In this document: piece by piece, positions 1-64,000 of the stretch
How positions within the stretch are numbered: the stretch's first letter is position 1
How the letters are laid out: each line of letters opens with the position of its first letter
Assembly: GCA_965249105.1 (NCBI GenBank)
Contig: OZ252219.1
Coordinates: 4,823,108-4,887,107 of the forward strand
Source: Vicinamibacterales bacterium
GTDB lineage: Bacteria; Acidobacteriota; Vicinamibacteria; Vicinamibacterales; UBA8438
Direction: 5' to 3'
Length of the DNA: 64,000 bases
The notes under the pieces: model-generated
What the model was told of the DNA's origin: nothing
The model's database searches: none
Seen by the model: the letters and a program-made list of their open reading frames with translations, nothing else
Translations under genes and position numbers: made by a program

Positions 1-268
1 CCACCCGCCACTTTCGCCTGTTTCCGTCCCGGTCTCCGAACCGGTGAGCCGTCACGAGCTGGGGTCAGGAAAGATGTGTTTCTTGGGCCACTCACCGTGA
101 TCCGGATCGGACTTGCTGAACCTATAATCGCCCTGATGTCCTTAGGTTTACGAGTGGCTATGCGCGGCCCAATTCGAGCGCTCGGCTGTGATGCGACTGG
201 TAACTGCCAGTGACGCCCTGACCCGCCAACCGACCGAGAAATGATCATGCCTGTAGTCTGGAACTGTA

Positions 269-520
269 GTGACCCCTCCAATCGTCTCTAGTCTAGTCAT
301 CGGGAGGAACCCGATTATGAATCCCAACAGGAAGACGGTTAAGTGTGAGCTTTGCGGGAGCGATGCCGAATTACTGGTTGTATCAGATGGCTTCGATGAT
401 GCCCCGACGAGCTTCACGGTTACGCGAACGTGTAGCGGTCCATGCGAAAAGAGGTACTTGCCGATGACGGCGCAGGAGATGCACGAGAGAACTGGGCTCC
501 CGCTTACGGGGTGGTCCTAA
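269..520 (+). CDS. small hypothetical protein, possible Zn-binding (CxxC...CxxxC); true start may be 317
   Basis: 83-aa ORF with CELC and CSGPC; no family recognised. Confidence 0.4.
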   Translation: MTPPIVSSLVIGRNPIMNPNRKTVKCELCGSDAELLVVSDGFDDAPTSFTVTRTCSGPCEKRYLPMTAQEMHERTGLPLTGWS

Positions 521-532
521 TAGTTTTCGATC

Positions 533-847
533 GTGTCTTTAGTTCTCAAACTGAGACACTACCTGGCGTTCGCGAACATTGTTGGAGACTTCGCCGCTCG
601 GCGCGTTACCCAGGATCATCCAGACACACCCTTCCTGAATCCCGGTGGCTTTATCGTGGCAGACGGCGAGATCGACTTCACCAAGTCATCGAACGAGCAC
701 GTGTTTCGACTAGGTACGACGATCATGACCTTGCCCGTTGAGGGGCTGGCTTCGCTGGAGTACTTTCTCGGGGATTCGTATGTCGCGACAGGCCGTCAAG
801 ACACCTCTTGCAGGCTGGACTCAGCGACCAAGGATCAGCCCGTCTGA
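533..847 (+). CDS. hypothetical protein
   Basis: 104-aa ORF 12 bp downstream of the previous ORF on the same strand. Confidence 0.35.
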   Translation: MSLVLKLRHYLAFANIVGDFAARRVTQDHPDTPFLNPGGFIVADGEIDFTKSSNEHVFRLGTTIMTLPVEGLASLEYFLGDSYVATGRQDTSCRLDSATKDQPV

Positions 848-1116
848 TCGGAACGTGCTGCCAAACCTCTCATCCTTCGCCCTCCAGCGTTAGGGCGGTT
901 CGCTTCCACTCTCAGCTCGCCGTCACTGACGACGTTGTACCGGTCAAACACCGACCGGGTCTTGTGGCCGGTGAGTCGCATGGCCACTGGTTCCGAGATA
1001 CCCGTCCTGACCATGTTCCGAACCGCGGTGCGTCGTATGTCGTGAAGCAACCTGCCGGGGCATCCGGGCGGGTTCACCCCCTTGCGGTCCGCGCCACGTT
1101 TGCAATCCGTTTGCAA
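835..1116 (-). pseudogene. tyrosine integrase C-terminal fragment
   Basis: LLHDIRRT (HxxR), LTGHKTRSVFDRY (H...Y catalytic box II); N-terminal and core-binding domains absent. Confidence 0.85.
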
Positions 1117-1195
1117 TTTGCCTCTAAGTGGCCTCCGGGGCCAACCTGCCTGGCGGCTAGGCGTGCCCGTAACTACCTGCCTTTAAAAGAGAAAT

Positions 1196-1254
1196 GTGGC
1201 GGAGGGACTGGGATTCGAACCCAGGGAACGCTTTCACGTTCAACGGTTTTCAAG
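1196..1254 (-). repeat. att site: 59-bp exact copy of tRNA-Ser 3' portion (anticodon loop to CCA)
   Basis: Identical to 54037-54095; identity stops at the 5' edge of the anticodon loop. Confidence 0.95.
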
Positions 1255-1333
1255 TGCGCTGCACCTGATCCCCAAGATCGCCGTTTTCATTGGTAATTCT
1301 TCACTGTCAACGGTTTGGCGCTGCCGCGAAAAC

Positions 1334-1391
1334 TACGAGGAGTGCGTATAGATACGAGGAGTGAGGTCCTGATGGGGACAGTTTGGGGACA
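1334..1391. promoter_or_regulatory. putative integrase arm-type sites (TACGAGGAGTG x2; GGGGACA x2)
   Basis: Direct repeats at 1334/1353 and 1374/1385, 80-140 bp inside the att. Confidence 0.4.
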
Positions 1392-1581
1392 AATCGGCAC
1401 TATAATTCTGGCGGCTCGCCCCGCCATGTCCCTCAGCCCTAGCGCCCCCGGCGACTCGTTTGAAGCCGCGGTCAGAACTGGCGATGTGGCTCGAGCAGGA
1501 ACGGCTGAAAGCTCCGGTTCTCCGAGCCATCCTTGCGGCTGGCAACGCGGCTTGAACAGTTCGCTCGGATGCTTCTAAGCG

Positions 1582-3396
1582 ATGCCTCACCCACCCCCCG
1601 ACAGTTCGATCTCTCCAAACCCTGAAGCGGTCGAGCTCGAGTTCGCGTACCGGTTCTGCAAGTTCGTCCTACCGCTCGCCACCGTTGCGGTCGTGATTGG
1701 CGCGCTTACAGTCCCGTTCACCTATACCATGCCGGATCGTCTCTGGCTGTTATTGGCGTGCGGAGTACTGTTTGTTCTCTATGAAAGCCTCCGCCGGTTC
1801 GGGCTGCCGCGGATCAAATCGTTGTGGCACCTCGACGCGATGGCGGCCGGGATTCTCGTGCCCGGTGGTCTGATCAACGTAGCGGGGATGAGCTTAGCAG
1901 CCGACTCGGGTGCCACGGCGGGAACCATCGGTATCATGCTTGCCGCGGCACTCCTCTTCCATTCGACCGGGATGTTCTTGCTCGTAATGGTCGGGACATT
2001 CGTCTCGTGGTTACTCGTGGCCTCAACTTTCGGAGGCCCACCGCTCGCTCATGTCACGCACCTCGGGGTCGTCGCGCCGTCTCTCGCTCTGGCCATGCGG
2101 TGGGCAGCCAGGAACGCGTACTATGAACTCGTGGATCTGCGGACTCGGGAGCACAGATTGCTCCAGGAACTCCAGACAAACATGTCCCGTCTCCGCGACG
2201 AGGAGGCGAGTCGTGCGACGGCGGATCGCCTGCTGTATCAAGCTCAGCGTCACGAGAGCCTTGGTCTGTTGGCAGGTGGCGTCGCGCACGACTTCAACAA
2301 CTTCCTACAGGCCATCATCGCCTTTTCGGAGTCGTTGCTCGGTGGGAAGAAGCCCGTCCAGCACCGCGATACCATTGAAGAGATCAAACGCACGGCCCTG
2401 AGCGCGGCCGACGTCAGCCAGCAGATGTTGACGTACTCAGGAGAATACCAGGACGTAAGAGCACCCGCGGATGTGACGGCGCTGATAGGCGAGCTCAGGC
2501 CGCTGATCAAAGCTAGCCTTCCCAAGGCCATCACCCTGGATTTCCAGTTTGGGCCGCGCGCGACCGTGTTGATGCATAAAGGACGAGTTCGTCAGGCGGT
2601 GATGAACGTCGTCCTCAACGCAGCCGAATCGATGCCACGTGGAGGCACCATCAGAATCTCCACGGCCGAGCTTCGGCTTCCCGATCAACCATCAAGCGAG
2701 CCGGGCGAGATGTTGGTCGGGGAACTGAAACAAGCGAAGCGATACTTTTGCGTGCGCGTCAGCGACGAAGGCTCCGGGCTGAAACCGGAGGTGGCAGCAA
2801 GGATGTTTGAGCCCTATTTCACGACCAAGGCAAGCGGTCATGGATTTGGTCTAGCCGTTACGCTGGGTATCCTCCAGGGGCACGGTGGCGGCGTGCGCGT
2901 TTTGACCGATCCTCACCCAGGGACGGTGGTTGAGCTCATCCTGCCCGAGGCTGATGCCGCCATCATCCATGACGAGACTGCCACCAAAGCGGACCAGCCG
3001 GCCCAGGCCCATTCGGTCCTCGTTGTGGATGACGAACCCTTTGTGCGAAAGGGGATCGCGGCGATGCTCAGCTCGATAGGTTGCAGTGCAATCACCGCCG
3101 ACAGTGGGCGCGCTGCTCTCGACAAACTCTCGAAGCACGCCGGGGACGTGGACATCGCCATTCTCGACTACTCGATGCCGCAGATGACCGGACTGGAAGT
3201 GCTGCGCGAGATTCGCCGCTCTTACCCCAGGTTGCCCGTGGTGCTCAGTAGCGGTTTCATGATGAGTCGCGACAAGGACAGCGAGGCCCCAGACGCCTAT
3301 CTCGCCAAACCCTACACCGCGTCCAAGCTACGACAGGTCATACACGAGGTGACGGCGCGACCCCAGTCCTCCGGCACCCGAACCCCCTTCCTCTGA
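1582..3396 (+). CDS. membrane-bound hybrid sensor histidine kinase/response regulator
   Basis: Multi-TM N-terminus, H-box GGVAHDFNN, HATPase (LNAAES, DEGSG, FEPYFTTK, GHGFGL), C-terminal REC (VVDDE, LDYSMP, AKP). Confidence 0.95.
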   Translation: MPHPPPDSSISPNPEAVELEFAYRFCKFVLPLATVAVVIGALTVPFTYTMPDRLWLLLACGVLFVLYESLRRFGLPRIKSLWHLDAMAAGILVPGGLINVAGMSLAADSGATAGTIGIMLAAALLFHSTGMFLLVMVGTFVSWLLVASTFGGPPLAHVTHLGVVAPSLALAMRWAARNAYYELVDLRTREHRLLQELQTNMSRLRDEEASRATADRLLYQAQRHESLGLLAGGVAHDFNNFLQAIIAFSESLLGGKKPVQHRDTIEEIKRTALSAADVSQQMLTYSGEYQDVRAPADVTALIGELRPLIKASLPKAITLDFQFGPRATVLMHKGRVRQAVMNVVLNAAESMPRGGTIRISTAELRLPDQPSSEPGEMLVGELKQAKRYFCVRVSDEGSGLKPEVAARMFEPYFTTKASGHGFGLAVTLGILQGHGGGVRVLTDPHPGTVVELILPEADAAIIHDETATKADQPAQAHSVLVVDDEPFVRKGIAAMLSSIGCSAITADSGRAALDKLSKHAGDVDIAILDYSMPQMTGLEVLREIRRSYPRLPVVLSSGFMMSRDKDSEAPDAYLAKPYTASKLRQVIHEVTARPQSSGTRTPFL

Positions 3397-3501
3397 ATCA
3401 GGGTGCCGCGACTCCCGCGTCGGCCCAGCCGTAGCTCAACTCCTTCGGCCCGGCCCGCCCAGCCGTAGCGCGCCCTGTGTTGAGCTTCGGCGCGCGAAGG
3501 C

Positions 3502-3740
3502 TGGCGGTGGGGGCAGTCTCGAGCGAACCCGTCTCGCACGTCGATAAGCGAATAAAAGACGAATATTGGATGGGTCCCTACTATGTCCCGCTTCAAACTC
3601 CTTGACCGGCTCAGGGGGAGTGTCTTGGCGGGTAGCGTCGGTACCTCCGCATCGGAGGATAAGTTGTTGTCCTCGCGCGAGTCGCATCCCGGGGTCATCC
3701 CGGATTAAAACTTGGGTCATGCCTAGCCGGCCGTCACCGG
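3502..3740. repeat. R-end copy A (core TGGCGG + about 210-bp R arm + 29-bp extension), no L arm
   Basis: Near-identical to 38716-38964; left flank differs from all L arms. Confidence 0.95.
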
Positions 3741-3752
3741 CGAGCAACCGGA

Positions 3753-3989
3753 ATGACAAGGGGATTTTTGTTTCTGACGGGAATTACCACAACACTGCTG
3801 CTCATATTCTTTATTGGCTATGAGTGGTCCGGCGGCCGCCTGGCGTTCTTTGGCCTTGAAGGTGATCAGGATCTTGAAGGTCCCATAGAGGCTCTCCTCT
3901 ATTGGATAACCTTGTTTTTTTGGATCGGAGTAATAGGAAGCCTGGTTTTGATTGGGAGAATGGGCGGTCGCAATTCCTCACAGTCTTGA
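3753..3989 (+). CDS. small two-TM membrane protein
   Basis: 78 aa with two hydrophobic segments; lower GC than flanks. Confidence 0.5.
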   Translation: MTRGFLFLTGITTTLLLIFFIGYEWSGGRLAFFGLEGDQDLEGPIEALLYWITLFFWIGVIGSLVLIGRMGGRNSSQS

Positions 3990-4018
3990 AAAGACTGAAG
4001 TTTCGATTTATTTCAAGG

Positions 4019-4459
4019 CTACTGCTCGAAGCTCACCACGATCTGCTGCAGTGCTGCCGAGCTGGTTGGGAGCTCGCTCTCCCCGGCGGGGACTGCGTTC
4101 GCCCACAGGATAAAGCTGAGAACGTCGACGTACTCCTGCCGGCTGAGGCTACCCGGTTCCTTGAGCGGCATGAGCTCCTCGACCTGGGAGAGCATAGTCT
4201 CGACGCTGACGCCCTGCCAGCGAGTGGTGAACTCCAGCCCGCGGAGTGGCGGGCCTCCGTCGATCGTGTTGCCAAGCAGGTCGTCGCGATGGCAGGCGCT
4301 GCACTGCTGCCGGTAGATCAGCTCGCCGCGACGGGCCTGGTCGAGAGCATAGATCCCCTCACGGGTAGTCGTCGCCTCCTGTGACCCGGAACTCGCCGAC
4401 CCGACCGCCGTGATGGCGGCGAGGCACGTGACAACGGACAAACGGCGCGGCATGGTCAC
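4019..4459 (-). CDS. periplasmic monoheme cytochrome c
   Basis: Signal peptide, CSACH, distal Met in MP motif. Confidence 0.85.
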   Translation of the reverse strand: MTMPRRLSVVTCLAAITAVGSASSGSQEATTTREGIYALDQARRGELIYRQQCSACHRDDLLGNTIDGGPPLRGLEFTTRWQGVSVETMLSQVEELMPLKEPGSLSRQEYVDVLSFILWANAVPAGESELPTSSAALQQIVVSFEQ

Positions 4460-4605
4460 GTGCGATCATAGCCCGCAGTGAGCTCGAAGCGCCGCGACGA
4501 TACGCGCCCTTGGCGGGTATGGCCGTCGGGGTTAAGATCGGGCTCCTGTCAGTGTGAGAAGCCTGCGAGGTCGGCCTTCGTGCGCAGGTGAAGAAAGGAC
4601 AGACG

Positions 4606-6690
4606 ATGACCAGAGCATACGTATCCGGGGCGGTAGCCGCAGCTGCCTTCGCCCTGCTCGTCTCCGGGTCAACCGCCTGCGCCCCCGTTGGAGATGGACC
4701 CGGTGACGAGACCGTCCAGCTCGATGATGACGACGTCGGCGGCGGCGTCACTGGTGACCAGGGACCGGAGGCTGGCGTCTGGGTCATCGCGGAGACCCGA
4801 GACCTGCCGACGAAGTACATCAAGACCGTCGTGACTGACGATCATGGGCGCTACCTCCTCCCAGACCTACCCGATGCGGGCTACGACATCTGGGTCCGTG
4901 GCTACGGCCTCGTTGATTCACCCAAAGTCCGAGCCAGGCCCGGTCAGCACCTCGACCTCACCGCGGTAGCGGCACCAGACCCGGCGGCAGCGGCTGAGTA
5001 CTACCCAGCCAATTATTGGTACGCGCTGCTGGAGCCTCCGCCGAAGATCGACTTCCCAGGAACGGGACCCAACGGAAACGGAATCCCCGAAGCGCAGCTG
5101 ACCCAGGGGGCCTGGCTCGGCAACATCAAGATGACAAACGCGTGCACCCAATGCCATCAGATGGGGACCAAGGCTACCCGTGAGATTCCGCCGGAAATTG
5201 GCCGCGAGTTCGACAACTCGTACGACGCGTGGGAGCACCGCACGAAAGTCGGTGCCAGTGGCCCCTATATGGCGAGCAGGCTCGCTCCGCTCGGCCGCCC
5301 GCGAGCACTCGAGGTTTTCGCCGATTGGAGCGATCGGATCGCCGCAGGCGAATTACCACCGGATGTGCCACCGCGGCCACAGGGTGTGGAGCGAAATCTG
5401 GTGGTGACGCAATGGGAGTTCGGTACGGACAGGACCTTCGTCCATGATGTCGTCTCGACGAACCGTCAAGATCCCACGATAAACGCGTACGGACCGATCG
5501 TAGGGGTTGCCGAACTGAGCGGGAATTTCATCGAGCTCCTCGACCCGGTGGACCACGTCGACCGGCGGATCGAGATACCGCCACACGACCCGAGCTTGCC
5601 GGTAATCTGGGGACAGAACATCCTTGAGCCATCGCCATATTGGGGCGAGGAAAAGATCTGGGCACCAACGCTCGCACCCCACAACCCCATGTTCGACAGT
5701 GCAGGTCGAGTCTGGATCACGGCGCGCGGCGGATGCCGCGTGTTCGATCCGCGTACTGATGAGGTGACTCACGTGCCTGGGTGCCAGGCTGGGCACCACT
5801 TGCAGATCGACGACAACGATGTCCTATGGGCCGACTCGGGAGGCGGCACCACCTACTTCGACATCCCACAGTGGGACGCGACAGGTGACGATGAGGCTTC
5901 GGGCGGTCTGATCACCTTCGTGCTAGACACGAACGGCAACGGTGTCAGGGACGAGCCGCCCGTGGCGTGGGGCGAACCACTTGACCCTGCCAGAGACACG
6001 GCCCTACAACCGGGCGGCTACGACGTCATACCGAATCCGGTCGATGGATCTGTCTGGATTTCCAGGCACACCATTCCCGGCCAGCTCGTGCGGGTTGACC
6101 CCGAAACACGGCTCTCGGAAGTCTACGAACCACCCTACATGAACGAGCACTCGCCGGTCGATGCCTACCTGCCGCATGGAATCGACGTCGATCGTCAGAC
6201 GGGCGTGATCTGGACGGGGTTGAACAGCGGTCACTTCGCGGAGTTCGACAGGGCGAAATGCGCGGCGTCGCTCAACGGGCCCGAAGCGACCGGCCAGCAC
6301 TGCCCTGAGGGATGGACCCTGCACGAGGTGCCCGGACCGCAGTTCAAGGGTGTGACCGATTCGGGCGGTGCGGACTCGCACTACCTGAATTGGATGGATT
6401 GGCACAACACGTCAGGGTTCGGTGACAACACGCCGATCCTAACCGGCACCGGATCCGACTCCCTGCTCGCACTCGACGATGGAGAGTGGGTGACCATGCG
6501 TGTGCCCTACCCGATGGGCTTCCATCCTCGGGGCCTCGATGGCCGAATCGACGATCCCGACGCGGGCTGGAAGGGGCGAGGGCTATGGTCCACGCATGCC
6601 GAGCAGTCCACCTGGCACCAGGAAGGTGGAAAGGGCGAGCGGCCAAAGATCGTACAGTTCCAGCTTCGCCCGGACCCGCTCGCCAAGTAG
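4606..6690 (+). CDS. secreted/lipoprotein with carboxypeptidase-regulatory-like domain, heme-c motif and probable beta-propeller
   Basis: GAAAGGA RBS before ATG 4606; VVTDDHGRYLLPDLP; CTQCH. Confidence 0.8.
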   Translation: MTRAYVSGAVAAAAFALLVSGSTACAPVGDGPGDETVQLDDDDVGGGVTGDQGPEAGVWVIAETRDLPTKYIKTVVTDDHGRYLLPDLPDAGYDIWVRGYGLVDSPKVRARPGQHLDLTAVAAPDPAAAAEYYPANYWYALLEPPPKIDFPGTGPNGNGIPEAQLTQGAWLGNIKMTNACTQCHQMGTKATREIPPEIGREFDNSYDAWEHRTKVGASGPYMASRLAPLGRPRALEVFADWSDRIAAGELPPDVPPRPQGVERNLVVTQWEFGTDRTFVHDVVSTNRQDPTINAYGPIVGVAELSGNFIELLDPVDHVDRRIEIPPHDPSLPVIWGQNILEPSPYWGEEKIWAPTLAPHNPMFDSAGRVWITARGGCRVFDPRTDEVTHVPGCQAGHHLQIDDNDVLWADSGGGTTYFDIPQWDATGDDEASGGLITFVLDTNGNGVRDEPPVAWGEPLDPARDTALQPGGYDVIPNPVDGSVWISRHTIPGQLVRVDPETRLSEVYEPPYMNEHSPVDAYLPHGIDVDRQTGVIWTGLNSGHFAEFDRAKCAASLNGPEATGQHCPEGWTLHEVPGPQFKGVTDSGGADSHYLNWMDWHNTSGFGDNTPILTGTGSDSLLALDDGEWVTMRVPYPMGFHPRGLDGRIDDPDAGWKGRGLWSTHAEQSTWHQEGGKGERPKIVQFQLRPDPLAK

Positions 6691-7215
6691 CTCGAAACTC
6701 GACCGGGGCGTCAATCGAACGGAACCTTGGCCGGGATGATCGAGCTGTGCTCCCGGCGTGTCCGCGGTTGCCACCTCCGAGTTCAGAGTGATGCTGCTCA
6801 GCGCGTCCGCGTCCGGTGGTAGTTCCGCCGGGCCGGAAGGAAACCCACCTCCCCTTAGCACGTACGCGATGATGTCGACATACTCTTGGTCGGTCATGCT
6901 GCCCGGGTCGTTGTGCGGCATCGTGACCGTGATCAACTCGAAGAGCTCGCCCACCGACCGGCCTTCCCACCGTTGATTGAACTCGTTGCCGAAGAGCTCT
7001 GGCGCCAAGCCGCCGCCGTGACACGCGTTGCAGCGCTCGTCGAAGAGCGGCGCGGCGCGGTCCGCTTGTGCTTCCGTAAAGATTCCGTCCCTCTGAGATC
7101 GAGACGGCTGCGCCGCCAAATCGAAACGGTCACTTATCGGGCTCGACAGGCTGAGTGCCGCTATCCCGACGACGAGTGCCGCGGTTCGCAAGTCCTCACC
7201 CTTCGTGCGACTCAC
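6583..7215 (-). CDS. periplasmic monoheme cytochrome c (paralog of 4019-4459), extended C-tail
   Basis: CNACH, TMP; shares GI(F/Y)xxxQAxR and ELP motifs with the 4019 ORF. Confidence 0.8.
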   Translation of the reverse strand: MSRTKGEDLRTAALVVGIAALSLSSPISDRFDLAAQPSRSQRDGIFTEAQADRAAPLFDERCNACHGGGLAPELFGNEFNQRWEGRSVGELFELITVTMPHNDPGSMTDQEYVDIIAYVLRGGGFPSGPAELPPDADALSSITLNSEVATADTPGAQLDHPGQGSVRLTPRSSFELLGERVRAKLELYDLWPLALSTFLVPGGLLGMRGP

Positions 7216-7223
7216 CGGCGACC

Positions 7224-8201
7224 CTACTCGAATATCAGCCCGAGCGTGTCGGTGAAGTCGAGGTACGCGAACCCACCCATCTCACCGTTCGGTCCGCCGT
7301 TCGTCCACCTTGCGCCCTTCTCCTGCCCGATGCGCAACCAGGTCTCGCGGTCGATCTCACCGCGGCCGACGGAAATGTGCTGAATCGCATTCCCCTTCTG
7401 CTTGTCGAGTGTGTCGGTCCAGGGATTGGGCCCTCCCACTGGCTCGATCAGCTCGAGCCCGATATTCTGCAGACGGAGCGTGGCCGCTCTGACCTTCGAG
7501 TTCACGTCCCAGAGGCCGGGCGGAAAGGGAAACGGCACGATCTGCGGCGGAAAGAGGATGGGCTCGACCGGGGCAAGACCGAGGATGTCGGTGAACCCGT
7601 CGATAGCGGCCTCAACGTCTCGGACGGCAAGCCCGACGTGCCTGACCGGGAGGCCACCAAAGAGACCGGTTTGACGAGCCATCGTGGCCTGAGGATCGGG
7701 CCTACGGTCGTATGGCTGGAGCTCGATCGTCAGCCCGAGTCGCTCCCTGAAGTCGACGTAGGCGAACAGCCCGTCCTGACCCGCGGAAAGGGTGCCCCCC
7801 TTCGCGATCATCGCATCGCGAACCTCTTCCAGGTCGGCGTCGACGGCGAAGCCGATCTGATGCGCGCTGGTCCCGAACTCCTCGAGGTGCTGACGGATTG
7901 GCCCCGATGTGCCCACCGGCTCGAGCACTTCGATGTGAAAGCCCGGCATACCGACCTCCGAGCGCTTCGCCGGCTCGCGCGATCCGTCCGGCAGCGGGAT
8001 CTGCACTAGGGTCACTTCCGGCACTGGGATGCCGAACGCGTCGGCATAACTACGGAGTGCGGCATCGATGTCGGGCACCACGACCCCGACGTGAGTGGCC
8101 GCCGGCAGGGCCCGAGGACTCTGCACGCTGACGACCGGGGTGAGGGCCCAGAAACCGAGGACCAGGGCCAGACTGCTGGCTAGTACGGCAACGCGTCGCA
8201 T
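7224..8201 (-). CDS. secreted tandem VOC (glyoxalase/methylmalonyl-CoA epimerase-like) protein
   Basis: Signal peptide; two repeats of HVGxxVxD...ELIEP...HI. Confidence 0.8.
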   Translation of the reverse strand: MRRVAVLASSLALVLGFWALTPVVSVQSPRALPAATHVGVVVPDIDAALRSYADAFGIPVPEVTLVQIPLPDGSREPAKRSEVGMPGFHIEVLEPVGTSGPIRQHLEEFGTSAHQIGFAVDADLEEVRDAMIAKGGTLSAGQDGLFAYVDFRERLGLTIELQPYDRRPDPQATMARQTGLFGGLPVRHVGLAVRDVEAAIDGFTDILGLAPVEPILFPPQIVPFPFPPGLWDVNSKVRAATLRLQNIGLELIEPVGGPNPWTDTLDKQKGNAIQHISVGRGEIDRETWLRIGQEKGARWTNGGPNGEMGGFAYLDFTDTLGLIFE

Positions 8202-8216
8202 CGTCCCCTCACCACA

Positions 8217-9551
8217 CTAGATGTCGGTCAGCATCCCGTCAGCATCGCCGATTCTCTCGACCTCCACTCCGGCCTTGTCCAGCAGAGCCATATGCAGATT
8301 CATGATCGGCAGCTTCGCCGACGCAGGGTAGTCGATGTACTGATCGCCTTGAACCGTGCCGCCCAGTCCACCGATGACGAGGGTCGGGAGATCAAGCGGA
8401 CTATGAAGATCACCATCGCTCTGGCCTGCGCCGTACACGATGGCCGAGTGATCGAGCAGCGAACCGTCGCCGTCTGGGGTGCTGTGCATCTTGGTGAGAA
8501 ACCGCATCAGTAGCTCGATGTGGTACGTGTTGATCTTGGTCAGCTGCTTGTGCTTGTGCGGGTTGTTCTGGTGATGCGAAATCTCGTGATGCCCCTCGGG
8601 AACGCCGATGTTCACATACGTCGTGTTGCCCTGTTCGCGCGCGACCGCATACGTGACGACCCGGCTGAGGTCGGCTTGGTACGCGAGGAAGATCAGATCG
8701 AAAAGGAGAGTGACGTGGTCCTCCCACTCCTCAGGAATACCCACGGGCCGTTCTATCAGATCAAAGGCGGAGGATGCGCTCTGCGTCTCGGCCTTCTGAA
8801 TTCGCCGCTCGACGTCGCGCACGGCGTCGAGATACTCGTCCAGCCTTTGCCGATCGGCGGCGGCGATGTCGAGGCCCAAGCGTGTGAGATCAGATGCCAC
8901 CGCGTCCAGGACGCTCTTGTCTGCACGAATTCGCGCCAGCCGATCGGCAGGATCGCTCTCCTCCCCGAATAGCCGCTCGAAGATGATGCGCGGGTTTCTC
9001 TCCATCGGGTTCGGAACCGTCGCCGATTTCCACGACAGGGTGTTGACATAGAGACAGCTGTAGCCGTTGTCGCACGAGCCGACTGCGTCGGATGGCTCGG
9101 TGCATAACTCCAGCGATTCGAACAACGTGTCCCGTCCCAAGACCCGAGCGGCGTACTGGTCGGCCGTGGTCGACAGAATCGGGTCACCGAGCTGCGCCGC
9201 TGCACCTGAGAGCCAGGCGGCTTGGTTGCGGGTGTGGGGACCGCCACCGTCCCCAAGCCCAGCCTGGTAGTTGTTCAAGCCGCCCAGAATCGTCAACCTG
9301 TGGCGCACCGGTTCCATCGCTTCGAGGATAGGTGGCAAGACGAAGCCGCGACCGGGCACGTCCGGTTTCCACAGCGGCATGTGTATGCCGTTGGGAACGT
9401 AGATGTAGCCCAGACGAGGCACGGGATTCGCCGCCGTTCGGCTGGTCGCCGTCAGGGCTGGCACCATGGCGTCTAAAAGAGGAAGGGCCAGTGTGGCACC
9501 GGCACCGCGCAGGAACGTCCGCCGCGGTATGGCTCTCTTGGTGACGATCAT
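8217..9551 (-). CDS. DUF1552 family protein (Tat-like RRxFL leader)
   Basis: RRTFLRGAG...LPLLDAM; SLELCTE, GSCDNGYSC. Confidence 0.9.
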   Translation of the reverse strand: MIVTKRAIPRRTFLRGAGATLALPLLDAMVPALTATSRTAANPVPRLGYIYVPNGIHMPLWKPDVPGRGFVLPPILEAMEPVRHRLTILGGLNNYQAGLGDGGGPHTRNQAAWLSGAAAQLGDPILSTTADQYAARVLGRDTLFESLELCTEPSDAVGSCDNGYSCLYVNTLSWKSATVPNPMERNPRIIFERLFGEESDPADRLARIRADKSVLDAVASDLTRLGLDIAAADRQRLDEYLDAVRDVERRIQKAETQSASSAFDLIERPVGIPEEWEDHVTLLFDLIFLAYQADLSRVVTYAVAREQGNTTYVNIGVPEGHHEISHHQNNPHKHKQLTKINTYHIELLMRFLTKMHSTPDGDGSLLDHSAIVYGAGQSDGDLHSPLDLPTLVIGGLGGTVQGDQYIDYPASAKLPIMNLHMALLDKAGVEVERIGDADGMLTDI

Positions 9552-9571
9552 GGCTCGCTCCTTTCGGGACC

Positions 9572-11953
9572 TCATCTCTCGCCGCCAGCCGCCCGGCGCA
9601 TCTGGAACGGTTCACTGTTGATGATCGCCGTCACCAACGACGAAAAGCGATAGTTGTCGGCCTCGGCCTCGCGGACAATCCGACGAACCGCCGGGGCGTC
9701 ATAGTGCTCGGTGCCGCGACCAATCGCGTACATCAGCAGCCTGTCGGCCAACGTGCGAACGAAGCGCTCGGGAGTCGCTACCAGGATACCCCGAAGATCG
9801 TGTATTCCGCTGAACGGTGTCCCGTCCGGCATCGCTCCGGACGCATCGATCGGCCGAAAGCCCACATCGACCTCCCTCCATTTTCCGGTCGCGTCAAACT
9901 GCTCGAGCGCGAAGCCAACAGGGTCGATCGTGGCATGGCACGACGCGCAGACAGGGCTGGCGCGATGCTGCGCCAGCAGCTCGCGCACTGTCAGCACGCG
10001 GCCATCGCTCTGCTTCTGCTCAGGTAGAGGTGGGACGTTTGCCGGCGGCGCCGGGGGCGGCGTCCCGAGCAGGTTATCGAGAATCCACTTCCCGCGAACC
10101 ACCGGCGATGTGCGCGTCGAGCGCGACGTGACGAGGAGCACGAGGCCCTTGCCCAAGAGGCCTCGCCGCGGACTGTCCTCACCGAGATGAACGCGGCGGA
10201 AGTCAGTCCCGACGATGTACGGAATGCCGTAGTGCTTGGCCAATCGTTCGTTGACGAACGTGTAGTCGGTGTCGAGGAGGTCGAGAACGCCGCGATCTTC
10301 ACGGATGATGCTGTCGAAGAACATCTCGATCTCGATTCGGAAGGCACGCCTCAACGCTTCATCGAAGTTCGGAAAGATGGGATCCGACGTCATGGCGGCA
10401 TCGAGGTTACGCACCCACAACCACTGCGCCGCGAAGCTGCTGGTCAGCGCGGAGGCACGCTCATCAGCCAACATCCGACGCACCTGCGCCTGCATCACGC
10501 CGGGCTGGTGCAGGCGACCTCCGGTAGCCAGATCCAGTAGCGCATCGTCTGGAATGCTGCTCCACAAAAAGAACGACAGCCGCGAGGCGAGCTCGAGGTC
10601 GCTGATCTGATAGACCTGGTTCGGCGGTAGGTCGTCGGGATCCTTCTCGATACGGAAAAGAAAATTTGGGTTGGCCAGGATGCCGCGGACGCCGCGCTGG
10701 ATACCGGCTTCGAAGTGTCCCTCTGCCCGACCCTCTGTGTACAGGCTCATCAGCGTGGACACATCGTGGTCGCTGACTGGCCGACGGTACGCCCGACGAG
10801 CCAGGGTCGAAAGAATGGTCCGGGCACATGGCTCTTCTTCTGAAGGCTGGTCCGGAACGCACACAAAGATCCGCTCCCGGTTGGCGGTGTGTCCGGCGCC
10901 GGCTACCGTCAGCGGTCCCTTGATCCAGACATCCGAGACGCCAGGCAACGAGAGATGAGTTTGCGGGGTACCTGGGCCCGCCCCCTGATCCCGCCCGAAG
11001 AAGAGCTTCCGGTCGCCCTCCGACAGCAGTTGCGGACTCTCGTTCACAAAGGCGGCGGTGATGTACCTCGGCCCCGCCTCGATCGGTAGCCGGACCACAT
11101 GGCTCTCAGCCGGTGGTCCGCCATACTCGTCGTCAGTTCGTTCCGGCGCGACGACGTCGAAGAGACCGATCCGCTCACCATCGAGTGCAAGCTCGATGTG
11201 TCCCGTCCCACCGCCGAGCACGTTGACCTCTATCTCGTAGTCGCCGTCGACCGGGAAGATGTGATCGATTCGTATCCCGCCTCGCGTTCCGAAGGGCAGT
11301 CCGTTGAAGTACACGCTCTGATCGAGATCTTCGTGCACTCGGAACTGCAGCTCGGCGGGGGGCGGAGCAGCCCCCACGGCGAGGCGGCTCACGCGGTTCG
11401 CCACAGACAGATAGACCTCCATGAGCGACTCCGTCAGCCGAAGCGAGGACGCGATGTTGTCAAAGGGCGCGTCGCCTCCACCCGAGTTGTCAATCGGAAG
11501 GAGGTTACTGAAGTCCATGTCGACCGCCAGGAGGTCGCGCACGGCGTGCCGGTATTCGGTCCGATTGAGGCGATGGAGGCTCTCCGTGCGCCCGGGATTC
11601 GGATCAATGGCCGCCGCCCGATCGAGCTCGGTCTCGAGCCATGACACGAACCCGTCGTAGACGACCTTCTCGGGGCGGGGTCGCCCTGGCGGAGGCATCA
11701 GACCGCCCCGCAGCTTTCGAACGACCTTCTCCCACAACGCCGAATGCTGACCGACTGCTGACAGGTCGGCGTCGCCGAGATTGAGGTTCCCGGAGGTGAG
11801 GCGAGCGTTATGACATCCCACGCAATACCGGTCGACGACCGCCCGCTGGGTCGCCGCATCGACGGCCTGTTCAGCCTCGGCTCCTCGCACAGAAGGCGCG
11901 GCGAGAACGAGCGCCAGGAAACACGCCGACGCGACGACTGCTTGGCTCTTCAT
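9572..11953 (-). CDS. DUF1592/DUF1588/DUF1587/DUF1595/DUF1585 cytochrome-c protein
   Basis: CVGCH, HRLNRTEY, LASRLSFFLWSSIPD, RTSPVVRGKW, CASCH; start refined to MKSQ. Confidence 0.9.
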   Translation of the reverse strand: MKSQAVVASACFLALVLAAPSVRGAEAEQAVDAATQRAVVDRYCVGCHNARLTSGNLNLGDADLSAVGQHSALWEKVVRKLRGGLMPPPGRPRPEKVVYDGFVSWLETELDRAAAIDPNPGRTESLHRLNRTEYRHAVRDLLAVDMDFSNLLPIDNSGGGDAPFDNIASSLRLTESLMEVYLSVANRVSRLAVGAAPPPAELQFRVHEDLDQSVYFNGLPFGTRGGIRIDHIFPVDGDYEIEVNVLGGGTGHIELALDGERIGLFDVVAPERTDDEYGGPPAESHVVRLPIEAGPRYITAAFVNESPQLLSEGDRKLFFGRDQGAGPGTPQTHLSLPGVSDVWIKGPLTVAGAGHTANRERIFVCVPDQPSEEEPCARTILSTLARRAYRRPVSDHDVSTLMSLYTEGRAEGHFEAGIQRGVRGILANPNFLFRIEKDPDDLPPNQVYQISDLELASRLSFFLWSSIPDDALLDLATGGRLHQPGVMQAQVRRMLADERASALTSSFAAQWLWVRNLDAAMTSDPIFPNFDEALRRAFRIEIEMFFDSIIREDRGVLDLLDTDYTFVNERLAKHYGIPYIVGTDFRRVHLGEDSPRRGLLGKGLVLLVTSRSTRTSPVVRGKWILDNLLGTPPPAPPANVPPLPEQKQSDGRVLTVRELLAQHRASPVCASCHATIDPVGFALEQFDATGKWREVDVGFRPIDASGAMPDGTPFSGIHDLRGILVATPERFVRTLADRLLMYAIGRGTEHYDAPAVRRIVREAEADNYRFSSLVTAIINSEPFQMRRAAGGER

Positions 11954-11961
11954 CGTGCCCC

Positions 11962-12999
11962 TCAACGCGTGTTCAGCCTGAACTCCTGCCCTGGCGCCGT
12001 GATGTGGTCCCCCGACGGCGGGATACGGTCGTCGACCAGCACGAGGCCCTTCGGTCTCGAATTGCCGGGCTTTATCCACGCGATCCGTGAGCCTGTGAAG
12101 ATATCGTCCGGGAACTTTGCTCCGGACAGCGTCAGCGAGTAGAACTGGGTCTCCTGAGGACCAACCTTCTGGACCTTCCAAACGGCCACGTCAGCCTTGC
12201 GGTCGTAATCGTAGCTGACGCCGCGGTAGCCCTCACCGGTTGCGGTCACCACCGAGCTCTCGCCTGGCAGCACGAGCGAGATAGTCACGTCCTCGGCCAC
12301 GAGGCCTTTCCCCGGAGTGCCGGTGTTGCCGACCGTCAGCGTATAGGTCGCCCCGTTGCCACGCTGCTCGCCCGGTCTAATGTGAGCGGTGAGCGGCACG
12401 AGCAGCCCCTCGAGCATGATGAAGTCTAGGATCTCCGCAAGCTGCGACTCGGGTAGCCGCTCTCTCGACCAGTTACCCATCCATGCCGGTGCGTGCTCGT
12501 ACACGATCCCCTTGAAGTGGTCGAGGTCGACCTCCGTGGCCACTCGACCAAGGTCGCGTCGAGGATGCAGCATTTCACCGCTATGACACTGCGTACATCC
12601 GTGGGCCGTCGCGACGCGTTGTCCTGCCGGTGCGGTCTCCGGCGGCGCGGGAACTCGCCAAGCTCCAGGTTCGTCCACCCGGTCGGTGGTGCGCAGGTAC
12701 GCGTAGATGTCTGCCAGCGTCTCGTCGCTTACCCCGGGGAATCGCGGCATCACGCCCCAGGGTTGACGAACGGCCCGTTTGAATTGCGAGAACGTCAGGC
12801 CGCGTCCGCCAGCCAGGTCGGGACCGAAGCCACCTTGTCCGCTGCGGCCATGACACAACCCACACAACGCACCACCTCCAGCTCCCATGAACGCGCGCTG
12901 TCCGTTGGCCGCATCACCTGCCGGGCTTGCAGACTGCGCTGCTGGGCCGGTGGATAGCAACGGCACCAGAATCAGCAAGATCGCAGTGTGCTTGGTCAT
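11962..12999 (-). CDS. diheme cytochrome c with C-terminal Ig-like domain
   Basis: Signal peptide MTKHTAILL; CGLCH and CTQCH. Confidence 0.85.
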   Translation of the reverse strand: MTKHTAILLILVPLLSTGPAAQSASPAGDAANGQRAFMGAGGGALCGLCHGRSGQGGFGPDLAGGRGLTFSQFKRAVRQPWGVMPRFPGVSDETLADIYAYLRTTDRVDEPGAWRVPAPPETAPAGQRVATAHGCTQCHSGEMLHPRRDLGRVATEVDLDHFKGIVYEHAPAWMGNWSRERLPESQLAEILDFIMLEGLLVPLTAHIRPGEQRGNGATYTLTVGNTGTPGKGLVAEDVTISLVLPGESSVVTATGEGYRGVSYDYDRKADVAVWKVQKVGPQETQFYSLTLSGAKFPDDIFTGSRIAWIKPGNSRPKGLVLVDDRIPPSGDHITAPGQEFRLNTR

Positions 13000-13055
13000 C
13001 GTTTTTCCCACACCGAACGTACCATCACGAGACCGGTCGCGGGTCCCCCGGGCCA

Positions 13056-14435
13056 CTAGAGCTCGGCGAGCCCGTCCGGGTGACCAAACTCCTTGAGCTG
13101 ACCGGTACTGTCGCCGAGCTGCTCTGCCGGTACCCCGGCCTTGCCGAGCAATGTGATGAGCAGGTTGGCCTCAGGCACGTAGTCGTCGATCGGATACGCG
13201 AGGTGCCGGCCGCCCTTGATCCGGCCACCGCCGCCACCGATCACGATGTTCGGCAGGTCGATGATCGCATGCTGGTTAGGATTGCCCAACCCGCCGCCGA
13301 ACAACAGCACGATGTTGTCGAGCAGCGACCCCCCATCACCGTCGGGTGTCGCCTGCAGTTTCTCGAGGTAGTAGGACACCAGTTGGACGTGATACGCGTC
13401 GATCTTCGCTACGTCGTCGATCTTCTGTGGGTTGTTCCCATGGTGGGAGCTTGCGTGGTGCTGGCCCACCACGCCGATGTCAGGGTAGGTCCGTGGACTC
13501 AGTTCCCTCGCCATCTGGAACGTGATGACCCTCGTGACGTCGGCTTGATATGCCGCGACCTGTAAATCGAACATCAGCTTGACGTGCTCGTCGAACGTCT
13601 GGGGAATATCCGCCGGACGAGGCGGCAGCTCCAACGTTGGATCATCGGTGTGGGCTTCCGCCCGCTGGATACGCGCCTCGATGTCTCGGACGGATTCGAG
13701 ATACTGAGTCAGTACTCGACGGTCTCCGCTGCCTAGTTGCGTGCGCAGTTCCGAGATCCGATCCGTGACCGCGTCCAGAATGCTGCTACTAGTCTCGAGG
13801 TGACGACGCTGTTCCTCAGGGGTTGCGCCGTCCCCGAACAACCGCTGGAATACGACGCGGGGATGAACCTCCATCGGCAGTGGCGTCGTCGGGTCTTTCC
13901 ACGACACGGTGTTCTGATAGATACAGCTGTACCCCGCGTCGCAGTTCCCTACCATCTGCTCGTTCTGCTCGGTGGCCAACTCGAGCGATGGCAGGACCGT
14001 CTGCTGCCCCAGCACGTCGGCGGCGATTTGGTCGGCGCTGACACCCGCGCGCACGTCGGCGCCCTCGGTGAATTTTGCGTGGGTGCCGGTGATCCATGCT
14101 GCGCTCGCTCTGGAGTGGGGGCCCGGCGGTGATCCCATGGCCTCAGCCTGCAGGTTGGCGAGGCCGCTCACCACGACCAGCTTGTTCCGAAACGGCTCCA
14201 GCGGCTTCAACGATGGCGTGAGATCGAACTGCTCGCCGACGCTCCCCGGCGTCCAGTACTCTCGAATGAAACCGTTCGGCGTGTAGATGAACCCCAACCG
14301 GCGAATGGGAGCCGCTGCCGACTTCGCGACAGCCGTGAACGCCGGCACCATCGCGTCGAGGAGCGGCAGCGTCAGCGAGACTCCCACGCCGCGAAGAAAA
14401 GTCCGACGCGGTAGCGCTCGTCGTGTGACTATCAT
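13056..14435 (-). CDS. DUF1552 family protein (second copy)
   Basis: RRTFLRGVG, SLELATE, GNCDAGYSC. Confidence 0.9.
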   Translation of the reverse strand: MIVTRRALPRRTFLRGVGVSLTLPLLDAMVPAFTAVAKSAAAPIRRLGFIYTPNGFIREYWTPGSVGEQFDLTPSLKPLEPFRNKLVVVSGLANLQAEAMGSPPGPHSRASAAWITGTHAKFTEGADVRAGVSADQIAADVLGQQTVLPSLELATEQNEQMVGNCDAGYSCIYQNTVSWKDPTTPLPMEVHPRVVFQRLFGDGATPEEQRRHLETSSSILDAVTDRISELRTQLGSGDRRVLTQYLESVRDIEARIQRAEAHTDDPTLELPPRPADIPQTFDEHVKLMFDLQVAAYQADVTRVITFQMARELSPRTYPDIGVVGQHHASSHHGNNPQKIDDVAKIDAYHVQLVSYYLEKLQATPDGDGGSLLDNIVLLFGGGLGNPNQHAIIDLPNIVIGGGGGRIKGGRHLAYPIDDYVPEANLLITLLGKAGVPAEQLGDSTGQLKEFGHPDGLAEL

Positions 14436-14455
14436 GGCTTCACCTATCGCGTCCG

Positions 14456-16873
14456 TCACCGTCGCGCGACGTCGGCGACTTGAGCCGAATTCTCCAGCGG
14501 GCCCACGGTGCGCATCTGAAATGGCACGCTTTTCACGATACCGAGAATGAGGGACGAGAAGGAGTTATGGTGCTGCGCGGCCGCGGTCGTGATCCCGCGA
14601 ACGGCCGGCATGTCGTAGTACTCCAGGCCCCGGCCAAGCGCGTAGATCATCATCTTCTCGGTCAAGGTGGCGACGAAGACATCCGATTTCGCGAGCAGCG
14701 CGGCGCGCAAGCCCGCGACACCATCGAAGGACGCCCCGTCCGGCATCTGTCCGGTCGCGTCAACCGGAAGCCCGGCGTCCTTGGTTCGCCATTCCCCCAG
14801 GGGACTGAAATTCTCGAGCGCGAACCCCAACGGGTCCATCACCCGGTGACACGAGGCGCACACCGGGTTCCTGCGATGCTGCTCCATCCGTTGGCGCAGC
14901 GTCCCCTTGAGCTCCGTTGCCTCGAGTGGGGGGACGTCCGCCGGAGGGTTGGGAGGCGGCGCGCCCAGCAGATTCTCGAGCACCCATTTCCCTCGTGTCA
15001 CCGGCGAGGTTCGGTTCGCCTGCGACGTCACCGTCAGAATGCTTGCATGGCCGAGCAGGCCCCGACGATTCTCGTCGGCGACCTGAATCCGTCGGAAATG
15101 ACTGCCGTAGATACTTGGGACCCCATAGTGCCTGGCGAGTCGCTCGTTGACGAAGGTGTAGTCGGCGTCCAAGAAATCCACGACACTCCGGTCCTCACGC
15201 ATGATCGTTTCGAATAACAGTTCCGTCTCGCGTCGCATCGCCTGTCGCAGGTTGTCGTCGAAGTTGGGAAACATATGCGCGTTGGGGTCGATACCCTCGA
15301 CGTTCCGCAACCGCAACCACTGCCCGCCGAAGTTCTTCACGAGTGCTCCCGATCGCTCGTCGGCCAGCATCCGGCGGGTCTGAGCCTCCAGGACGTCGGG
15401 ATCGCTGAGCTCGCCGCTCACCGCCAGTTCGAGCAGCTCGTCATCTGGAACGCTGCTCCACAGAAAGAACGACAGCCGCGAAGCGAGGGTAAGGTTGTCG
15501 ATTCGATATGTATCCCCTGGCGAGAGGTTGGGCGGGTCCGCGACGATCCGGAATAGGAAGTCAGGGCTCGAAATAATGCGCTCCAGGCCGATGCGGATGC
15601 CGGTCTCGAAATCGCCGTCCGCCCGGCCGTGCTGGTAGAAATCCAGCAAGTCGGTAACGTCCGCATTCGTCAAGGGACGACGATACGCCCGCCGCGCCAA
15701 GGTCGCCAAGATTTGCCGCGCACACGACTCCTCAGCTGCATCCCCTGCGGGACGACAGGCAAAGATCCGCTGGCGGCTCGGCGTGTCACCCGGTCCCGTG
15801 GTGTCAAATGGACCGGTGAACGACACTTGGCCGACATACGGGCCAGCGTAGCCTCCCATTCGGGTCAGTCGAAACGACGAGATCCCCGGTGGTCTGAGGA
15901 ACGGCGCGAGGTGATCCTCGAGCTGGCCGGAGGTTGTCTGGATGAAGGTCACAGCCACGTCGTGAAGGCCAGCGTTGATCGGTATACGGATTTCCCAGTC
16001 TGTATTCGCCTGGATATCCGCACCGGGGATCGTGTGCTTGATCGGCTTCTGGTCCATCTTCTCGAGGAAGATCTGCTCGCCGTCGATAGACACCTCGATG
16101 AAGTTCGGCTCTGCCTCCGACTCACCAACCCCGGTGAACGCCTGAAAGCGGATCACGTAGTCGGCGTCAACCGGAAAATAGCGCCGAATAAGGGTGCCCC
16201 CACGAGTGCCGAAGGGAAGCCCCTCGAGCCGATCATCCTGCGACAGATCGGGCGGGACGATGTACGTGTCCCCGTCGGGGGGCAGAGTCACGTCGCCAAC
16301 GGCCACGCGGCTGATTGTGCGCGCGGCAGTCACATACTGATCGAGATGAGTCGGCGTCATCCCGAGGATGCCAGCGATGTTGTCGAAACCGTAGCTCGCG
16401 TCGTCGCGTGGCAGAATCGTGGTGTAGTTCAGCCCCTCGAGCGCCAAGAGGTCTCGGATCGCGTTCGCATACTCGGCACGATTGAGACGGTGCAGCGCCT
16501 CTGTGCGTCCGGGATTCGGATGGGACGCCGCCGCTTGGTCCAGCTTCCGCTCCAACCAGGACGTAAGCGCGTCGTAGACAGCTGGTTCGGGCCGCGGGTT
16601 CCTCGGGGGCGGCATCGCCCCAGCCCGCAGTTTGCGGACGGCTTTCTCGAGCAGTTCGGAGTGCACGTCCATCCGTTCGAGGTCGACACTTTCTAGAGAA
16701 ACGCCAGCGGTCCTGAGCCGATCGCTGTGACACCGGACGCAGTACTGGTCGAGAACGGCTCGGGCGTCAGAGGCAGCGACGATGCTGGCCGGTGACTGCT
16801 CGGCGGTCGCAGAATCGCTTGACGCCACCAGCACCAACGCGGTCGCGAGCACCCAGGGCGCCGTCGTCCTCAC
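14456..16873 (-). CDS. DUF1592-family cytochrome-c protein (second copy)
   Basis: CVRCH, HRLNRAEY, LASRLSFFLWSS, RTSPVTRGKW, CASCH. Confidence 0.9.
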   Translation of the reverse strand: MRTTAPWVLATALVLVASSDSATAEQSPASIVAASDARAVLDQYCVRCHSDRLRTAGVSLESVDLERMDVHSELLEKAVRKLRAGAMPPPRNPRPEPAVYDALTSWLERKLDQAAASHPNPGRTEALHRLNRAEYANAIRDLLALEGLNYTTILPRDDASYGFDNIAGILGMTPTHLDQYVTAARTISRVAVGDVTLPPDGDTYIVPPDLSQDDRLEGLPFGTRGGTLIRRYFPVDADYVIRFQAFTGVGESEAEPNFIEVSIDGEQIFLEKMDQKPIKHTIPGADIQANTDWEIRIPINAGLHDVAVTFIQTTSGQLEDHLAPFLRPPGISSFRLTRMGGYAGPYVGQVSFTGPFDTTGPGDTPSRQRIFACRPAGDAAEESCARQILATLARRAYRRPLTNADVTDLLDFYQHGRADGDFETGIRIGLERIISSPDFLFRIVADPPNLSPGDTYRIDNLTLASRLSFFLWSSVPDDELLELAVSGELSDPDVLEAQTRRMLADERSGALVKNFGGQWLRLRNVEGIDPNAHMFPNFDDNLRQAMRRETELLFETIMREDRSVVDFLDADYTFVNERLARHYGVPSIYGSHFRRIQVADENRRGLLGHASILTVTSQANRTSPVTRGKWVLENLLGAPPPNPPADVPPLEATELKGTLRQRMEQHRRNPVCASCHRVMDPLGFALENFSPLGEWRTKDAGLPVDATGQMPDGASFDGVAGLRAALLAKSDVFVATLTEKMMIYALGRGLEYYDMPAVRGITTAAAQHHNSFSSLILGIVKSVPFQMRTVGPLENSAQVADVARR

Positions 16874-18393
16874 CTCTCCACCTCAAGACCCTTGGCGATC
16901 ATCGCGTCACGGATGATCGCGGCTAGCTCGGGCTGGACGTGGTACGTAATACCCAGGCCAGAGCCTTTCGCAAGGTCCAGCGCCGTTTCGCCGCTCTTCA
17001 TCCTATGGTCGAGCGGCACACCTTCGTCGACCAACCACCTCACGAGACCTTCGGCGCCACGAATGACTGCACCGTGCAGCGCAGATGCTCCCATCCAGTC
17101 GCCTCCGGTGAGGGTCCCGGTCGACGCCGATGCCTCCGCATCGAAGGTGGTCCGGACGTCGTTGCCAAGGGTCTGCAGCAACTGGACAGCTTCGAGCGCC
17201 TCGTCAGGGGTTCCCGGTGATTCGCCAATGGTGTACCCGACTCCTGCGGCTGCCAGGAGCGGGCTGACACCTTGCGTCGTTCCAATGGAAGGGTCGGCGC
17301 CTTTGGTCATCAGAAACCGCATGAACTCCAGGTCGCAGTGCTTCGACGCAATGTAGAACGGCGTGGCGCCGGTGAAGCTGACGCCTGGAAACAGTCCGAG
17401 CGCCATGTGCGGCGGAAAACGCGGGCCGTCGTCCCAGTCGACGCGATCATTGATCTTCGCACCGCGAGTCAGCAGCAGCTCAGCCAGCTCGAGCGTGTCG
17501 ATGTTCCCTGACGGTGTCCTGGGCAGCCAGGGCGACAACCCGCGGTTCCCGGCCCGGCGCATGAAGGCGAGGACGTGAAGTGGACGCCCGTGCAGCGGGT
17601 CGTCGCGGTTCGGATCCGCTCCGCGCTCTAGCAGAAACGCCGCGAGCTCCCAGTGCGCGTTGATCATCGAGAGCACGAGCATGGTCGTGCCATCGGGCGC
17701 AGTCGCGTCGAGGTCGGCACCCTGATCAAGCAGTTCCCGAGTCACGTCGAGGTCTCCGGCCCGCACGGCAAACATCAGGGCGTTCATCCCGGTCCTGGAC
17801 CGTGTCTCTAGATCCGCCCCGGACTCGACGAGCAGGTTCACCGCCGCGCGGTGCCGCTCCGCCGCGGCCCACATCAGTGCGGTTTGGTCCCGGATCCCTT
17901 CCTGGACGTTCAGGTCGGCATCATGGGCCAGGAGTCGTTGCAGCACGTCCACGTGACCGGATCGCGCCGCGATCATCAGTACCGTCTCGCCACTCGTGCC
18001 CCGACTCGTGCTCGGGTCCGCCCCGGCTCGCAGCAGCGCTTCGACGACGGCGACGTGGCCGTTCTGGGCCGCGATCCAGATCGGCGCGATGCCATACCGG
18101 TTTGTCGACGACACCTCCGCTCCGGCCTCGATCAACCGGGTCACGGTGTCCAGGTCACCGTGGTGGGAGGCCCAGTGGAGGGCCGCGGTGCCGTCAGGAC
18201 CGGTCTCGTTCACGTCCACGCCTTGCTCGAGAAGGGTGTCGATCAACGCCCGATCGAGGCGCTTGGCCGCAGTAGTCAGCGAGGTGTCACTCGCGGCCTC
18301 ACCGGCTTCCACCGAGCCAGCCCAGACAGCGAGCGCGAGCACCACACCCCCGCGCAGGCTAGAACGCCGAATCCTCGTGATTCTGCTACCCAT
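16870..18393 (-). CDS. secreted ankyrin-repeat protein
   Basis: Repeated GxTALHWA/TALMWAA motifs; start refined to MGSRIT. Confidence 0.9.
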   Translation of the reverse strand: MGSRITRIRRSSLRGGVVLALAVWAGSVEAGEAASDTSLTTAAKRLDRALIDTLLEQGVDVNETGPDGTAALHWASHHGDLDTVTRLIEAGAEVSSTNRYGIAPIWIAAQNGHVAVVEALLRAGADPSTSRGTSGETVLMIAARSGHVDVLQRLLAHDADLNVQEGIRDQTALMWAAAERHRAAVNLLVESGADLETRSRTGMNALMFAVRAGDLDVTRELLDQGADLDATAPDGTTMLVLSMINAHWELAAFLLERGADPNRDDPLHGRPLHVLAFMRRAGNRGLSPWLPRTPSGNIDTLELAELLLTRGAKINDRVDWDDGPRFPPHMALGLFPGVSFTGATPFYIASKHCDLEFMRFLMTKGADPSIGTTQGVSPLLAAAGVGYTIGESPGTPDEALEAVQLLQTLGNDVRTTFDAEASASTGTLTGGDWMGASALHGAVIRGAEGLVRWLVDEGVPLDHRMKSGETALDLAKGSGLGITYHVQPELAAIIRDAMIAKGLEVER

Positions 18394-18618
18394 CAAATGG
18401 GCCTGGTCTCTTCCTGGGTCTACGCGGCGTGGGCACGCGAGGCCCGCAGTTCCAGAGCCTAGCCCACCAACTTGCAGTATAGACCACCAGCGTGACTCCC
18501 CCTCGGGACCAGCCAGGTCCGTGGTACGCGTTAGGCGGGTCCGTTCTTGGCCGGTTGAACGGGGGTGCGAGCGGGTCTCACGCTCCACAGGCCCGGCTCG
18601 ACGGGGCGAGGCTGTGCC

Positions 18619-20361
18619 CTACTTGTCGTACGGCTCCGTCGCGGTGGGCTGGCCCTGGACATCGACAGCCGTGACGACGAGAAGCGGGAACTCAGCGTCG
18701 TCCAATGAGTCGACCCGCTGGAAGTTCCCTCGAGATGGCTCAACAACGATGTCCCCAACGGCGAAGACAGCGCCCACGGTGAGCAACCCGGTGTCGTTGA
18801 CCATCGGTGGCTCTGGCGGCTCCAGCCCCCGGTCTCGATAGGCCGCACGTAGAAGCTCTGCAGTATGGGGCTGCGCTTTGTAGAAACCGGCGAAGAACAC
18901 GCCGTCCGCGAGCGAGGTCGGCGTCCATCCCAGTACGTTCTCCACGCCCAGCTTTGCGCCATGGTTCAGCAGATACGTCGCGACGCGGTTCCAGCCACGA
19001 TAGGAGGGACCGAACAACGGAGTTTCGCCGTTGTTGTTGACGGCGTTGACGTCGAAGCCAAGTTCCTCCACCAGATACCGCACTGCTGCAAGGGCCTCGG
19101 TTTCGGTACCCGCATCCTCGTTCGGATTGAGCGTCGAGCCGCCTGCGGCCAAAAGCAACGGCGTGTCATTGTCACGGTTCAGGATCCGGGTATCGGCGCC
19201 GTGGTCGACCAGTAACTTCATCATCGGAAGGTCGACGAGCTTCGAGGACAGTAGAAAGGCCGTCGCCCCAAACCTGATCATGCGGTTCCGGTACCCGTCG
19301 GCGAAGCTCTTGTCCATCTGCGCATCGATGTCGACGCCGCTGGCCAGGATTCTTGCTGCGAGCTCCAAACTGTCCAGCGTTCCGGTCGGTTCGGGATTGA
19401 GGGGCCCGAACTTGGCGTTGAGCCGGCGGGTCCAGGCAACCTGATGCAGTGCGGTGTATCCGGGCCCGAGGTTCGGATCCGCCCCTTGGTCGAGGAGGTA
19501 CGCTGCGAGCTCGTAGTGGCGGTTCTCGATGGCGAGGATCAGATTCGCTCGGCCGTCAGGCTTCCCGTCGTTCACGTCGGCGCCGGCCGCGAGCAGCGCC
19601 GCGACCGCCCCGATGTGGCCTTCACGACTCGCCCAGTTGATCGGGGTCAGCTCCCAGCCGTCCAGGTTGACGGCCCAGGTGGGGTCACGATGCGCTCGAA
19701 GGCCGATCGGATCGTTGACCCGCGATATCCGCCCTCCAATCTGAGGCATCTCCGATGGCCCAGTCGACCGCGCGTCGACGTTGGCTTTCGAGCCGGTTGA
19801 CGGATTCCCCTCCTGCACCAATACTTCGATGGCGCCTACGTTGCCCGCGGCCGCCGCGTGCATGAGCGCCGTTTGACCTCGTGCCGATTCGCTGACATTT
19901 GGGTCTGCGCCGTGGCGCAGGAGCGCCCGAAGCGCGGCGGGGCGACCGGCTCGGGCCACCATCATCAGGACTGGCTCGCCATTCACCAGCGAGTTCGGAT
20001 CCTCCCCGGCCTGCAGCAACCGCTCGATGACCCCCGCGTGCCCTTTGTAACACGCGAGCGACAACGGCGTGGCACCGTTCCGGGTCGTCGCGTTCGAGTC
20101 GGCACCGGCATCAAGCAGCAGGTCTGTCGATGTCACGTCGCCGAGATGGGCTGCCCAATGGAGAGCGGTCGTACCATCGAGCTCCGCAGAGTTGGCGTTG
20201 GCCCGCTCAGCCAATAGCGCGCGAACCGCAGCCGCATCACCCTGCCTGACCGCGTCGATCAGTGGGACCTCAGCGGCACCCGTCTGCCCGGGCAAGACAC
20301 CGGTCAGAACGACACAGACACCGACGAGAGAAACGTCCAGGCGACGGCGCAACATTGACAC
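18619..20361 (-). CDS. secreted ankyrin-repeat protein
   Basis: GTTALHWAA, GATPLSLAC, GQTALMHAA; signal peptide. Confidence 0.9.
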   Translation of the reverse strand: MSMLRRRLDVSLVGVCVVLTGVLPGQTGAAEVPLIDAVRQGDAAAVRALLAERANANSAELDGTTALHWAAHLGDVTSTDLLLDAGADSNATTRNGATPLSLACYKGHAGVIERLLQAGEDPNSLVNGEPVLMMVARAGRPAALRALLRHGADPNVSESARGQTALMHAAAAGNVGAIEVLVQEGNPSTGSKANVDARSTGPSEMPQIGGRISRVNDPIGLRAHRDPTWAVNLDGWELTPINWASREGHIGAVAALLAAGADVNDGKPDGRANLILAIENRHYELAAYLLDQGADPNLGPGYTALHQVAWTRRLNAKFGPLNPEPTGTLDSLELAARILASGVDIDAQMDKSFADGYRNRMIRFGATAFLLSSKLVDLPMMKLLVDHGADTRILNRDNDTPLLLAAGGSTLNPNEDAGTETEALAAVRYLVEELGFDVNAVNNNGETPLFGPSYRGWNRVATYLLNHGAKLGVENVLGWTPTSLADGVFFAGFYKAQPHTAELLRAAYRDRGLEPPEPPMVNDTGLLTVGAVFAVGDIVVEPSRGNFQRVDSLDDAEFPLLVVTAVDVQGQPTATEPYDK

Positions 20362-20365
20362 TCCA

Positions 20366-22060
20366 CTAGTCCAGGAGCTCTACTCGGGTAATCCTGGCTG
20401 TCCGCTTGTTCGTCATCCAGAGAACGACCGCCTCGGTCGTCGGGTCGTACGCGATCTTCTTCGTGTCGAACTCCGTCGGCATCTGATACTCGATCACGTC
20501 TCCCGTCCGGGGATCCAGACGCAGCAGACGTTCGGACATATTGCTCGGTGCATAGACGTACCCATTTCTGTCTGGCACCGTTGCGGTGTACGGCGTCGAG
20601 TACTCGGGAACGTTCCACCGTCGAACCTCCTGCGTACGTGTGTCGAACCTGAAGATCTTATCGTTCAGGTACTCTCCGTACCAGAGGCGATCCTCGTCGT
20701 CGATTCGACCACGCCGCGCGCTCAACCCCTCGATCGGAAACCAACTCACCTCGCCCGTCTCGGCATCGACCCCGATCACGCCGCCGGGTCCCCGGTTCGT
20801 GGCCATCCAGGCGTTGCCTTGCGAATCGACCCGGCTATTGCTCGCGTACGGCGATGCGCCCTCGGGCACGTCGTCGCTATAGTCGAAGTTCGCGTCGACT
20901 TCCATCGTATCGGGATTGATACGTGTGAACCCAGTCCAAATCTTGCCGTCTGGGCCGCGGGCCAGGAATTGGCCCCCGGTGCCCTCGACCCGGCTGATTT
21001 CCTCGGTCTCCGGGTCGAACTTGGTCATTACGGTGCCGCTCCCGGAGATCCGCATCGGGAACCACACGTTGTCGTCCAGATCCATCTGCACATCCCGAGT
21101 GCCAGGCACATCGCCTGGGTTCACCGGCGGAAGCTCGTACTCGGTGAAGGTCGCAGTGCTGGGAACCAGCTTGCCGATCATCTGGCGGCTCTCGTCCGTG
21201 TACCAGATGACGCCGTTCGAATCGATATCCATGTCATGCGCCACGGTGCCCGGCGTGGGCAGGTCGTACTCGGTCACGATGACGCGGGTCGCTTGTCCAC
21301 TCGGCCGGGGCAGCGTTTGTAGCTCGTAGTCCCAGGTCTGCTTCCCGCCGCTGAGGTTGGCTGCCGCGAGCAGCCGTGCCAGCTCGGTTTTGGGGATACC
21401 CGGGACGAACCCCCAGTCTGGTGGCGCGAGAAAGGCCTGCTGTCCGGCCTCGGTGTTCTTGACCGCACGACCACGGCGGCCATCGTTACTGGACGCTGCA
21501 CCATCGGGGTAGTACGTGCCCATTCGCTGGATCACCGGCAGGAAACGTTCAGCGGTGTGCCGTGAGCGCATGATCCGCTGATAGGTATGACAGTAGGCGC
21601 AGCTGAGTAGCTGGTGGACGACCTGGCTCTTCTCTTCCGGCGTGGCCGGCATGCTCATCGCCCACTCGCGCGACGAGAGTTGCCCACCAAGATCGGTCGT
21701 TACCTCGAGTTCCAGATCTGTCGGCGCCGGGTGCGCGGCCTCGATCGTCACAGTTCCGGGACCGACCAGGTCGTACCCCACGGCACGTGTTGTGAGTGTG
21801 TACTGGCCTGGCTCGAGATGTGTGCGCGGGAAACGGTAGGTGCCGGATGCGTCGCTGACCACTGACACCGTGTAGATTGAGCCGTCGCCCCGGGCCGTCA
21901 CGACGACACCCTCCATCGGACCTTCAGCGCTCGACGCAACCACGCCGGTCAGCGCGATAGCATCGTCCGATTGAGCACGCACCTGCTCGGACACGACGTG
22001 TACACACGCCAGCACCAGCGCAGCACTCCCGATCGAGAGCAGCTTGGGACCGACCGTCAT
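20366..22060 (-). CDS. carboxypeptidase-regulatory-like domain + heme c + Vgb (streptogramin lyase-like) beta-propeller protein
   Basis: VVSDASGTYRFP, CAYCH, repeated DxxGxIW/VW blades. Confidence 0.8.
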   Translation of the reverse strand: MTVGPKLLSIGSAALVLACVHVVSEQVRAQSDDAIALTGVVASSAEGPMEGVVVTARGDGSIYTVSVVSDASGTYRFPRTHLEPGQYTLTTRAVGYDLVGPGTVTIEAAHPAPTDLELEVTTDLGGQLSSREWAMSMPATPEEKSQVVHQLLSCAYCHTYQRIMRSRHTAERFLPVIQRMGTYYPDGAASSNDGRRGRAVKNTEAGQQAFLAPPDWGFVPGIPKTELARLLAAANLSGGKQTWDYELQTLPRPSGQATRVIVTEYDLPTPGTVAHDMDIDSNGVIWYTDESRQMIGKLVPSTATFTEYELPPVNPGDVPGTRDVQMDLDDNVWFPMRISGSGTVMTKFDPETEEISRVEGTGGQFLARGPDGKIWTGFTRINPDTMEVDANFDYSDDVPEGASPYASNSRVDSQGNAWMATNRGPGGVIGVDAETGEVSWFPIEGLSARRGRIDDEDRLWYGEYLNDKIFRFDTRTQEVRRWNVPEYSTPYTATVPDRNGYVYAPSNMSERLLRLDPRTGDVIEYQMPTEFDTKKIAYDPTTEAVVLWMTNKRTARITRVELLD

Positions 22061-22136
22061 CGTTCTATCGGTGCGGGTGAGCCGGTCGGCTCACCCGCCC
22101 GCTACATGTGCTAGCGCGCCGCCGCGTGAACGTCCT

Positions 22137-25100
22137 TTACCAGTCGAGCGTGGCGGTCCACTTGAAGAACCGTCCACCGAGAATGCCCTGGGGGGACAGG
22201 TAGGTGGCATCGAATACCTGCCGAGACCCCAACACCGGCCGGGCGTTAAAGACATTATACAACTCTCCGGCGGCGATAAGCCGAAGTCCCCCGATGATGA
22301 TCGCGCGGCTCAGCTTCAAGTCCAGTTGCGTGATCCGATCGTCTTGTCGCGTTCGGTTCGGGATGAGGTTGATCTCCGCGGTCACCGGGCACGCGGCACC
22401 GCTCAGCCCAGTGCAGCCAGTCAGGGGGCGCCCCAGCGAGGGCTCCAGATCCACGTTCGGGACGAACAGCTCGGCCCCGATATCGACGCCAGGGCTGGTG
22501 TAGAAGTTCCCGCTGAGCATGAAGTCCTGCGGCAGCGGGTAGAGCGCTTGGAACTTGATCTGCGTCGACTGAGAATTCCAGATGCTGGGCGCCGACCTGC
22601 AGTAGTCGTCGTTGCGGATCGTCGCGAACGGGACGCTCGTAGCGGCGTTCACACCGGGGTCCAGGCTGGATGCGCCGGGGGTGAACGTTCCCGAGGCTTC
22701 ACCGCCGCTCACCTGCGGGAGATTGTTCGCCCAGCACTCATCGTTGACGCGGCGACCAATCGTCACGCCCCCACCTACGTACACTCCGTTCATGAGGCTC
22801 ACGTCGAGAGCGATATCCACGCCGTTGTACTCGAATTTCGGACCGTCGCCTGAGCCTGGGATGTCCTGCCACGGAATCCTCACGATTTCGTTGCGTCCCA
22901 ACGAATCCGCGTTCCGGTCGAAGATGCCGGTGATCACCGCACCGCTGCGGTCACCCAGTCGTGGATCCGTCGGCGCGGTGATGCTACCCACGGCAAAGTC
23001 GGCAGCTGTGAGTGCTCGGTTCCAGTTGTATTGCGTGTTGTGCCAGCTGTTCCGGAAATAGCTGACGCTCAGACTCACGCTGCGAGTCAGCTCGCGCTGG
23101 ACGCCGACTGAAAGCTGATTGCTATACGCTCGATTGCCCCAGCCCGTGTTCCCCTCCCACGGGTTGGTGCTCACCGGTCTACGGAGATCCTCGACACCGA
23201 CGCCGATCGTCGCACCGCACTCGCCATTCGCTGCGGAGACCGTCAGGTCACACTGCGGGATGTAGTCGCCCGTGACTTCGTTACCCGTCTGCGGGGCTCC
23301 GAAGGCACCCGCGGCGGCCGGCCCGTTGTCGAACCACAAACGATTGAGTGTCTCGATACGGGCGGTGGCAGGATCGAGCTCTCGTCCCACGCCTGCCCCC
23401 ATCCCCATCATGTACCGGCCCCACGAGGCCTTGAGGGCTGTCTTGCCGTCGCCCTGGAGGTCATAGACCACTCCCAGCCGCGGCGAGATGTCGTGGTACT
23501 TCGGAATGTCCTTGAGCCCCGGGGACTGCACCTCTTGGACAAACGGCTGATGGACGCTCCCGTCGCTCAGGGTATAGGGATCCGGCACCCCAAGCGTGAC
23601 TGGGTTGGCGAACGCATGGAAGTACTCGTACCGCAGACCGAGGTTGAGCGTCATCCGGTCGATAGTCCAATGGTCCTGCGCAAAGAAAGCGAAGCTGCGC
23701 GTGCGCATGTTGCTGATGATCGGGGTTGCGTACTGGGTGATTTGGAGAGGTCCGCCGGCGGGATTGACCGGTGTCGGGAAGAAGAGGTACGAGATCGGTT
23801 CTCGCGTTGGTGTCCCTTCTGCCTGGTCAACCCGGCCGAACAGCCCGTCGACGCCGACCTTGAAGTTGTGAGTGCCGGTCACATACGCGACCGACGCGCG
23901 GTAGCTGTGCGTGTCGAATGGGCTCCCGACCTCGTAGGTTCCGACCGTTCCATCAACCGGGTTCTGGTTGAAGATGGGGCGTTTCGACAGAGGATCGACG
24001 ATCCGGATACGGCCCGCGCCAACCGGCGCAGGGTCGGAATTCGAGGAAAAGACCTCCTGGAGCACCGACGATACGCCGGCCTGAAACAACAGGTTGTTGG
24101 TGACCGGCGCGGTCCAGCTCGTCTGCGACAACCACATCCCACCACCACCGCCTAGTCGGTCCGTCCCATAACCAAACTCGGCCACCGCCGAGGGCGCGGA
24201 CGGATCTCCAAGCGACGTCGTGAGTTTGCAGCCACACCCTTGCTGCCAGCGCACTGTCTGGGACAGCCTGTGTTTCGGTGCCGCCTGAATCGTGAACCGC
24301 GACCCGTAGTCTTTCTGCCACAGAGCGGTGAACGCCGGACGGGTTCGGTCCTCCTCGTATCGCCAGAAGTCAGTCGATTTGTTGAAGAAGTTGTCGGCTG
24401 CGTTTGATTCGCCGCCCCAGTCTCGGCCTGAGGCATAGAACCACACGCGGTTTCTCACGAGCGGTCCGCCTACGCCGAGACCCAAGTCCCAGACCCTCTT
24501 GTGGAAAAGAGACTCGGTCAGCTGGCCGTTCGACCGGTCGACCACCGAGTCGGGGAGTGCGGACGTGCCGAATCCTCCGGGGTTGGCCGTGAGAAAGCTG
24601 TGAAACGAGAAGACGTTGGCGCCGTCACGCGGGATCATGTTGATGTTGGCGCCCCCGGTGGCGGCGTCTGCGTTGCCACCGCCGATGTCGACCGTGATCT
24701 CCTGAACGCTGATCGTGTTGAACTTCCAGATCCGCATTTGGCCGCCGCCATCGAACAGTTGGATGTTCGTGTTCATGCCGTCATAGGTAGCCCGGCTCTG
24801 TCCGCCCAAGGACCCGTGGACGCTCAGACCGGTGTTGATTTCAGCAAAGGCCCCGCCGACATCCTGGCGATCGGTATTTCCCTGACTCACTCCCAGCATG
24901 GCCTTCCCGAGCCCCGTGTAGTCGCGGGCGCCGGTTGGCAGCGCTTCGAGTGTTTCCAGCGTCTGCGACCGTTGCTCGCGCACGTTGATGACGTCGACCC
25001 TCGGGGTCCCGCTGACCGTGACCGTCTCTTGGACACCACCGACTGCCAGCGTGGCGTTGGCCGTCGTCGCGACGAGGGCTCTCGCCTCGAGACCTTCGAG

Positions 25101-25406
25101 CACGACGGTCGAGAAGCCAGACAGCGAGAACGTAACCGTGTACTCACCGACCGGAAGAGCCGTCAGATTGAACCGTCCTTCGGGACCCGTGGTCGTCTCT
25201 CGGGGCGTCAGCAGACAGTCGCAGTCAGCCAAGACGCCGACACCGGGCATCAGGCCGCCGGTCTCATCTTCGACACGGCCGGTCAGCTGAGCGTTCGGCT
25301 GGGCCCATGCCGCGGGTGCACCCAGGGCGAGCAGCGTCACGGCCACTACGATCGTCCTGGTGAGTGTTCTTTGAGATCTTGCTCGGACTACGTTTCTGTG
25401 TCGCAT
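22137..25406 (-). CDS. TonB-dependent receptor-like (Oar-type) outer-membrane protein
   Basis: Signal peptide, carboxypeptidase-regulatory-like domain, plug-like region, TLNLGLRYE, C-terminal aromatic (ATLDW); start refined to MRHRN. Confidence 0.85.
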   Translation of the reverse strand: MRHRNVVRARSQRTLTRTIVVAVTLLALGAPAAWAQPNAQLTGRVEDETGGLMPGVGVLADCDCLLTPRETTTGPEGRFNLTALPVGEYTVTFSLSGFSTVVLEGLEARALVATTANATLAVGGVQETVTVSGTPRVDVINVREQRSQTLETLEALPTGARDYTGLGKAMLGVSQGNTDRQDVGGAFAEINTGLSVHGSLGGQSRATYDGMNTNIQLFDGGGQMRIWKFNTISVQEITVDIGGGNADAATGGANINMIPRDGANVFSFHSFLTANPGGFGTSALPDSVVDRSNGQLTESLFHKRVWDLGLGVGGPLVRNRVWFYASGRDWGGESNAADNFFNKSTDFWRYEEDRTRPAFTALWQKDYGSRFTIQAAPKHRLSQTVRWQQGCGCKLTTSLGDPSAPSAVAEFGYGTDRLGGGGGMWLSQTSWTAPVTNNLLFQAGVSSVLQEVFSSNSDPAPVGAGRIRIVDPLSKRPIFNQNPVDGTVGTYEVGSPFDTHSYRASVAYVTGTHNFKVGVDGLFGRVDQAEGTPTREPISYLFFPTPVNPAGGPLQITQYATPIISNMRTRSFAFFAQDHWTIDRMTLNLGLRYEYFHAFANPVTLGVPDPYTLSDGSVHQPFVQEVQSPGLKDIPKYHDISPRLGVVYDLQGDGKTALKASWGRYMMGMGAGVGRELDPATARIETLNRLWFDNGPAAAGAFGAPQTGNEVTGDYIPQCDLTVSAANGECGATIGVGVEDLRRPVSTNPWEGNTGWGNRAYSNQLSVGVQRELTRSVSLSVSYFRNSWHNTQYNWNRALTAADFAVGSITAPTDPRLGDRSGAVITGIFDRNADSLGRNEIVRIPWQDIPGSGDGPKFEYNGVDIALDVSLMNGVYVGGGVTIGRRVNDECWANNLPQVSGGEASGTFTPGASSLDPGVNAATSVPFATIRNDDYCRSAPSIWNSQSTQIKFQALYPLPQDFMLSGNFYTSPGVDIGAELFVPNVDLEPSLGRPLTGCTGLSGAACPVTAEINLIPNRTRQDDRITQLDLKLSRAIIIGGLRLIAAGELYNVFNARPVLGSRQVFDATYLSPQGILGGRFFKWTATLDW

Positions 25407-25508
25407 GTGAACAGGCTCCCCTCTCGGGTGATAGAAAGCACGAAACGACGGCAATTTGAGTATGAGAATGTACCCGGCTGTCATGTCAATCCGATAGTGA
25501 AAGGGTGG

Positions 25509-26681
25509 CTATAGGTCAGATGCTTCAGACCAGCTGTACGCGTAGCCCACGTCTTCGAGCGCGATCGCCTGCGTCGTCATCTTCAGTGGTCGGAACGTGT
25601 CGATCATCACCGCAAGCTCCTCGGTGCGCTCTTTCCCGATCGAGCCTTCGTACAGCCCTGGGTGCGGACCGTGTGGAATACCGTTCGGGTGGATCGTAAA
25701 CGCTGCCGGCTCGATTCCCTTGCGCGACATGAATTTTCCGGCGACGTAGTACAGCACCTCATCCGAGTCGACGTTGGAGTGGTTATAGGGCGCTGGAATC
25801 GAGAGAGGGTGGTAGTCGAAAAGCCGAGGCACGAAGGAACACAAGACGAAGCCAGGTCCCTCGAACGTTTGATGCACTGGTGGCGGCTGATGTACGCGAC
25901 CGGTGATCGGCTCGAAGTCGCTGATGTTAAAGGCATACGGCCAGAGGTGCCCATCCCACCCGACCACGTCCAGTGGATGATGGCGGTAGTGATAGCGGGC
26001 GATTCGGCCACGCGCCTTTACCCTGACCTCGTATTCACCTTCTTCATCATGGGTGACGAGAGTGTCTGGTGGACGGATGTCGCGCTCGGCGTAGGGGGCA
26101 TGTTCGACGAACTGCCCGTAGTTGTTGAGGTAGCGTTTTGGCGGTTCGACGTGGCCACCGCTGCTTTCGACGACGAGCATCCGCTGCGCCACGCCGTCAT
26201 CCGGGAGAATCCGCCACAGGACGCCGGTCGGAATCACCAGGTAGTCGCCCGGACCGTACTTCAAAGTCCCGAACTGACTCTCCAGCACGCCTGAGCCGTC
26301 GTGGACGAAGATCACCTCGTCGCCCTGCGCGTACCGATACCAGTAGCTCATGGGCTCAACGGGCCTGACCACCGAGATGCACACATCGTCGTTGGCCAGC
26401 AGTGGCACGCGTCCTCCGACCGCATCCCCGCTCGGGGTGAGCTCAATCGTTCGCAGGAGGCGGTGCCGAACGGGGCCTTGTTCGGCGAAAGGAATCTCGA
26501 CGCTGCACCCGTCCTCTATGCGCTGAACCTCGGTGGGGGGACGGAGGTGATAGAGCAGCGACTGAATCCCGGTGAAGCCGCGAGTGCCCATCAGCTCCTC
26601 GTGGTACAGTGAGCCGTTGGGCTGTCGAAACTGCGTATGACGCTTGTGCGGAACCGTCCCGAGCTTGCAGTAGTAGCTCAT
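25509..26681 (-). CDS. hmgA: homogentisate 1,2-dioxygenase (short type)
   Basis: PHKRH, HQPPPVH, HSNVDSDEVLYY, HPxGIPHGPHPG, ELAVMIDTF. Confidence 0.9.
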   Translation of the reverse strand: MSYYCKLGTVPHKRHTQFRQPNGSLYHEELMGTRGFTGIQSLLYHLRPPTEVQRIEDGCSVEIPFAEQGPVRHRLLRTIELTPSGDAVGGRVPLLANDDVCISVVRPVEPMSYWYRYAQGDEVIFVHDGSGVLESQFGTLKYGPGDYLVIPTGVLWRILPDDGVAQRMLVVESSGGHVEPPKRYLNNYGQFVEHAPYAERDIRPPDTLVTHDEEGEYEVRVKARGRIARYHYRHHPLDVVGWDGHLWPYAFNISDFEPITGRVHQPPPVHQTFEGPGFVLCSFVPRLFDYHPLSIPAPYNHSNVDSDEVLYYVAGKFMSRKGIEPAAFTIHPNGIPHGPHPGLYEGSIGKERTEELAVMIDTFRPLKMTTQAIALEDVGYAYSWSEASDL

Positions 26682-26766
26682 CGCCACCCCATCCTCACCG
26701 CGGCATCTACGATGTTGTCGAGCATACAGGTTACAACGTTTCGGGCCGCGAATCGCCGAGGCCGTT

Positions 26767-26782
26767 TGGCACGGTTTGAGCT
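26767..26782 (+). promoter_or_regulatory. possible sigma-54 (-24/-12) promoter for the fahA operon
   Basis: TGGCACGGTTTGAGCT has GG-N10-GC spacing; -12 element imperfect. Confidence 0.35.
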
Positions 26783-26785
26783 GTC

Positions 26786-27691
26786 GTGACAACTCGGGTG
26801 GGAGTCGAATCGGCCGTGCGAAGTCTCCTCGAGTCGGCGGTTGACTACGCGGGGATGTTCCCTCCCGCGAAGCTCACGCTCACAGAGGCGGCGAGCCAAT
26901 ACGCGAGCGCTCACGCCGGAATGCACAGCTGGTTGCTGGGGCGATTCCTCCTTTCCCTCGGGAGGCTTGAGGATTTCGGAGACGTGGTGGAGGCCTCAAT
27001 GCCCGCACGGGGCAGCTCAGTGTGGCCCGTAGGCGTGATTGCGACGGACGACCGGCTGGGGCAACTCGACGCAATCCAGCGATTCAATGAACGATGGACC
27101 GGCTCGCTGAGTGTGGAGGCGGTGGAGATCGCACCCCTATCCCGGTCCAGGGTTGGCGAGGTGGCCGGACAGGTGCCGGAGGGCGTCGACGTGTACTTCG
27201 AAGTCCGTCCAGACGAAGATGTCGGCACCTACCTCGAGGTGGTCGCAGCCGCCGGCGCCGGCGCGAAGATCCGCACGGGGGGAGTCACCGCCGATGCCTT
27301 TCCCAGCACGAGTACCCTCGCGGAGTTCATTGCGTCCTGCGCCAACGCCCGAGTGCCGTTCAAGGCCACTGCCGGCCTGCATCACGCCCTGCGAGGCCCC
27401 TATCCGCTTACGCCGTCGTTGGACAACACGACCACCATGCATGGTTTCCTCAACCTATCTGTGGCGGCGGCGCTCGTGCAGGTGGAGCAGGCGGACCTGA
27501 GCGAGGTCCGTGCGGCGCTGGACGAAACGTCTACTGATGCGTTCAGGTTTCGGTCTGGTCAGCTGACGTGGCGCGATCGCACTCTCGCCGCCGCGAACCT
27601 TATCGAGACCCGCCAACGCTCCTTCAACTCGTTCGGCTCGTGTTCGTTCGATGAGCCGGTCGCAGACCTCGAAGCATTGGGGATGCTGTGA
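26786..27691 (+). CDS. conserved hypothetical enzyme co-transcribed with fahA
   Basis: VDYAGMFPPA, KIRTGG, FKATAGLHH, HGFLN, SFGSCSFDEP; GTGA overlap with fahA; start uncertain. Confidence 0.75.
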   Translation: MTTRVGVESAVRSLLESAVDYAGMFPPAKLTLTEAASQYASAHAGMHSWLLGRFLLSLGRLEDFGDVVEASMPARGSSVWPVGVIATDDRLGQLDAIQRFNERWTGSLSVEAVEIAPLSRSRVGEVAGQVPEGVDVYFEVRPDEDVGTYLEVVAAAGAGAKIRTGGVTADAFPSTSTLAEFIASCANARVPFKATAGLHHALRGPYPLTPSLDNTTTMHGFLNLSVAAALVQVEQADLSEVRAALDETSTDAFRFRSGQLTWRDRTLAAANLIETRQRSFNSFGSCSFDEPVADLEALGML

Positions 27692-29004
27692 CGCGACCTG
27701 TCGACGCGACCCATGACCCGACTCTCCGCAGCTGGGTCGAATCGGCCAACCAATCGGGTGCCGACTTCCCGATTCAGAATCTCCCGTTCGGGATCTTTCG
27801 TCGCTCGGGCGCCCATGAGAGGTGTCGAGTCGGTGTTGCGATCGGTGATCAGGTGGTCGACCTTGCCCAGTGCGGTGAGAGTGGGCTCCTCGAAGGACTG
27901 TCCCCGCAGCTGGTTTCGGCGACTTCGGCGTCCTCTCTCAACGCTCTCCTGGCGGCCGGGCCTGGCGCTGCCTCGGACCTTCGGCGGCGACTGAGCACGA
28001 TTCTGGATGCCAACGCACCAACCCCTGAACCGCGAATCCTCGTCTCGCTCGCGGAGGTGGAACTGGGGCTCCCCGTGGATGTCGGTGACTACAGCGACTT
28101 CTACGCCTCGATCTTCCACGCGACGAACGTTGGCAAGCTGTTTCGCCCCGACAACCCTCTGTTACCGAATTTTCGACACGTACCGATCGCGTATCACGGG
28201 CGAACGTCCTCAATCATTGTCAGCGGTACCGAGGTCACTCGGCCGTGCGGCCAGTCGAAGCCGGCCGACGCGGACCGTCCGTCGTTTGGGCCCTCCCAGC
28301 GTCTGGACTACGAGCTCGAGATCGGGTTCTACGCGGGTTCTGGCAACTCGCTTGGCCGGCCGGTGCCGATCGATAAAGCTGAGGACCATGTCTTCGGCCT
28401 GTCTTTGCTCAACGATTGGTCGGCACGGGATCTTCAGCTGTGGGAGTACCAACCACTCGGCCCGTTTCTGTCCAAGAGCTTCGCGACCAGCGTTGCGCCA
28501 TGGGTCGTAACCCTGGACGCCCTCGCGCCGTTTCGGTGCCCGGCGTTTGTTCGGCGGGACGATGATCCGCAGCCACTACCCTATCTGTCCTCCACCCGAA
28601 ACACGACAGCGGGTGGTCTCGACCTCAAGGTGGAAGCGTTGCTGCGCTCGGCCGAGATGCGTCGCCAGGGCCTGGACCCGTACCGGGTCAGTGCAGGTTC
28701 GACTCGGGAGACGTTCTGGACCGTGGCGCAGATAGCGGCGCACCACACGAGCAACGGGTGCAACCTTCGCCCAGGCGATCTGTTTGCGAGTGGTACCGTC
28801 TCCGGGTCCGAAGAAGGCTCGGAAGGATGCTTGCTTGAGAAGACCAAGGGCGGCACCCGCCCGATCGAGCTGCCGACCGGAGAGCAACGCCACTTCCTTG
28901 TCGACGGTGACGAGGTCATTCTGCGTGGGTATTGCGAGCGCGAGGGGTATACGCGAATCGGGTTGGGCGAATGTGTTGGCGTGGTCCTCCCGGCCCCAGC
29001 TTGA
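27688..29004 (+). CDS. fahA: fumarylacetoacetase
   Basis: FPIQNLPFG, DYSDFYASIFHATN, YHGRTSS, LDYELE, NDWSARD, GPFLSKSF. Confidence 0.95.
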   Translation: MTRPVDATHDPTLRSWVESANQSGADFPIQNLPFGIFRRSGAHERCRVGVAIGDQVVDLAQCGESGLLEGLSPQLVSATSASSLNALLAAGPGAASDLRRRLSTILDANAPTPEPRILVSLAEVELGLPVDVGDYSDFYASIFHATNVGKLFRPDNPLLPNFRHVPIAYHGRTSSIIVSGTEVTRPCGQSKPADADRPSFGPSQRLDYELEIGFYAGSGNSLGRPVPIDKAEDHVFGLSLLNDWSARDLQLWEYQPLGPFLSKSFATSVAPWVVTLDALAPFRCPAFVRRDDDPQPLPYLSSTRNTTAGGLDLKVEALLRSAEMRRQGLDPYRVSAGSTRETFWTVAQIAAHHTSNGCNLRPGDLFASGTVSGSEEGSEGCLLEKTKGGTRPIELPTGEQRHFLVDGDEVILRGYCEREGYTRIGLGECVGVVLPAPA

Positions 29005-29021
29005 CCGGTAACTGAACAACC

Positions 29022-30359
29022 GTGACTACCATCAACGTCGCCGAACTTATCGACACGAGCGGTCTCAGCCGCTTTCAGAAGACGCTGATCCTCCTGTGCG
29101 GTCTCTGCCTGGTCATGGACGGCTTCGACGTCCAGATGATGGGATACGTGGCACCGGCGATCATCGAAGACTGGGGTTCTTCAACCTCCGAGATCGGACT
29201 GGTGATCAGTATCGGCCTCCTCGGCGTCATGCTAGGTGCTCTCATCTTCACGATGGTCGCCGATAGGATCGGACGGCGCCCGGTCCTGATTGGGGCGACC
29301 TTCTTCTTCTCCATCATGATGATCGTCACTGCGCAAGCGACGTCAGTACGGGAGTTGCTTATCCTTCGCTTCATCACTGGCATCGGCCTTGGCTGTGTAG
29401 TTCCGAATGCGACGGCCCTGGCCGGCGAGTACAGCCCCCGACGATTGCGCGTCACCGTCATGATGATCGTCTCGGTCGGTTTCACCGCCGGTGCGGCCTT
29501 CGGGGGCTTTGTCTCGGCCTGGCTGATTCCGAATTTCGGCTGGCGTTCTGTCTTCTACTTCGGCGGGGCCGTCCCGTTCGTCCTCGCCATCCTGATGACG
29601 GTGTGGGTCCCTGAGTCGCTCCAGTTCATGGTCTTGCGTGGTAAGAACCGCGGGCAGGTTGTCCGCTGGCTCAAGCGCATCGCTCCCTCGGCCCCCGTTG
29701 ATGGGGCCGAGCTCGTGGTGAACGAGAAGAGTCGAGGCGGCGTTCCCGTCCTGCACTTGTTCCGGGACGGGAGGGCCTTGGGAACGCTCCTCCTGTGGGC
29801 CGTCAACTTCACGAACATCCTCGACCTGTACGCGTTGTCGGCGTGGATCCCGACGATCGTCGAACGGGCCGGGTACACGACATCCACGGCTGTCCTCATC
29901 GGCGCCACGATGCAGTCAGCGGGAACGGTGGGGACATTTGGCCTGGCTTGGCTCATTGCGCGGCGCGGGTTCGTAGCTGTGCTCGGCGTGAGCTTCGCCA
30001 TCGCAAGCCTGAGCCTGGCTGTCACAGGGCCCTCGCTTTCATCGCTTGTCGCCCTGGTCGTGGTCGTCATCATCTCCGGGTGGTGTATCGTGGGCAGCCA
30101 GCCTGGTATCAACGCCCTTTCTGCCACGTTCTATCCGACGTCGATACGTGCAACGGGAATCGGCTGGGGCCTGGGGATCGGTCGCCTGGGCGGGTTCTTT
30201 GGCCCGTGGGTAGGAGGGCAGCTGCTTGACCAGTGGTCACCAGACGCGCTCTTTCTGCTGGCCGCCATACCGGCGCTCCTGTCGGCGGTGATCATGTTCA
30301 CGCTGGGAAACGTCCTGCCGTCGCGGCAGGTGGGCAAAGCGAGCGTGGAGGCCGCGTGA
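29022..30359 (+). CDS. MFS aromatic acid:H+ symporter (AAHS, PcaK/GenK-like)
   Basis: DGFD, ADRIGRRP, EYSPRRLR, RATGIGW.LGIGRLG. Confidence 0.9.
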   Translation: MTTINVAELIDTSGLSRFQKTLILLCGLCLVMDGFDVQMMGYVAPAIIEDWGSSTSEIGLVISIGLLGVMLGALIFTMVADRIGRRPVLIGATFFFSIMMIVTAQATSVRELLILRFITGIGLGCVVPNATALAGEYSPRRLRVTVMMIVSVGFTAGAAFGGFVSAWLIPNFGWRSVFYFGGAVPFVLAILMTVWVPESLQFMVLRGKNRGQVVRWLKRIAPSAPVDGAELVVNEKSRGGVPVLHLFRDGRALGTLLLWAVNFTNILDLYALSAWIPTIVERAGYTTSTAVLIGATMQSAGTVGTFGLAWLIARRGFVAVLGVSFAIASLSLAVTGPSLSSLVALVVVVIISGWCIVGSQPGINALSATFYPTSIRATGIGWGLGIGRLGGFFGPWVGGQLLDQWSPDALFLLAAIPALLSAVIMFTLGNVLPSRQVGKASVEAA

Positions 30360-30778
30360 GCCCCCGACCGGGACGACCGTCGTCAATTCGCGCCCTCGCT
30401 GCGGGAGTCCTGGCGCTGACTGCAGCCCCGCCGATGGGCGCCCACCACTCCATCCTGCCATTCGACGGCACCCAGGCGACGACCGTGCACGGAGTGGTGG
30501 CGAGGTTCGTTTGGCAGAACCCACATGCGCATATCTATCTCGATGTCACGAACGAACAGGGTGACGTAGAGCAGTGGGCGATCGAAAGTGAGGGTGCCAA
30601 CGGGTTGCGCAGGCTTGGCTGGACGAAGGATGTGATTAGACCGGGCGATCGGGTGACGAGCATGGGGGCGCGCGCGAAGAACGGCGCCCCGATCATGCGG
30701 TGCCAGGCGCTCGTGTTGGGGGACGGGCGGCGTCTAGCTTGCCAACTCGAGATTGAAACACCATTGAGGAAGGGATAG
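30356..30778 (+). CDS. DUF6152 family protein
   Basis: Signal peptide-AHHS...WQNPHAHIY; GTG overlaps the MFS stop. Confidence 0.8.
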   Translation: MSPRPGRPSSIRALAAGVLALTAAPPMGAHHSILPFDGTQATTVHGVVARFVWQNPHAHIYLDVTNEQGDVEQWAIESEGANGLRRLGWTKDVIRPGDRVTSMGARAKNGAPIMRCQALVLGDGRRLACQLEIETPLRKG

Positions 30779-30817
30779 AGTCGGCCAGGTCACACCCGTG
30801 GCCAGCCCAGTGGCAAG

Positions 30818-31633
30818 ATGGAGCCCTCCGTGAACCGGCGTGTCGCAATGGCGATCGTTCTCTCCTTGGCGGTGGGAGCCCTCGCGCAGAGCGCATGCGG
30901 GAATGCAGCAACGGGCGATGGCATGGCGGCGGACTCGCCGCTGCGCACGTCTGACGGCCATCCCGACTTTCAGGGGATCTGGCAGGTTCGCAACACCGCT
31001 CACTGGGATCTGCAGCATCACGCCGGCAGCGACAACATACCCGCGGGTCTTGGCGTCGTCGTCGATCCGCCGGATGGACGCATTCCGTACCAGGAGTGGG
31101 CGCTCGAGCAAAAGCAGGCGAACTTCGAAGACCGCGACACACTCGACCCGCAAGAGAAGTGCTACCTGGCCGGCGTCCCGCGAACGATGTATCTGCCGTT
31201 CCCGTTTCAGATCTTTCAAACTGACGAAGAGGTCGTGGTCTTCTCGGAGTATGTCCATACATGGCGCTGGCTCCCGCTATTCGACCTTCCACGCTATCCC
31301 GGGTATGAATCGTGGATGGGAGACCCGCGCGGGCACTGGGAGGGAGACACGCTTGTGGTTGAGTCGATCGGCTTCAACGGTCAAACGTGGCTCGACCACG
31401 CCGGCGACTTCCACAGTGACGCCCTGGTCGTGACCGAGCGGCTTACCCTCGCCGACGCCGACACGATCACCTACGAAGCGACGATCGAGGATCCGACGGT
31501 GTTCACGCAGCCGTGGACGATCCGTATGCCGATCTACCGCCACCGTGACATGGATCAGATCCTCGAGTACGAATGCTATCTATACGCGGAAGATGAGGGC
31601 CGGCCGATCTTCGGTCGGCATCCGGAAAACTAG
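30818..31633 (+). CDS. uncharacterised secreted lipoprotein, paralog 1
   Basis: PDFQGIW, PDGRIPYQ, KC..GVPR, GHWEGDTLVV, EDP..FTxPWT, EYEC. Confidence 0.8.
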   Translation: MEPSVNRRVAMAIVLSLAVGALAQSACGNAATGDGMAADSPLRTSDGHPDFQGIWQVRNTAHWDLQHHAGSDNIPAGLGVVVDPPDGRIPYQEWALEQKQANFEDRDTLDPQEKCYLAGVPRTMYLPFPFQIFQTDEEVVVFSEYVHTWRWLPLFDLPRYPGYESWMGDPRGHWEGDTLVVESIGFNGQTWLDHAGDFHSDALVVTERLTLADADTITYEATIEDPTVFTQPWTIRMPIYRHRDMDQILEYECYLYAEDEGRPIFGRHPEN

Positions 31634-31645
31634 TGGAGCGCCCTC

Positions 31646-32518
31646 GTGAGTCGTAAAGCGAGATTCGTTGGTGGTACGGCCGCGGCATTCACACTTGTCT
31701 CACTGGTTCTCATGTCGGCCGGGGGACAGGACACCGAAGCTCCAGAGCTGTTCGGTGGCTGTCCAAGCGATTCTGTCGCGTTCCACGAATGCGCGGTAGA
31801 AAAGGCCAAGACCTTCGACCCGCCTCGAACGCCGGACGGTCAACCCGACATGCGCGGATACTGGCGCGGCCACCACAATGGCGCCGCGTTCGACATCGAG
31901 CCCGGCGAACGGTCATTCGCGCTGCAGCAAACGCTCGGTGTGATCGTGGATCAGCCAGACCGACGTATCCCCTATCAGCCTTGGGCGCTGGCTCGCAGAG
32001 ACGAGCTCCGCGAACAGCTGTATCTCGACCCCCAGGCGCACTGCGCTCCATCGGGATCACCGCGAAAGAACTTCACGAACTACGGCTGGCGGATCATCCA
32101 GCTACCGGAACACTTCCTCTTTGTCTACGAATCGATGCACGACTATCGGATCATTCCGACCGATGGCCGTGCCCACCTGCCAGAGACCGTCAAGCTGTGG
32201 CATGGCGATCCGCTGGGGCACTGGGAGGGCAACACGTTCGTCGTGGATTTCACCAATCTCAACGGCAGGCACTGGTTCGACATGTCAGGAAATTTTCAGA
32301 GTGAGAACATCCACGTCGTCGAGCGCTATACGCTGATCGACCCGGACACGATTCACTTCGAGGCCAGGATCGAGGATCCGACCATCTACACCAGTAGCTG
32401 GACGCTGTCGTTTCCCTTCGTTCGGAACAACGAGGAAGGCTACTACCAGCTCGAATACGCCTGTCACGAGGGCGAACGCGACCTCCAACATCTGATGCCA
32501 GATGCCGACTCGCATTAG
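31646..32518 (+). CDS. uncharacterised secreted protein, paralog 2
   Basis: Same motif series as 30818. Confidence 0.8.
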   Translation: MSRKARFVGGTAAAFTLVSLVLMSAGGQDTEAPELFGGCPSDSVAFHECAVEKAKTFDPPRTPDGQPDMRGYWRGHHNGAAFDIEPGERSFALQQTLGVIVDQPDRRIPYQPWALARRDELREQLYLDPQAHCAPSGSPRKNFTNYGWRIIQLPEHFLFVYESMHDYRIIPTDGRAHLPETVKLWHGDPLGHWEGNTFVVDFTNLNGRHWFDMSGNFQSENIHVVERYTLIDPDTIHFEARIEDPTIYTSSWTLSFPFVRNNEEGYYQLEYACHEGERDLQHLMPDADSH

Positions 32519-32551
32519 ACGGACGTGTCGACCGTCTGGGTTAGTGGCGTA

Positions 32552-32986
32552 CTAACGAGTCGTTCGAGTCGGACCGCCGGGGGCGCCCGTCCCTGGGGAT
32601 CCGGTGTAGAAACCGCGACCGTCGGGCAGGGTCACGCTTTGGCTGTTCGCGGTTGTCGACCCATCTTTGGCGCGATAGCCGTCGACAGTCACGATTGAGC
32701 CAATAGGCAGGTGATCCTCGGTGACGCCGCGTCTGATCAGCGAGTTGGGCGTGCCCATCTCGATATTCCACCGCGTCGTGTTGCCGTCCTCATCCGTCAC
32801 TTCGATATACAGCCAGGCGTGGGGGTTCACCCACTCGACCCTTACGAGGGCGCCCTCCAAGGTGATTGGCTGGTTGGCATCGAACTCGGCGGCAAAGGCG
32901 TGGTGGGCAAGACCCCTGGCTCCGGCGAGTTGGACGCCGACCACAATTCCCAACCCGAGCGTTACGAGTCTGACGTGCGCCGCCAT
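32552..32986 (-). CDS. DUF6152 family protein
   Basis: AHHAFAAEFD...WVNPHAWLY...GDGYRAKDG-like motif. Confidence 0.85.
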   Translation of the reverse strand: MAAHVRLVTLGLGIVVGVQLAGARGLAHHAFAAEFDANQPITLEGALVRVEWVNPHAWLYIEVTDEDGNTTRWNIEMGTPNSLIRRGVTEDHLPIGSIVTVDGYRAKDGSTTANSQSVTLPDGRGFYTGSPGTGAPGGPTRTTR

Positions 32987-33022
32987 TGGTATGCTCCTTG
33001 GCCACGAAACGCGAGACGTCGC

Positions 33023-34225
33023 TTATCGTAGGCCCGTGAACGTGAACTTCTGCACACGGTCCCCGCCGACAGTTTCTGCCACGTAGATATTCCCGTGTGA
33101 GTCGGTTTCGAGCGCATGGACAATCGCGAATTCGCCCGCATACTGTCCACCCGTCCCGAACGAGTCGACAATCTCCAGAGTATCACGACGTAGGATCCAC
33201 ACCTTCTTGTTGGCCCCGTCACCGAGATACAGGAATCGTTGCTCGGGATCGACAGAGAAGGCGATGTCGAACGATGCCCCGAACCCGAGCGTGCGTGGCG
33301 CAACGAACCCCTCCTGCACGAACGTCCCGTCCTTGTGAAAAACCTGGATTCTGTTGCCCTCTCGGTCGCACACGTACACCAGACCGTCGCGGCTCACCTC
33401 GACGCAGTGCACAGGACGCCGAAACTGTTGGGACGGGGGAGCGTCGGGATCGTACTGCGGGTCGCCGTCGAGGGGCGCGTTGCCGTACGCGCCCCACATC
33501 CGCTTGAACGCCCCAGTGTCAGCGTCGAGCACGATCACGCGGTTATTCTCGTACCCGTCAGCGACATAGACCTCGTTGTCCTCCTCAACAACAAAGAGGC
33601 CAGCAGGGGAGCCGAAGTTGTCCGTATCGGCGTTGCCTCCACTCTGGCCGAACGACCCTCGCTGAAAGACCAGCTGGCCGTCTCCCGTCAACTTCGTCAC
33701 GGTGGCCGCACCCGGCTCCGCTCCCCCGGTCCACACGTTGCCCTGATGATCGACGAACAGCCCGTGCTCGCGCGGCCAGTCGTAGCCCTCGGCCGTGCGC
33801 TTGCTTTCAGGTGCGGCCGGATCCGGTCCACCCCAGGCCTGAACGACCTCGCCCGATGGGTCGAACTCGATGATCGATGGGAAGGGTCGGCAGCACTCGC
33901 CGGCTGGTGGATCGAGTGCTGCGTAGTCGTTGGACAGCGTCATCGAGAGCGGACGATGAATGACCCACAAATGATCGTTCGCGTCCACGGCCATCCCCGC
34001 GACGTTGCCAAAAACCCATTGGTTGGGGAATGGCCGCTTCGGCCAGGTTGGATCGAAGTCGAATACCGGGACCGGGTCGCCGTCGGCCGAGGTCGGGACG
34101 GCTTCCGGGGGTTCGCTGGGTGGGGGCTGGCTCGGGGCGCCGCAGCTGGCGAGGATCCACCCACTGATGACCAGCAGTCCGATGGGTGCTGCCCCGTGTC
34201 GCTTCATCCTGCCTCCTTCGTCCAT
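33023..34225 (-). CDS. NHL-repeat lipoprotein, PAL (peptidyl-alpha-hydroxyglycine lyase)-like
   Basis: EHGLFVD, YVADGY.NNRV, VHCVEV, CDREGNRIQVF, VHALETD; start may be 34207. Confidence 0.8.
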   Translation of the reverse strand: MDEGGRMKRHGAAPIGLLVISGWILASCGAPSQPPPSEPPEAVPTSADGDPVPVFDFDPTWPKRPFPNQWVFGNVAGMAVDANDHLWVIHRPLSMTLSNDYAALDPPAGECCRPFPSIIEFDPSGEVVQAWGGPDPAAPESKRTAEGYDWPREHGLFVDHQGNVWTGGAEPGAATVTKLTGDGQLVFQRGSFGQSGGNADTDNFGSPAGLFVVEEDNEVYVADGYENNRVIVLDADTGAFKRMWGAYGNAPLDGDPQYDPDAPPSQQFRRPVHCVEVSRDGLVYVCDREGNRIQVFHKDGTFVQEGFVAPRTLGFGASFDIAFSVDPEQRFLYLGDGANKKVWILRRDTLEIVDSFGTGGQYAGEFAIVHALETDSHGNIYVAETVGGDRVQKFTFTGLR

Positions 34226-34306
34226 GCGTTCATGCCGCCTCCTCTGCCGAGCGCCGTTCTTCTACGACCTCGGGACTGCCGCGACGTCGAGGCTCAGCCG
34301 GCGACG

Positions 34307-35464
34307 TCAGGGACGACGACGTGGAGGGGCCTGGAGCTCTTTCCAGGAAGGCACCTCAGGATTCCGCGCGAGCCATCCCTCGTAGTCAGTCCGCCGATTC
34401 TTTAGAGATGGATCCTCTTTCTCTAGATTTCGCACGGCATTGAGTATGTGCACCATCGCGTAGTTGCCTTCCGCGCATGCGTACTCGAAGAAGATGAGGG
34501 ACTTCTCGTCTGTGAGAATGTTCGTCAGCGTGAGCTCGACCGACCACGGAGACATGAACTTGGATGGATCAGTGACCGTCAGTTGGTACTCCATCTCGTC
34601 AGGTCCAACACGCGTCCAGCGTTCAGCGAGGTGCAGGGTTTCCGACCCGGACTTCCAGGTGTCCTGCCACCACTGATCCGCCTTATCGAGAAAATGACTC
34701 GTCTCGACGACCAGGCTGTCACCTTCCCACCGACCACTGGCGTTGCCGAGCCAGGTCGGCACTTCGCTCGATGGCCGGCCGTCGGTTGGGATGATGCGGC
34801 GGTCGCGGAACTGCTCATGGAGGATGACGACGTACCCAGGACCCTGAACGAACTGATTGGGTCCCGTCCCGACCCACATTTGACCGATGGTGCCATCCGT
34901 GAGACACCGTTCACCGGTGTCCCTGTCGAGCCAGGAGTTGGCGTAGTGATCGTCGGGCGGATAGTTGGATACCCACATCGCGTGGAACTGCTCACGCTTG
35001 ATCAGCTCGGGTCTCAGCGGAAGGCGGCCATCCGGGGGCTCCACGATGAGCGAGGTGCGCCGGCTCGCCTTCTTCGCTAGGCCCTCATACACCCAGAACC
35101 GGTTGTACTCATTCGACTGAAATGGGGATTCCTCGACGTCAGGGCGGAAGTCGTCTGCGCCGTCGATGCCTTTCGCGAAGGTCGCCGCCTCTCGTGCCCG
35201 GATATCAGCCACCTCTTCGTTGGTGAGAAACTCTCGTCCGTCGACGTTGTCGGGACGTTCCAACGGCGCGGTCCCCTGATGTCGCCACACTCCCTGGAAG
35301 TCCGGCTCGCCCCAGGCTGTGCGAGGCGCGGTCCATGCCTCGTCGGTCGCCTCCGTCTGCTCGGACCCGCACCCCAGGGAGAAGGTGAGGGCGCCAATCG
35401 CGCAACCGCCGAGCCATCCTGATCGCCGCGTCCACACTTGTTTTCTCTTGTGAGCTGGCTCCAC
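34307..35464 (-). CDS. uncharacterised secreted lipoprotein, paralog 3
   Basis: PDFQGVW, PPDGRLP, GRWEGDSLVVE, EYACAEGN. Confidence 0.8.
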   Translation of the reverse strand: MEPAHKRKQVWTRRSGWLGGCAIGALTFSLGCGSEQTEATDEAWTAPRTAWGEPDFQGVWRHQGTAPLERPDNVDGREFLTNEEVADIRAREAATFAKGIDGADDFRPDVEESPFQSNEYNRFWVYEGLAKKASRRTSLIVEPPDGRLPLRPELIKREQFHAMWVSNYPPDDHYANSWLDRDTGERCLTDGTIGQMWVGTGPNQFVQGPGYVVILHEQFRDRRIIPTDGRPSSEVPTWLGNASGRWEGDSLVVETSHFLDKADQWWQDTWKSGSETLHLAERWTRVGPDEMEYQLTVTDPSKFMSPWSVELTLTNILTDEKSLIFFEYACAEGNYAMVHILNAVRNLEKEDPSLKNRRTDYEGWLARNPEVPSWKELQAPPRRRP

Positions 35465-35485
35465 GCGAATGCTCGAGTCCTCTCG

Positions 35486-35941
35486 CTATTCTTCTGGCGG
35501 CACCGGCACTCGGGCGACGAGCACCTCGCCTTGCCCGGCGTTGCGCGTCTTATGGCCGTGCCCGGTTGTATCTGCCACGAGCAGGACTGAGCCTGGCGGA
35601 AACACCCTCGCCTCTCCGCTACCTGCCGTGACCTCAAAGAGGCCCTGCATGATCACCAGAAACTGCTTCCTCGGTGACGGATGGTACCCCTGAGAGAAAC
35701 CTTCCGGCAGCCGAAGGAACCCGACACTTCTGGCCTCCAGCAGCGGCGTCGTCCACGCTTCCAGTGACGGGAGAGGTGCCCAAGCGATTTCATCGTCGTC
35801 GAAATGAGAAACCCCATCGTCGTCCGGATAGATCCTCGCGTATGACAGCGCGTCGTCCTGAGCCGCGAGCGGTTGTGTGAGAAAAGCCACCGCAGAGAGC
35901 AACAATGACCCGGCCAAGAAACAGCTGTTTACCTTCCTCAT
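35486..35941 (-). CDS. secreted cupin-domain protein
   Basis: Signal peptide; YHPSPRKQF...GSVLLVADTTGHGH. Confidence 0.8.
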   Translation of the reverse strand: MRKVNSCFLAGSLLLSAVAFLTQPLAAQDDALSYARIYPDDDGVSHFDDDEIAWAPLPSLEAWTTPLLEARSVGFLRLPEGFSQGYHPSPRKQFLVIMQGLFEVTAGSGEARVFPPGSVLLVADTTGHGHKTRNAGQGEVLVARVPVPPEE

Positions 35942-35988
35942 TGCTTCACCCCTCCGCCCATAACCTCATCGCAACCTCCGACGGAGGT

Positions 35989-37269
35989 TTACCCGCCAGC
36001 GGGGTCGAGACTGTAGGTCGTGAAACCGATCATCATCTCTTCCCACGTCTGCTCGCCCCACGACACCGGGCTTGCCGGGTCGGGGTTGAAGCGGTTTGCG
36101 GCTGAGTTGTCGAACACGGCGGTACACACGAGGCGGGAACCGGCGGGTGCTTTGATCGGCTCCTTCAGGTAGTAGTCGCGCTGCCAGTTGAAGTCGTAAC
36201 GCGGCACCGACAGGAGCACCTCGCTACTCCCGTCAGGGTAGAAGAGGACGTACTCAAATGCCTTCCCGCGCCGGTGCATGTGCGGAAACAGGGTCCAGAG
36301 TAGGACATCCTCCGTGAACGTCACTTGGGACACCACCTCGTGATGTGCCGCCCCCGCCGGAATCTCGAAGTCGAAGGTCATGACGGGAATCGTCCGGAGC
36401 CGCTGCGCCGGCGGCTCGTCGGCGAAGAGGAAACCGATCTGGGTTTGGTCGACCGTTGGCGTCCCAATGGTCACGTAATGCACCTCGAGGGTAAGTTCGG
36501 AGCCAGCCCTCACCAGGAGGCCCGCGTCGTCGCTAAGCTGCGGAGGCTCGGTGCCAACTCCGGCTGCCAGCACCACGTTCCCGAATGGCGAAACGCGCAG
36601 CGTGGGCTCATCTCCGATCTGCTTCGCTGGGCCGCTGTCGATCCGGATACCGGGGTACTCGACCTCATTGGGGTCGGGCGCAGGCTCCCGGGCGTGCAGG
36701 CCGACGTGGTGAACGACCGCCGGGTTACTCGGGAGCACCTGCACGCGCGCGATCCACTTGTCCTCCGCGAAATTTGTAGGGATGACGAAGTGTTGGTAGG
36801 CGACCGCTCCCTCGGCTGGCACCTCGAACGGTTCGGCGATCTGCAAGACGACGTCAGGTGTACCGATCAGCCACCCACCCGGAAAGACCGGCTGGGACGG
36901 CAAGTCGCCCGGATCACCTTCCGGAGAGCCGGCATCAACCCATGAGACGATGGCCTCAATTTCTTGTTCGGTAAGCGAGGGGTCGTTCTGAAACTTTCCA
37001 TACTGAGAGTCGGCATGCCACGGGGGCATCTCGCGCGCGAGAACCCTTTGCTTGATCGCGCGTGCCCACGGCCGCGTTTCCGCGTAGCTCATCAGCGGCA
37101 TCGGGCCGACAGCGCCCTCACGGTGACACTGCACACACCTCTCGTACAGGATGGGTGCGACGTCCCCGGTAAAGGTGGCACGTTCGGGACGCGTTTGCGC
37201 GAGCCCCTGCGCCACCGTCAGCACACAGATGCTCAGCGTGAGAAGCGCATCAACCCACGATCGCTGCAT
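35989..37269 (-). CDS. heme c + copper type II (PHM/DBH-like) monooxygenase
   Basis: CVQCH; VVHHV, EVHY, PHMH, EEMM; start refined to MQRSW. Confidence 0.8.
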   Translation of the reverse strand: MQRSWVDALLTLSICVLTVAQGLAQTRPERATFTGDVAPILYERCVQCHREGAVGPMPLMSYAETRPWARAIKQRVLAREMPPWHADSQYGKFQNDPSLTEQEIEAIVSWVDAGSPEGDPGDLPSQPVFPGGWLIGTPDVVLQIAEPFEVPAEGAVAYQHFVIPTNFAEDKWIARVQVLPSNPAVVHHVGLHAREPAPDPNEVEYPGIRIDSGPAKQIGDEPTLRVSPFGNVVLAAGVGTEPPQLSDDAGLLVRAGSELTLEVHYVTIGTPTVDQTQIGFLFADEPPAQRLRTIPVMTFDFEIPAGAAHHEVVSQVTFTEDVLLWTLFPHMHRRGKAFEYVLFYPDGSSEVLLSVPRYDFNWQRDYYLKEPIKAPAGSRLVCTAVFDNSAANRFNPDPASPVSWGEQTWEEMMIGFTTYSLDPAGG

Positions 37270-37403
37270 CACCTCGCCTCCATACGGTCGGGAGGGCATC
37301 GCCCGACTACGTTCGACTCCGTCTTCGCAATGTCCATTCTCGTATACTGACAGAACGTGAGCGGCGCGCAAAGTTCGAATCGATGAGGCAGGGACGATCA
37401 ACA

Positions 37404-38243
37404 ATGCGCATTCAACTCCTCGTCCTGGCCGCGACTGCGGTCGTCGTGATCGCGCTGCATCCGGCGCCGCCGCTCCTGGCGCAAGCCCCGACGTTCGAGG
37501 TTCCACGCCTACCGGACGGCGCACCGGATTTGAGCGGAATCTGGCAGACTCTCAATACGTCGAACTACGACATCCTGGCTCATCCGGCGAGGCCGGGCCC
37601 GTTTCCTCAATTGCTCGGGGCGATCGGCGCCGTCCCGGCCGGTCATGGCATCGTCGAGGGGAACGAGCTTCCTTACCAGCCCTGGGCGCTCGGACAGAAA
37701 CAGTCGAACTTCGACACTCGTCTGCACGCCGATCCGCATGATTTGACAATCGGGGACCCGGAGGCGAAGTGCTTCATGCCTGGTGTTCCGCGCGCCAACT
37801 ACATGCCCTTCCCATTTCAGATCGTGCAGGGCACAGACCAGATCCTGATCGCGTACGAGTTCGCTCACGCCAGCCGCATCATCCACATGACCGACGTGGG
37901 CGAAAGCCCGACGAACACGTGGATGGGGCACTCGCGAGGGCGCTGGGACGGCGACGTGCTAGTCGTCGATGTCACGAGCAACATTGCGGATACGTGGTTT
38001 GACCGTGTGGGTAACTTTCACAGCGAGGAGATGCGCGTCACGGAACGATGGACGAGGACCGGTCCAGACCACATCTCCTACGAAGCCACGATCGACGATC
38101 CGGAAGTGTTCACGCGTCCGTGGACGATCCGCTTCCCGCTGTACCGACGAATCGAGGACAACGCGGAGATCAACGAGTTCCGGTGCGTTGAGTTCGCCGA
38201 GCCCTTCATCCTCGGAACGCTGAGCAACCCGCCCCTGAAGTAG
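37404..38243 (+). CDS. uncharacterised secreted protein, paralog 4
   Basis: PDLSGIW, KCFMPGVPR, GRWDGDVLVV, DDPEVFTRPWT, EFRC. Confidence 0.8.
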   Translation: MRIQLLVLAATAVVVIALHPAPPLLAQAPTFEVPRLPDGAPDLSGIWQTLNTSNYDILAHPARPGPFPQLLGAIGAVPAGHGIVEGNELPYQPWALGQKQSNFDTRLHADPHDLTIGDPEAKCFMPGVPRANYMPFPFQIVQGTDQILIAYEFAHASRIIHMTDVGESPTNTWMGHSRGRWDGDVLVVDVTSNIADTWFDRVGNFHSEEMRVTERWTRTGPDHISYEATIDDPEVFTRPWTIRFPLYRRIEDNAEINEFRCVEFAEPFILGTLSNPPLK

Positions 38244-38378
38244 CGGGCACTTCATCCGGCCCGTCGTCGGCTCCGTAACGCGGCCCAGGCAAGGCTTCCA
38301 AGGAACACAACCTTCACAACGGCGCCTTCCTGTATCGGTGAGGAACAAGGTTTGTTACTCGTGTGCATCGTCACAAAA

Positions 38379-38964
38379 GTTTTAATCCGGGATAATCCGG
38401 GATAACCCGGGATGACCCCGGGATGCGACTCGCGCGGGCGCAACGACTGACGGGGAGGGCGACAGAATTGGGCCGTGCCGAGGCCCGATCCGCCGTCCGT
38501 GGGAGGGGTGTCCCGGGAGGCTCTCACGTGCGCCCCACCCGGACCACGGAAACCGGCTCGCGAGACGATCGCCCGCATACCGGCGCCACCTCGCTCCAGA
38601 CGTGTCTCGTCTTCTCGGCGCCGCGCCCGCGACCGTCGAAATCGCCCGGCATCCACAGAAAAAACTTGGGGCCGCCCCCGAGCGATCCCGGAGTGCGAGC
38701 ATCAGCGGGACTGGGTGGCGGTGGGGGCAGTCTCGAGCGAACCCGTCTCGCACGTCGATAAGCGAATAAAAGACGAATATTGGATGGGTCCCTACTATGT
38801 CCCGCTTCAAACTCCTTGACCGGCTCAGGGGGAGTGTCTTGGCGGGCAGCGTCGGTACCTCCGCATCGGAGGATAAGTTGTTGTCCTCGCGCGAGTCGCA
38901 TCCCGGGGTCATCCCGAATTATCCCGGATTAAAACTTGGGTCATGCCTAGCCGGCCGTCACCGG
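38379..38964. repeat. complete L-core-R unit B (core 38716) bounded by inverted repeats
   Basis: GTTTTAATCCGGGAT...CCGGATTAAAAC ends; 29-bp inner IR 38408-38436/38888-38916. Confidence 0.95.
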
Positions 38965-39248
38965 GACCGGTCCCGCACGATGGAGGAGCAGCGGTCAAAG
39001 TACGGCAAGACACAGATCGCCGTGTTCAAATTCTCCTCCCGCGGCGAATGGTACCCGAACGGGCCAACGAGGCCTTGGCTAATCTCGGCGAGATCAACAC
39101 CATGATGCACGGCATCCTCGATCTCATGGAAAGAGAGTCAGCGCCACCGGCGTCGGAAAAAGAGGTGGTGAGTATGTTCAGAAAGGTGCGGGAGCTCTCA
39201 CGCATCGCGGAGAAGGAGCTTCACGCGCTGGTGCTGTCTTGTACCTGA
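38943..39248 (+). CDS. hypothetical protein, start codon inside the R-end extension
   Basis: 101-aa ORF with helical-looking C-half; no family recognised. Confidence 0.35.
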   Translation: MPSRPSPGPVPHDGGAAVKVRQDTDRRVQILLPRRMVPERANEALANLGEINTMMHGILDLMERESAPPASEKEVVSMFRKVRELSRIAEKELHALVLSCT

Positions 39249-39330
39249 AGTACGAGAGGCGCCGGTATTACGTTTCACAATTTCTGAGCCAGGACTAGAC
39301 GGGGAGCCGCCGGTTTAGCCAGACTGGGAC

Positions 39331-39888
39331 ATGGTCATACTTCGGCCGACACGCAAGCTGAGTTCCTTGCTGCCGGCAACGGAGGTCGTTCCGGCCAGCT
39401 CCGACACAGCGCTCGGCGATTGGTACGTCAATCGAGTTGTGGTGGATCGGCAGCCGCTTCTTCTCTTGGTGAGTTCCACCTCCCTGCTGCCGATGCTGAT
39501 TCCGGCACGGGATGTGCGGGGCCTCCCTACCCGACTCGTTGCGCTCGTCGAGGCAAGATTGCGACATTGCGGTATCGACGATCGGACGATCGCCGCCGAG
39601 ACTCGGGCCATGGCTTCGGTCGCGGTCGGTCCGACGGTCGATCGGTCCGTGCTCGGCATCATGGTCGACTTCGCGAAGGCGGTTCCGTACCATCTTGCGC
39701 CGGGGCAGTGGGGGGAAGCGACCCTGCGGATCGTTGAAGATCGCCTCGCCGAGACTCCGTGCCACGCGGCGCACTCATGGGACCGCGTGATATTTCCGGA
39801 GAAGAAGGCATCGGAGGTGCTGCGGGCGAAATGGCTGGCGAACACGCCGCTGCAGCTGACGAGCAGTGCAGGGACCAGTGTGCATTAA
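39331..39888 (+). CDS. DUF6933-like protein
   Basis: LRPTRKL...LGDWYVN...LLLLVS..SLLPMLIPA. Confidence 0.65.
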   Translation: MVILRPTRKLSSLLPATEVVPASSDTALGDWYVNRVVVDRQPLLLLVSSTSLLPMLIPARDVRGLPTRLVALVEARLRHCGIDDRTIAAETRAMASVAVGPTVDRSVLGIMVDFAKAVPYHLAPGQWGEATLRIVEDRLAETPCHAAHSWDRVIFPEKKASEVLRAKWLANTPLQLTSSAGTSVH

Positions 39889-39906
39889 GCATCGAGGTCG
39901 CCGCTC
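39837..39906. other. possible truncated integron attC site
   Basis: GGCGAAC ACGCCGCTGCAGCTGACGAGC left arm; right arm stops after CGCCGCTC. Confidence 0.35.
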
Positions 39907-39934
39907 CGACCATCACGCCCACGGCGGGGCGCAG

Positions 39935-40757
39935 GTCGGGTAGACCAGGGTCGTTGCTGACCCTGGCCCCCCACAGATCCGGACGTGCGGGTTCTGCCGC
40001 ATCCGGCTCCTCGACAGATGGCTTCGCTACGCGCCGTCGCGTACCCGTTGGTCCAGGAAGCCAGGCGATGGCCACCGCCATCCCCAAGGCTTGTCTGGCC
40101 AGTTCGGCTATCCGTTGTCGTGACGTGGAGACGGGACCCAACCTCGGTGTGTTGGCCGTCTTTCCCTCCACCGGTGCCACCTGCCGGTGCCCCCTTCCCT
40201 CCACGGGGTCTCGTGGGCTCAATTCCCCCGTTTCGGCGGTACTATGAGACACTCCGACTCCTCGCCGTCCATCCCCCCGCGCTTCGTTGCCTTCGCCCGG
40301 CGGTACCATCCGAGCACCTGCGGCTTCGCTCCGTCGGACGCCAGGTGCTGCGTCCACGGCCTCGGGCTTGGTGAGCCGGTGCCCGCCCCCCGGCGGTCTT
40401 TAAGATGGAGACGACGAGGCCTCCCGGGTTCCCGGGAAACCCACCCGCACGCATGCCACGCGCTCCGACCCCGGCGAGGTCGCCGCCTCCACGGCCTCTG
40501 AGATGCGGCGAGATAGCCTTCCGTCCAACGCACGACGTCGGCCCTCACAAACAATGCATTTCGGGGCTCAATCACGCGGCCTACGGGCTCCCTGTGAACG
40601 CTTCGCGCCCTGGGTCACCCCAGGCCCACGCATCACTCGGTTCCGGCTGGCGGCCGACCTTGGCCGGATGGGATTGGATACCCACAGGGTTTCGAACAAG
40701 GTTTCAAAGATCACATCACGGCATCTTGTCCCCCTTGACCGGGCTTTCCCGGCACAC
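39935..40757 (-). mobile_element. group II intron with internally deleted IEP (823 nt)
   Basis: 5' GTGTGCCGGG; domain V GAGCCGGATGCGG...CGCACGTCCGGATCTGTGGGG; domain VI ending CTACCCGAC; only IEP N- and C-terminal stubs remain. Confidence 0.9.
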
Positions 40758-40987
40758 GCGTTGGTGCACGGTTTCCTTCGCTCCCGGCGAGAACCGTCGA
40801 TGCCCTGGCCATCGTGACGCCAAGAGGGCAGGATCTCGACAGGAAGTCGAGAATGCATCCGCAGGACAGGACGACATACCGCGTCGGAAACTGGCCAGCG
40901 TACGACCGAGCGCTTGTCGAACGCGGTGACGTTACGATGGGGTTGGCACCTGCCGTGACCGCCACGTGGGAGGTCACGGGGCACTGA
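40758..40987 (+). pseudogene. IS5-family (IS903-group) left end and transposase N-terminal stub (40853-40987)
   Basis: G|GCGTTGGTGCACGG terminal repeat-like sequence; YRVGNWPAYDRALVERGDVT. Confidence 0.7.
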
Positions 40988-41012
40988 CGCCCCTATATGT
41001 CAAGACAGTCGT

Positions 41013-42098
41013 TCAGGCAGCCAAGTCTGCGGCTTGGCGCGCTCGGTGGTCTGCCATCACGCGTTGAAAGATCTCGCGGGCGAGAAAGCGTTTGAGACAG
41101 CGGATGATCTCCCGTTTGGGCCGCCCTTCAACGGTGCGTCGTTCGACGTAGTTGAGGGTTGGTGAGTGGTACCGCATCCGCACGATGACGGCCCGGTGGA
41201 GCGCGGCGTTGGCCTGTCGATGACCGCCGCGGTAGAGGCGGTGGCGGCCCGTCGTCATCCCGGACGAAGCCGGGATGGGGCAGGCCCCGCAGAGCTTGGC
41301 GAAGGCGGCTTCAGAATGAATCCGATCGGGGTTGTCGCCAAAGATGATCAGCATCTCGGCGGCGGTGTCGGCACCGATGCCAAAGCCCTCACGCAGCGTC
41401 GGCGAGGTCTGGGTGGTGAGTCGACCCAGGTGACGGTCGTGGTCCACGATCTCGACGGAGAGAGCGAACCAGCGCCGGGCGAGCGCCCGGAGGGTATGTT
41501 TCGCCGAGGCAGTCGGCGTATCGATCGTGCCGCATCGCCATCCGCGGCAGCGTTTGAGGAGCGCCTGGTCGGCGAGCGGGTGGAGGGTCTCTCGCAGCTC
41601 CGGCGGGGCGTTGACGACGATCTGCTTCAGCGTGATCATCGCCGAGGTGCGGGCTTTGACCGCCGTCCGCCGCGCGACCTTGAGGTGGCGCATCATCTCG
41701 ACCGCCCCGTCCGCGGTCTTCGGGATGGCGGTCGATTGGCCAGCCAGGACCGACCGCGCCGCGGTCTCGGCATCCACGGGGTCGGACTTCCCGGCGATTC
41801 GACGTGTGCGCCGGTCGCCCCGGTTCACTTCGAGCACCTGGTGCCCGGCTCGCCGGACCGCGCGCGCGAGTCCCGCCCCGTAGCTGCCGGTGCCCTCGAT
41901 GCCGAACGCGGCGATGCGTCCGTGACGCTCGGCCCAGGTGATCAGCTGTTGGTAGCCGTCTGAGTCGGCGGCACACGATCGATCGTCGAGGCGGATCCCC
42001 CACGTGTCGATCGCCACGGCCACGTGGACGTGCTTGTGGGTGTCCACGCCGACGATCACCTTCCGCGCGTCGGGTTGAATAGTCCTGTGGTTCGTCAC
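41013..42098 (-). CDS. IS110-family DEDD recombinase/transposase
   Basis: VGVDTHK, GIEGTG, KSDPVDA, GIGxxTAA, PIPASSG, GGHRQAN. Confidence 0.95.
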   Translation of the reverse strand: MTNHRTIQPDARKVIVGVDTHKHVHVAVAIDTWGIRLDDRSCAADSDGYQQLITWAERHGRIAAFGIEGTGSYGAGLARAVRRAGHQVLEVNRGDRRTRRIAGKSDPVDAETAARSVLAGQSTAIPKTADGAVEMMRHLKVARRTAVKARTSAMITLKQIVVNAPPELRETLHPLADQALLKRCRGWRCGTIDTPTASAKHTLRALARRWFALSVEIVDHDRHLGRLTTQTSPTLREGFGIGADTAAEMLIIFGDNPDRIHSEAAFAKLCGACPIPASSGMTTGRHRLYRGGHRQANAALHRAVIVRMRYHSPTLNYVERRTVEGRPKREIIRCLKRFLAREIFQRVMADHRARQAADLAA

Positions 42099-42345
42099 CG
42101 GGTGGCCTCCTCGGGTGCTGGTGCGTCGGCCGGATGGGCGGACAGGACTGTGATGGGTCGACGTTGCAGCAGGCCCCTATTGGGTCACTGCCCATCCGGT
42201 CAGACGGGTTGCCGTGTCCATCGCCGACGGACGATGACCGACAGATCAGTAGCGAGGACCGTAGGTCAGTCAAGTTGCGGGTCAGGCCACCACCCGCCGG
42301 CACCCACCAGTGTCACCGAGCGACCTCGGCAGGCAGCGGAATGAT
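42099..42345 (-). ncRNA. putative IS110 bridge RNA region
   Basis: Left-end non-coding region with nested stems 42130-42139/42190-42199 and 42124-42130/42223-42229. Confidence 0.55.
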
Positions 42346-42519
42346 GCTCACAGTCAAGTTGACGAGCGGAGCGCATGATTGTGGCTGGATGGCGGACTCC
42401 CGTCATCCTTAGTAGTAGGCACACGTCACCTCATCCCACACGCGGAACGAACGCGTTCTCAGCGAACGGTGGTGAACCGCTCGGAGCAGGTGGCGCCCAA
42501 CCCGAAAGAGGTTCTGAAC

Positions 42520-42880
42520 AAGGCCGTCGGGATGATCTACCTCAAGCTGCGGCAGGCGGGAGCACTGGTCAACCACAAGCGGGTGGAGCGCCTGTATACC
42601 GAGGCCAGGCTGCAGGTACGTCGGCGGCGACGCAAGAAGATCCCGGTGGCGGACCGCCAGCCCCTGATACGACCCCAGGCGCCGAACGAGGTCTGGTCTG
42701 CCGACTTCGTCTTCGACCGCACGGCCGATGGACGGGTGGTGAAGTGCCTGACGGTCGTCGATGACGCGACCACCGAAGCGGTGGCCATTGTGCCTGCCCG
42801 CACGCTCGGTGGGCTGCCGGTCACCCGCGTGCTTGATCGACTCGCGTTCGAACGCGGCCTGCCGCGTGTCCTGCGCACCG
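42520..42880 (+). pseudogene. IS3-family OrfB fragment
   Basis: VNHKRVERLY, PNEVWSADFVFD, LTVVDDAT; truncated before the second catalytic Asp. Confidence 0.9.
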
Positions 42881-43106
42881 CGTGCTATGAACAAGTTGTC
42901 AAGGCTCTCGGCGCCGTTGGGTCGTCCAATCGAGGGACAGATACGGGCTCAGGCTCGGTGGAGCCGGCCCATCGTGCGTCATCCGGACTCATACCCGAGG
43001 AGCGGAGGGTGCCAGGCGGAAGTACGTCGAGCTGTCTTCGACGCGAAGAGCTCAGGACAACGGTGGGCATGGCCTCCTCTCCGGTTGGAGCCGGAGCCTC
43101 AGGTTT

Positions 43107-43510
43107 CTACGCGGCGATCGACTCGTCCCTCCACACGTGGTCAGCATCGAACGCCGTGCGGTTCTTGACGACGGCGAACGCGTAGTGCAGCAGTTTGGTC
43201 ATGCAGGCCCCGATCGCCTGCATCGGAGGCAAGGGACGCGTGACTCGCTGCGTGAGGCGCTCGTAGTGGGCTTTGAGGCGCGGGTTATGGCGGAGGGACG
43301 ACAGCGTGGCCATGTAGACCACGGCGCGCAGCTGGGCCCGCCCGCGCTTGGTGATCGGCGTCCGTCCAGCGTGCTGGCCGCTTTCCCGTCTCGAGGGCTG
43401 CAGGCCGGCCAGCTTCACCAACTGCCGGCCATGCTGGTATCTGTCGAACGGGCCAATCTCAGCGATCAGCCCGGCGATGGTGATCCACCCGATCCCCGGC
43501 AGCGTGGCGA
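43107..43510 (-). pseudogene. IS110-family transposase C-terminal fragment
   Basis: LPGIGWITIAGLIAEIG, AGLxPSRRESG, ITKRGR; 5' part cut off at the L-end repeat. Confidence 0.9.
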
Positions 43511-43617
43511 CTGGAGCGCGCACAGTGAGGTCGATCAAAAGTTTTAATCCGGGAGGCACTTGCAAAACCCTGCGCGTAGAGAAGTTTTTTGGCGGCTTGC
43601 GCACGGTGCGGGCCACA

Positions 43618-43965
43618 TCACACAGGCGTGAGCTGACGAAGCAGGCGCTCAGTCATCCGCAGCGACAACGTCTCCATTTCCACAACGATTCGGTCTAGCT
43701 GTCGGCCGTTCTCGATCCAGTCCCGGACACGCTCGGCTTGCTGCTCGGTGAGACGGACGGTGACGGTCTTGCCGCGGACCTTGCGGGTCCACTGATAGTA
43801 CGGCCCGTGTAGCTGCGGGGGCGTCGCTTGGCAGCGGCAGTTCGGCTTGCCGCACGGCATGAAACGTTGCACGAGGCTGCCACGTCGAAGCAATCCCACC
43901 TCAGCGACGGTGCGCTTGAGCGCGTCGTAGCGCTGCGTGTCGGTTGTTGGGTCACGGGTGGGCAT
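43618..43965 (-). CDS. DUF6788-like passenger protein
   Basis: RGSL...CGKPNCRC...HGPYYQWT...GKT. Confidence 0.8.
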   Translation of the reverse strand: MPTRDPTTDTQRYDALKRTVAEVGLLRRGSLVQRFMPCGKPNCRCQATPPQLHGPYYQWTRKVRGKTVTVRLTEQQAERVRDWIENGRQLDRIVVEMETLSLRMTERLLRQLTPV

Positions 43966-44028
43966 GTCGTGCCATTCGGTCTAGCAGTTGTTATACTGCT
44001 AGACCTGGCCCCAGGAGTCAAGAAGAAA

Positions 44029-45168
44029 ATGAGCCGTCTCCGAGAGTGCTTCGCACCACACTGGCTGTCCATTCAGACCGCACTCTTTCCATGGCTGGAG
44101 GAAGAGCTGGGACCACTCACGGAGAAACAGCAGCAGTTCGTGCAGACCTTGGAGGTCATCCGGGTCGAGGACCACATTCCCCGACGCGTCCGCATGCCCG
44201 GCCGACCTCGCAAGGATCGCGCGGCCGTCGCCCGCGCGTTTGTCGCCAAGGCCGTCTACGACCTGCCGACGACACGCAGGCTGCTCGATCGGCTGGCCAC
44301 CGATCGACCCTTGCGCCGGATCTGCGGCTGGGAGACTAGGCGCCAGGTCCCGAGCGAATCCTTGTTCTCACACGCCTTCGACGAGTTTGCGACCACGCAG
44401 TTGCCTCTGCGCGTGCACGAGACGGTCATCCAGAAGACGCATCACGACCGATTGGTCGGTCATCTCTCGCGAGACTCCACCGCGATTGCGGCACGCGAGA
44501 AGCCCGCCACGAAGGACAAGCCGCCCGCGCCCTCGCAGCGGAAGCGGGGACGACCGAAGAAGGGAGAGGAGCGCCCTCACGAGCCCACGCGTCTGCAGCG
44601 GCAGGGCACCATGACCAAGCCGGAGATGCTCGCTGATCTCCCGACGGCCTGCGATGTCGGGACGAAAAAGAACAGCAAGGGCTACAAGGAAACCTGGGTC
44701 GGCTACAAGCTGCATATCGATGTGGCCGATGGCCAGATCCCCATCAGCTGCCTACTGACCACTGCCTCCCTTCATGACAGCCAGGCCGCTATTCCGCTCG
44801 CAACCCTGTCCGCCGAGCGGAGCACCAATCTGTACGACGTGATGGACGCCGCCTACGATGCGCAGGAGATTCGGGCACACAGCCGTTCGCTGAACCACGT
44901 TCCGCTGATCGACATCAACACGCGCCGCAACACGGCGCTGAAGGAAGAACGCCAAGCGGAAGCTCGGCGCCGACAGGTGCTTGGCTTCCAGCTTCCGGAG
45001 GACGTTCGCTACAACGAACGCACGGCCGTTGAGCGGGTCAATGGCCGCCTCAAGGACGAATTCGGCGGTCGCCATGTCCGGGTCCGCGGCCCGGCGAAGG
45101 TGATGTGCCACTGCATGTTCGGCGTGCTCGCACTCACCGCTGACCAACTCATGCGCCTCGTCACGTAG
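44029..45168 (+). CDS. DDE transposase (YREK motif)
   Basis: RDSTAI, GYKLH, DAAYD, YNERTAVERVNGRLK; start refined to MSRLRE. Confidence 0.95.
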   Translation: MSRLRECFAPHWLSIQTALFPWLEEELGPLTEKQQQFVQTLEVIRVEDHIPRRVRMPGRPRKDRAAVARAFVAKAVYDLPTTRRLLDRLATDRPLRRICGWETRRQVPSESLFSHAFDEFATTQLPLRVHETVIQKTHHDRLVGHLSRDSTAIAAREKPATKDKPPAPSQRKRGRPKKGEERPHEPTRLQRQGTMTKPEMLADLPTACDVGTKKNSKGYKETWVGYKLHIDVADGQIPISCLLTTASLHDSQAAIPLATLSAERSTNLYDVMDAAYDAQEIRAHSRSLNHVPLIDINTRRNTALKEERQAEARRRQVLGFQLPEDVRYNERTAVERVNGRLKDEFGGRHVRVRGPAKVMCHCMFGVLALTADQLMRLVT

Positions 45169-45990
45169 CCATCGGTGACGTGATGACCTCGATCCACCCA
45201 GCTGCCTACGCGCAGAAGGCGGCAGCTCTTGCCAGACCCTCGCCCAATGCCCGGGCGGGCCTGCGTCTCCTCATGAATCGGTGCCTCGATCCCGGTGCCC
45301 TGGGCCCGAGTGACCAGTTTGCACCCAAACCCTGACGCTTGTTCCACTGTCGGCCAGGAGTTTTGCAAGTGCCTCCCGGGATAATCCGGGATCATCCGGG
45401 ATGACCCCGGGATGCGACTCGCGCGGGCGCAACGATTGACGGGGAGGGCGACAGAATTGGGCCGTGCCGAGGCCCGATCCGCCGTCCGTGTGAGGGGTGT
45501 CCCGGGAGGCTCTCACGTGCGCCCCACCCGGACCACGGAAACCGGCCCGCGAGACGATCGCCCGCATACCGGCGCCACCTCGCTCCAGACGTGTCTCGTC
45601 TTCTCGGCGCCGCGCCCGCGACCGCTGAAATCGCCTGAATCCAACGAGGAAATCGGGGGCAACCCTCGAGCGATCCCGAAGTGCGAGCATCGGCAGGACT
45701 GGGTGGCGGAGGGGGCAGTCTCGCGCGAACCCGTCTCGCACGTCGCCAAGCGAATAAAAGACGAATATTTGATGGGTCCCTACTATGTCCCGCTTCAAAC
45801 TCCTTGACCGGCTCAGGGGGAGTGTCTTGGCGGGCAGCGTCGGTACCTCCGCATCGGAGGAGAAGTTGTTGTCCTCGCGCGAGTCGCATCCCGGGGTCAT
45901 CCCGGATTATCCCGGCTTATCCCGGGAGGCACTTGCAAAACCCTGCGCGTAGAGAAGTTTTTTGGCGGCTTGCGCACGGTGCGGGCCACA

Positions 45991-46338
45991 TCACACAGGC
46001 GTGAGCTGACGAAGCAGGCGCTCAGTCATCCGCAGCGACAACGTCTCCATTTCCACAACGATTCGGTCTAGCTGTCGGCCGTTCTCGATCCAGTCCCGGA
46101 CACGCTCGGCTTGCTGCTCGGTGAGACGGACGGTGACGGTCTTGCCGCGGACCTTGCGGGTCCACTGATAGTACGGCCCGTGTAGCTGCGGGGGCGTCGC
46201 TTGGCAGCGGCAGTTCGGCTTGCCGCACGGCATGAAACGTTGCACGAGGCTGCCACGTCGAAGCAATCCCACCTCAGCGACGGTGCGCTTGAGCGCGTCG
46301 TAGCGCTGCGTGTCGGTTGTTGGGTCACGGGTGGGCAT
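45991..46338 (-). CDS. DUF6788-like passenger protein
   Basis: Identical to 43618-43965. Confidence 0.8.
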   Translation of the reverse strand: MPTRDPTTDTQRYDALKRTVAEVGLLRRGSLVQRFMPCGKPNCRCQATPPQLHGPYYQWTRKVRGKTVTVRLTEQQAERVRDWIENGRQLDRIVVEMETLSLRMTERLLRQLTPV

Positions 46339-46401
46339 GTCGTGCCATTCGGTCTAGCAGTTGTTATACTGCTAGACCTGGCCCCAGGAGTCAAGAAGAA
46401 A

Positions 46402-47541
46402 ATGAGCCGTCTCCGAGAGTGCTTCGCACCACACTGGCTGTCCATTCAGACCGCACTCTTTCCATGGCTGGAGGAAGAGCTGGGACCACTCACGGAGAAA
46501 CAGCAGCAGTTCGTGCAGACCTTGGAGGTCATCCGGGTCGAGGACCACATTCCCCGACGCGTCCGCATGCCCGGCCGACCTCGCAAGGATCGCGCGGCCG
46601 TCGCCCGCGCGTTTGTCGCCAAGGCCGTCTACGACCTGCCGACGACACGCAGGCTGCTCGATCGGCTGGCCACCGATCGACCCTTGCGCCGGATCTGCGG
46701 CTGGGAGACTAGGCGCCAGGTCCCGAGCGAATCCTTGTTCTCACACGCCTTCGACGAGTTTGCGACCACGCAGTTGCCTCTGCGCGTGCACGAGACGGTC
46801 ATCCAGAAGACGCATCACGACCGATTGGTCGGTCATCTCTCGCGAGACTCCACCGCGATTGCGGCACGCGAGAAGCCCGCCACGAAGGACAAGCCGCCCG
46901 CGCCCTCGCAGCGGAAGCGGGGACGACCGAAGAAGGGAGAGGAGCGCCCTCACGAGCCCACGCGTCTGCAGCGGCAGGGCACCATGACCAAGCCGGAGAT
47001 GCTCGCTGATCTCCCGACGGCCTGCGATGTCGGGACGAAAAAGAACAGCAAGGGCTACAAGGAAACCTGGGTCGGCTACAAGCTGCATATCGATGTGGCC
47101 GATGGCCAGATCCCCATCAGCTGCCTACTGACCGCTGCCTCCCTTCATGACAGCCAGGCCGCTATTCCGCTCGCAACCCTGTCCGCCGAGCGGAGCACCA
47201 ATCTGTACGACGTGATGGACGCCGCCTACGATGCGCAGGAGATTCGGGCACACAGCCGTTCGCTGAACCACGTTCCGCTGATCGACATCAACACGCGCCG
47301 CAACACGGCGCTGAAGGAAGAACGCCAAGCGGAAGCTCGGCGCCGACAGGTGCTTGGCTTCCAGCTTCCGGAGGACGTTCGCTACAACGAACGCACGGCC
47401 GTTGAGCGGGTCAATGGCCGCCTCAAGGACGAATTCGGCGGTCGCCATGTCCGGGTCCGCGGCCCGGCGAAGGTGATGTGCCACTGCATGTTCGGCGTGC
47501 TCGCACTCACCGCTGACCAACTCATGCGCCTCGTCACGTAG
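46402..47541 (+). CDS. DDE transposase
   Basis: Differs from copy 1 by one residue (LLTAAS vs LLTTAS). Confidence 0.95.
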   Translation: MSRLRECFAPHWLSIQTALFPWLEEELGPLTEKQQQFVQTLEVIRVEDHIPRRVRMPGRPRKDRAAVARAFVAKAVYDLPTTRRLLDRLATDRPLRRICGWETRRQVPSESLFSHAFDEFATTQLPLRVHETVIQKTHHDRLVGHLSRDSTAIAAREKPATKDKPPAPSQRKRGRPKKGEERPHEPTRLQRQGTMTKPEMLADLPTACDVGTKKNSKGYKETWVGYKLHIDVADGQIPISCLLTAASLHDSQAAIPLATLSAERSTNLYDVMDAAYDAQEIRAHSRSLNHVPLIDINTRRNTALKEERQAEARRRQVLGFQLPEDVRYNERTAVERVNGRLKDEFGGRHVRVRGPAKVMCHCMFGVLALTADQLMRLVT

Positions 47542-47791
47542 CCATCGGTGACGTGATGACCTCGATCCACCCAGCTGCCTACGCGCAGAAGGCGGCAGCT
47601 CTTGCCAGACCCTCGCCCAATGCCCGGGCGGGCCTGCGTCTCCTCATGAATCGGTGCCTCGATCCCGGTGCCCTGGGCCCGAGTGACCAGTTTGCACCCA
47701 AACCCTGACGCTTGTTCCACTGTCGGCCAGGAGTTTTGCAAGTGCCTCCCGGATTAAAACTTTTGATCGAGCTCAGCGGATTATGTTCCGC

Positions 47792-47851
47792 GAGCAAGGC
47801 ATCGAAAAATATCTTGGCTCCGGCATGATCCGGGGCATCGGCCCGGTCTAC
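47792..47851 (+). pseudogene. RecD2-like helicase internal fragment
   Basis: My translation: EQGIEKYLGSGMIRGIGPVY. Confidence 0.7.
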
Positions 47852-47883
47852 CCGAGCTGCCCTATCGCCAATGGGTCATCAGT
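47851..47883 (+). pseudogene. IS91-type transposase motif fragment
   Basis: My translation: PELPYRQWVIS; only 11 codons. Confidence 0.45.
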
Positions 47884-47888
47884 AGGCG

Positions 47889-48011
47889 AAGTACACAATG
47901 ACCAGTAACACGGGGGAAATCCTGGTCATGCTCCTCGCTCCGCTCATCGGGATGCCGCTGCCGCCGCTCCCTTTGCAGATCTTGTGGATCAACCTCGTGA
48001 CCGATGGGTTG
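47889..48011 (+). pseudogene. cation-transporting P-type ATPase TM5-TM6 fragment
   Basis: KYTMTSNTGEILVMLLAPLIGMPLPPLPLQILWINLVTDGL. Confidence 0.85.
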
Positions 48012-48064
48012 GGGTCGAGAGCTCCGGGCGTGCGGTTCGGCCACGCGTGGACGGCGGGGCCGGC

Positions 48065-48841
48065 TCAGAAGTCGACGGTGATGCCGATCTGCACCCCGAA
48101 CAACGTGGCCAGTGACCGCGTCGGCTCGAACGTTACCCCGGTCTCATCGCGCTGGAGCTCTCCCCGCGTCAAATAGTCGACCTCGCCGCCGGTGAGATAC
48201 CGGAGCCCGATGTCGAGACCCAGGCGAGCCTCGCTCCCCGACACGAGCCCGATCGTGACGCCGCCTCCCGCACCGAAGCTCGGCGCGAAGTCGCCCAGAT
48301 GCGTGGTCGCCGCACCGCCACCTTCATTGCCCAGGTCGACAGACGTTCGCGTATACACGTGACTGAACCCGAGGAGCCCCTCGGCGTACGGCCGTACCCG
48401 GCCGGCGGGAGGCTGGACCCGCACGAGCGCATGGGTCCGAATGAAGTTGTTGGTGGTCCCGACGTCGCTAAACACCTCGGGGACGGCCGGAAACAGCGCG
48501 ATGCGGCGGGTCTCCGTGCCGTAGCGCAGGTAGTCGATGGTCGCTCCCACGGAGACGGGGGTCTGGCCTACGCGGGCCGTGAAGTCGACGGCCGCCCCCG
48601 GGGTCGCGCCGACCTTCTTCCCGAACGGCCCGATCGGGACCCCGACCAGGAACTTTGGGCTGAACTGGAAGCGCAGCAGTTCCGGGACCTCGACCACGGA
48701 TGATTCCGGCCGAGGAAGCTGCCCGGGCGGCGGTGCCGGTGGGCTGGCGGACGCCGTCTGCGCAGCGGCAGTTGATGTGCCTGCGAGCCACAATCCACAC
48801 GCGACGGCGATGGCTCCGCGACTGACAGCTCGTCTCTGCAT
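48065..48841 (-). CDS. outer-membrane beta-barrel protein
   Basis: Signal peptide, amphipathic strands, VRPYAEG, terminal Phe (GITVDF); start refined to MQRRA. Confidence 0.75.
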   Translation of the reverse strand: MQRRAVSRGAIAVACGLWLAGTSTAAAQTASASPPAPPPGQLPRPESSVVEVPELLRFQFSPKFLVGVPIGPFGKKVGATPGAAVDFTARVGQTPVSVGATIDYLRYGTETRRIALFPAVPEVFSDVGTTNNFIRTHALVRVQPPAGRVRPYAEGLLGFSHVYTRTSVDLGNEGGGAATTHLGDFAPSFGAGGGVTIGLVSGSEARLGLDIGLRYLTGGEVDYLTRGELQRDETGVTFEPTRSLATLFGVQIGITVDF

Positions 48842-49091
48842 CGTTGCCTGCCTCCGTAGTTCGAATGGACGCATTATCTGATCATGAGAAGCGGCAGTCT
48901 CCCACGATATAGAGGAGCAAACCTCGTGCCGGTCTCGTGAGAGCATCCAAGTCGTTTGTGGAGAGTGGGTTGCGCTCCGGAGGCACGCATTGACGGCACC
49001 GTGGCGTCGACCTGATCCGTGGACAATCCACCACAGCTAGTGAACTTTTTTGGAGACGCGCTACCCATGCTGCCGGGCGTTTCCGTAGCAC

Positions 49092-49270
49092 TTGACCGAC
49101 GTGGACGCGAAGCTGACCGCGCTGCAGGCGATGGACCTCGCGGCCCTGCGCCGCGAATGGTGCCGCTGTCATCGGGCTCCGCCGCCGCGGCTCAGCCGCG
49201 ACCTGCTGCTCCGGGACCTCGCCTATACGCTCCAAGAAGACGCGTATGGCGGCGTGAGCAAGGCGATCCG
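49092..49270 (+). pseudogene. DUF2924-family fragment
   Basis: LAALRREW...PPPRLSRDLLLRDLAYTLQEDAYGG; C-terminal half missing. Confidence 0.75.
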
Positions 49271-49539
49271 CACGGCTCCGGACCCTGGCCAAGGCCGTCG
49301 CCGAGACCGGCCGCGTCGCCCCCGAGAATCGACTCGGCCAGCGCATCAATCAGTTGGGTGGTTGCGCGTGTGGCCAGGAGCCGTTGCGGTACAGCGTGAT
49401 GGCGACGTCGACGTTTCGGCGTAGCGCGGCCTGAACCGCAGGCCAGTTCTTCTCGGAGCGAACCAGTGTCTTCCACGAGTACAAGTGCTTCCGCTTGTGA
49501 AAGTCGGAGTGGGTGCTCGGAACCACTGGTCGATCAAGA

Positions 49540-50144
49540 GTTTGATCCGAGATATTCCGGAACTATCCGAAACACGTGAGACGTGCGATGCTCGTGGGCA
49601 CAACACCTGACGGGGAGGGCGACAGGATTGGGCCGCGCCGATCCCGATCCGACGTCCGCCTTCTGCGGGAGGGGTGTCCGAGAAAGCTCTCACGCAGCGC
49701 CCAACCCGGACCACGGAACCCGGCTCGCGAGACGATCACGCGGACACCAGCCGCCACCTCGCCCCAGGCGCGACTCACCTCCCCGGCGCCGTGCCCGTGC
49801 CCGCTGAAATCGCCTGAATCCAACGAGGAAATCGAGGGCAACCCTCGAGCGATCCCGAAGTGCGAGCATCGGCAGGACTGGGTGGCGGAGGGGGCAGTCT
49901 CGCGCGAACCCGTCTCGCACGTCGCCAAGCGAATAAAAGACGAATATTTGATGGGTCCCTACTATGTCCCGCTTCACACTCCTTGACCGGCTCAGGGGGA
50001 GTGTCTTGGCGGGCAGCGTCGGTACCTCCGCATCGGAGGATAAGTTGTTGTCCTCGCGCGAGTCGCATCCCGGGGTCATCCCGGATGATCCCGGCTTATC
50101 CCGGATTAAAACTTTTGATCGAGCTCAGCGGATTATGTTCCGCG
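49540..50144. repeat. L-core-R unit D (core 49883), left terminal repeat degenerate
   Basis: R arm near-identical to unit C including the 32-bp extension; L arm similar to 53858-54037. Confidence 0.9.
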
Positions 50145-50618
50145 CTTTGATGACATCGAGAAAGTGATCCGATCATGAATGCGGATTGGCCGACTGCCAG
50201 ATGCATACTCTGTGGCTCCGGAGAAGACATCACAACGGAACATATAATTCCCGACTGCCTCGCCGGAAAACTCGTAGCGAATTTCCTGTGCAAAGACTGC
50301 AATTCAAGGCTTGGCCATGGTGCCGAAAGCGCTGTCAGGAACGACCCAAAGGTTCGGCTATTAATTGAACGCCTAGTCGGTGAACAACCTCACCTCGCCA
50401 ATAAATTACAGAAGCGGCTACCGTACATAGGCCGCAGTGAGCAAGGCGAAATCCCTGGATACATGCGAGACGGAAGGTTCGTTCCGAAGGAACAACCGCT
50501 GGACGATGGATCGTTTATCTTTCCGGAGGACCTATCTCTATATCATTCATCATGAGGCACTTGCAAAACCCTGCGCGTAGAGAAGTTTTTTGGCGGCTTG
50601 CGCACGGTGCGGGCCACA

Positions 50619-50966
50619 TCACACAGGCGTGAGCTGACGAAGCAGGCGCTCAGTCATCCGCAGCGACAACGTCTCCATTTCCACAACGATTCGGTCTAGC
50701 TGTCGGCCGTTCTCGATCCAGTCCCGGACACGCTCGGCTTGCTGCTCGGTGAGACGGACGGTGACGGTCTTGCCGCGGACCTTGCGGGTCCACTGATAGT
50801 ACGGCCCGTGTAGCTGCGGGGGCGTCGCTTGGCAGCGGCAGTTCGGCTTGCCGCACGGCATGAAACGTTGCACGAGGCTGCCACGTCGAAGCAATCCCAC
50901 CTCAGCGACGGTGCGCTTGAGCGCGTCGTAGCGCTGCGTGTCGGTTGTTGGGTCACGGGTGGGCAT
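50619..50966 (-). CDS. DUF6788-like passenger protein
   Basis: Identical to the other copies. Confidence 0.8.
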   Translation of the reverse strand: MPTRDPTTDTQRYDALKRTVAEVGLLRRGSLVQRFMPCGKPNCRCQATPPQLHGPYYQWTRKVRGKTVTVRLTEQQAERVRDWIENGRQLDRIVVEMETLSLRMTERLLRQLTPV

Positions 50967-51029
50967 GTCGTGCCATTCGGTCTAGCAGTTGTTATACTGC
51001 TAGACCTGGCCCCAGGAGTCAAGAAGAAA

Positions 51030-52169
51030 ATGAGCCGTCTCCGAGAGTGCTTCGCACCACACTGGCTGTCCATTCAGACCGCACTCTTTCCATGGCTGGA
51101 GGAAGAGCTGGGACCACTCACGGAGAAACAGCAGCAGTTCGTGCAGACCTTGGAGGTCATCCGGGTCGAGGACCACATTCCCCGACGCGTCCGCATGCCC
51201 GGCCGACCTCGCAAGGATCGCGCGGCCGTCGCCCGCGCGTTTGTCGCCAAGGCCGTCTACGACCTGCCGACGACACGCAGGCTGCTCGATCGGCTGGCCA
51301 CCGATCGACCCTTGCGCCGGATCTGCGGCTGGGAGACTAGGCGCCAGGTCCCGAGCGAATCCTTGTTCTCACACGCCTTCGACGAGTTTGCGACCACGCA
51401 GTTGCCTCTGCGCGTGCACGAGACGGTCATCCAGAAGACGCATCACGACCGATTGGTCGGTCATCTCTCGCGAGACTCCACCGCGATTGCGGCACGCGAG
51501 AAGCCCGCCACGAAGGACAAGCCGCCCGCGCCCTCGCAGCGGAAGCGGGGACGACCGAAGAAGGGAGAGGAGCGCCCTCACGAGCCCACGCGTCTGCAGC
51601 GGCAGGGCACCATGACCAAGCCGGAGATGCTCGCTGATCTCCCGACGGCCTGCGATGTCGGGACGAAAAAGAACAGCAAGGGCTACAAGGAAACCTGGGT
51701 CGGCTACAAGCTGCATATCGATGTGGCCGATGGCCAGATCCCCATCAGCTGCCTACTGACCGCTGCCTCCCTTCATGACAGCCAGGCCGCTATTCCGCTC
51801 GCAACCCTGTCCGCCGAGCGGAGCACCAATCTGTACGACGTGATGGACGCCGCCTACGATGCGCAGGAGATTCGGGCACACAGCCGTTCGCTGAACCACG
51901 TTCCGCTGATCGACATCAACACGCGCCGCAACACGGCGCTGAAGGAAGAACGCCAAGCGGAAGCTCGGCGCCGACAGGTGCTTGGCTTCCAGCTTCCGGA
52001 GGACGTTCGCTACAACGAACGCACGGCCGTTGAGCGGGTCAATGGCCGCCTCAAGGACGAATTCGGCGGTCGCCATGTCCGGGTCCGCGGCCCGGCGAAG
52101 GTGATGTGCCACTGCATGTTCGGCGTGCTCGCACTCACCGCTGACCAACTCATGCGCCTCGTCACGTAG
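51030..52169 (+). CDS. DDE transposase
   Basis: Same protein as copy 2. Confidence 0.95.
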   Translation: MSRLRECFAPHWLSIQTALFPWLEEELGPLTEKQQQFVQTLEVIRVEDHIPRRVRMPGRPRKDRAAVARAFVAKAVYDLPTTRRLLDRLATDRPLRRICGWETRRQVPSESLFSHAFDEFATTQLPLRVHETVIQKTHHDRLVGHLSRDSTAIAAREKPATKDKPPAPSQRKRGRPKKGEERPHEPTRLQRQGTMTKPEMLADLPTACDVGTKKNSKGYKETWVGYKLHIDVADGQIPISCLLTAASLHDSQAAIPLATLSAERSTNLYDVMDAAYDAQEIRAHSRSLNHVPLIDINTRRNTALKEERQAEARRRQVLGFQLPEDVRYNERTAVERVNGRLKDEFGGRHVRVRGPAKVMCHCMFGVLALTADQLMRLVT

Positions 52170-52991
52170 CCATCGGTGACGTGATGACCTCGATCCACCC
52201 AGCTGCCTACGCGCAGAAGGCGGCAGCTCTTGCCAGACCCTCGCCCAATGCCCGGGCGGGCCTGCGTCTCCTCATGAATCGGTGCCTCGATCCCGGTGCC
52301 CTGGGCCCGAGTGACCAGTTTGCACCCAAACCCTGACGCTTGTTCCACTGTCGGCCAGGAGTTTTGCAAGTGCCTCTCATGTTAAAAAAATGTCCAAGCG
52401 GGCGGGCAGAGAACTCTTCGGGGTTACGCCTGATCAACTCAGATGCCTACCTTCCGGCGGCTCAGTTGAAGCGGCATCCGGGCTTTTTATTACAAACTGG
52501 ACTCTAGATTCAATTGAACCTGACCTCAGCGGACCAGAGATTGACCCGATAGTTCCGGCGACAATTGCGTTCGAGTTTCTCGCATTGCATTGCGGTATTA
52601 AAATCTATGAAAACCCGCCGCAGTTTGCGCTAATTCGGCGTCAGCTCATTGATGGCAAGTTGTCTGGAGATGAGATTCGTGTGCAGCGCCTGGAGGCGCA
52701 GAATAGGCAGCTCTTCCACGGACTCGTATTTGAAGGCAACAGCCCAGGAGCGCGAGTCCAGATACGGCTTTTTGGCTCTCTGGCTTTTCGCGTGGAATTT
52801 AACCGTTGGTCCATCAGCGGCACTCGTTGTGGTTACACTCACGACTTAGTGTCTGAAGATGACGGCTTTTGGGTCGATGCATAGATTGGTGGTCGAGGAG
52901 GAGGCGATAATTTCGTTCCATTACCGTGACACTCAACACGCTAGATGTTAAAAACACCTAGATTTATTATATGTTTTTAGATCAACGGTCT

Positions 52992-53105
52992 CTCCTCAAG
53001 GGGGACGTGTTCACGCCTGACGTGATCGAGAACTGGCTCGCCTACAAACGGGAGAACGAAGTCGACGCCATTCGCCTGCGGCCGCATCCGTGGGAATTCG
53101 CGCTG
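52992..53105 (+). pseudogene. glnA: glutamine synthetase type I 3'-terminal fragment
   Basis: My translation: [38 protein letters not shown]. Confidence 0.85.
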
Positions 53106-53359
53106 GGATGACCCCGGGATGCGACTCGCGCGGGCGCAACGACTGACGGGGAGGGCGACAGAATTGGGCCGTGCCGAGGCCCGATCCGCCGTCCGTGGGA
53201 GGGGTGTCCCGGGAGGCTCTCACGTGCGCCCCACCCGGACCACGGAACCCGGCTCGCGAGACGATCGCCCGCATACCGGCGCCACCTCGCTCCAGACGTG
53301 TCTCGTCTTCTCGGCGCCGCGCCCGCGACCGTCGAAATCGCCCGGCATCCACAGAAAAA
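53105..53359. repeat. partial L arm E (no outer iterons, no core)
   Basis: Near-identical to the L arm of unit B. Confidence 0.9.
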
Positions 53360-53395
53360 CGCCAGCTCGCCCACAGATTTTTCTGACGAACCAAA

Positions 53396-54043
53396 GTTTT
53401 AATCCGGGATCAGCCGGGATCAGCCGGGATGACCCCGGGATGCGACTCTCGCGGTCGCAACGACGTACGGGGACGCGGCGGATCCAGCGTGGCGCGTTGC
53501 GCTCGACGACGAGGCGTTCGTCGTCGATGCCCGGGTCGGTGTACGGTCGGTCGTGCAGCCCGGCGTGGATCACGCGCACCAGCTTGTGGGCGGTGGCCAG
53601 GATCCATCCCGGTAGCCGACGCTCTGTGGGCGCAACGACTGACGCCGAGTCCAGCGCCGGGACGCCACGTTGCACCGGCCGGTGCAGGTCCAGCGCGCCG
53701 CGCGTCATGGTCAGTTTCTGTGACGTGGGCTCGGCCGCCGCGCCGCGAGAAGTTCTTGCAGCGGCATATTCCGGGACTTGCCGGGCTCCATCCCGGAATC
53801 CGACGCTCCGCGGACCCGACGACTGACAGGGGTCAGTCGTACATGGCTCTCTCAAAACCCCGGACCACCGAACCTGGCTCGCGAGACGATCACGCGGACA
53901 CCGGCCGCCACCTCGCCCCCGGCGCGACTCACCTCCCCGGCGCCGCGCCCGTGACCGCTGAAATCGCCTGAATCCAACGAGGAAATCGGGGGGCACCCCT
54001 CGAGCGATCCCGAAGTGCGAGCATCGGCAGGACTGGGTGGCGG
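53396..54043. repeat. L arm F: terminal repeat 53396-53470, unrelated insert, L body 53858-54037 abutting the tRNA CCA end
   Basis: GTTTTAATCCGGGAT(CAGCCGGGAT)2GACCCCGGG; ...GCATCGGCAGGACTGGG|TGGCGG. Confidence 0.9.
53474..53610 (-). pseudogene. IS110-family transposase extreme C-terminal fragment
   Basis: ATAHKLVRVIHAGLHDRPYTDPGIDDERLVVERNAPRWIRR. Confidence 0.6.
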
Positions 54044-54127
54044 AGGGACTGGGATTCGAACCCAGGGAACGCTTTCACGTTCAACGGTTTTCAAGACCGC
54101 CGCCTTCAACCGCTCGGCCATCCCTCC
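54038..54127 (-). tRNA. tRNA-Ser(UGA)
   Basis: GGAGGGA/TCCCTCC acceptor, CTTGAAA loop, long variable arm, GGTTCGAATCC, discriminator G, encoded CCA. Confidence 0.98.
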
Positions 54128-54186
54128 CGGAACTGGGCGCAGCTACGGACCCTGGGGCTCGAAGCCGAGACCTCAGGTTGCTCATT

Positions 54187-55476
54187 CTATGCTGGCGGCT
54201 CGATGACCTCCTGGCCGTGCATATAGGGGCGGAGCACCTCGGGGATCACCACCGACCCGTCGAGCTGCTGGTAGTTCTCCAGGATCGCGATCATCGCGCG
54301 ACCGACCGCCACGCCAGAGCCGTTGAGTGTATGCACGTGTTCGGGCTTCCCCTTTCCGTTCGGCCGGAACTTGATATTGGCCCGGCGCGCCTGGAAACCC
54401 TCGGTGTTGCTGCACGACGAGATTTCCCGATAGGCGTTCTGACCAGGCAACCACACCTCGAGGTCATAGGTCTTGGCGGCGGCGAAACCCATGTCACCCG
54501 TACACAGCGTCACCGTGCGATACGCGAGGCCGAGCCGCTTGAGCACCTCCTCGGCGTGACCGGTGAGCTGCTCGTGGATCTCGTACGACTGGTCTGGCGT
54601 CGCGTAGGTGACGAGCTCGACCTTGTCGAACTGATGCTGGCGGAACAACCCTCGCACATCCTTGCCGTATGAGCCGGCTTCACTCCGAAAACACGGTGTA
54701 TACGCCACGTAACGGATCGGGAGCGTGCTGCCGTCCAGAATCTCGTCGCGGTGCAGGTTGCACAGCGGGACTTCGGCTGTCGGTATCAAGTAGAGGTCCC
54801 AGTCGCCCCCAACCTTGAAGAGGTCCTGCGCGAACTTGGGAAGATTCCCAGTCCCGACCAGCGACTTCGAGTTGGCCAAGAACGGCGGCTCTACCTCGGT
54901 GTAGCCATGTTCTCCGCCGTGGAGGTCGAGCATGAAGTTGATGAGCGCCCGTCCCAGCCTGGCACCGGCCCCCATCAGCACCGAGAATCGTGCACCGGCG
55001 ATCCGGGTGGACCGCTCGAAGTCCAGAATCCCGAGGTCGGGTCCCAGGTCCCAATGCGCCTTGACCTCGAAGTCGAACGTCGGGGGATCACCGACGCGTC
55101 GCACCTCCTGGTTGTCGGCGTCACTCTTGCCGACCGGCACACTCTCGTGGGCTAGGTTGGGCAACGTCAAGGCCAACGCGTCGCGCTCGGTCTCAACCTT
55201 GTCTAGCTGCTCCTCCTGCTCCTTGATGCGTTCGCCGTATCGCTGACCCGCCGCGAGGAGCTCCTCCGCGGGGAGACCGTCCCTCTTGGCCTGGGCAATC
55301 TGACCGCCGAGCTCCTTACGCTGGCGTCGGGCGTCTTCGAGAACGGGCAGAATCTCCCGGCGCGAGGCGTCCAGCCTAACGAGTGCGTCCAACAGCTCTC
55401 CAAGGTCAACACCGCGATGCAGGAGACCTGCCCGGACGTCCTCTGGTCGCTCCCTCAACAGGATGGGGTCAAGCAT
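54187..55476 (-). CDS. serS: seryl-tRNA synthetase
   Basis: LIPTAEVP, FRSEAGSYG, RQHQFDKVE, EISSCSN, TLNGSG. Confidence 0.98.
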   Translation of the reverse strand: MLDPILLRERPEDVRAGLLHRGVDLGELLDALVRLDASRREILPVLEDARRQRKELGGQIAQAKRDGLPAEELLAAGQRYGERIKEQEEQLDKVETERDALALTLPNLAHESVPVGKSDADNQEVRRVGDPPTFDFEVKAHWDLGPDLGILDFERSTRIAGARFSVLMGAGARLGRALINFMLDLHGGEHGYTEVEPPFLANSKSLVGTGNLPKFAQDLFKVGGDWDLYLIPTAEVPLCNLHRDEILDGSTLPIRYVAYTPCFRSEAGSYGKDVRGLFRQHQFDKVELVTYATPDQSYEIHEQLTGHAEEVLKRLGLAYRTVTLCTGDMGFAAAKTYDLEVWLPGQNAYREISSCSNTEGFQARRANIKFRPNGKGKPEHVHTLNGSGVAVGRAMIAILENYQQLDGSVVIPEVLRPYMHGQEVIEPPA

Positions 55477-55544
55477 CGCGTCGTCTGTCCCTTCCGAGCA
55501 TCATTCTACAAGCCACACGACCCGGGCTGATACGATCGCGCCAC

Positions 55545-56411
55545 ATGGCGTCATCTGTCACCACCGTCGTCTTTCCCGCCGCCGGTCTCGGGACTCGAAT
55601 CCTGCCCGCGACAAAGGCGTTCCCCAAGGAACTGCTGCCGCTCGTGGACCGACCCGTCATTCAGTACGGCGTCGAGGAAGCGGTCGCGGCCGGCATCGCT
55701 CATGTCGTGCTCGTCACCAGCCCGGGCAACACCATGACAAGCTCGCATTTCGCGCCGAGCCCGGAGCTCGAAGCGCTTCTCACCGAGCGAGGAAAGACCG
55801 AAGCCCTGGAGAAGATTCGGGCCGTCGCGGGTGGGGCTGAGGTCACGACCGTTCACCAGACCGAGCCACGTGGTCTGGGTCACGCCGTCTTGATGGCCCG
55901 CGACCGATGCGGGGATTCGCCCTTCGCCGTGGCACTCCCCGATGATGTGATCGACGCCAACCCCCCGGCGCTCAAGCAGATGGTCGATGTCTTCACCGAG
56001 GTGAGTAGCCCGGTGATTCTCGTGCAACGCGTCCCCCGGAGCGCTGTCAACCGATACGGCATCATCGACGCCACGCCCGTTCGAGACGGCGTGTATCAGG
56101 TCACGGATATGGTCGAGAAGCCCAGCCCAGACGAGGCGCCCTCAGACCTGGCCATCGTCGGTCGCTACATCCTGACCCCTGACCTGTTCCCGGTGCTCAA
56201 GAAGACCGGCGCCGACCACGGTGGCGAGATCCAGCTGACTGACGGCCTGCGTAAGTTGCTCCAGACGCGATCCGTCTACGCCTGCGAGATTCGCGACGCG
56301 GTGCGTCACGATGTCGGCACCCCGCTTGGGTTCATCCAGGCCTCGGTCTACTACGCCCTCCAACGGCCCAGCATCGCACCCGGGCTGCGAGACTATCTAA
56401 AGACGATCTAG
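55545..56411 (+). CDS. galU: UTP-glucose-1-phosphate uridylyltransferase
   Basis: PAAGLGTRILPATKAFPKELLP, EPRGLGHAV, VEKP, GEIQLTD. Confidence 0.95.
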   Translation: MASSVTTVVFPAAGLGTRILPATKAFPKELLPLVDRPVIQYGVEEAVAAGIAHVVLVTSPGNTMTSSHFAPSPELEALLTERGKTEALEKIRAVAGGAEVTTVHQTEPRGLGHAVLMARDRCGDSPFAVALPDDVIDANPPALKQMVDVFTEVSSPVILVQRVPRSAVNRYGIIDATPVRDGVYQVTDMVEKPSPDEAPSDLAIVGRYILTPDLFPVLKKTGADHGGEIQLTDGLRKLLQTRSVYACEIRDAVRHDVGTPLGFIQASVYYALQRPSIAPGLRDYLKTI

Positions 56412-56568
56412 TGCAGTGGTTCAGAAATACCTCGTGCACCGAGGGCGCCGAGGCACCCGTCTGGCCAGGCGCGACGAAGGAGCAAATCGGGAATCTGTGA
56501 CAGAGGAGCATCGCAGGCAGAGGGGATGCCTCGGTGGCCGGATGCCGAGGTATTTCTGAACCACTGCA

Positions 56569-56928
56569 CTAGCTCTTGGCCGACGACGGAGACTTGGACG
56601 AGGATGTGCTCGACGGTGAACTCGAGGACGAGGACGAGCTCGATGAATCTGAGCTCTCTTTCTTCGTGCTAGACGACTCGGATGACTTGTTCTCGCTCTT
56701 GTCGTTCGATTCCGATTTCGAAGACGACTCTTCTTGCCCGCCACTCGGCTTGCGAGCGTAGTCCGTGATGTACCAGCCTGTGCCCTTGAACTGGATCGCC
56801 GGAGAGGAGAGAAGCTTCTGCACCGTGCCCTCACACTCCGGACAGGTCGTTATCAGTTCATCGGAAAACTTCTGAATTCGCTCGAAGCGATGACCGCAGT
56901 CATCACACAGGTATTCGTAGAGCGGCAT
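56569..56928 (-). CDS. FmdB-family zinc-ribbon protein with Ser-rich tail
   Basis: MPLYEYLCDDCGHRFE...CPEC...FKGTGWYITDY. Confidence 0.9.
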   Translation of the reverse strand: MPLYEYLCDDCGHRFERIQKFSDELITTCPECEGTVQKLLSSPAIQFKGTGWYITDYARKPSGGQEESSSKSESNDKSENKSSESSSTKKESSDSSSSSSSSSSPSSTSSSKSPSSAKS

Positions 56929-56936
56929 ATCTTTGG

Positions 56937-58607
56937 TTACTCGAGCAGGGTTCCGACTTCGCCGAGCATGAGCTCGCGGTGCGCCCAGAAGGGCAGGTTC
57001 CCCTGCCCGAGCAGCTGGTCGTGAAAACCCTGCAGCGAGAACTTCTCGCCCTGCTTGGACTTGCAGTCCGCACGCAGCTGGAGCAACATCCTCTTACCGA
57101 GGGCATAGAGGACGTATTGCGGGTCGAAGGTTCCCCGTTCAGCCTCGCGCCGGGCCGTGCTTTCCTCGAGGTATGCCTCTTCGCGAAAGAAGCGGACGCC
57201 TTGCTCGACGGAAAGGTCCTCGATGTGCAACCGGATACCTACGATCGTCCGCGCCAGACGAACCAGCGATTCGACCAGTTGGCCGAGTTTGGCTTCGGTG
57301 TTGCCCTTTTCGAACCCGCTGTCGAACATCAGCTGCTCGCTGTAGTGAGCCCAGCCTTCGACAAATGACACGGGCATCAGCAGCGCCGTCTTGCGGAGAG
57401 GCTTTGCGATCGCCCGAACGTGCTCGAAGTGCAGAAAGTGGCCGGGAAACACCTCGTGTATTGAGATCGTGGGCAGCGTCGCCGAATTGAAATCGCGGAG
57501 GTGCTCCTCCTGGCGTTCTGGTGACCACGATGGATCGACGGTCGTGATGTAGTAGTACGCTGGCAGCGTCTTCGACTCGAAGGCGCCGGGCGACCACATG
57601 CTGGCGGACGTCCACCGATAGAACTCCGGCGTCGGCGCGACCCTGACCGCGTCGTGTTCGGGAATCGTCACCAGTCGTCTCTTCCGGATGAAGGCAACCA
57701 GATCCTGCAACTGGCCGTCGACGACACCGAGGAGTTCATTCGCCTGTGGGTGACTGGCCTTGACCTCGCTCCAAACAGCGCGTGCGTCACCTCCGAGACC
57801 GCTTGCCACCTTCGCAAACTCGGCCTGGGTCGCCTTTAGGTCTCGCCCAGCGATCTCGAGCAACTGCTCTGGAGGCACGTCGATGCCGTCGGGGAGCTTG
57901 AGCATTTGGGCGAAGCGGTCACGACCCAACCGGAACGATGCTCGGCTCCGGGGCGCGACAGACTCCTTCAGATGACCGATGTGCTCACGAAGCGCATCAG
58001 CCGCGACGGTCGAGGCGTCGGCCAGGTCACCCAGCAGGTGCATGTCATCCAGGGCCCGAAACGCCTTTGGCAGGTCTCGTTCCACGAACGTCAGCACACC
58101 TTCGAGCGACTCGACTCCCACCTTGACGAAGAGGCCCGGCGGGTCTGTCACGTTCTTGCGGGCGGCCTCCAGCAAACGGGGCGTCTGGCGAAGTTTCGAT
58201 ACGACGCGACGGGCCCGCTCGGTCACCGGTGCGTAGTCGAATAGGACCTGACCGGCGAGGCTACTCGCCAGGGTCTCGGCGTAGTGGATCGGGCTCCGCT
58301 GCCAGGGACGGACCTCCTCGAGCGAAAACAGCCTCGCACGAATGCTGTCAGACAGCACCCGTCGCTCGAGTCGCTCCTCAGATTTCAGGGTGCTCGGGCT
58401 AATTCCTTCGAGACGACGGGCCCACCCGCCAAGTTCGCGGCCACGGGCGTCCACGGCCTCGCGCGAGTAGTCCTCGATCAGGTCATCATGAAGATGGACG
58501 CCGTCGAATGCAGCTTCCGTTGGATGGCTCTCCCGGAGGTAGGCCAGATACTCGTCGACAAAGTGTGACAGCGGTTCTGCCGAATGTGTGGAACGCGATC
58601 GCTTCAT
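56937..58607 (-). CDS. DUF885 family protein
   Basis: HEVFPGHFL, FVEGWAHYSE, YALGK; start refined to MKRSR. Confidence 0.9.
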   Translation of the reverse strand: MKRSRSTHSAEPLSHFVDEYLAYLRESHPTEAAFDGVHLHDDLIEDYSREAVDARGRELGGWARRLEGISPSTLKSEERLERRVLSDSIRARLFSLEEVRPWQRSPIHYAETLASSLAGQVLFDYAPVTERARRVVSKLRQTPRLLEAARKNVTDPPGLFVKVGVESLEGVLTFVERDLPKAFRALDDMHLLGDLADASTVAADALREHIGHLKESVAPRSRASFRLGRDRFAQMLKLPDGIDVPPEQLLEIAGRDLKATQAEFAKVASGLGGDARAVWSEVKASHPQANELLGVVDGQLQDLVAFIRKRRLVTIPEHDAVRVAPTPEFYRWTSASMWSPGAFESKTLPAYYYITTVDPSWSPERQEEHLRDFNSATLPTISIHEVFPGHFLHFEHVRAIAKPLRKTALLMPVSFVEGWAHYSEQLMFDSGFEKGNTEAKLGQLVESLVRLARTIVGIRLHIEDLSVEQGVRFFREEAYLEESTARREAERGTFDPQYVLYALGKRMLLQLRADCKSKQGEKFSLQGFHDQLLGQGNLPFWAHRELMLGEVGTLLE

Positions 58608-58637
58608 GGTTAGCCGTAGGCGGCCGGGGATGCCAAC

Positions 58638-59555
58638 ATGAATGGTACAATACCGCCGCCTCTTCTCTTCATCCTGGTCGTGGCTACACCCCGCCAAACA
58701 CCTCTGTCGACGGCTCGAACCAGCGGGACACTCTATCTAGTGGCCACGCCGATCGGTAATCTCGAGGACATCACCCTGCGTGCTCTTAGAATCCTCAGAG
58801 AGGTCTCGATCATCGCGGCGGAGGATACCCGACGAACTGCCAAGCTCCTACGGCACTTCGACATCAGCACCCGGACGCGGAGCTTTCACGAACACAACGA
58901 GCGAACCCAGACAGGGACGTTGCTCAAGAGACTGGCGACAGGGCAATCAATCGCCGTCGTCACAGACGCCGGAACGCCTCTCCTTTCAGACCCCGGTGCC
59001 AGGCTGGTTGGCGAGGCCTTGCGGGCGGGCTTCCCCGTGCAGGCCATCCCCGGACCCAGCGCGGTACTCGCAGCCCTGGTGGCCTCCGGCCTAGCTGGGT
59101 CCCAGTTCACGTTCGTGGGGTTTCCACCTATTAGGTCAAATGAACGAAAACATTGGTTTAAAGACCTAATTGTTGAGCCTCGACCGGTGGTCCTCTTCGA
59201 GGCACCGCATAGAATCAAGCGATCATTGGCAGACATGCTTGAGGTTTTCGGAGACAGACAGATTGCTGTCTGCCGCGAAATGACAAAGATCCACGAAGAA
59301 TTGGTTGAAGGACCGATCTCTGAGGTGTTGGACCGAATCCTTCCGAAAGGTGAGCTCACAGTCGTCCTGTCCCCAGAGCCTGCAGGTTCTGCGGAGGTAA
59401 ACACAGCTCCAGACTCAAAGACACTGAGTCAAGAATTTGGTGGCTTGACCAAGACTTCCGGCTCAAGACGTGAGGCGGTCAAGGAACTTGCCGGTCGCTA
59501 TGGGCTCAGCGCGCGTGAGACTTACCGAAGACTCGAGGAGGCAAAGAGTAAATAG
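58638..59555 (+). CDS. rsmI: 16S rRNA (C1402-2'-O)-methyltransferase
   Basis: LYLVATPIGNLEDIT, AAEDTR, DAGTP.LSDPG, FEAPHR, REMTKIHEE; start uncertain. Confidence 0.95.
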   Translation: MNGTIPPPLLFILVVATPRQTPLSTARTSGTLYLVATPIGNLEDITLRALRILREVSIIAAEDTRRTAKLLRHFDISTRTRSFHEHNERTQTGTLLKRLATGQSIAVVTDAGTPLLSDPGARLVGEALRAGFPVQAIPGPSAVLAALVASGLAGSQFTFVGFPPIRSNERKHWFKDLIVEPRPVVLFEAPHRIKRSLADMLEVFGDRQIAVCREMTKIHEELVEGPISEVLDRILPKGELTVVLSPEPAGSAEVNTAPDSKTLSQEFGGLTKTSGSRREAVKELAGRYGLSARETYRRLEEAKSK

Positions 59556-59616
59556 GTTGATTGACCTTAGCTTGATACCTTTTGCACATTCTGCTAATCT
59601 GCCACTTCCTAATTCC

Positions 59617-60441
59617 ATGGCAAAAAGACCGCGCGCCAAGAAACCGGCTGGGACGGTCAAGAAGCTGGCGAAAACGCAGGCTAAACCGGCCAAGAAATCG
59701 CCGGTAGGGAAGGCATCGGCTAAGAAGACCGCTGTAAAGAAGAAGGCACCCGCCAAGAAGTCGCCGGTACAGAAGAAGGCGCCGGTGCAGAAGAAGGCGC
59801 CGGTACAGAAGAAGGCACAGGCAAGAAAGAAGGCTCCGGTAAGGAAGACCGGCCGGGCCACCAAAAGTAGACGACCGGTGCGCAAGTCCCCTCCCGGAGG
59901 CGCGAGAGCAACGGCGGCCTCCGAAAGGGCAGCTGAAGCCAGGCGGAAGAAGAGCCTGAAGGCCGTGGCCCTCTACGAGCGAGCACTGGAGACGCTGCAG
60001 AAACGAAGGCTCTCGACCGCTGCCGCGTTGTTTCGACGTGTGATTGGCGAGTTTCCCGACGAGCGTGAGCTCCACGAGCGGTGTCACCGCTATCTTGAAG
60101 TGTGTGTACGCGAGACGACACCGGCTCCGAGACCAGAAACGCTGGAGGAGCGAGTCTACGCGGCGACACTGGCCCTCAACGCCGGCGCCGAGGACAAGGC
60201 CCTTGAACACCTCGAAGCGGCCGTAGCCAAGGAGCCAGACAGCGATCACGTCCAGTACATGCTCGCGGTGGCGCGAGCAGCGGCCGGGGAGACGAAGACG
60301 GCGGTCACCCACCTGCATCGGGCGATCGAGCTGAACCCGGACAACCGATTCCTGGCGCGCCACGAACCCGGCTTCGAGACGCTCCACGAGAATGTGTCGT
60401 TCCGGAAGGCAATCGAGCTCCCGCCAAGCAACGACTCGTGA
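59617..60441 (+). CDS. TPR protein with Lys/Ala/Pro-rich histone-like N-terminus
   Basis: KKAPVQ-type repeats followed by TPR helices (AVTHLHRAIELNP). Confidence 0.75.
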   Translation: MAKRPRAKKPAGTVKKLAKTQAKPAKKSPVGKASAKKTAVKKKAPAKKSPVQKKAPVQKKAPVQKKAQARKKAPVRKTGRATKSRRPVRKSPPGGARATAASERAAEARRKKSLKAVALYERALETLQKRRLSTAAALFRRVIGEFPDERELHERCHRYLEVCVRETTPAPRPETLEERVYAATLALNAGAEDKALEHLEAAVAKEPDSDHVQYMLAVARAAAGETKTAVTHLHRAIELNPDNRFLARHEPGFETLHENVSFRKAIELPPSNDS

Positions 60442-61817
60442 ACCCCCGTCACGTGATCGTGCTCGCGGCCGGAAAGGGCACGCGCATGCGCGCGCGGCGC
60501 CCCAAAGTCCTCCATCGTTTGGCCGGCCAGACCCTGATCGAGCGCGTCCTACGATCGGCGGACGCCCTGTCACCTGCGACCACCACGCTGGTGGTTGGTC
60601 ATGCATCGGACGCGATTCGTGCGGCGCTGACTGACCGTCCACATCTACGATTCGTGCACCAAGAGCCGCAACTGGGGACAGCGCACGCGCTCTTGCAGGG
60701 CCGTTCGGCTCTCGATGGAGCAACCGGCGACCTTGTGGTCCTGTCGGGAGACGTCCCGCGTCTCCGTGCGACGACGCTGAGGGCACTCCTCGACACGCAC
60801 GAACGCGCGGGCAATGTTGCGACGGTCTTGACGACCACGTTGACGCGCCCCTTCGGATATGGCCGCGTTCTTCACTCGAGCGGCGAGATGGTCGGAATCG
60901 TCGAGGAGACAGAGGCCACGCCAGAGCAGCGAAGAATCACGGAGGTCAACGGGGGGGTCTACGTGTTTGCCCTCGCGCCACTCTGGGATGCACTCAACCA
61001 GATCCCCGAGGCGGGACCGCAGCACGAGCGTTATCTTCCGGCGATTGTTCCGATCTATCGCCGTCAGGGACTCCGGGTCGGGACCTTCCGGGCCGCCGAC
61101 CCCGACGAAATCAGAGGCATCAACAGCCAGACCGAGCTGGCGGAAGTGAGCACGAGCGTGAGACAGAGCAAGAACGAAGAGCTGATGGCCGCCGGCGTGA
61201 CAATCGACGACCCGGCGACGACCTATATCGACGACGACGTGAACGTGGGGTCGGACACCGTGATCCATCCGGGGGTCACGCTGGAGGGGCACACGACGGT
61301 CGGCGAGCGCTGCGAGGTGCACTCGGGTGTCCGGGTGGTCAACTCGTCGATCGGGGACGACGTGACAGTCCGGAACCACTGCGTGATCACCGATGCGCAT
61401 CTGGCCTCCGGCGCCCAGGTTGGTCCGTTTGCCCACCTCCGCCCTGGGTCGGTTCTGGAGTCCAGCGCTCGGGTCGGAAACTTCGTCGAGCTGAAGAAGA
61501 CGACCCTCGGTTCCGGTTCAAAGGCCAATCACCTGAGCTACATCGGCGATTCAACGGTGGGGAAGGACGTCAACATCGGCGCCGGCACCATCACCTGCAA
61601 CTACGACGGAACGCACAAGCACCAGACGACGTTGGAGGACGGCGTGTTTGTCGGCAGCGGCACCCAACTCGTCGCGCCCGTCACGGTGGCCAAGGGCGGA
61701 TACGTCGCGGCCGGGTCGTGCATCACCGACGACGTGCCTGCGGGTGCCCTGGCGGTCGCCCGTGGGCAGCAGGTGAACAAACCGGGGTGGGTGGAAAAGA
61801 GGCGCAGTTCCGAGTAG
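60438..61817 (+). CDS. glmU: bifunctional UDP-GlcNAc pyrophosphorylase/GlcN-1-P acetyltransferase
   Basis: LAAGKGTRM, QLGTAHA, GPFAHLRPG, GNFVELK, HLSYIGD, NYDG. Confidence 0.98.
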   Translation: MNPRHVIVLAAGKGTRMRARRPKVLHRLAGQTLIERVLRSADALSPATTTLVVGHASDAIRAALTDRPHLRFVHQEPQLGTAHALLQGRSALDGATGDLVVLSGDVPRLRATTLRALLDTHERAGNVATVLTTTLTRPFGYGRVLHSSGEMVGIVEETEATPEQRRITEVNGGVYVFALAPLWDALNQIPEAGPQHERYLPAIVPIYRRQGLRVGTFRAADPDEIRGINSQTELAEVSTSVRQSKNEELMAAGVTIDDPATTYIDDDVNVGSDTVIHPGVTLEGHTTVGERCEVHSGVRVVNSSIGDDVTVRNHCVITDAHLASGAQVGPFAHLRPGSVLESSARVGNFVELKKTTLGSGSKANHLSYIGDSTVGKDVNIGAGTITCNYDGTHKHQTTLEDGVFVGSGTQLVAPVTVAKGGYVAAGSCITDDVPAGALAVARGQQVNKPGWVEKRRSSE

Positions 61818-61871
61818 ACGCGACCGAGTCGATTGCGCGCAGGCCATCATCCGAACCACACTAGGGCGATT

Positions 61872-63716
61872 ATGTGCGGCATCATTGGTTACATCGGCTC
61901 CAAAGAGGTCGTCCCGGTCTTGGTGGACGGGCTCAGGCGGCTCGAGTATCGCGGCTATGATTCTGCCGGGATTGCGCTCGTTCAACAGGGCCAGGTGGAG
62001 GTCCGACGGAGCGCGGGGAAGCTGGCCCGGCTCGAAGAAGTCATCCGGACCCAACCGGTCAGCGGCAGCTATGGCGTCGGGCATACCCGCTGGGCGACGC
62101 ACGGACGCCCGACAGAAGAGAACGCGCACCCACACCGCGACTGCACCGGTCAGATCGTCGTCGTCCACAACGGCATCATCGAGAACTACCTCGACCTCAA
62201 GCACCAGCTCGAGCAGGAAGGGCATCGGTTCGAAACCGAGACCGACACGGAGGTGGTCGCGCATCTCGTCGAGCACGAGGTGCGCCTCGACGGGTTGGAG
62301 AACGCGGTGCGCCGTGCGCTCTCCCAGCTGCGCGGACTGTTCGGCCTCGTGCTGGTTGCCGCCAGCGACCCCGACAAGATCGTGGCCGTGCGGAACGGGC
62401 CGCCGATCGTCGTGGGGATGGGCGATCAGGAGTTCCTCGTCGCATCCGACATCCCGGCCGTGCTGGGCCACACCCGCGACGTCGTCTTCCTCGGGGACGA
62501 GGAGATGGCCGTGATCACCCGGTCGACGGTGGAGTTCACAGACTTCGACGGGCGGGCGGTCTCGAAGGCTACCGAACGAGTCCAATGGGACCCGGTGATG
62601 GCCGAGAAGGCCGGCTACAAGCACTTCATGCTCAAAGAGATCTTCGAGCAGCCCAGGGCCGTCCAGGAAACCGTGCTTGGCCGAATCTCGGAGGAGCGCG
62701 GCACCGTCCACCTCGGGGAGGTCGATATCTCCCACGATGAGCTGCGTCGCATCGAACAGGTCGTGATCCTCGCCTGTGGCACATCCTGGCACGCTGGGCT
62801 TGTCGGCAAGTTTCTGATCGAGCAGCTCGCGAAGCTCCGCGTCGATGTGGACTACGGCTCCGAGTACCGATATCGGGACCCGCTGGCGGATTCGCGGACG
62901 CTCACCGTCGTGATCACGCAGTCGGGTGAAACGGCCGACACTCTAGCCGCACTCCGAGAGGCACAGGGCAAGGGCGCCACGAGCATCGCCATTTGCAATG
63001 TCGTGGGGAGCATGGCTACCCGCGACGCCGACGGCACCATCTACACCCATGCTGGGCCGGAGATCGGCGTGGCCTCTACCAAGGCCTTTACGGCCCAGCT
63101 AGTGGCCCTCAACCTCCTAGCGCTGTATCTCGCACAGGTACGAGGTACGCTGGCTTCCGACGAAGCCCAGCGGCAGATCGAGGGCCTGACGCAGCTGCCC
63201 GGCTTGCTCCAACACACCCTTCGGTGTGACACGGCGGTCGCGGGCATCGCCAAACGGTTCTACCGCCGCTCCAACTTTTTGTATCTCGGGCGTGGTATCA
63301 ACTATCCCATCGCGCTCGAGGGCGCCCTCAAGCTCAAGGAGATCTCATATATCCACGCCGAAGGCTATCCGGCGGGGGAGATGAAGCATGGGCCCATCGC
63401 GCTGATCGACGAGAACATGCCGGTCGTCGCTCTGGTCCCAAGCGGACCGGTATTCGCAAAGATGATGGGCAACCTGCAAGAGGCCAAGACCCGCGGCGCG
63501 GCGATCCTTGCCGTGACCGATGCCGACCCGGAGGCGTTCAGCGACATTCTCGATCCGGGTCAGGACTGTGTCATCCAGGTTCCCCCCGCACATCGGTTGC
63601 TCAACCCACTCCTCATGGTGGTTCCACTTCAGCTCCTTGCCTACCACATCGCCGTCCTGCGAGGATGTGACGTCGACCAGCCACGCAACCTCGCCAAGAG
63701 CGTCACGGTCGAGTAG
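61872..63716 (+). CDS. glmS: glutamine-fructose-6-phosphate aminotransferase
   Basis: [43 protein letters not shown]. Confidence 0.98.
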
Positions 63717-63739
63717 AGGGTGCCCCGAGTCCGACGCTC

Positions 63740-64000
63740 GTGAAGTTTCTCGACAACCTCAACCCCGAACAACGACGCGCCGTTCTCCACCGGGAAGGTC
63801 CCCTGCTCATCCTGGCCGGTGCCGGGTCTGGAAAGACTCGGGTCATCTCGTATCGCGCCGCCTACCTCATCGGAGATGGTCACGCCGAGCCCCATGAGAT
63901 CCTGGCGGTCACATTCACCAACAAGGCCGCCGAGGAAATGCGTTCGCGGGTCGAGGAATTGCTGGGATCAGAGTACCCACGTCTGTGGCTCTCGACGTTT
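63740..64000 (+). CDS. uvrD: UvrD/PcrA helicase, 5' part, runs off the window
   Basis: My translation from GTG: [15 protein letters not shown]...[13 protein letters not shown]...[10 protein letters not shown]. Confidence 0.9.

Follow-up and report, generated by a model that had tools for sequence, protein, structure and literature searches.

We analyzed a 64,000-nt stretch of the genome of a soil Vicinamibacterales bacterium (contig OZ252219.1, positions 4,823,108–4,887,107; hereafter the window). Between positions 3502 and 54037, a tRNA-Ser(tga) gene carries at its 3' end a stack of four cassettes, each bounded by the same attachment-site module of ~600 bp. The proximal border of this array is the intact tRNA gene itself (54038–54127, minus strand), upstream of which lies serS (54187–55476, minus strand), a conserved chromosomal anchor as judged by Pfam and by comparison of the window with relatives. 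Cassettes 1 to 4 measure 35.2, 7.0, 4.2 and 4.2 kb, lengths that the initial annotation had given correctly, and their cargoes are unrelated.

Five junctions (J1–J5) delimit the cassettes. At J1 (3502), the unique flank GAAGGC is followed by TGGCGG and then by the right arm, R (TGGGGGCAGTCTCG). J2 (38716), J3 (45704) and J4 (49883) consist of the left arm, L (GGACTGGG), TGGCGG, and T or A plus GGGGGCAGTCTCG of R. At J5 (54038), L and TGGCGG are followed by AGGGACTGGGATTCG, the 3' end of tRNA-Ser(tga), a minus-strand gene. The hexamer alone has little meaning, since it occurs 91 times in the window versus about 62 expected. Yet the five copies lie in long homologous contexts, which confirms the series first described in the initial annotation (flank/core/R, three times L/core/R, then L/core/tRNA). 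The pattern matches the product of repeated site-specific integration of L-core-R circles at the tRNA-Ser 3' end. As in islands that tyrosine integrases insert at tRNA genes, a direct repeat of the tRNA 3' end marks the distal border and an intact tRNA the proximal one.

The core is longer than TGGCGG. J3, J4 and the tRNA have 10 nt in common, TGGCGGAGGG, found by alignment at 45704–45713 and 49883–49892, and the last 10 nt of the tRNA make up the J5 core. At J1 (3502–3511, the distal direct repeat) and J2 (38716–38725), the aligned core reads TGGCGGTGGG. TGGCGG(T/A)GGG is present at all five junctions. The T/A polymorphism at core position 7 goes with the R side and a C/G polymorphism just before the core (position –1) goes with the left flank; strand exchange is therefore still best placed inside TGGCGG. 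The core has no notable dyad symmetry: 12 of 24 positions match versus a mean maximum of 12.1 in shuffled sequences, and nothing extended rises above the shuffles.

Junction units are 560–650 bp long. Three parts make up L: a head (~85 nt), a middle that varies in length (~85 or ~390 nt) and a proximal block (~185 nt). At their outer ends, L and R bear inverted repeats of ~85 nt (the heads), each with two to four palindromic ATCCNGGAT sites, and inverted repetition is confined to these outer ~85 nt. Copies of R are 94–98% identical in pairwise comparison despite the unrelated cargo. They fall into two subtypes, R1/R2 (98% identical to each other) and R3/R4, which differ at core position 7 and in the outer extension. 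Copies of L are 66–94% identical and mosaic, probably through homologous recombination.

All arms are on the plus strand. The R arm of cassette 1 (3512–3742) comprises the R body, the inverted head and a type A outer extension; those of cassettes 2 and 4 occupy 38726–38964 (by alignment) and 49893–50127. In cassette 3, the head of the R arm (45714–47775) is split by an insertion sequence (IS copy 2, 45926–47748), as is that of the L arm of cassette 2 (43530–45703; IS copy 1, 43553–45375). The L arm of cassette 1 (38373–38715) has a head, a short middle and a proximal block, and that of cassette 3 (49532–49882) has a diverged head. Cassette 4 ends in a 'long' L variant (53388–54037), the middle of which holds a remnant of an IS110-type transposase C-terminus on the minus strand, the sole ORF-like stretch in any L-core-R unit. 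An extra partial L, with head and middle but no core, lies at 53086–53359.

Cassette 1 (3743–38372) carries about 25 metabolic and transport genes and, by Pfam, no mobility gene. Among them are DUF1552/DUF1592 pairs and genes for ankyrin proteins, an outer-membrane barrel, an MFS transporter, c-type cytochromes and a homogentisate/fumarylacetoacetate pathway. Mobile-element debris makes up much of cassettes 2–4. Cassette 2 (38965–43529) contains a DUF6933 gene, an rve fragment, an IS110 C-terminal fragment, an ORF-less group II intron (39935–40750, minus strand) and an intact IS110-family transposase gene (41013–42098, minus strand). Cassette 3 (47776–49531) contains small ORFs and the gene for a predicted secreted protein (293 aa) to which Pfam assigns no family, and cassette 4 (50128–53085) holds an HNH_5 endonuclease gene (50175–50555), IS copy 3 (50554–52376) and a 164-aa ORF. 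The three IS copies belong to the IS5 family and are identical, with a length of 1823 bp and a DDE transposase gene in each; two of them break up the arms of J3, one in L and one in R. The array has partly decayed: it has taken up these insertions, and it contains a partial L and L arms that are mosaic.

To the left of the array, and outside the span considered by the initial annotation, lies a partial tRNA-Ser 3' half of 59–66 nt, reaching from CCA as far as the anticodon loop (1196–1262, minus strand; 96% identical to 54037–54103). It represents the distal repeat of a separate, older island of a different type, with an anticodon-loop crossover; the same layout is seen at locus L015 of a relative. 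The remnant of this island (1263–3501, plus strand) forms, at its right end, the unique flank of J1. It contains a hybrid histidine kinase/response regulator gene (1582–3396, plus strand; Pfam) and an arm (1263–1391) with two ACGAGGAGTG repeats. Homologues of this arm at L015 (85.6% identity) and L020 (75.6%) each adjoin a partial tRNA. The only trace of a Phage_integrase domain is a weak C-terminal remnant of ~40 aa at about 925–1047, also outside the array, a match (E = 9e-4) that falls short of the Pfam cut-off.

Which enzyme could have assembled the array? A Pfam scan of all GC3-supported ORFs in the array, together with further candidate ORFs (~90 aa or longer), revealed no integrase or serine-recombinase domain, and tblastn with the integrase, primase and AlpA of a related element (described below) detected no remnant of them there. 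The earlier statement that the cassettes lack an intact recombinase thus holds for integrases, but not for transposases, given the intact IS110-family gene and the three DDE transposases. No att site in the 64-kb window has an integrase gene beside it; this arrangement was seen only in the sibling elements that other genomes carry.

We compared the window with 20 loci in relatives (L001–L020). The head sequence was found in MAGs that represent four species-level Vicinamibacterales genomes, and the module is present in at least four Vicinamibacterales species other than that of the source. L/core/R and L/core/tRNA junctions were found again in independent assemblies (L001, L003 and L013), which indicates that these junction types are not artefacts of the present assembly. 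Among the four genomes with the head sequence, L003 has L/core/R without a tRNA, and in L006 L/core is fused to the 3' end of a different tRNA. Cargo differs even between near-identical strains. L001 and the window share 99.86% identity along 10.1 kb, a stretch made up of the tRNA with its serS side and the adjoining 180 nt of L; L001 then continues into an unrelated cassette. In L013, the cargo of cassette 2 is present at 99.9% identity beside a different upstream cassette, with the intact IS110 in another place and orientation. That one strain has another tRNA-proximal cassette and another assembly other neighbours indicates that the cassettes are, or recently were, mobile.

Three loci (L005, L007 and L020) contain a sibling element in which homology begins at the core, the left flanks being all different. 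In L005, L is followed by CGGCGG AGAGAGTG, a distinct right arm (R') and, about 190 nt on, a gene for a 411-aa integrase. It has Arm-DNA-bind_3, Phage_int_M and Phage_integrase domains, is a tyrosine integrase of the P4 type, and is followed by genes for a DUF3631/Toprim primase and AlpA. The sibling element, of which one end is seen, terminates at the same tRNA 3'-end position as the cassettes, once (in L005) fused to an L arm. This P4-type enzyme is the only recombinase found in relatives to end at the junction position of the cassettes. Its presence favors a tyrosine integrase acting in trans over a serine recombinase.

Taken together, these data make it probable that 3502–54037 is a tandem array of four integrase-less islands, which conservative site-specific recombination added at the tRNA-Ser(tga) 3' end and which were mobilized in trans. 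The target would be the extreme 3' end of the tRNA: CCA, the discriminator base and the first bases of the acceptor stem. Each island would formerly have been a circle with attP = L-core-R. Recombination of such circles with flank-core-tRNA, or with an existing L-core-tRNA or flank-core-R site, would yield the observed junction series. The enzyme would be encoded outside the window and would have to work in trans; among enzyme types, the strongest candidate is a heterobivalent tyrosine integrase (P4/Arm-DNA-bind_3) like that of the sibling element with AlpA and primase. The ~600-bp module, perhaps with a role for its heads, would supply core sites and putative binding sites for the arm domain or for accessory proteins.

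Several observations count against this reading. There is no integrase gene in the 64-kb window itself. R' is only 45% identical to R past the first ~12–18 nt, and the sibling element lacks the CCGGGAT heads; it may share the target without acting on L-core-R. Relatives of the integrase at 84–86% identity are located in virB4 genes, indicating that target specificity is labile within the integrase family. L001 and the window diverge 180 nt inside L rather than at the core, which points to homologous recombination rather than integrase action as the source of that difference. Finally, no circular or empty-site forms were observed.

The array might instead reflect the single entry, at the tRNA-Ser 3' end, of a ~50-kb island or plasmid that already held MITE-like copies of L-core-R bounded by terminal inverted repeats (TIRs), the 'cassettes' being the DNA between transposed or duplicated copies. 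We give this account a modest chance. Like a MITE, L-core-R has TIRs (the ~85-nt heads that bound it), small size and no coding capacity. A head-bounded unit without an att core occurs in L002, and tandem or solitary heads in L003, L004, L006 and L013. Heads that stand alone abut truncated genes, as transposon ends would: a merR-like gene in L004 and IS110 in L013 (position 9107), with IS110 likewise beside the head at 43530 of the window. This hints at transposon-like behavior. However, all 10 heads in the window are at the outer ends of L or R inside the array, with none elsewhere in the 64 kb, and no target-site duplication is definable around the units, the window copies being all in the array. 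In addition, the two R subtypes, with their differences in core position 7 and outer extension, better fit separate arrivals, and the cargo of cassette 2 has other neighbors in L013.

A bolder idea, which we consider unlikely, is that L-core-R is a portable attachment site: a non-autonomous, MITE-like unit whose inverted heads enable it to move or to capture neighboring DNA and whose core serves as attP for a tRNA-Ser-specific integrase. If so, two L-core-R copies around any DNA would turn it into an excisable circle that integrates at tRNA-Ser. Gene capture would then operate on the kilobase scale, as an integron analogue that requires no gene in cis. Such a site would explain the sharp, symmetric ends of the module, cargo cut at arbitrary points within genes and a 35-kb 'cassette' of ordinary metabolism.

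The initial annotation favored a large serine recombinase. In such a model, the gene would lie elsewhere and the enzyme would cross over at 2 bp within TGGCGG. It could account for a crossover held to at most 6–7 bp and for the dispensability of left flanking identity, and there is precedent in Dehalococcoides, where serine integrases build tandem arrays at ssrA (PMC3146451). Yet no junction, whether of the window or of the 20 loci examined, has a serine recombinase next to it, the core is no more dyadic than shuffled sequence, and it is a tyrosine integrase element that terminates at the same junction position. Serine integrases need an attP of about 50 bp, and roughly 600 bp of conserved arms would be unnecessary. 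We now regard this version as quite improbable.

Still less credence is due to an IS110-family (DEDD, bridge-RNA-guided) recombinase that moves the units with a guide RNA encoded by L or R, even though cassette 2 has an intact IS110-family gene and several genomes have remnants inside long L or beside L heads. The shared core is 8–10 nt rather than 2, and 85-nt inverted heads are not known as a feature of IS110 elements. The remnants are inconsistent in orientation and truncation, and the moved and reoriented intact copy in L013 is ordinary IS behavior. The IS110 genes and remnants are present as separate insertions. L and R gave no Rfam match, which has little weight because the flank of the intact IS110 gave none either. 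An assembly artefact, with metagenome repeats collapsed or misjoined, is barely credible: the array does contain three IS copies that match at 100% and several arms that are almost alike, and short-read contigs of relatives end just past tRNA-Ser (L014, L018 and L019), but the arms are distinguishable by substitutions and the same junction classes occur in independent assemblies from other samples and species.

The favored reading, accretion of integrase-less islands, has precedents of which the initial annotation was unaware: tandem, att-flanked islands lacking integrases are published for tRNA and tmRNA genes (PMC5704250, PMC3146451, bioRxiv 10.1101/2020.12.28.424599). Cis-mobilizable elements (CIMEs) and the tandem accretion of ICEs/IMEs at tRNA genes, such as the elements related to ICESt1/ICESt3 in Streptococcus thermophilus, have been reviewed; CIMEs are att-flanked islands without integration or transfer genes, piled up one behind another where a target gene has its 3' end (PMC5704250). 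The present cassettes are likewise bounded by att sites from site-specific integration at a target-gene 3' end, in tandem, and lack integration/excision or transfer genes by Pfam scan and tblastn. Unlike those CIMEs, they have no cognate integrase-bearing element within 64 kb, share only a discrete ~600-bp module with sharp symmetric ends rather than a ragged remnant of a decayed ICE, and reside in an acidobacterium, with no conjugation genes seen.

In Dehalococcoides, fifteen islands at ssrA have no integration module and have been put forward as CIMEs (PMC3146451). They too lie in tandem downstream of a tRNA-like gene, with short 3'-end repeats and differences between strains, but their repeat is 20 bp and most islands have the serine integrase gene dsiB beside attL (PMC3146451), whereas the present array has an 8–10-nt repeat, long conserved arms and a candidate tyrosine integrase. 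Tycheposons of Prochlorococcus are tyrosine-recombinase elements at tRNA genes, tRNA-Ser(tga) among them; with each further integration, older elements move deeper into the island and partial tRNAs and degraded remnants stay behind, and the cargo is metabolic (bioRxiv 10.1101/2020.12.28.424599). They differ in that att repeats are partial tRNAs of about 40 nt, an integrase is normally carried, and a conserved junction module with terminal inverted repeats is not described (bioRxiv 10.1101/2020.12.28.424599). P4-like and CP4-57-like islands and satellites have the same gene set (int, alpA, primase) as the sibling element, but the cassettes have none of these genes and an R arm that is unrelated past the first ~12–18 nt.

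The array is not an integron, and the 'integron-like' of the initial annotation applies by analogy only. Shared with integrons are ordered, recombinase-less cassettes with one recombination site each and a tyrosine recombinase (for the array, a candidate one) encoded outside the cassette. However, no intI, attI, Pc or attC was found in or beside the array. An attC is an imperfect palindrome of 57–141 bp, whereas the present units are 560–650 bp with a core lacking dyad symmetry, and the cassettes are 4–35 kb, hold many genes and are anchored at a tRNA gene. In sum, the layout corresponds to a known pattern, in which cis-mobilizable elements accrete in tandem, as seen for the Dehalococcoides ssrA islands and tycheposons; the unusual part is the junction module.

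Vicinamibacterales are abundant but barely cultured soil Acidobacteriota, and little is known of their gene exchange. At the present locus, serS–tRNA-Ser is a hot spot for stacked blocks of 4–35 kb, among them a complete metabolic gene cluster, and near-identical strains differ in the blocks that they carry there. Even if the array is no more than a decayed one, it illustrates accretion in a new phylum clearly and at good resolution. As a potential tool, the module might serve as a compact attP/attB pair. Each block has only ~600 bp of module DNA and no movement gene of its own. If that module suffices for an integrase acting in trans, it would be a minimal hitch-hiking design, with a bearing on how many 'islands without integrases' stay mobile.

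Five copies of the core TGGCGG, at 3502, 38716, 45704, 49883 and 54038 (junctions J1–J5), lie in long homologous contexts beside an intact tRNA-Ser(tga) gene, just as the initial annotation had observed. Overall, TGGCGG occurs 91 times in the window, where ~62 occurrences are expected and G+C is 63%. ARAGORN and Rfam place the tRNA on the minus strand at 54038–54127, so its CCA end falls at 54038; serS is directly upstream of it. Alignment of the five junctions gave ...GCGCGAAGGC-TGGCGG-TGGGGGCAGTCTCG... for J1, ...GGGACTGGG-TGGCGG-TGGGGGCAGTCTCG... for J2, ...AGGACTGGG-TGGCGG-AGGGGGCAGTCTCG... for both J3 and J4, and ...AGGACTGGG-TGGCGG-AGGGACTGGGATTCGAACC for J5, whose right side is the tRNA. 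The sequence common to J3, J4 and the tRNA, TGGCGGAGGG, is longer than TGGCGG. However, the base 3' of the hexamer (T in J1 and J2, A in J3–J5) always tracks the right-hand partner, and the base 5' of it (C in J1, G at the other junctions) always tracks the left-hand partner. The simplest reading of these polymorphisms is that strand exchange would occur inside TGGCGG, which bears out the crossover position originally proposed.

Between consecutive junctions, arms L and R bound cassettes 1–4. R arms are ~205–230 nt long and share 94–98% pairwise identity, whereas L arms (343–648 nt, 66–94% identity) are clearly mosaic. Each L has three parts: an outer head of ~85 nt, a variable middle of ~85 nt (short form) or ~390 nt (long form, at J5), and a core-proximal block of ~185 nt that is kept in all variants. 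R comprises a ~135-nt body and an L-type head, inverted. Heads carry AAGTTTTAAT, followed by 2–4 palindromes ATCCNGGAT at 10–11 nt spacing and by GACCCCGGGATGCGACTCGCGCG. A profile search of the window found ten heads, all at outer ends of L or R inside the array, and none outside it. Rfam gave no family in L or R, either at the gathering threshold or at a permissive E-value. By eye, a GC hairpin with a T-run can be made out in the J2-type L, immediately downstream of the tRNA and on its strand. A consensus terminator scan did not call this hairpin, so we dropped the idea of L as a terminator source. The long L also holds a conserved reading frame of ~95 aa (..LPGWILATAHKLVRVIHAGLHDRPYTDP..; window 53476–53790, minus strand; L002 6147–6431; L006 2355–2660, the latter two being loci from other assemblies). 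This frame has no match in Pfam; its likeness to an IS110-family transposase C-terminus was judged by eye. IS110 fragments also adjoin L heads, at 43107–43530 in the window and in locus L013.

In layout, the array matches tandem accretion involving cis-mobilizable elements (CIMEs), att-flanked islands in which genes for integration and transfer were lost or never present, and which become stacked as new arrivals integrate at att sites already in place (PMC5704250). A close structural parallel is seen in the Dehalococcoides ssrA islands, 15 of them without an integration module, although there integration relies on a serine integrase (PMC3146451). Stacking of this kind is also known for tycheposons at tRNA genes, tRNA-Ser(tga) included (bioRxiv 10.1101/2020.12.28.424599). 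The initial annotation knew of no description of such a system, but a lack of precedent is not supported. Its integron-like label holds only as an analogy: the array is not an integron, because intI, attI and attC are all absent.

Cargo varies between assemblies. Near-identical strains are present in the ENA assemblies ERZ26167216 and ERZ25766727. L001, an ENA contig whose SerS is identical, matches the window at 99.86% over 10.1 kb, from the serS side through the tRNA to 180 nt into L. Beyond this stretch, its cassette is unrelated to the window's: it has a radical-SAM gene, with insertions of IS21 and IS3. In L013, another ENA contig, the cassette-2 cargo recurs at 99.9% identity, with a different upstream cassette and head–body combination. 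This copy has IS110 elsewhere and in the opposite orientation and is without the ORF-less group II intron found in the window at 39935–40750 (minus strand; Rfam D1–D4 and D5/D6 matches), indicating recent gain or loss of the intron. A further partial tRNA 3' end in L013 (TGGTACGCCCGGCAGGATTCGAACCTGCGACC, 8812–8850), between an R arm and an IS110 fragment, is another att-site relic within an array. When one genome per species was scanned with the head 20-mer, matches were found only in four Vicinamibacterales MAGs. One locus, L003, has a complete L-TGGCGG-R preceded by several tandem heads, with no tRNA nearby. In L006, TGGCGG links a long L to the final ~37 nt of another tRNA, AGAGAGTGGGATTCGAACCCAC, and the sequence common to both tRNA types shrinks to TGGCGGAG. 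Nothing was found in JGI metagenomes with L-end and head patterns (two scans), or in IMG/VR with patterns for the head, the L end, R and R', the last being a different arm described below (four scans). The whole L-core-R unit had no BLAST match among PLSDB plasmids or INPHARED phages. On this evidence, the family seems to be restricted to Vicinamibacterales represented in long-read assemblies of ENA and GenBank. Relatives' short-read contigs often stop just after tRNA-Ser (L014, L018, L019), as expected for a repeat-rich and variable locus.

In the scanned ORFs (all GC3-supported ORFs and other candidates of at least ~90 aa), we found no domain of a tyrosine or serine site-specific recombinase, so the description of the cassettes as recombinase-less holds for integrases. 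The proposal that a serine recombinase mobilizes them has no positive evidence: no such gene was found near any junction, and dyad symmetry at the core was not above that of shuffles. There is partial support for mobilization in trans, which is plausible. L005 has an L arm followed by CGGCGGAGAGAGTG and then by the AT-rich arm R'. About 190 nt further along is a gene for a 411-aa integrase with Arm-DNA-bind_3, Phage_int_M and Phage_integrase domains, and after it come a Toprim/DUF3631 primase gene and an AlpA-type gene. The same type of element is present in L007 and L020 (integrases 97% identical). In all three loci, homology begins at the core, with three different left flanks: L005 has an L arm, L007 a glyoxalase-gene flank, and L020 the end of an anticodon-loop-type island together with a degenerate core (TGCCGAGGG). 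The integrase-bearing element thus uses the same tRNA 3'-end position and can share an array with an L/R cassette. This comparison of loci favors a tyrosine integrase acting in trans on the cassettes, with the L005-type enzyme as a candidate that may act on L-core-R. However, R and R' share only their first ~12–18 nt and are 45% identical overall, R' has no heads, and the window contains no remnant of an L005-type integrase. A GTGTCC-like motif apparently shared by R, L and R' is too short to be significant, and we keep it merely as a lead to an arm-type site. Integrases 84–86% identical to the L005 type lie after codon ~345 of virB4/trbE in conjugative elements of several genomes, with an AT-rich arm of their own (L008–L012, ~9850–11250 in each). 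They look like a lineage that targets a type IV secretion gene, so target choice in this integrase family changes easily, and these relatives are uninformative as a guide to the tRNA-Ser site.

Left of the array, the 3' half of the tRNA is repeated at 1196–1262, as far as the anticodon loop. Next come an arm, in which the repeat ACGAGGAGTG occurs twice, and then a hybrid histidine-kinase gene. Exact-protein look-ups with this kinase and with the HNH protein gave no match, probably owing to differing start-codon calls. In L015, from a relative (SerS 91% identical), the same arm and a partial tRNA close a 6.5-kb island without L or R sequences, and therefore represent a separate, older island type with crossover in the anticodon loop. 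The unique flank of J1 is the inner end of this older island. Islands of this type leave a 59–66-nt repeat of the tRNA 3' half (TTTTCAAG-TGC), followed by the conserved arm with its two repeats (window 1196–1391; L015 17800–17994; L020 8905–9086). They occur at tRNA-Ser in two species, and in L020 at another tRNA fragment, which is Leu-like. Both there and in the window, they lie distal to elements using the CCA end. Just beyond the partial tRNA, at ~925–1047 on the minus strand, is a remnant of a tyrosine integrase C-terminus (~40 last residues; motif LHDIRRTAVRNMVR), a weak match below the cut-off (Pfam E = 9e-4), suggesting a still older, decayed island further left.

Cassette 1 (35 kb) contains metabolic and transport genes only. 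Paralogous pairs at 9572–16873 and 30233–32986 comprise two DUF1552 plus DUF1592/PSD modules, two ankyrin-repeat proteins and two DUF6152 proteins, and a homogentisate/fumarylacetoacetate degradation cluster adjoins them; the cassette looks like an island for uptake and catabolism of aromatic compounds. Cassette 2 holds a DUF6933 gene, the group II intron, an intact IS110-family transposase, and IS3-type and IS110-type gene fragments. Once IS copies and arms are discounted, unique DNA amounts to ~1.8 kb in cassette 3 and ~1.1 kb in cassette 4. An 1823-bp IS5-family element is present three times in the array at 100% identity (43553–45375, 45926–47748 and 50554–52376); it encodes a 446-aa transposase with DUF772 and DDE_Tnp_1 domains, and has terminal repeat GAGGCACTTGCAAAAC and 4-bp target duplications. 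Two of these copies, in the same orientation, are inserted at CCGG of palindromic sites in both heads flanking J3, and so bracket the L-core-R unit like a composite transposon.

The heads are the least ordinary feature of the array. In other loci, they appear to behave like transposon ends. Heads occur singly or in tandem in L003, L006 and L013, and in L002 they enclose a unit without an att core. They also abut genes cut at arbitrary points, namely a merR-like gene in L004 and IS110 genes at 43530 in the window and 9107 in L013. The first cassette-2 gene is likewise cut at a head; its L013 copy extends 318 nt further than the one in the window. Such behavior would suit the main rival to tandem accretion, a single integration in which L-core-R is a MITE-like unit bounded by TIRs and the cassettes are the DNA between copies. 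No target-site duplication could be defined, and we consider this rival unlikely. Slightly more doubtful still is the idea that L-core-R is a mobile attachment site, a portable attP, with heads that move or capture adjacent DNA. Under tandem accretion, which we prefer, the four palindromic 9-mers at helical spacing, which recur in inverted orientation at ~200 nt and ~330 nt from the core, would match candidate sites for an arm-binding domain or for an accessory protein that wraps attP. The array is a known layout in a poorly studied phylum, and its conserved, head-bounded junction module is the unusual part.

Follow-up and report, generated by a model that had tools for sequence, protein, structure and literature searches.

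How does a bacterium get from maleylacetoacetate to fumarylacetoacetate when its homogentisate cluster carries a ring-opening dioxygenase and a fumarylacetoacetase and none of the usual isomerases? The question is raised by a cluster in a 64,000-nucleotide stretch of a Vicinamibacterales genome, analysed as a whole and called the window below, in which a conserved gene of no assigned function, here named X, lies between hmgA and fahA.

Organization of the homogentisate cluster

Checking of the open reading frames upheld the layout drawn by an earlier note on this DNA, in which hmgA points away from an unknown gene, fahA and a transporter gene; all four genes were then checked against profiles (Table 1). 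HmgA is of the short type and for this reason falls below the TIGR01015 cut-off, matching Pfam HmgA_N at 8e-11 and homogentisate dioxygenases of the PDB at E 5e-10. Its residues H264, H301, E308 and H337, which we take to be the known iron and catalytic ligands, are invariant in an alignment of 24 long- and short-type sequences, and the protein thus combines HmgA domains with the His/Glu/His iron ligands. The gene starts at the ATG at 26681; the start proposed by mechanical ORF calling, a TTG at 26792, would overlap X and was judged unlikely. Downstream of X, the start of fahA overlaps the X stop codon (GTGA), and its product passes TIGR01266 with 526 bits against a cut-off of 375. The MFS protein is closest to TIGR00895 (365 bits, E 3e-109) and PcaK (327 bits, E 2e-97), lying below both cut-offs. 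The same arrangement recurs in two other assemblies (L129 and L131), with the MFS gene at the same position. A sigma-54 promoter at 26767-26782 combined with a later start of X was considered and rejected: the motif is not kept in these two loci, and the N-terminal codons from 26786 are.

Table 1. Features of the homogentisate cluster (positions in the window)
Feature	Position	Strand	Basis
hmgA, short-type homogentisate 1,2-dioxygenase, 390 aa	25509..26681	-	Pfam HmgA_N/C, PDB HGD matches, invariant ligands
Divergent intergenic region, 104 bp	26682..26785	.	Sequence, alignment with two related loci
X, candidate isomerase of maleylacetoacetate, modelled as a DERA-like TIM barrel of 301 aa	26786..27691	+	Model, conservation
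fahA, fumarylacetoacetase of the long (eukaryote-like) type, with translational coupling to X	27688..29004	+	TIGR01266
MFS transporter resembling aromatic acid:H+ symporters, candidate importer of homogentisate	29022..30359	+	TIGR00895/PcaK similarity, position in L129, L131

The absence of maiA, of an MDMPI-type isomerase and of hppD, noted earlier for the window, extends to the whole host genome, a single contig of 97.9% completeness: profile searches returned no maiA and no MDMPI_N, nothing reached the cut-off for hppD, and phhA, gshB, deoC and a pathway-type hydroxylase were not found. The genome harbors an hmgA-X-fahA-MFS module without any upstream pathway. It does contain bshC and ten DinB_2 genes above the cut-off, none of them linked to the X cluster, as well as CoA transferases resembling those found beside X in Rhodococcus. 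Its two best FAD monooxygenases, considered as an upstream source of homogentisate, are PRK06185-like, of no assigned role and likewise unlinked to the cluster. Because hppD, phhA and a pathway-type hydroxylase are missing, the gene content is consistent with an imported substrate, and homogentisate uptake by the MFS protein is plausible as the simplest reading of its source; a hydroxylase that escaped recognition may supply it instead, or the substrate may be a homogentisate carrying a substituent. The GC content of the module is that of the host genome. Searches of 18 genomes from the host's own family gave no X, yet the layout recurs in two other assemblies, so the distribution of the module is patchy.

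Linkage of X to fahA and exclusion of maiA

Of 82 X loci, 71 contain fahA, which follows X directly in 65, the other neighbours being hmgA (35), hppD (27), acetoacetyl-CoA synthetase (11) and phhA (9). As these loci had been picked by similarity, even phylum samples were drawn. The first, 120 genomes from the phylum of genome G027, contains X in 15 and a long fahA in 17, and the two genes are adjacent in all 14 genomes that have both; hmgA occurs in 28, including 14 of the 15 with X, and maiA in one, which has hmgA and no X. The second, 200 genomes of Actinomycetota, contains X in ten, adjoining fahA in every case, while five further genomes with fahA that were checked had no X. Taken together, 24 of the 25 genomes with X in the two samples have it beside a long fahA, and maiA rose above the cut-off in none of 50 X genomes. 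These co-occurrences are given without a P-value, kin genomes being non-independent. Both the linkage of X to hmgA and fahA and its avoidance of maiA, on which the proposal of the earlier note depended, are thus observed: X takes the genomic slot that maiA would otherwise occupy alongside hmgA and fahA.

The association extends to fusions and plasmids. Of 34 long X homologues, 14 are fused to FahA, seven to acetoacetyl-CoA synthetase and one to HmgA. Plasmids of Priestia megaterium carry the order hppD-X-fahA-hisC-hmgA-permease, a full tyrosine pathway in which X is the only unassigned gene, and in Rhodococcus hmgA-X-fahA is accompanied by a monooxygenase and CoA transferases. Pseudomonadota, covered here by plasmid records, account for about 190 of 252 records with a long FahA, and all of those lack X; the counts for Streptomyces (11) and Priestia (6) plasmids are equal in the long-FahA and X searches. 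Most hmgA genomes without X have another module, composed of a short FAH protein and a flavin-reductase-like gene. Some genomes (L120, L121 and L163) combine hmgA and a long fahA but lack both X and maiA, so that the isomerisation step can be met otherwise. Conversely, X occasionally lacks a neighbouring fahA (L123 and L125), and some Streptomyces plasmids carry X-fahA with no hmgA nearby.

The family itself comprises over 6,000 homologous clusters (5,813 at 50% identity), all hypothetical where named. X matched no family of Pfam or NCBIfam, and sequence searches of the PDB, Pfam, NCBIfam and Atlas gave no named relative; one Atlas cluster bears the automatic name 'transaldolase family', without Pfam support. 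Members occur in Acidobacteriota, Cyanobacteriota, Planctomycetota, Gemmatimonadota, Actinomycetota, Bacillota and Chloroflexota, and on plasmids of Streptomyces, Priestia, Pseudonocardia, Rhodococcus, Nonomuraea and Kovacikia; none was found in viral contigs. Our literature searches found no paper assigning or describing the family.

Predicted fold and conserved residues of X

The model of X (pLDDT 94.2, pTM 0.92) is a beta/alpha (TIM) barrel in which strand 7 is followed by an insert. Its top six structural matches are all deoxyribose-phosphate aldolases (DERA), with Z 13.7-15.1, rmsd 3.0-3.7 and 192-218 aligned residues (best, 5c2x_A: Z 15.1, rmsd 3.5, 217 aligned), the next family following at 12.4; Foldseek gave only generic TIM-barrel matches. 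In a profile alignment of X with DeoC, D20, E139, K161 and K193 are in register with D16, E141, K167 and K201 of E. coli DERA, whose numbering was checked on NC_000913. The sequence signal is weak: hhalign returned P 0.04 and a probability of 1%, and the best HMM score was 9 bits. When the DeoC HMM was run over 9,028 frames (391 of X and 8,637 of background), X made up 46 of the top 100, at non-significant scores of at most 9 bits and with matches mostly covering strands 5-7.

Among 338 X sequences, E114, E139, R163, K193, H199 and H200 are invariant, D20, K161, R276 and C286 are each conserved in 337, and N223 and S285 also belong to the conserved set. Nearly all of these residues, C286 included, are also found in the divergent members from actinobacteria and Bacillota, and the motifs GLHH (197-200), HGFLN (219-223) and GSCS (284-287) picked out in the earlier note are present and conserved. 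One fahA-linked copy (L145) has lost K161, H199 and C286. In the model, K161 lies on strand 6 (159-163) and K193 on strand 7 (192-195), so that X combines two traits of class I aldolases, a predicted TIM barrel and an invariant lysine on strand 6 with a partner lysine on strand 7. C286 comes after strand 8. By eye and outside the alignment, its motif (FGSCS) can be matched to that of DERA S238 (FGASS), a residue that contacts the substrate (PMC8403123).

Proposed reaction and mechanism

The earlier note had left X as either a glutathione-independent isomerase or a hydrolase. Linkage and maiA exclusion support this proposal, and since FahA is kept beside X and fused to it, an isomerase is favoured and a hydrolase role is unlikely. 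FahA of the long type needs the trans isomer, as do the human and P. putida enzymes. X is a probable maleylacetoacetate cis-trans isomerase needing no small-molecule thiol. In the scheme that we infer, which covers the substrate, its import, the reaction and the role of each residue, the MFS protein would import homogentisate or a close analogue, HmgA would open its ring to yield maleylacetoacetate, X would isomerise the latter to fumarylacetoacetate, and FahA would hydrolyse this product to fumarate and acetoacetate; the cluster would thus work as a module complete in itself, CoA transferases being encoded at other places of the genome. X would then be a non-homologous replacement of MaiA, independent of glutathione, mycothiol and bacillithiol.

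In the known isomerases, a thiol adds to the double bond of the maleyl group. The hosts of X span glutathione, mycothiol and bacillithiol types, and gshB is missing in 51 of 61 X genomes, which suggests that the thiol used by X is its own. The likeliest mechanism, to which we give not far short of an even chance, joins a Schiff base to addition of the enzyme's own cysteine. K161, its reactivity adjusted by K193 and by acidic residues in the manner of class I aldolases, would form an iminium at the substrate's C4 ketone; C286 would add reversibly to the conjugated carbon, whereupon the C2-C3 bond could rotate; elimination followed by hydrolysis would release the trans product. The same two-step chemistry is known from E. 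coli DERA as a dead end, in which crotonaldehyde bridges Lys167 and Cys47 (PMC6244999), the cysteine of X being at another position.

Alternative explanations

X could catalyse the same isomerisation by other chemistry, with a metal held by E114, E139, H199 and H200 or with a small-molecule thiol, a possibility that we consider unlikely and count within our estimate for the isomerase role. The two invariant glutamates and two histidines would suit a metal site, and the sequence signal for descent from DERA is weak; however, the two lysines, on strands 6 and 7, align with those of DERA, and the thiol type differs among hosts. It is distinctly improbable that X cleaves maleylacetoacetate into maleate and acetoacetate, or that FahA hydrolyses the cis compound first and X then acts as an isomerase on the maleate set free. 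Fusions to acetoacetyl-CoA synthetase would fit such a role, maleate isomerases have an invariant cysteine as X does, and direct hydrolysis of maleylpyruvate exists in gentisate pathways. Yet direct hydrolysis would make FahA redundant, although it is the most constant partner of X, maleate offers no ketone to the lysines, and neither a maleate isomerase nor a maleate hydratase is among the recurrent neighbours.

A role outside the main reaction would account for other observations. X might repair or detoxify by-products of homogentisate breakdown (maleylacetone, fumarylacetone, succinylacetoacetate, succinylacetone) by lysine-based decarboxylation, hydration or retro-aldol cleavage, isomerisation being left to a non-enzymatic reaction or to an unlinked DinB protein with bacillithiol. 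The aldolase-like active site of the model would serve these reactions, and the host genome has both bshC and DinB_2 genes. A reference title in PMC10970868 points to a thiol-dependent non-enzymatic bypass in mice, with which the genomes that have hmgA and fahA without X or maiA would be in line. We nevertheless hold this to be quite unlikely, as it leaves unexplained both the exclusion of maiA and the position of X between hmgA and fahA, and no DinB gene recurs beside X. Finally, X is linked more tightly to long fahA than to hmgA, and it is translationally coupled and fused to it, as might be expected of a non-catalytic partner or maturation factor of FahA; against this very improbable reading, the invariant polar residues of X gather at the strand ends like an active site, and the Pseudomonadota plasmid records have the long FahA without X.

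Comparison with known systems

The defining tests of each family place X outside MaiA, MDMPI/DinB and DeoC alike; most likely it resembles MaiA in function and a class I aldolase in architecture. With MaiA (HmgC, GSTZ1; EC 5.2.1.2, a zeta-class GST, TIGR01262) it shares the slot between HmgA and FahA and, as proposed here, the logic of thiol addition, rotation and elimination. It differs in having an unrelated fold, a predicted TIM barrel instead of a GST, with no TIGR01262 match, in occurring mostly in hosts without glutathione (gshB being absent here as in most X genomes), and in never being found together with maiA in the genomes searched. NCgl2918 of C. glutamicum, a mycothiol-dependent maleylpyruvate isomerase of the DinB superfamily (PMC5790435), provides a case of non-GST cis-trans isomerisation of a maleyl compound in glutathione-lacking bacteria, as proposed for X, but it has the helical DinB fold, acts in the gentisate pathway and requires mycothiol, whereas X has no MDMPI_N or DinB match.

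DeoC/DERA (class I aldolase, TIGR00126) is the nearest solved fold, with similar KxxTG and FKxxxG motifs. X is only 8-16% identical to it, matches neither TIGR00126 nor PF01791, has the additional invariant R163, H199, H200 and C286 besides the insert after strand 7, and stands in a context of aromatic catabolism. The idea that X might stand in for deoC in the host was discarded, since a separate deoC is present in 47 of 50 X genomes.

In 1985, Hagedorn and Chapman reportedly described a glutathione-independent maleylacetoacetate isomerase activity in Gram-positive bacteria, to which, to our knowledge, no gene has been assigned. The reaction proposed for X is the same and likewise dispenses with glutathione, and X occurs in Priestia (Bacillus) megaterium, Rhodococcus, Pseudonocardia and Streptomyces. 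It is possible, at somewhat below even chances, that X is both an isomerase derived from a class I aldolase, using a lysine iminium and its own cysteine by a mechanism not described for EC 5.2.1.2, and the gene behind that activity of the 1980s. If so, a gap in tyrosine and phenylalanine catabolism would be filled in thousands of genomes of many phyla, about 5,800 clusters at present annotated as hypothetical would gain a family name, and X would add a case from nature of an aldolase scaffold used for iminium catalysis.

Other genes of the window

The outer-membrane receptor, propeller and ankyrin-like genes downstream of hmgA are not the same in L129 and L131, the two other assemblies sharing the hmgA/X-fahA-MFS layout, and therefore probably lie outside this module. 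The DUF6152 gene and the two unnamed genes after the transporter are found alike in all three loci. Three transposase ORFs are packed into 9 kb of the window, upstream of serS (54187-55476).

Other features in the window
Position	Feature	Remarks
16870-25484	Outer-membrane beta-barrel receptor, Vgb-lyase-like propeller, ankyrin-like protein	Same strand as hmgA, downstream, 25-bp gap
30356-32518	DUF6152 gene, two unnamed genes (271/290 aa)	After MFS
43828-45168, 46201-47541, 50829-52169	Three transposase ORFs	Each 446 aa (DDE_Tnp_1 + DUF772)

Variation across genomes

A search of the whole genome carrying the window recovered bshC and neither deoC nor gshB.

In the X family, a CAAX protease-like (Rce1) domain is recurrently fused ahead of X (P0265-P0268, P0138). 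An actinobacterial X adjoining fahA (L145:391-2412) has lost Lys161, His199 and Cys286, and this copy is possibly degenerate. Cyanobacterial clusters carry a second unnamed gene of ~300 aa between hmgA and acetoacetyl-CoA synthetase (L002, L004, L006, L007, L011, L015; e.g. L004:2169-3074), with a weak match to DUF3865 (E 0.004).

Most hmgA genomes devoid of both X and maiA harbor a short FAH-family gene together with a flavin-reductase-like gene (PF01613) (L132-L143; e.g. L132:4165-6908), a pair that is a candidate for a second route past maleylacetoacetate.

Follow-up and report, generated by a model that had tools for sequence, protein, structure and literature searches.

An exported copper monooxygenase with a fused c-type heme domain (35989-37269, minus strand), a member of the animal family of peptidylglycine alpha-hydroxylating monooxygenase and dopamine beta-hydroxylase (PHM/DBH), shares an operon with a zinc propeller resembling the animal amidating lyase PAL (33023-34225, minus strand) in the window, a 64,000-nucleotide stretch of Vicinamibacterales DNA. 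Both enzymes belong to very large bacterial families without a studied member; the monooxygenase family has about 24,700 representatives at 50% identity, and no paper describing it was found in the literature. We favor, with a probability of about 0.4, a reading in which the operon performs a periplasmic two-step oxidative cleavage resembling that of the two halves of PAM, on a different substrate that is probably a small molecule.

The monooxygenase and the propeller

The monooxygenase begins at an ATG at 37269, with a GGAGG ribosome-binding site 9 nt upstream. A longer GTG-initiated ORF reaching 37524 was also considered, and the family alignment gave it no support. The 426-residue product comprises a signal peptide, a heme c domain (approximately residues 30-125; Pfam Cytochrom_C, 22.8 bits, over the cut-off) and a two-domain copper core (approximately residues 135-424). 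The heme attachment motif CVQCH (C45, C48 and H49; 37123-37137) was invariant, as was MPPW (37018-37029), in which M81 is the probable distal methionine. In the core, the HH and HY motifs of human DBH aligned with H187-H188 (36706-36711) and H264 (36478-36480), the three CuH ligands, and the HTH of DBH aligned with HMH (H330 and H332; 36274-36282), the CuM histidines. The CuM methionine is M412 (36034-36036, within EMM at 36031-36039). The six copper ligands, CxxCH and the methionine were invariant in 42 homologues of 42-96% identity. Of 132 family ORFs at other loci, 120-131 had these residues, and 130 had the heme domain and its attachment motif. R334 (36268-36270), which follows HMH, is an invariant arginine specific to the family, and was missing from all but one paralogue with lost copper ligands.

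The original prediction had recognized HH, H, HxH and M in PHM-like order behind an N-terminal CxxCH, and these motifs were recovered exactly where it had placed them. Their spacing is 76/66/80 residues, compared with 64/70/70 in PHM. Chance does not explain the motif set: the family profile matched human DBH (4zel) at E=2e-6, pairing HH, H and HxH with their counterparts, and the top 31 PDB matches of the AF2 model (pLDDT 80.8; Foldseek) were DBH or PHM, at E 2e-12 to 2e-9. The protein truly belongs to the PHM/DBH fold; its two copper sites are complete, and a c-type heme domain is fused to it. The earlier label "PHM-type" was borne out for the fold and the two copper sites and was otherwise too specific, because the sequence of the core is no further from DBH than from PHM and because the PHM residues R240, N316 and Y318, which hold the C-terminal glycine carboxylate and backbone, correspond here to F328, I414 and F416. 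These peptide-carboxylate residues are not conserved in the monooxygenase. The suggestion that heme c serves in place of ascorbate is a reasonable inference from the invariance of the fusion.

The 400-residue propeller protein (NHL, E=5e-15) probably starts at M7 (34207) and carries an ILASC lipobox (34142-34156). The motifs EHG (33761-33769), DGY (33551-33559), VH (33407-33412), DRE (33359-33367) and VH(A) (33113-33121), previously matched to the three zinc histidines and the catalytic Tyr and Arg of PAL, were confirmed at these positions and were invariant in 40 homologues. When aligned by phmmer with PAL (3fvz/5wm0), R533, H585, Y654, H690, R706 and H786 of the rat enzyme fell on R91, H154, Y225, H273, R288 and H370, all invariant or nearly so. 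These supply the zinc ligands (H154, H273 and H370), the catalytic pair (Y225 and R288) and the carboxylate-binding arginine (R91), the last being the equivalent of the Arg that holds the carboxylate of the glyoxylate moiety in PAL. The catalytic and ligand residues were found in 66-73 of 73 family ORFs. Structure prediction had been proposed for both proteins as a check, and for the propeller the best Foldseek match of its AF2 model (pLDDT 88.5) was rat PAL (3fvz; E=3.4e-19, TM 0.75, 23% identity). Among bacterial proteins it is the nearest counterpart of PAL, and every catalytic or substrate-binding residue known from PAL has an aligned equivalent.

The operon and its surroundings

The two genes belong to a tight operon of five (32552-37269, minus strand), in the order monooxygenase, cupin, 385-aa protein, propeller and DUF6152 protein, all on the same strand and separated by 47, 21, 81 and 36 bp. 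The original prediction had described the two enzymes as secreted and encoded on one strand with a cupin and an unknown lipoprotein between them. The arrangement is as described, and secretion is predicted from the translations, which contain signal peptides in the monooxygenase and the cupin, the lipobox in the propeller and, in the 385-aa protein, the sequence SLGC, which is close to a lipobox. Export signals on all operon products are consistent with c-type heme maturation.

The cupin (35486-35941; 151 aa) was recognized by Cupin_2 at E=1.5e-4, under the gathering score, and weakly matched a Cupin 2 barrel in the PDB; its position is kept in the related loci L081/L082 and L084/L085. The 385-aa probable lipoprotein (34307-35464) belongs to an unannotated family, and searches of Pfam, NCBIfam and PDB sequences returned no match. 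Its alignment contains two invariant cysteines and no invariant histidine, and in 10-12 of 80 metagenome loci a member neighbors the NHL family. Three paralogues are encoded on the plus strand, at 30818-31633, 31646-32518 and 37383-38243. The last, a divergently transcribed gene of 286 aa, travels with the operon as one block, and in L084 the block from this paralogue to the DUF6152 gene is inverted relative to the window. The DUF6152 gene (32552-32986; 144 aa; PF19649, E=4e-31) closes the operon, following the propeller gene in L081/L082 and L084/L085 as well, and a second copy lies at 30233-30778 (plus strand). The mature protein is predicted to begin with His-His; all homologues show ...A|HH and an NPH motif.

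Adjoining the operon is a group of catabolic and transport genes (25509-30359), also present in L084/L085. Pfam and NCBIfam identified a homogentisate-dioxygenase-like protein (25509-26792, minus strand), a fumarylacetoacetase (27688-29004, plus strand) and an aromatic-acid/H+ MFS transporter (29022-30359, plus strand), together with a TonB-type outer-membrane protein elsewhere in the neighborhood; an unannotated 301-aa protein is encoded at 26786-27691 (plus strand). An acyl-CoA ligase lies nearby in the loci of relatives. The host is described as a soil-type bacterium. As annotated, the neighborhood is one of aromatic catabolism and TonB-type uptake and not of peptide maturation.

This setting bears on the possibility that the enzymes amidate peptide C termini as PAM does, maturing a secreted or ribosomal peptide natural product. 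Both PAM catalytic modules are present and exported, and the PAL residue set is fully conserved, R533 included. However, nothing nearby points to the amidation originally envisaged: Pfam and NCBIfam scans of the larger ORFs in the 64 kb revealed no gene for a precursor peptide or a protease and none of RiPP type, and the catabolic and transport context is a poor fit. The F/I/F replacement of the substrate residues R240, N316 and Y318 of PHM also argues against it, and a role dedicated to peptide maturation would not suit families of such size and with so many paralogues, several copies occurring per locus. We consider true amidation very improbable.

That the locus serves not catabolism but metal handling or redox protection is likewise unlikely. 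The monooxygenase would then act in the periplasm as a copper/heme redox protein, for instance an oxidase or a peroxide-linked enzyme, with DUF6152 as its copper-binding partner and the propeller as a zinc- or metal-binding protein tied to HupE/UreJ-type transporters. The predicted His-His terminus and NPH motif of DUF6152 are indeed reminiscent of histidine-brace copper sites, many members of the monooxygenase family carry an N-terminal AhpC/TSA-Redoxin domain before the core, some have a heavy-metal-binding-domain protein nearby, and HupE_UreJ_2 is the top neighbor of the NHL family. Against this, full catalytic sets are kept beyond the metal ligands (Y225, R288 and R91 in the propeller; the CuM methionine and R334 in the monooxygenase), and the surroundings, including the acyl-CoA ligase of relatives, are catabolic.

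Linkage of the two families and a proposed pathway

Co-occurrence of the two genes, put forward as a check on their pairing, held among close relatives and only sporadically beyond them. The pair was found no more than 5 kb apart in all four looked-up relatives (60-78% identity), in two gene orders: the operon is kept at 63-78% identity in L081/L082 and L084/L085, and the genes are rearranged, still within 5 kb, in L083 and L166 (60-63% identity). Independent juxtapositions were seen in divergent lineages (L131, L135, L143, L076 and L078), among them L131, where the two ORFs are 13 bp apart on the same strand, and L143, with two copies of each gene. Otherwise, the propeller was found at 2 of 80 loci seeded with the monooxygenase, the monooxygenase at 3 of 80 seeded with the propeller, and none of four propeller homologues at 62-69% identity had a monooxygenase within 10 kb. 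The pairing is confined to this lineage and a few others and is not general in either family.

In an alternative that we rate almost as highly as the favored reading, the two enzymes are functionally independent members of a nutrient-scavenging locus, each with its own substrate. The monooxygenase would be a DBH-like hydroxylase of unactivated or benzylic C-H bonds, partnered by periplasmic dehydrogenases and cytochromes, such that hydroxylation is followed by PQQ-dependent alcohol oxidation returning the electrons; the propeller would cleave another compound, perhaps a glyoxylate adduct formed spontaneously or something like ureidoglycolate, that arrives through TonB-type receptors. Consistent with this, PQQ/cytochrome c dehydrogenases are the commonest neighbors of the monooxygenase family (18/80 loci; also at L083, L166, L131 and L135), and the propeller mostly sits, without the monooxygenase, beside HupE_UreJ_2 membrane proteins (22/80) or TonB/CarboxypepD_reg outer-membrane proteins. 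Two genes separate the pair in the window, and the monooxygenase lacks the PHM-specific substrate residues. On the other hand, linkage was kept in all four relatives looked up at 60% identity or more, although their gene order took two forms, and the genes have come together separately in distant lineages, directly adjacent in L131. Moreover, we know of no biology for a PAL active site other than cleaving the product of PHM-type hydroxylation.

The fold, the metal ligands, the export signals, the operon and its conserved synteny within the clade are shown by the data, and the electron route, the chemistry, the coupling of the enzymes and the class of substrate are inferred from them. In the two-step cleavage that we favor, a small molecule bearing a carboxylate would most likely be hydroxylated in the periplasm with electrons from the cytochrome, and the lyase would then cleave the product, releasing glyoxylate. 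The fused cytochrome domain would pass single electrons from the periplasmic respiratory pool to CuH. CuM would activate O2 and hydroxylate a heteroatom-adjacent C-H of the substrate, presumably a glycine-like N-CH2-COO- or O-CH2-COO- unit, whose carboxylate might be anchored by the family-specific R334 close to CuM. The propeller, with its fully conserved active site, would bind the alpha-hydroxy product through R91, the zinc site and Y225 and split it into glyoxylate and an amide, amine or alcohol fragment. This fragment, possibly aromatic, may enter the cell through the neighboring MFS transporter for degradation.

Comparison with known systems

The monooxygenase shares with rat PHMcc (1PHM/1OPM/1SDW) and human DBH (4ZEL; PF01082 and PF03712) the two-domain beta-sandwich fold (Foldseek E of about 1e-12) and an identical ligand order, HH...H for CuH and HxH...M for CuM, and partly keeps the HTHxxG signature as HMHRRG. 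Identity is only about 15-18%, and the protein reaches no Pfam Cu2 monooxygenase threshold. Its N-terminus carries a c-type heme domain in place of the DOMON domain of DBH; PHM lacks any redox partner domain. Its destination is the periplasm of a bacterium, a compartment in which ascorbate would not be expected. The family-specific R334 sits on the other side of the CuM histidines from F328, the counterpart of PHM R240.

Among bacterial proteins, the same type of cytochrome c-PHM-like core occurs in AhpC/TSA(Redoxin)-cytochrome c-PHM-like proteins (profile E down to 1e-270). The window protein is a minimal core, without their thioredoxin-like domain or the C-terminal additions (hydrolase, ankyrin, EF-hand) of other family members. 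The Redoxin-containing proteins are annotated as "cytochrome c" or "AhpC/TSA family protein".

The propeller and rat PALcc, the catalytic core of peptidyl-alpha-hydroxyglycine alpha-amidating lyase (3FVZ/3FW0; EC 4.3.2.5), are both six-bladed NHL propellers, and invariant residues align with the zinc histidines of PAL, its catalytic Tyr and Arg and its carboxylate-binding Arg. The propeller is a separate lipoprotein, whereas PAL is a domain of a bifunctional membrane protein, and it has about 50 additional loop residues and an invariant vicinal cysteine pair (C111-C112). The Asp after the third zinc histidine of PAL (D787), a Ca ligand there, is replaced by Ala or Ser in the family, most members of which are encoded without a PHM-like neighbor.

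Like the bifunctional PAM found in animals and green algae, the locus encodes the two modules in one place and directs them to one extracytoplasmic compartment. In PAM, PHM and PAL form a single polypeptide; here the modules are unfused with two genes in between, their linkage is limited to one clade and scattered cases, electrons presumably come from a cytochrome, and the context is catabolic rather than one of peptide-hormone processing.

The cytochrome c-fused monooxygenase and its operon

The gene layout given in the original prediction, two exported enzymes with a cupin and a lipoprotein between them, was correct as read from the sequence. Five same-strand genes occupy 32552-37269 of the minus strand, separated by gaps of 47, 21, 81 and 36 bp. 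The first encodes cytc-PHM, a 426-aa heme c-fused copper monooxygenase-like protein (35989-37269), followed by a 151-aa cupin (35486-35941; weak Cupin_2 match), a probable lipoprotein of 385 aa (34307-35464; no Pfam, NCBIfam or PDB match), a 400-aa NHL-repeat protein (33023-34225; Pfam NHL) and, last, a 144-aa DUF6152 protein (32552-32986). Sequence searches of the PDB returned nothing useful for the cupin or the lipoprotein. The ATG at 37269 was taken as the start of cytc-PHM, since a GGAGG stands ahead of it and 41 homologues begin there; a longer ORF from a GTG at 37524 was ruled out on the same two grounds. Signal peptides or lipobox-like motifs were read from the translations of four of the five products (cytc-PHM, the cupin, the 385-aa protein and the NHL protein), and an export signal was predicted for the DUF6152 protein from its ...A/HH junction. 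Promoter and terminator scanning of the window gave counts equal to those of shuffled sequences.

Searched as a single sequence against Pfam, NCBIfam and the PDB, cytc-PHM matched only a cytochrome domain (Pfam Cytochrom_C, residues 41-112, just above cut-off) and had no PDB match. PF01082 and PF03712 did not match the window protein at E≤0.01 or reach their gathering score; PF03712 was found in some homologues. In an alignment of 42 homologues (42-96% identity), the heme residues C45, C48 and H49 of CxxCH and M81 within MPPW were invariant, as were the predicted copper ligands H187, H188 and H264 of the CuH site and H330, H332 and M412 of the CuM site. CxxCH, the distal methionine, the signal peptide read from the translation and the above-cut-off Cytochrom_C match are the features of a Class I c-type cytochrome. 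The relation to human dopamine beta-hydroxylase (DBH, 4zel) emerged only with the family profile, which matched it at E=2e-6 with the HH pair, the third CuH histidine (HY in DBH) and the HxH of CuM (HTH in DBH) in register. Because the HMM alignment ended before the methionine, the equivalence of M412 rests on its conservation and on its spacing, which is that expected of the CuM methionine.

The AlphaFold2 model of cytc-PHM (pLDDT 80.8, pTM 0.79) was consistent with this assignment. The top 31 Foldseek matches in the PDB were all DBH or PHM (about 30 PHM entries; E 2e-12 to 2e-9), with TM scores normalised to the target of about 0.6 and identities of 14-18%, and no bacterial structure was among the PDB matches. 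Among 132 family ORFs gathered from other loci, 130 carried the heme motif and 120-126 carried each copper ligand. Alignment and model together identify cytc-PHM as a real but remote copper monooxygenase of the PHM/DBH fold, with both copper sites predicted to be intact and a c-type heme domain fused to it. The term PHM-type is too specific; sequence significance was reached only against DBH.

PHM itself was not recovered in any sequence alignment, and the C-terminal domain, used as a profile by itself, matched DBH only marginally; PHM-specific residues were therefore judged by their position relative to the ligands. In PHM the carboxylate and backbone of the substrate glycine are held by R240, N316 and Y318 (numbered as in the structure of PHM with substrate), which lie two residues before the first CuM histidine and two and four residues after the CuM methionine. 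By position these correspond to F328, I414 and F416 of cytc-PHM, and the PHM trio is not kept. R334, two residues past the second CuM histidine, is invariant and specific to the family. It is probably part of the active site, since only one of the roughly 12-15 paralogues without their copper ligands has retained it.

The family is large. At least 7,300 homologues (clusters at 90%) were found at E≤1e-5, and a profile search of 1.84 billion cluster representatives (50% identity) returned 24,726 proteins at E≤1e-3 and 6,778 at E≤1e-30. Members are concentrated in Acidobacteriota-type soil bacteria, the nearest named homologues coming from Vicinamibacterales and other Acidobacteriota and from metagenome-assembled genomes of Gemmatimonadota. 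Where annotated at all, homologues are called 'cytochrome c' or 'Copper type II ascorbate-dependent monooxygenase, C-terminal domain'. No solved bacterial structure was found in the PDB, and a literature search of incomplete coverage yielded no characterised member and no paper on cytc-PHM, on bacterial PAL-like proteins or on DUF6152. Judged by alignment and model, the cytc-PHM core is a new architectural variant of the type II copper monooxygenases, periplasmic and fused to cytochrome c. The architecture has already been partly flagged by domain databases, and so is not unseen.

Many members carry an extra N-terminal AhpC/TSA-Redoxin domain and assorted C-terminal domains. The thioredoxin-like domain precedes the core in P0257, P0268, P0272, P0273, P0287, P0296, P0305, P0316 and P0350, and some such proteins also bear C-terminal alpha/beta-hydrolase, GDSL lipase, ankyrin, EF-hand or BlaR1-M56 modules. 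The Redoxin fusions suggest that redox chemistry across the broader family may be linked to thiols or peroxide. In many Blastocatellia-type loci (L012, L015, L017, L028, L032, L033, L048, L053, L065, L067, L071 and L079) a tandem paralogue lies directly downstream of the intact gene; it retains the CxxCH and methionine heme motif, and most copper ligands and R334 are gone (e.g. H-C-H-C-N-L-L). This paralogue may be a heme-only partner or a pseudo-enzyme.

The PAL-like propeller and a possible coupled reaction

The NHL protein had been predicted to be a lyase of the type of PAL, the partner of PHM in the animal amidating enzyme PAM, and both its residues and its fold support the resemblance to PAL. 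Pfam NHL matched at E=5e-15. In PDB sequence searches, generic NHL domains (Thin, TRIM71) scored highest because of their repeats, and rat PAL (3fvz, 5wm0) was the only solved structure matched in one stretch over the whole propeller. For the AlphaFold2 model (pLDDT 88.5) the best match in the PDB was PAL 3fvz (E=3.4e-19, TM 0.75, 23% identity); Pfam, the model and this match agree on the six-bladed NHL beta-propeller of PAL.

The putative zinc ligand H154 aligned directly with PAL H585. H273 was one residue off H690 in the phmmer alignment and lies in the same blade motif, xH-x7-G-x5/6-D; by this motif and the ends of the full-length alignment, H370 corresponds to H786. Y225 and R288, both invariant, aligned with the catalytic Tyr654 and Arg706 (present in 66/73 and 73/73 family ORFs, respectively). 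R91 corresponds to PAL R533, the substrate-carboxylate-binding residue, through an ungapped match of residues 73-100 to PAL 515-542; this local alignment is weak alone and consistent with the others, and an equivalent of R91 occurs in 71 of the 73 ORFs. Across 40 homologues these residues varied little or not at all, and they occurred in 66-73 of the 73 ORFs from other loci. At least 6,900 homologues were found at E≤1e-5. Residue conservation and predicted fold point to the propeller as a bacterial, member-like relative of PAL.

One operon encodes an exported PHM/DBH-fold protein with one heme c and two predicted copper sites and an exported PAL-like propeller with a complete predicted catalytic set. 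In the mechanism that we favor, the fused cytochrome domain would replace ascorbate as the one-electron donor to CuH, given that almost every family member carries the fusion and that c-type hemes are assembled exclusively outside the cytoplasm. CuM would hydroxylate a C-H bond alpha to the N or O of a carboxylate-bearing substrate, and the propeller, in which the carboxylate-binding arginine of PAL is kept, would then free glyoxylate and a de-alkylated fragment. We put the probability of this coupled mechanism at about 0.4.

Conservation of the pair and its genomic setting

The order cytc-PHM, cupin, lipoprotein, NHL and DUF6152 was kept in a relative at 78% identity (L084/L085), and the same five-gene operon, with an acyl-CoA-ligase-type gene inserted, was found at 63% (L081/L082). 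Two loci at 60-63% (L083 and L166) were rearranged to NHL-HupE_UreJ_2, an AMP-binding gene, an unknown gene, cytc-PHM and a PQQ dehydrogenase, with the NHL gene within 5 kb. Both genes thus occurred together in 4/4 looked-up relatives at 60% identity or more. The block from the divergent lipoprotein gene at 37383-38243 to the DUF6152 gene is inverted between the window and L084 and therefore moves as a unit. At 50% identity, a relative had no NHL gene within 9 kb of cytc-PHM. Of 80 genome loci retrieved with the monooxygenase as seed (41-51% identity), two (L076 and L078) had the NHL gene and 78 lacked it; of 80 metagenome loci retrieved with the NHL protein as seed, many of which are short, three (L131, L135 and L143) had cytc-PHM and 77 lacked it. 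In L131 a gap of 13 bp separates the two same-strand ORFs, and L143 has two copies of each gene. Four NHL homologues at 62-69% identity had no cytc-PHM within 10 kb (0/4), and adjoin TonB/CarboxypepD_reg outer-membrane proteins and further NHL paralogues. These counts (2/80, 3/80, 0/4) rule out the pair as an obligate, family-wide module. The linkage survives rearrangement in the orthologous clade and re-arises independently in a few lineages, which in our reading of the raw counts is more than expected of unrelated genes.

The gene-poor interval 38.3-41 kb holds a group II intron (39935-40677, minus strand), with Rfam matches to D1-D4 (40459-40677, 138.7 bits) and D5-D6 (39935-40011, 45.5 bits); the roughly 450 nt between them are too short for a full intron-encoded reverse transcriptase, and the intron is ORF-less or degraded. 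Directly after the locus come an IS110-like transposase ORF (41013-42098, minus strand) and three plus-strand copies, 99.9-100% identical, of a 446-aa DDE transposase gene (DUF772 and DDE_Tnp_1; 43828-45168, 46201-47541 and 50829-52169). These clustered mobile elements may be the reason for the inversion of the operon block relative to L084.

When all ORFs of the collected loci were clustered, the commonest neighbour of the monooxygenase family was a PQQ/cytochrome c dehydrogenase (18/80 genome loci). L131 and L135 unite NHL, cytc-PHM, a PQQ dehydrogenase and the unannotated lipoprotein family. PQQ dehydrogenases also stand beside cytc-PHM in L008, L083, L131, L135 and L166, often with an N-terminal cytochrome c domain of their own. 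A hydroxylase and an alcohol dehydrogenase on shared cytochrome carriers would let the dehydrogenase return the electrons spent on hydroxylation. The main alternative to the coupled mechanism builds on this association: the two enzymes would act on different substrates in a scavenging locus, the monooxygenase being coupled to PQQ dehydrogenases and cytochromes. It is a serious possibility, at less than even odds and only slightly behind the coupled mechanism; the linkage of the pair in the orthologous clade speaks against it. A Pfam scan of the larger ORFs of the window found no PQQ dehydrogenase.

The commonest neighbour of the propeller was a HupE_UreJ_2 membrane protein (22/80 metagenome loci), a family of putative metal transporters; TonB-type proteins stood beside the four unlinked homologues. 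The HupE_UreJ_2 protein (450-476 aa, domain C-terminal) is the one that most often follows the PAL-like gene, as in L076, L083 and L166 as well as those 22 loci. All DUF6152 proteins seen, in the window (32552-32986, minus strand; 30233-30778, plus strand) and in L081, L094, L120, L156 and L165, have a signal peptide ending ...A before His-His, so that the mature protein would start with His, and a conserved NPH motif follows about 30 residues past the His-His. By analogy this resembles N-terminal histidine-brace copper sites, and DUF6152 could be a candidate copper-binding partner for the monooxygenase. A metal or redox-protection role for the locus, to which such neighbours might belong, is unlikely, and much less probable than either the coupled mechanism or separate substrates.

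The unannotated lipoprotein family occurs beside the propeller in 10-12 of the 80 metagenome loci, and also accompanies the linked pairs in L131 and L135. The window has four paralogues (30818-31633 and 31646-32518, plus; 34307-35464, minus; 37383-38243, plus), without a Pfam, NCBIfam or PDB match. Conserved are PD..G.W, two invariant cysteines, W.G..LVV, ER and DP..PW, with no invariant histidine. A 292-aa gene upstream of cytc-PHM in L083 was considered as a relative of this family or of a 301-aa ORF, and is unrelated to both.

Beside the operon lie a homogentisate-dioxygenase-like gene, a fumarylacetoacetase, an aromatic-acid/H+ MFS transporter, the second DUF6152 gene and three of the lipoprotein paralogues; further away are a 1115-aa TonB-type outer-membrane protein, a Vgb-lyase-like propeller, ankyrin proteins and two PSCyt/PSD and DUF1552 pairs. 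The latter (8217-18588, minus strand) are cytochrome-like PSCyt/PSD proteins (DUF1585/1587/1588/1592/1595) with DUF1552 (HXXSHH) partners, joined by a further c-type cytochrome and by a pair of large ankyrin-repeat proteins; the set also follows the operon in L081-L085 and is present in L169. Pfam and NCBIfam scans of the larger ORFs of the 64 kb found no peptide precursor, protease or RiPP enzyme. The setting is one of uptake and catabolism, possibly of aromatic compounds, and not of peptide maturation. True peptide amidation, which the resemblance to PHM and PAL might suggest, is accordingly very improbable, well behind the coupled mechanism and the main alternative. An HpcH/HpaI-family aldolase or lyase gene lies near the PAL-like gene in two of the four unlinked loci (L167, 16803-17753; L169, 11397-12341). 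Some members of this family make or use glyoxylate, and the proximity may fit a glyoxylate-releasing propeller, two of four loci being too small a sample to judge.

Comparison with PHM, DBH and PAL

More broadly, and with considerable doubt, the locus may represent a bacterial, respiratory-chain-driven counterpart of PAM, in which a copper monooxygenase fed by its fused cytochrome c, not by ascorbate, would deliver its product, hydroxylated at the alpha position, to a zinc lyase of the PAL type. On this view PHM and PAL would have been partners before eukaryotes arose, their first role being nutritional, with glycine-type conjugates undergoing oxidative N- or O-dealkylation, and the cytc-PHM core would be a very large unexplored class of bacterial O2-activating copper enzymes. 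A further possibility is that the turnover of carbon and nitrogen in soil includes an unrecognised periplasmic route by which glycine conjugates or aryloxyacetates are oxidatively dealkylated.

PHM and DBH serve as the textbook examples of non-coupled binuclear copper monooxygenases; how electrons cover the roughly 11 Å from CuH to CuM in them, and what part the physiological reductant plays, is a matter of continuing debate. A naturally occurring, soluble bacterial version that carries its own heme donor would offer a model for the question of CuH to CuM transfer that can be followed spectroscopically and expressed in bacteria. A bacterial PAL-like protein with a complete predicted active site, encoded in some loci next to the monooxygenase, is relevant to the question of how peptide amidation evolved. 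The NHL protein differs from PAL in an invariant vicinal cysteine pair (C111-C112), in its longer loops and in having Ala or Ser where PAL has an Asp, a calcium ligand, after the third zinc histidine.

What the first reader, a model, noticed from the sequence alone, without database searches (positions are those of the whole stretch)
38379..38964. The 557-bp junction unit is both an att site and an inverted-repeat-bounded element with 10-bp iterons
Seen: the outer ends are inverted. GTTTTAATCCGGGAT-(10-bp units)-GACCCCGGGATGCGACTCGCGCG pairs with CGCGCGAGTCGCATCCCGGGGTC-(ATCCCGGNNN)n-ATTAAAAC, with a 29-bp perfect inner IR. In unit C the IR extends to CGATCAAAA/TTTTGATCG. The number of 10-bp units (about one helical turn) varies between copies. 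These ends face the cargo, not the crossover core. R also has a CCTCCG-cat-CGGAGG hairpin. Inference: a second protein (transposase- or relaxase-like) may act at the outer ends to load cargo, while the core handles tRNA integration.
Basis: partly seen in the sequence, partly recalled or inferred. Interest (0 to 1): 0.8.

Follow-up and report, generated by a model that had tools for sequence, protein, structure and literature searches.

The report
Inverted iteron arms of stacked att sites
The inverted, 10-bp-repeat ends of this 560-bp unit are real. They are most simply the protein-binding arms of an integration site that recurs between integrase-less DNA islands stacked at a serine tRNA gene of a soil acidobacterium; a separate enzyme working on those ends is possible but not shown.

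Summary
The unit 38374-38964 has a 56-nt inverted repeat (89% complementary, 29 nt perfect). Each arm carries 2-4 CCGGGAT heptamers phased at 10-11 bp. The unit is an attP-like junction, P arm-core-P' arm, whose core TGGCGG(A/T)GGG is the 3' end of tRNA-Ser(UGA). Full copies lie at 38.4, 45.4 and 49.5 kb, with half copies at 3.5 kb and at the tRNA (54.0 kb). Together they bound four cargo segments that contain no recombinase. I found 27 such arms in the window and in related Vicinamibacterales contigs; the heptamer is invariant and the spacers vary. A P4-type integrase with an arm-binding domain uses the same core in a related MAG, but its own arm lacks these iterons. Best reading (about 0.5): the arms are accessory binding arrays for an integrase N-domain or an excisionase-like factor, in integrase-less elements accreted in tandem. 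However, the arms also occur without cores, and they end at fixed nucleotides next to truncated genes, so that idea stays open (about 0.2). This is a variant of a known kind and of moderate interest.

The parts
38374..38456 (+). P arm of junction unit U1: terminus CAAAAGTTTTAAT, four CCGGGAT heptamers (38387, 38397, 38407, 38418) and the box GACCCCGGGATGCGACTCGCGCGGGCGCAACGACTGACGGGGA
   Evidence: (I7, D6)
38457..38715 (-). P-arm interior. On the tRNA (-) strand it carries a terminator-like hairpin plus T-run (about 38665-38690), roughly 40 nt after the core position
   Evidence: Alignment. The homologous hairpins scored as terminator-like in L005 5052-5071 and L003 2662-2681; U1 has one stem mismatch and was not scored. 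Little covariation otherwise; no Rfam hit
38716..38725 (.). Core or crossover segment TGGCGGTGGG; TGGCGGAGGG in the other copies, which is the 3' end of tRNA-Ser
38726..38875 (+). P'-arm interior, 96-99% conserved between copies and between MAGs, including the hairpin CCTCCGCATCGGAGG at 38858-38872
38876..38964 (+). P' arm of U1: mirror image of the box, heptamers on the - strand (38900, variant 38911, 38921), terminus ATTAAAAC, and the class-a1 extension CTTGGGTCATGCCTAGCCGGCCGTCACCGG that ends at 38964
   Evidence: (I7, D13)
3502..3742 (+). U0, the distal half site: core TGGCGGTGGG, P' interior and a P' arm with only two heptamers; class-a1 terminus. It marks the far end of the array
   Evidence: (D1, D13)
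43511..43552 (+). True outer end of the P arm of U2 (class b' terminus GGAGCGCGCACAGTGAGGTCGATCAAAAGTTTTAATCCGG), cut off from the rest of the arm by IS copy A. It abuts a 5'-truncated IS110-family gene (43107-43553, - strand)
   Evidence: (I10)
45376..45925 (+). U2, a full junction unit (P arm, core 45704-45713, P' arm), flanked on both sides by IS copies inserted at CCGG of the outermost iteron
   Evidence: (I2, D5, D8)
47749..47792 (+). True outer end of the P' arm of U2 (CCGGATTAAAACTTTTGATCGAGCTCAGCGGATTATGTTCCGCG, class b terminus)
   Evidence: (D12)
49533..50144 (+). U3, a full junction unit. Its P arm is diverged (iterons CCGAGAT / CCGGAAC / CCGAAAC), the core is at 49883-49892, and the P' arm is standard with four heptamers and a class b terminus
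   Evidence: (D1, D6, D12)
53105..53359 (+). U4, a P-arm fragment (box plus interior, no core) lying directly in front of U5
   Evidence: (D5)
53390..54047 (+). U5, the proximal half site. The P arm has four heptamers, then about 330 bp holding the C-terminal tail of an IS110-family transposase gene (- strand, about 53473-53800), then the P interior and the core 54038-54047, which runs into the tRNA
54038..54127 (-). tRNA-Ser(UGA), the attB gene; the seryl-tRNA synthetase gene follows at 54187-55476 (-)

Best explanation
The 560-bp unit is a complete attP-type site, P arm-core-P' arm. It is regenerated at each boundary when elements that integrate into the 3' end of tRNA-Ser(UGA) pile up in tandem.

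The inverted ends are the two arms of that site. Each arm is an array of 2-5 CCGGGAT sites phased one helical turn apart, plus a 30-nt box. Reading away from the core, the motif is the same on both sides.

The arrays most likely load several copies of a small DNA-binding module, so that the arms fold back on the core during integration or excision. That module would be the N-terminal arm-binding domain of a P4/lambda-type tyrosine integrase, or a winged-helix excisionase (AlpA/Xis-like).

The four cargo segments in this window carry no recombinase, so they would depend on an integrase supplied in trans.

Shown: the anatomy, the crossover position, strain-to-strain turnover, the lack of a recombinase, and use of the same core by an arm-domain integrase in a related MAG.
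Inferred: which protein binds the iterons, and that binding matters for recombination.
For: 1. Crossover at the core. U5 is P arm-core-tRNA and U0 is flank-core-P' arm. U1-U3 are P-core-P', all broken at the same 10 nt.
2. In related MAGs the sequence to the right of the core follows the local tRNA (GGAGAGAGTG in L005, L006 and L009), as expected for recombinant att sites.
3. Turnover. L001 is 99.86% identical over the flanking 10 kb. It has a different P arm and different cargo at the same tRNA.
4. Motif behaviour. Across 40 ten-bp units from 27 arms the heptamer is invariant at six positions (38 of 40 at the first), while positions 8 and 10 vary. Spacing is 11, 10, 10 bp in 18 arms.
5. An integrase with Arm-DNA-bind_3, Phage_int_M and Phage_integrase domains sits about 180 bp from the same core in L005. 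There it is joined to a unit-type P arm. In L009 the arrangement is B-core-P'-int-primase-AlpA.
6. Other elements at this core carry analogous phased repeats. TTCC occurs three times at 10-bp spacing in the int-proximal arm of L005/L009. TTATCCCAC occurs twice, plus an inverted copy, right after the tRNA in L017/L018.
7. The arms are confined to att arrays. There are one or two exact hits per representative genome and none in JGI metagenomes, viral contigs, plasmids or phages.
8. The P arm carries a terminator-like hairpin just after the core on the tRNA strand, as expected for an element that replaces the tRNA's downstream region.
9. Precedent. The ICEMlSymR7A attP holds five 10-bp arm-type motifs, and RdfS/BldC-type winged-helix proteins bind with one DNA turn between protomers (PMC11963761). 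Tandem accretion of att-flanked, integrase-less elements is described (PMC5704250).
Against: - No integrase lies next to a unit-type P' arm in the window or in any related locus.
- The only integrase seen at this core (L005/L009) has an AT-rich P' arm without CCGGGAT, so the cognate binder is not identified.
- The inverted repeat is much longer than arm sites need: 56-75 nt at about 90%, with 29 nt perfect.
- The arm-to-core distance is not fixed: about 270 bp in U1 against about 600 bp in U5-type arms.
- Arms occur without a core (L002, L004) and as two or three tandem copies (L003, L006, U4-U5).
- Their outer termini are fixed to the nucleotide in 3-6 contexts each, some next to truncated genes.
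- The P arm of U3 has diverged iterons while its P' arm has not.
Confidence: 0.5

Rival explanations
1. A second enzyme (a transposase or another recombinase) recognises the outer termini. Either the arm or the whole unit would then be a mobile module of its own that can be placed next to new DNA, creating cargo that the core system then moves.
For: Outer termini are discrete and recur in different contexts:
- class b', (C)T|GGAGCGCGCACAGTGAGGTCGATCAAAAG, in 6 contexts
- class a1, |CCGGTGACGGCCGGCTAGGCATGACCCAAG, in 4 contexts
- class b, |CGCGGAACATAATCCGCTGAGCTCGATCAAAAG, in 3 contexts

The neighbours include truncated genes:
- an IS110-family Transposase_20 fragment at window 43107-43553
- an IS200 tnpA cut after residue 58 in L006
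- a CueR-like MerR gene cut in L004

Other points:
- Arms occur without cores. L002 holds a 480-bp IR-bounded element with no core.
- All four cargo segments, including a 34.6-kb block of ordinary metabolic genes, lack any mobility gene.
Against: - No transposase, relaxase or other recombinase is consistently adjacent to the arms.
- No unit has a target-site duplication.
- Copies are not dispersed in genomes.
- The arms that flank a cargo are inverted. A simple site-specific recombinase would therefore invert the cargo, not excise it.
- Fixed termini may reflect rearrangements in an IS-rich array.
Confidence: 0.2
2. The arms are tied to an IS110/IS1111-family element. Either they form its right end, or they are its preferred target; members of this family are known to target terminal repeats, attC sites and REPs.
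For: - In U5-type arms the box is followed on the inner side by about 150 nt and then the C-terminal tail of an IS110-family transposase. This is seen in the window and in L001, L002, L005, L006, L014, L022 and L023. Homologues of the tail carry PF02371.
- Class b' termini are preceded by CT in 5 of 6 contexts.
- IS110-family fragments abut arms in the window and in L014.
Against: - All U5-type junctions are identical (ACGGGGA|CGCGGCGG), so they trace to a single ancestral event.
- Only fragments of this transposase exist in the protein database.
- The arms of U1-U3 lack it.
- The demonstrable crossover is a 10-14-nt identity block in the tRNA acceptor end. That is typical of tyrosine integrases, not of the 2-nt cores of IS110 elements (established knowledge of the family).
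Confidence: 0.1
3. The mirror symmetry has no present function. The P' arm arose by inverted duplication of the P-arm module, gene conversion between copies keeps the two alike, and the array is a graveyard of decayed elements.
For: - The P arm of U3 is diverged.
- Iteron number varies from 1 to 5.
- There are many chimeric or truncated arms, IS insertions and inversions in L014, L022 and L023.
- No recombinase is present.
Against: - The heptamer is invariant while the spacers vary across 27 arms from several MAGs.
- The phasing is kept at exact 10-11-bp steps.
- The array differs between near-identical strains, which indicates recent activity.
Confidence: 0.12
4. The inverted arms are sites of a DNA invertase, so the 430-bp interior or the cargo between units flips as a switch.
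For: - The same outer-flank class is found joined to P-type and to P'-type arms. Class a1 is joined to P' arms in U0, U1 and L014 but to a P-type arm in L001; class b is joined to P' arms in U3 and L023 but to a P-type arm in L003.
- L014 holds an inverted P arm.
Against: - There is no invertase gene.
- The inversions can be explained by homologous recombination between 75-nt repeats.
- The interior carries a tRNA-derived crossover core, not an obvious promoter.
Confidence: 0.05

Closest known systems
Arm-type (P/P') integrase sites and Xis/RDF arrays in attP of heterobivalent tyrosine integrases (lambda, P4 family, ICEMlSymR7A IntS/RdfS)
   Same: - A short motif is repeated in tandem at about one helical turn, on both sides of a core that overlaps the 3' end of a tRNA gene.
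- The site is several hundred bp long.
- ICEMlSymR7A attP has five 10-bp arm-type motifs, and winged-helix RDFs bind with one DNA turn per protomer (PMC11963761).
   Different: - Here the two arms are near-perfect mirror images over 56-75 nt, including a 29-nt perfect stretch.
- The integrase gene is absent from every element.
- The arms also occur detached from any core.
CIMEs and tandem accretion of integrative elements (ICESt1 family and others)
   Same: Att-flanked segments without integration or transfer genes are stacked by site-specific integration into the att site at the end of a tRNA gene, with a full att site at each junction (PMC5704250).
   Different: - There are four or more integrase-less elements in a row.
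- One is a 34.6-kb block of ordinary metabolic genes.
- No ICE/IME remnants such as relaxase, T4SS or integrase pseudogenes were found in them.
Tycheposon arrays in Prochlorococcus islands
   Same: Successive integrations at one tRNA push older elements inward. Cargo modules are separated by partial tRNA or att repeats, and tRNA-Ser(UGA) is among the genes labelled in that study (bioRxiv 10.1101/2020.12.28.424599).
   Different: The junctions here are 560-bp two-armed sites with iterons, not short partial tRNAs. The phylum and the recombinase family context also differ.
MITEs and TIR-bounded transposons with multiple subterminal binding sites (Tn7, Mu, IS21, Tn402 ends)
   Same: Terminal inverted repeats with several internal repeats, and discrete termini seen in several contexts.
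   Different: - No target duplication and no partner transposase.
- The repeats are 10 bp rather than about 20 bp.
- Copies are confined to att arrays.
- The unit splits at its middle, at the tRNA.
Integron cassette arrays (attC)
   Same: An array of promoterless or mixed cargo, separated by imperfect inverted-repeat recombination sites next to a fixed chromosomal anchor.
   Different: - There is no IntI.
- The termini do not fit GTTRRRY/RYYYAAC.
- The crossover is in the middle of the unit (the tRNA core), not at the repeat ends.
- The unit is 560 bp and cargo runs up to 34 kb.

Membership tests
attP of a heterobivalent tyrosine integrase (arm-type sites) | A core shared with attB, with recombinant half sites at the element ends | tested here: met
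   The core TGGCGG(A/T)GGG equals the tRNA-Ser 3' end. U5 is P-core-tRNA, U0 is flank-core-P', and U1-U3 are P-core-P'
attP of a heterobivalent tyrosine integrase (arm-type sites) | A repeated short motif on both arms, away from the core | tested here: met
   Two to five CCGGGAT at 10-11-bp phasing on each arm; the heptamer is invariant and the spacers vary
attP of a heterobivalent tyrosine integrase (arm-type sites) | A cognate integrase with an arm-binding domain encoded by the element, usually next to P' | tested here: not met
   No Phage_integrase hit in the window or next to unit-type P' arms. An Arm-DNA-bind_3 integrase uses the same core in L005/L009, but with a different P' arm
attP of a heterobivalent tyrosine integrase (arm-type sites) | The integrase N-domain or the RDF binds the repeats, and the repeats are required for recombination | not testable with these tools
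   Needs EMSA or footprinting and excision/integration assays
CIME / tandem accretion | Segments flanked by att sites in direct orientation, lacking integration and transfer genes | tested here: met
   Four cargo segments between five cores; Pfam finds no integrase, relaxase or T4SS genes in them
CIME / tandem accretion | Derivation from an ICE or IME by decay | tested here: inconclusive
   No integrase or transfer-gene remnants found by Pfam or tblastn. Cargo 1 looks like ordinary chromosomal genes
MITE / TIR transposon | Terminal inverted repeats at the element boundaries | tested here: met
   GTTTTAAT...ATTAAAAC termini, extended to (C)GATCAAAAG in U2 and U3
MITE / TIR transposon | Target-site duplication | tested here: not met
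   No direct repeat flanks U1, U2, U3 or the L002 element. By contrast, the resident 1,823-bp IS shows clear 4-bp duplications
MITE / TIR transposon | Dispersed copies and an autonomous partner with the same ends | tested here: not met
   Six loci in GTDB representative genomes, five of them real, all in Vicinamibacterales MAGs. One chance hit in JGI metagenomes; none in viral contigs, plasmids or phages. No transposase is bounded by the arms
IS110/IS1111 family element | A DEDD transposase between the element ends | tested here: inconclusive
   Only a C-terminal tail lies beside the box in U5-type arms, and only fragments exist in the database. The intact IS110 at 41013-42098 has unrelated ends
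Integron attC | R''/R' core sites RYYYAAC...GTTRRRY, and IntI | tested here: not met
   The termini read AAGTTTTAAT/ATTAAAACTT, which do not fit the consensus (sequence). No integrase of any kind is in the window
Structured RNA gene (bridge/seek RNA, tRNA-like, other Rfam family) | An Rfam match or covariation-supported structure | tested here: not met
   No Rfam hit even at E<=1. The RNAalifold covariation term is only -0.5 and -1.2 kcal/mol on 13 copies, with 2-3 compensatory pairs

The most novel reading that the evidence does not exclude
The arm is a roughly 110-130-bp module: a discrete terminus, then AAAGTTTTAAT, then 3-4 CCGGGAT iterons, then a box ending in ACGGGGA. In this reading it is the substrate of a second, still unidentified recombination system. 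That system attaches arbitrary chromosomal DNA to a portable tRNA-Ser attP scaffold. The result would be a cargo-loading mechanism that turns ordinary genes, here up to 34.6 kb, into integrase-less cassettes that move in trans. It would be a large-scale analogue of integron cassettes, built on a tRNA att site.
Probability: 0.12. Interest if true: 0.75.

Novelty: new variant of a known kind. Interest (0 to 1): 0.4.

Why it matters
If the arms are accessory sites, the locus is a clean natural example of how a tRNA gene collects integrase-less cargo, including a 34.6-kb metabolic block, in Vicinamibacterales. That is an abundant but little-studied soil lineage. The locus also offers a defined 7-bp motif for finding the responsible integrase or excisionase.

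If the fixed outer termini reflect a second activity instead, this would be a new way of packaging chromosomal genes for site-specific transfer.

Either way, the repeat family marks a recombination hot spot that breaks metagenome assemblies: several related contigs end at this tRNA.

Tried and rejected
- **Coding potential of the unit.** The ORFs across it (38382-38912 on the - strand, for example) start in the repeat and are Arg/Pro-rich. They cannot be conserved, because the unit is split at U0 and U5. Rejected.
- **RNA gene.** No Rfam hit at gathering score or at E<=1, and almost no covariation on either strand.
- **Integrase or pseudogene in the window.** Pfam on 45 ORFs and tblastn with the L005 integrase and primase found nothing.
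- **Public DNA scans with the 20-mer ATGACCCCGGGATGCGACTC.**
  - GTDB genomes gave 5 real loci plus 1 probable chance hit (L007).
  - JGI metagenomes gave 1 chance hit inside a coding region (L008).
  - Viral contigs gave none, also none with a P'-interior 20-mer.
  - blastn against plasmids and phages gave none.
- **Contexts of close homologues of the L005 integrase (L009-L013).** L009 shares the AT-rich P' arm but has no unit arm within 11 kb. L012 and L013 are inserted in a VirB4 gene, so they have a different specificity.
- **SerRS-anchored look-ups in relatives (L015-L021).** The same tRNA carries other element families, or the contig ends there. No unit was found.
- **Linking the L009 integrase element to a unit-type P arm through the IS200 fragment in L006.** Rejected: the IS200 is an independent insertion in L009 that is absent from L005.
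- **Looking for an intact copy of the IS110-family gene whose tail sits in U5-type arms.** Only 59-165-aa fragments exist.
- **Exact look-up of cargo protein 48065-48946.** Not on record.
- **The 32-nt similarity between the core-proximal P arm and the integrase codons for FRDWAAE**. Treated as probable chance.

Full report
**What is there**

The window holds one tRNA gene, tRNA-Ser(UGA), at 54038-54127 on the minus strand. The seryl-tRNA synthetase gene follows it.

- Full copies: U1 38374-38964, U2 45376-45925 and U3 49533-50144.
- U0 (3502-3742): a right half only.
- U4 (53105-53359): a left fragment.
- U5 (53390-54047): a left half that runs straight into the tRNA.

[quoted passage not shown] The array therefore reads: flank-core-P' | 34.6-kb cargo | P-core-P' | cargo | P-core-P' | cargo | P-core-P' | cargo | P-core-tRNA. 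This is what repeated site-specific integration into one att site produces. The 560-bp junction unit is a regenerated attP.

**The observation**

The inverted repeat, the 29-nt perfect stretch, the termini GTTTTAAT/ATTAAAAC, the variable number of 10-bp units and the CCTCCG-CAT-CGGAGG hairpin are all present.

CCGGGAT occurs 46 times in the window against 14.5 +/- 3.8 expected. Nearly all of the excess lies in the arms, at 10-11-bp spacing.

In U2 both outermost iterons are interrupted at CCGG by copies of a 1,823-bp IS with 16-bp terminal repeats and 4-bp duplications. A third copy lies in unrelated DNA at TCAT.

**Who could act on it**

Pfam scans of 45 ORFs found no integrase, relaxase or conjugation gene.
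- Cargo 1 (3743-38373) is a block of ordinary-looking genes: DUF1552/DUF1592 pairs, ankyrin proteins, homogentisate-pathway enzymes, an MFS transporter and an outer-membrane barrel.
- The other cargos hold DUF6933, an HNH protein, unknown ORFs, IS copies, an IS110 element and an ORF-less group II intron.
- tblastn with a related integrase found no pseudogene.

**Relatives**

The exact 20-mer of the box occurs in five loci of four Vicinamibacterales MAGs. It is absent from JGI metagenomes apart from one chance hit, and from viral contigs, plasmids and phages.

ENA contigs reached through proteins gave more copies.
- L001 is 99.86% identical over the 10 kb beyond the tRNA. It has a different P arm and different cargo at the tRNA, so the array turns over between strains.
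- L014, L022 and L023 hold further units and arms in both orientations.
- Altogether I found 27 arms. Eighteen have four heptamers spaced 11, 10, 10 bp. In 40 ten-bp units the heptamer is invariant except at its first base (38 of 40), while positions 8 and 10 vary.

**The integrase lead**

In L005 a 411-aa integrase (Arm-DNA-bind_3, Phage_int_M, Phage_integrase) lies about 180 bp from the same core. A unit-type P arm sits on the other side of that core.

Its 97% relative in L009 shows flank-core-P'-int-primase(DUF3631)-AlpA. This is a P4-like integrative element that uses this tRNA end.

That P' arm is AT-rich and has no CCGGGAT. It does have TTCC three times at 10-bp spacing next to the core, and a second cluster of three near the int start codon.

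A third element family at the same tRNA (L017/L018) has TTATCCCAC twice, plus an inverted copy, just after the tRNA.

Phased short repeats with an A-T-pyrimidine-C-C motif, read away from the core, are therefore a shared feature of att arms at this site. Published attP sites have the same design: five 10-bp arm-type motifs in ICEMlSymR7A, and winged-helix RDF/BldC filaments with one DNA turn per protomer (PMC11963761).

**Interior of the unit**

There is no Rfam match and almost no covariation.

On the tRNA strand a hairpin plus T-run lies about 40 nt after the core. It scores as terminator-like in L005 and L003. This fits an element that replaces the DNA downstream of the tRNA.

The P' interior is 96-99% conserved between MAGs.

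**What does not fit the simple arm-site reading**

1. No integrase is next to any unit-type P' arm.
2. The mirror symmetry is far longer than a few arm sites need.
3. Arms occur without cores. L004 has one after a truncated CueR-like gene beside copA/copB. L002 has a 480-bp IR-bounded piece with no core. L003, L006 and U4-U5 show two or three tandem arms.
4. The outer ends are fixed to the nucleotide in several contexts: class b' in six, a1 in four and b in three. Some neighbours are truncated genes: an IS110-family Transposase_20 fragment at 43107-43553 and an IS200 tnpA cut after residue 58 in L006.
5. In U5-type arms the box is followed by the C-terminal tail of an IS110-family transposase. 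All such junctions are identical, so this traces to one ancestral event.

Against an independent transposon:
- There are no target duplications.
- There is no partner enzyme.
- There is no dispersal outside att arrays.
- The arms that flank a cargo are inverted.

**Verdict**

The best-supported mechanism is that the inverted iteron arms are accessory protein-binding arrays of a large attP. That attP is carried by integrase-less elements which accrete in tandem at tRNA-Ser and depend on an integrase in trans. This is the known CIME/accretion pattern (PMC5704250) and resembles tycheposon arrays (bioRxiv 10.1101/2020.12.28.424599).

I put this at about 0.5. A separate activity at the outer termini gets about 0.2, a link to an IS110-family element about 0.1, no present function about 0.12, and an inversion switch about 0.05.

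The case is a variant of a known kind. Its unusual features are the near-perfect mirror arms, the absence of any recombinase across many copies, and the fixed termini.

Noticed in passing
window 39936-40750 (- strand): An ORF-less group II intron of about 815 bp. Rfam matches D1-D4 at 40459-40677 and D5/D6 at 39935-40011. It is an insertion relative to L014, where window 39935 joins 40751 directly. Part of it also occurs in L001 13041-13399.
   Followed up: partly
window 43553-45375, 45926-47748, 50554-52376: Three near-identical copies of a 1,823-bp IS (446-aa DDE_Tnp_1/DUF772 transposase, 16-bp terminal repeats GAGGCACTTGCAAAAC, 4-bp duplications). Two copies sit at mirror-image CCGG positions in the outermost iteron of both arms of U2, in the same orientation, so that IS-U2-IS looks like a composite transposon carrying an attP.
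   Followed up: partly
window 1196-1262: A 67-nt copy (96%) of the 3' part of tRNA-Ser lies 52.8 kb from the gene, outside the unit array. Together with the hybrid histidine kinase/response regulator gene at 1582-3396, it looks like the far end of an older island of a different type with a long tRNA repeat. A 58-nt repeat of the same kind bounds a 6.5-kb island in L016.
   Followed up: partly
window 53473-53800 (- strand); L002, L005, L006, L014, L022, L023: The U5-type P arm contains the C-terminal tail of an IS110-family transposase (...ILATAHKLVRVIHAVLHDRPYTDPGIDDERLVVERNAPRWIR), plus two internal diverged copies of the arm box. Only 59-165-aa fragments of this protein exist in the protein collection.
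   Followed up: partly
window 43107-43553 (- strand): A 5'-truncated IS110-family gene (Transposase_20, E=3e-25) starts exactly at the class b' terminus of the U2 P arm. Class b' termini are preceded by CT in 5 of 6 contexts.
   Followed up: partly
window 41013-42098 (- strand), element about 40984-42362: An intact IS110-family element (361-aa DEDD_Tnp_IS110 plus Transposase_20). It is present in inverted orientation and in a different flank in L014 (97.5% identity).
   Followed up: no
L010 11142-11171; L012/L013 11015-11032; L005 about 5010-5040: The codons for the conserved integrase motif SSFRDWAAE (TTCCGGGACTGGGCGGCGGAG) resemble the core-proximal P-arm sequence GCGGGACTGGG(T/C)GGCGGAG, 87% over 32 nt. 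Probably chance in GC-rich DNA, but unexplained.
   Followed up: no
L012 and L013, 9830-10000: An 86%-identical relative of the L005 integrase is inserted, with an AT-rich arm, inside a VirB4/TrbE gene of a T4SS cluster. Close relatives of this integrase family therefore have different target specificities.
   Followed up: no
L015, L019, L020 (contig ends): Several metagenome contigs of related organisms end within or just after this tRNA-Ser. This suggests the locus is variable or repetitive enough to break assemblies.
   Followed up: no
window 38368-38396 (+ strand); L005 5632-5605: A weak sigma-70-like match (TCGTCA, 16-17 nt spacer, GATAAT; 9 of 12) is formed by the class a' flank and the first iteron. 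It reads inward toward the core and is present in two independent copies.
   Followed up: no
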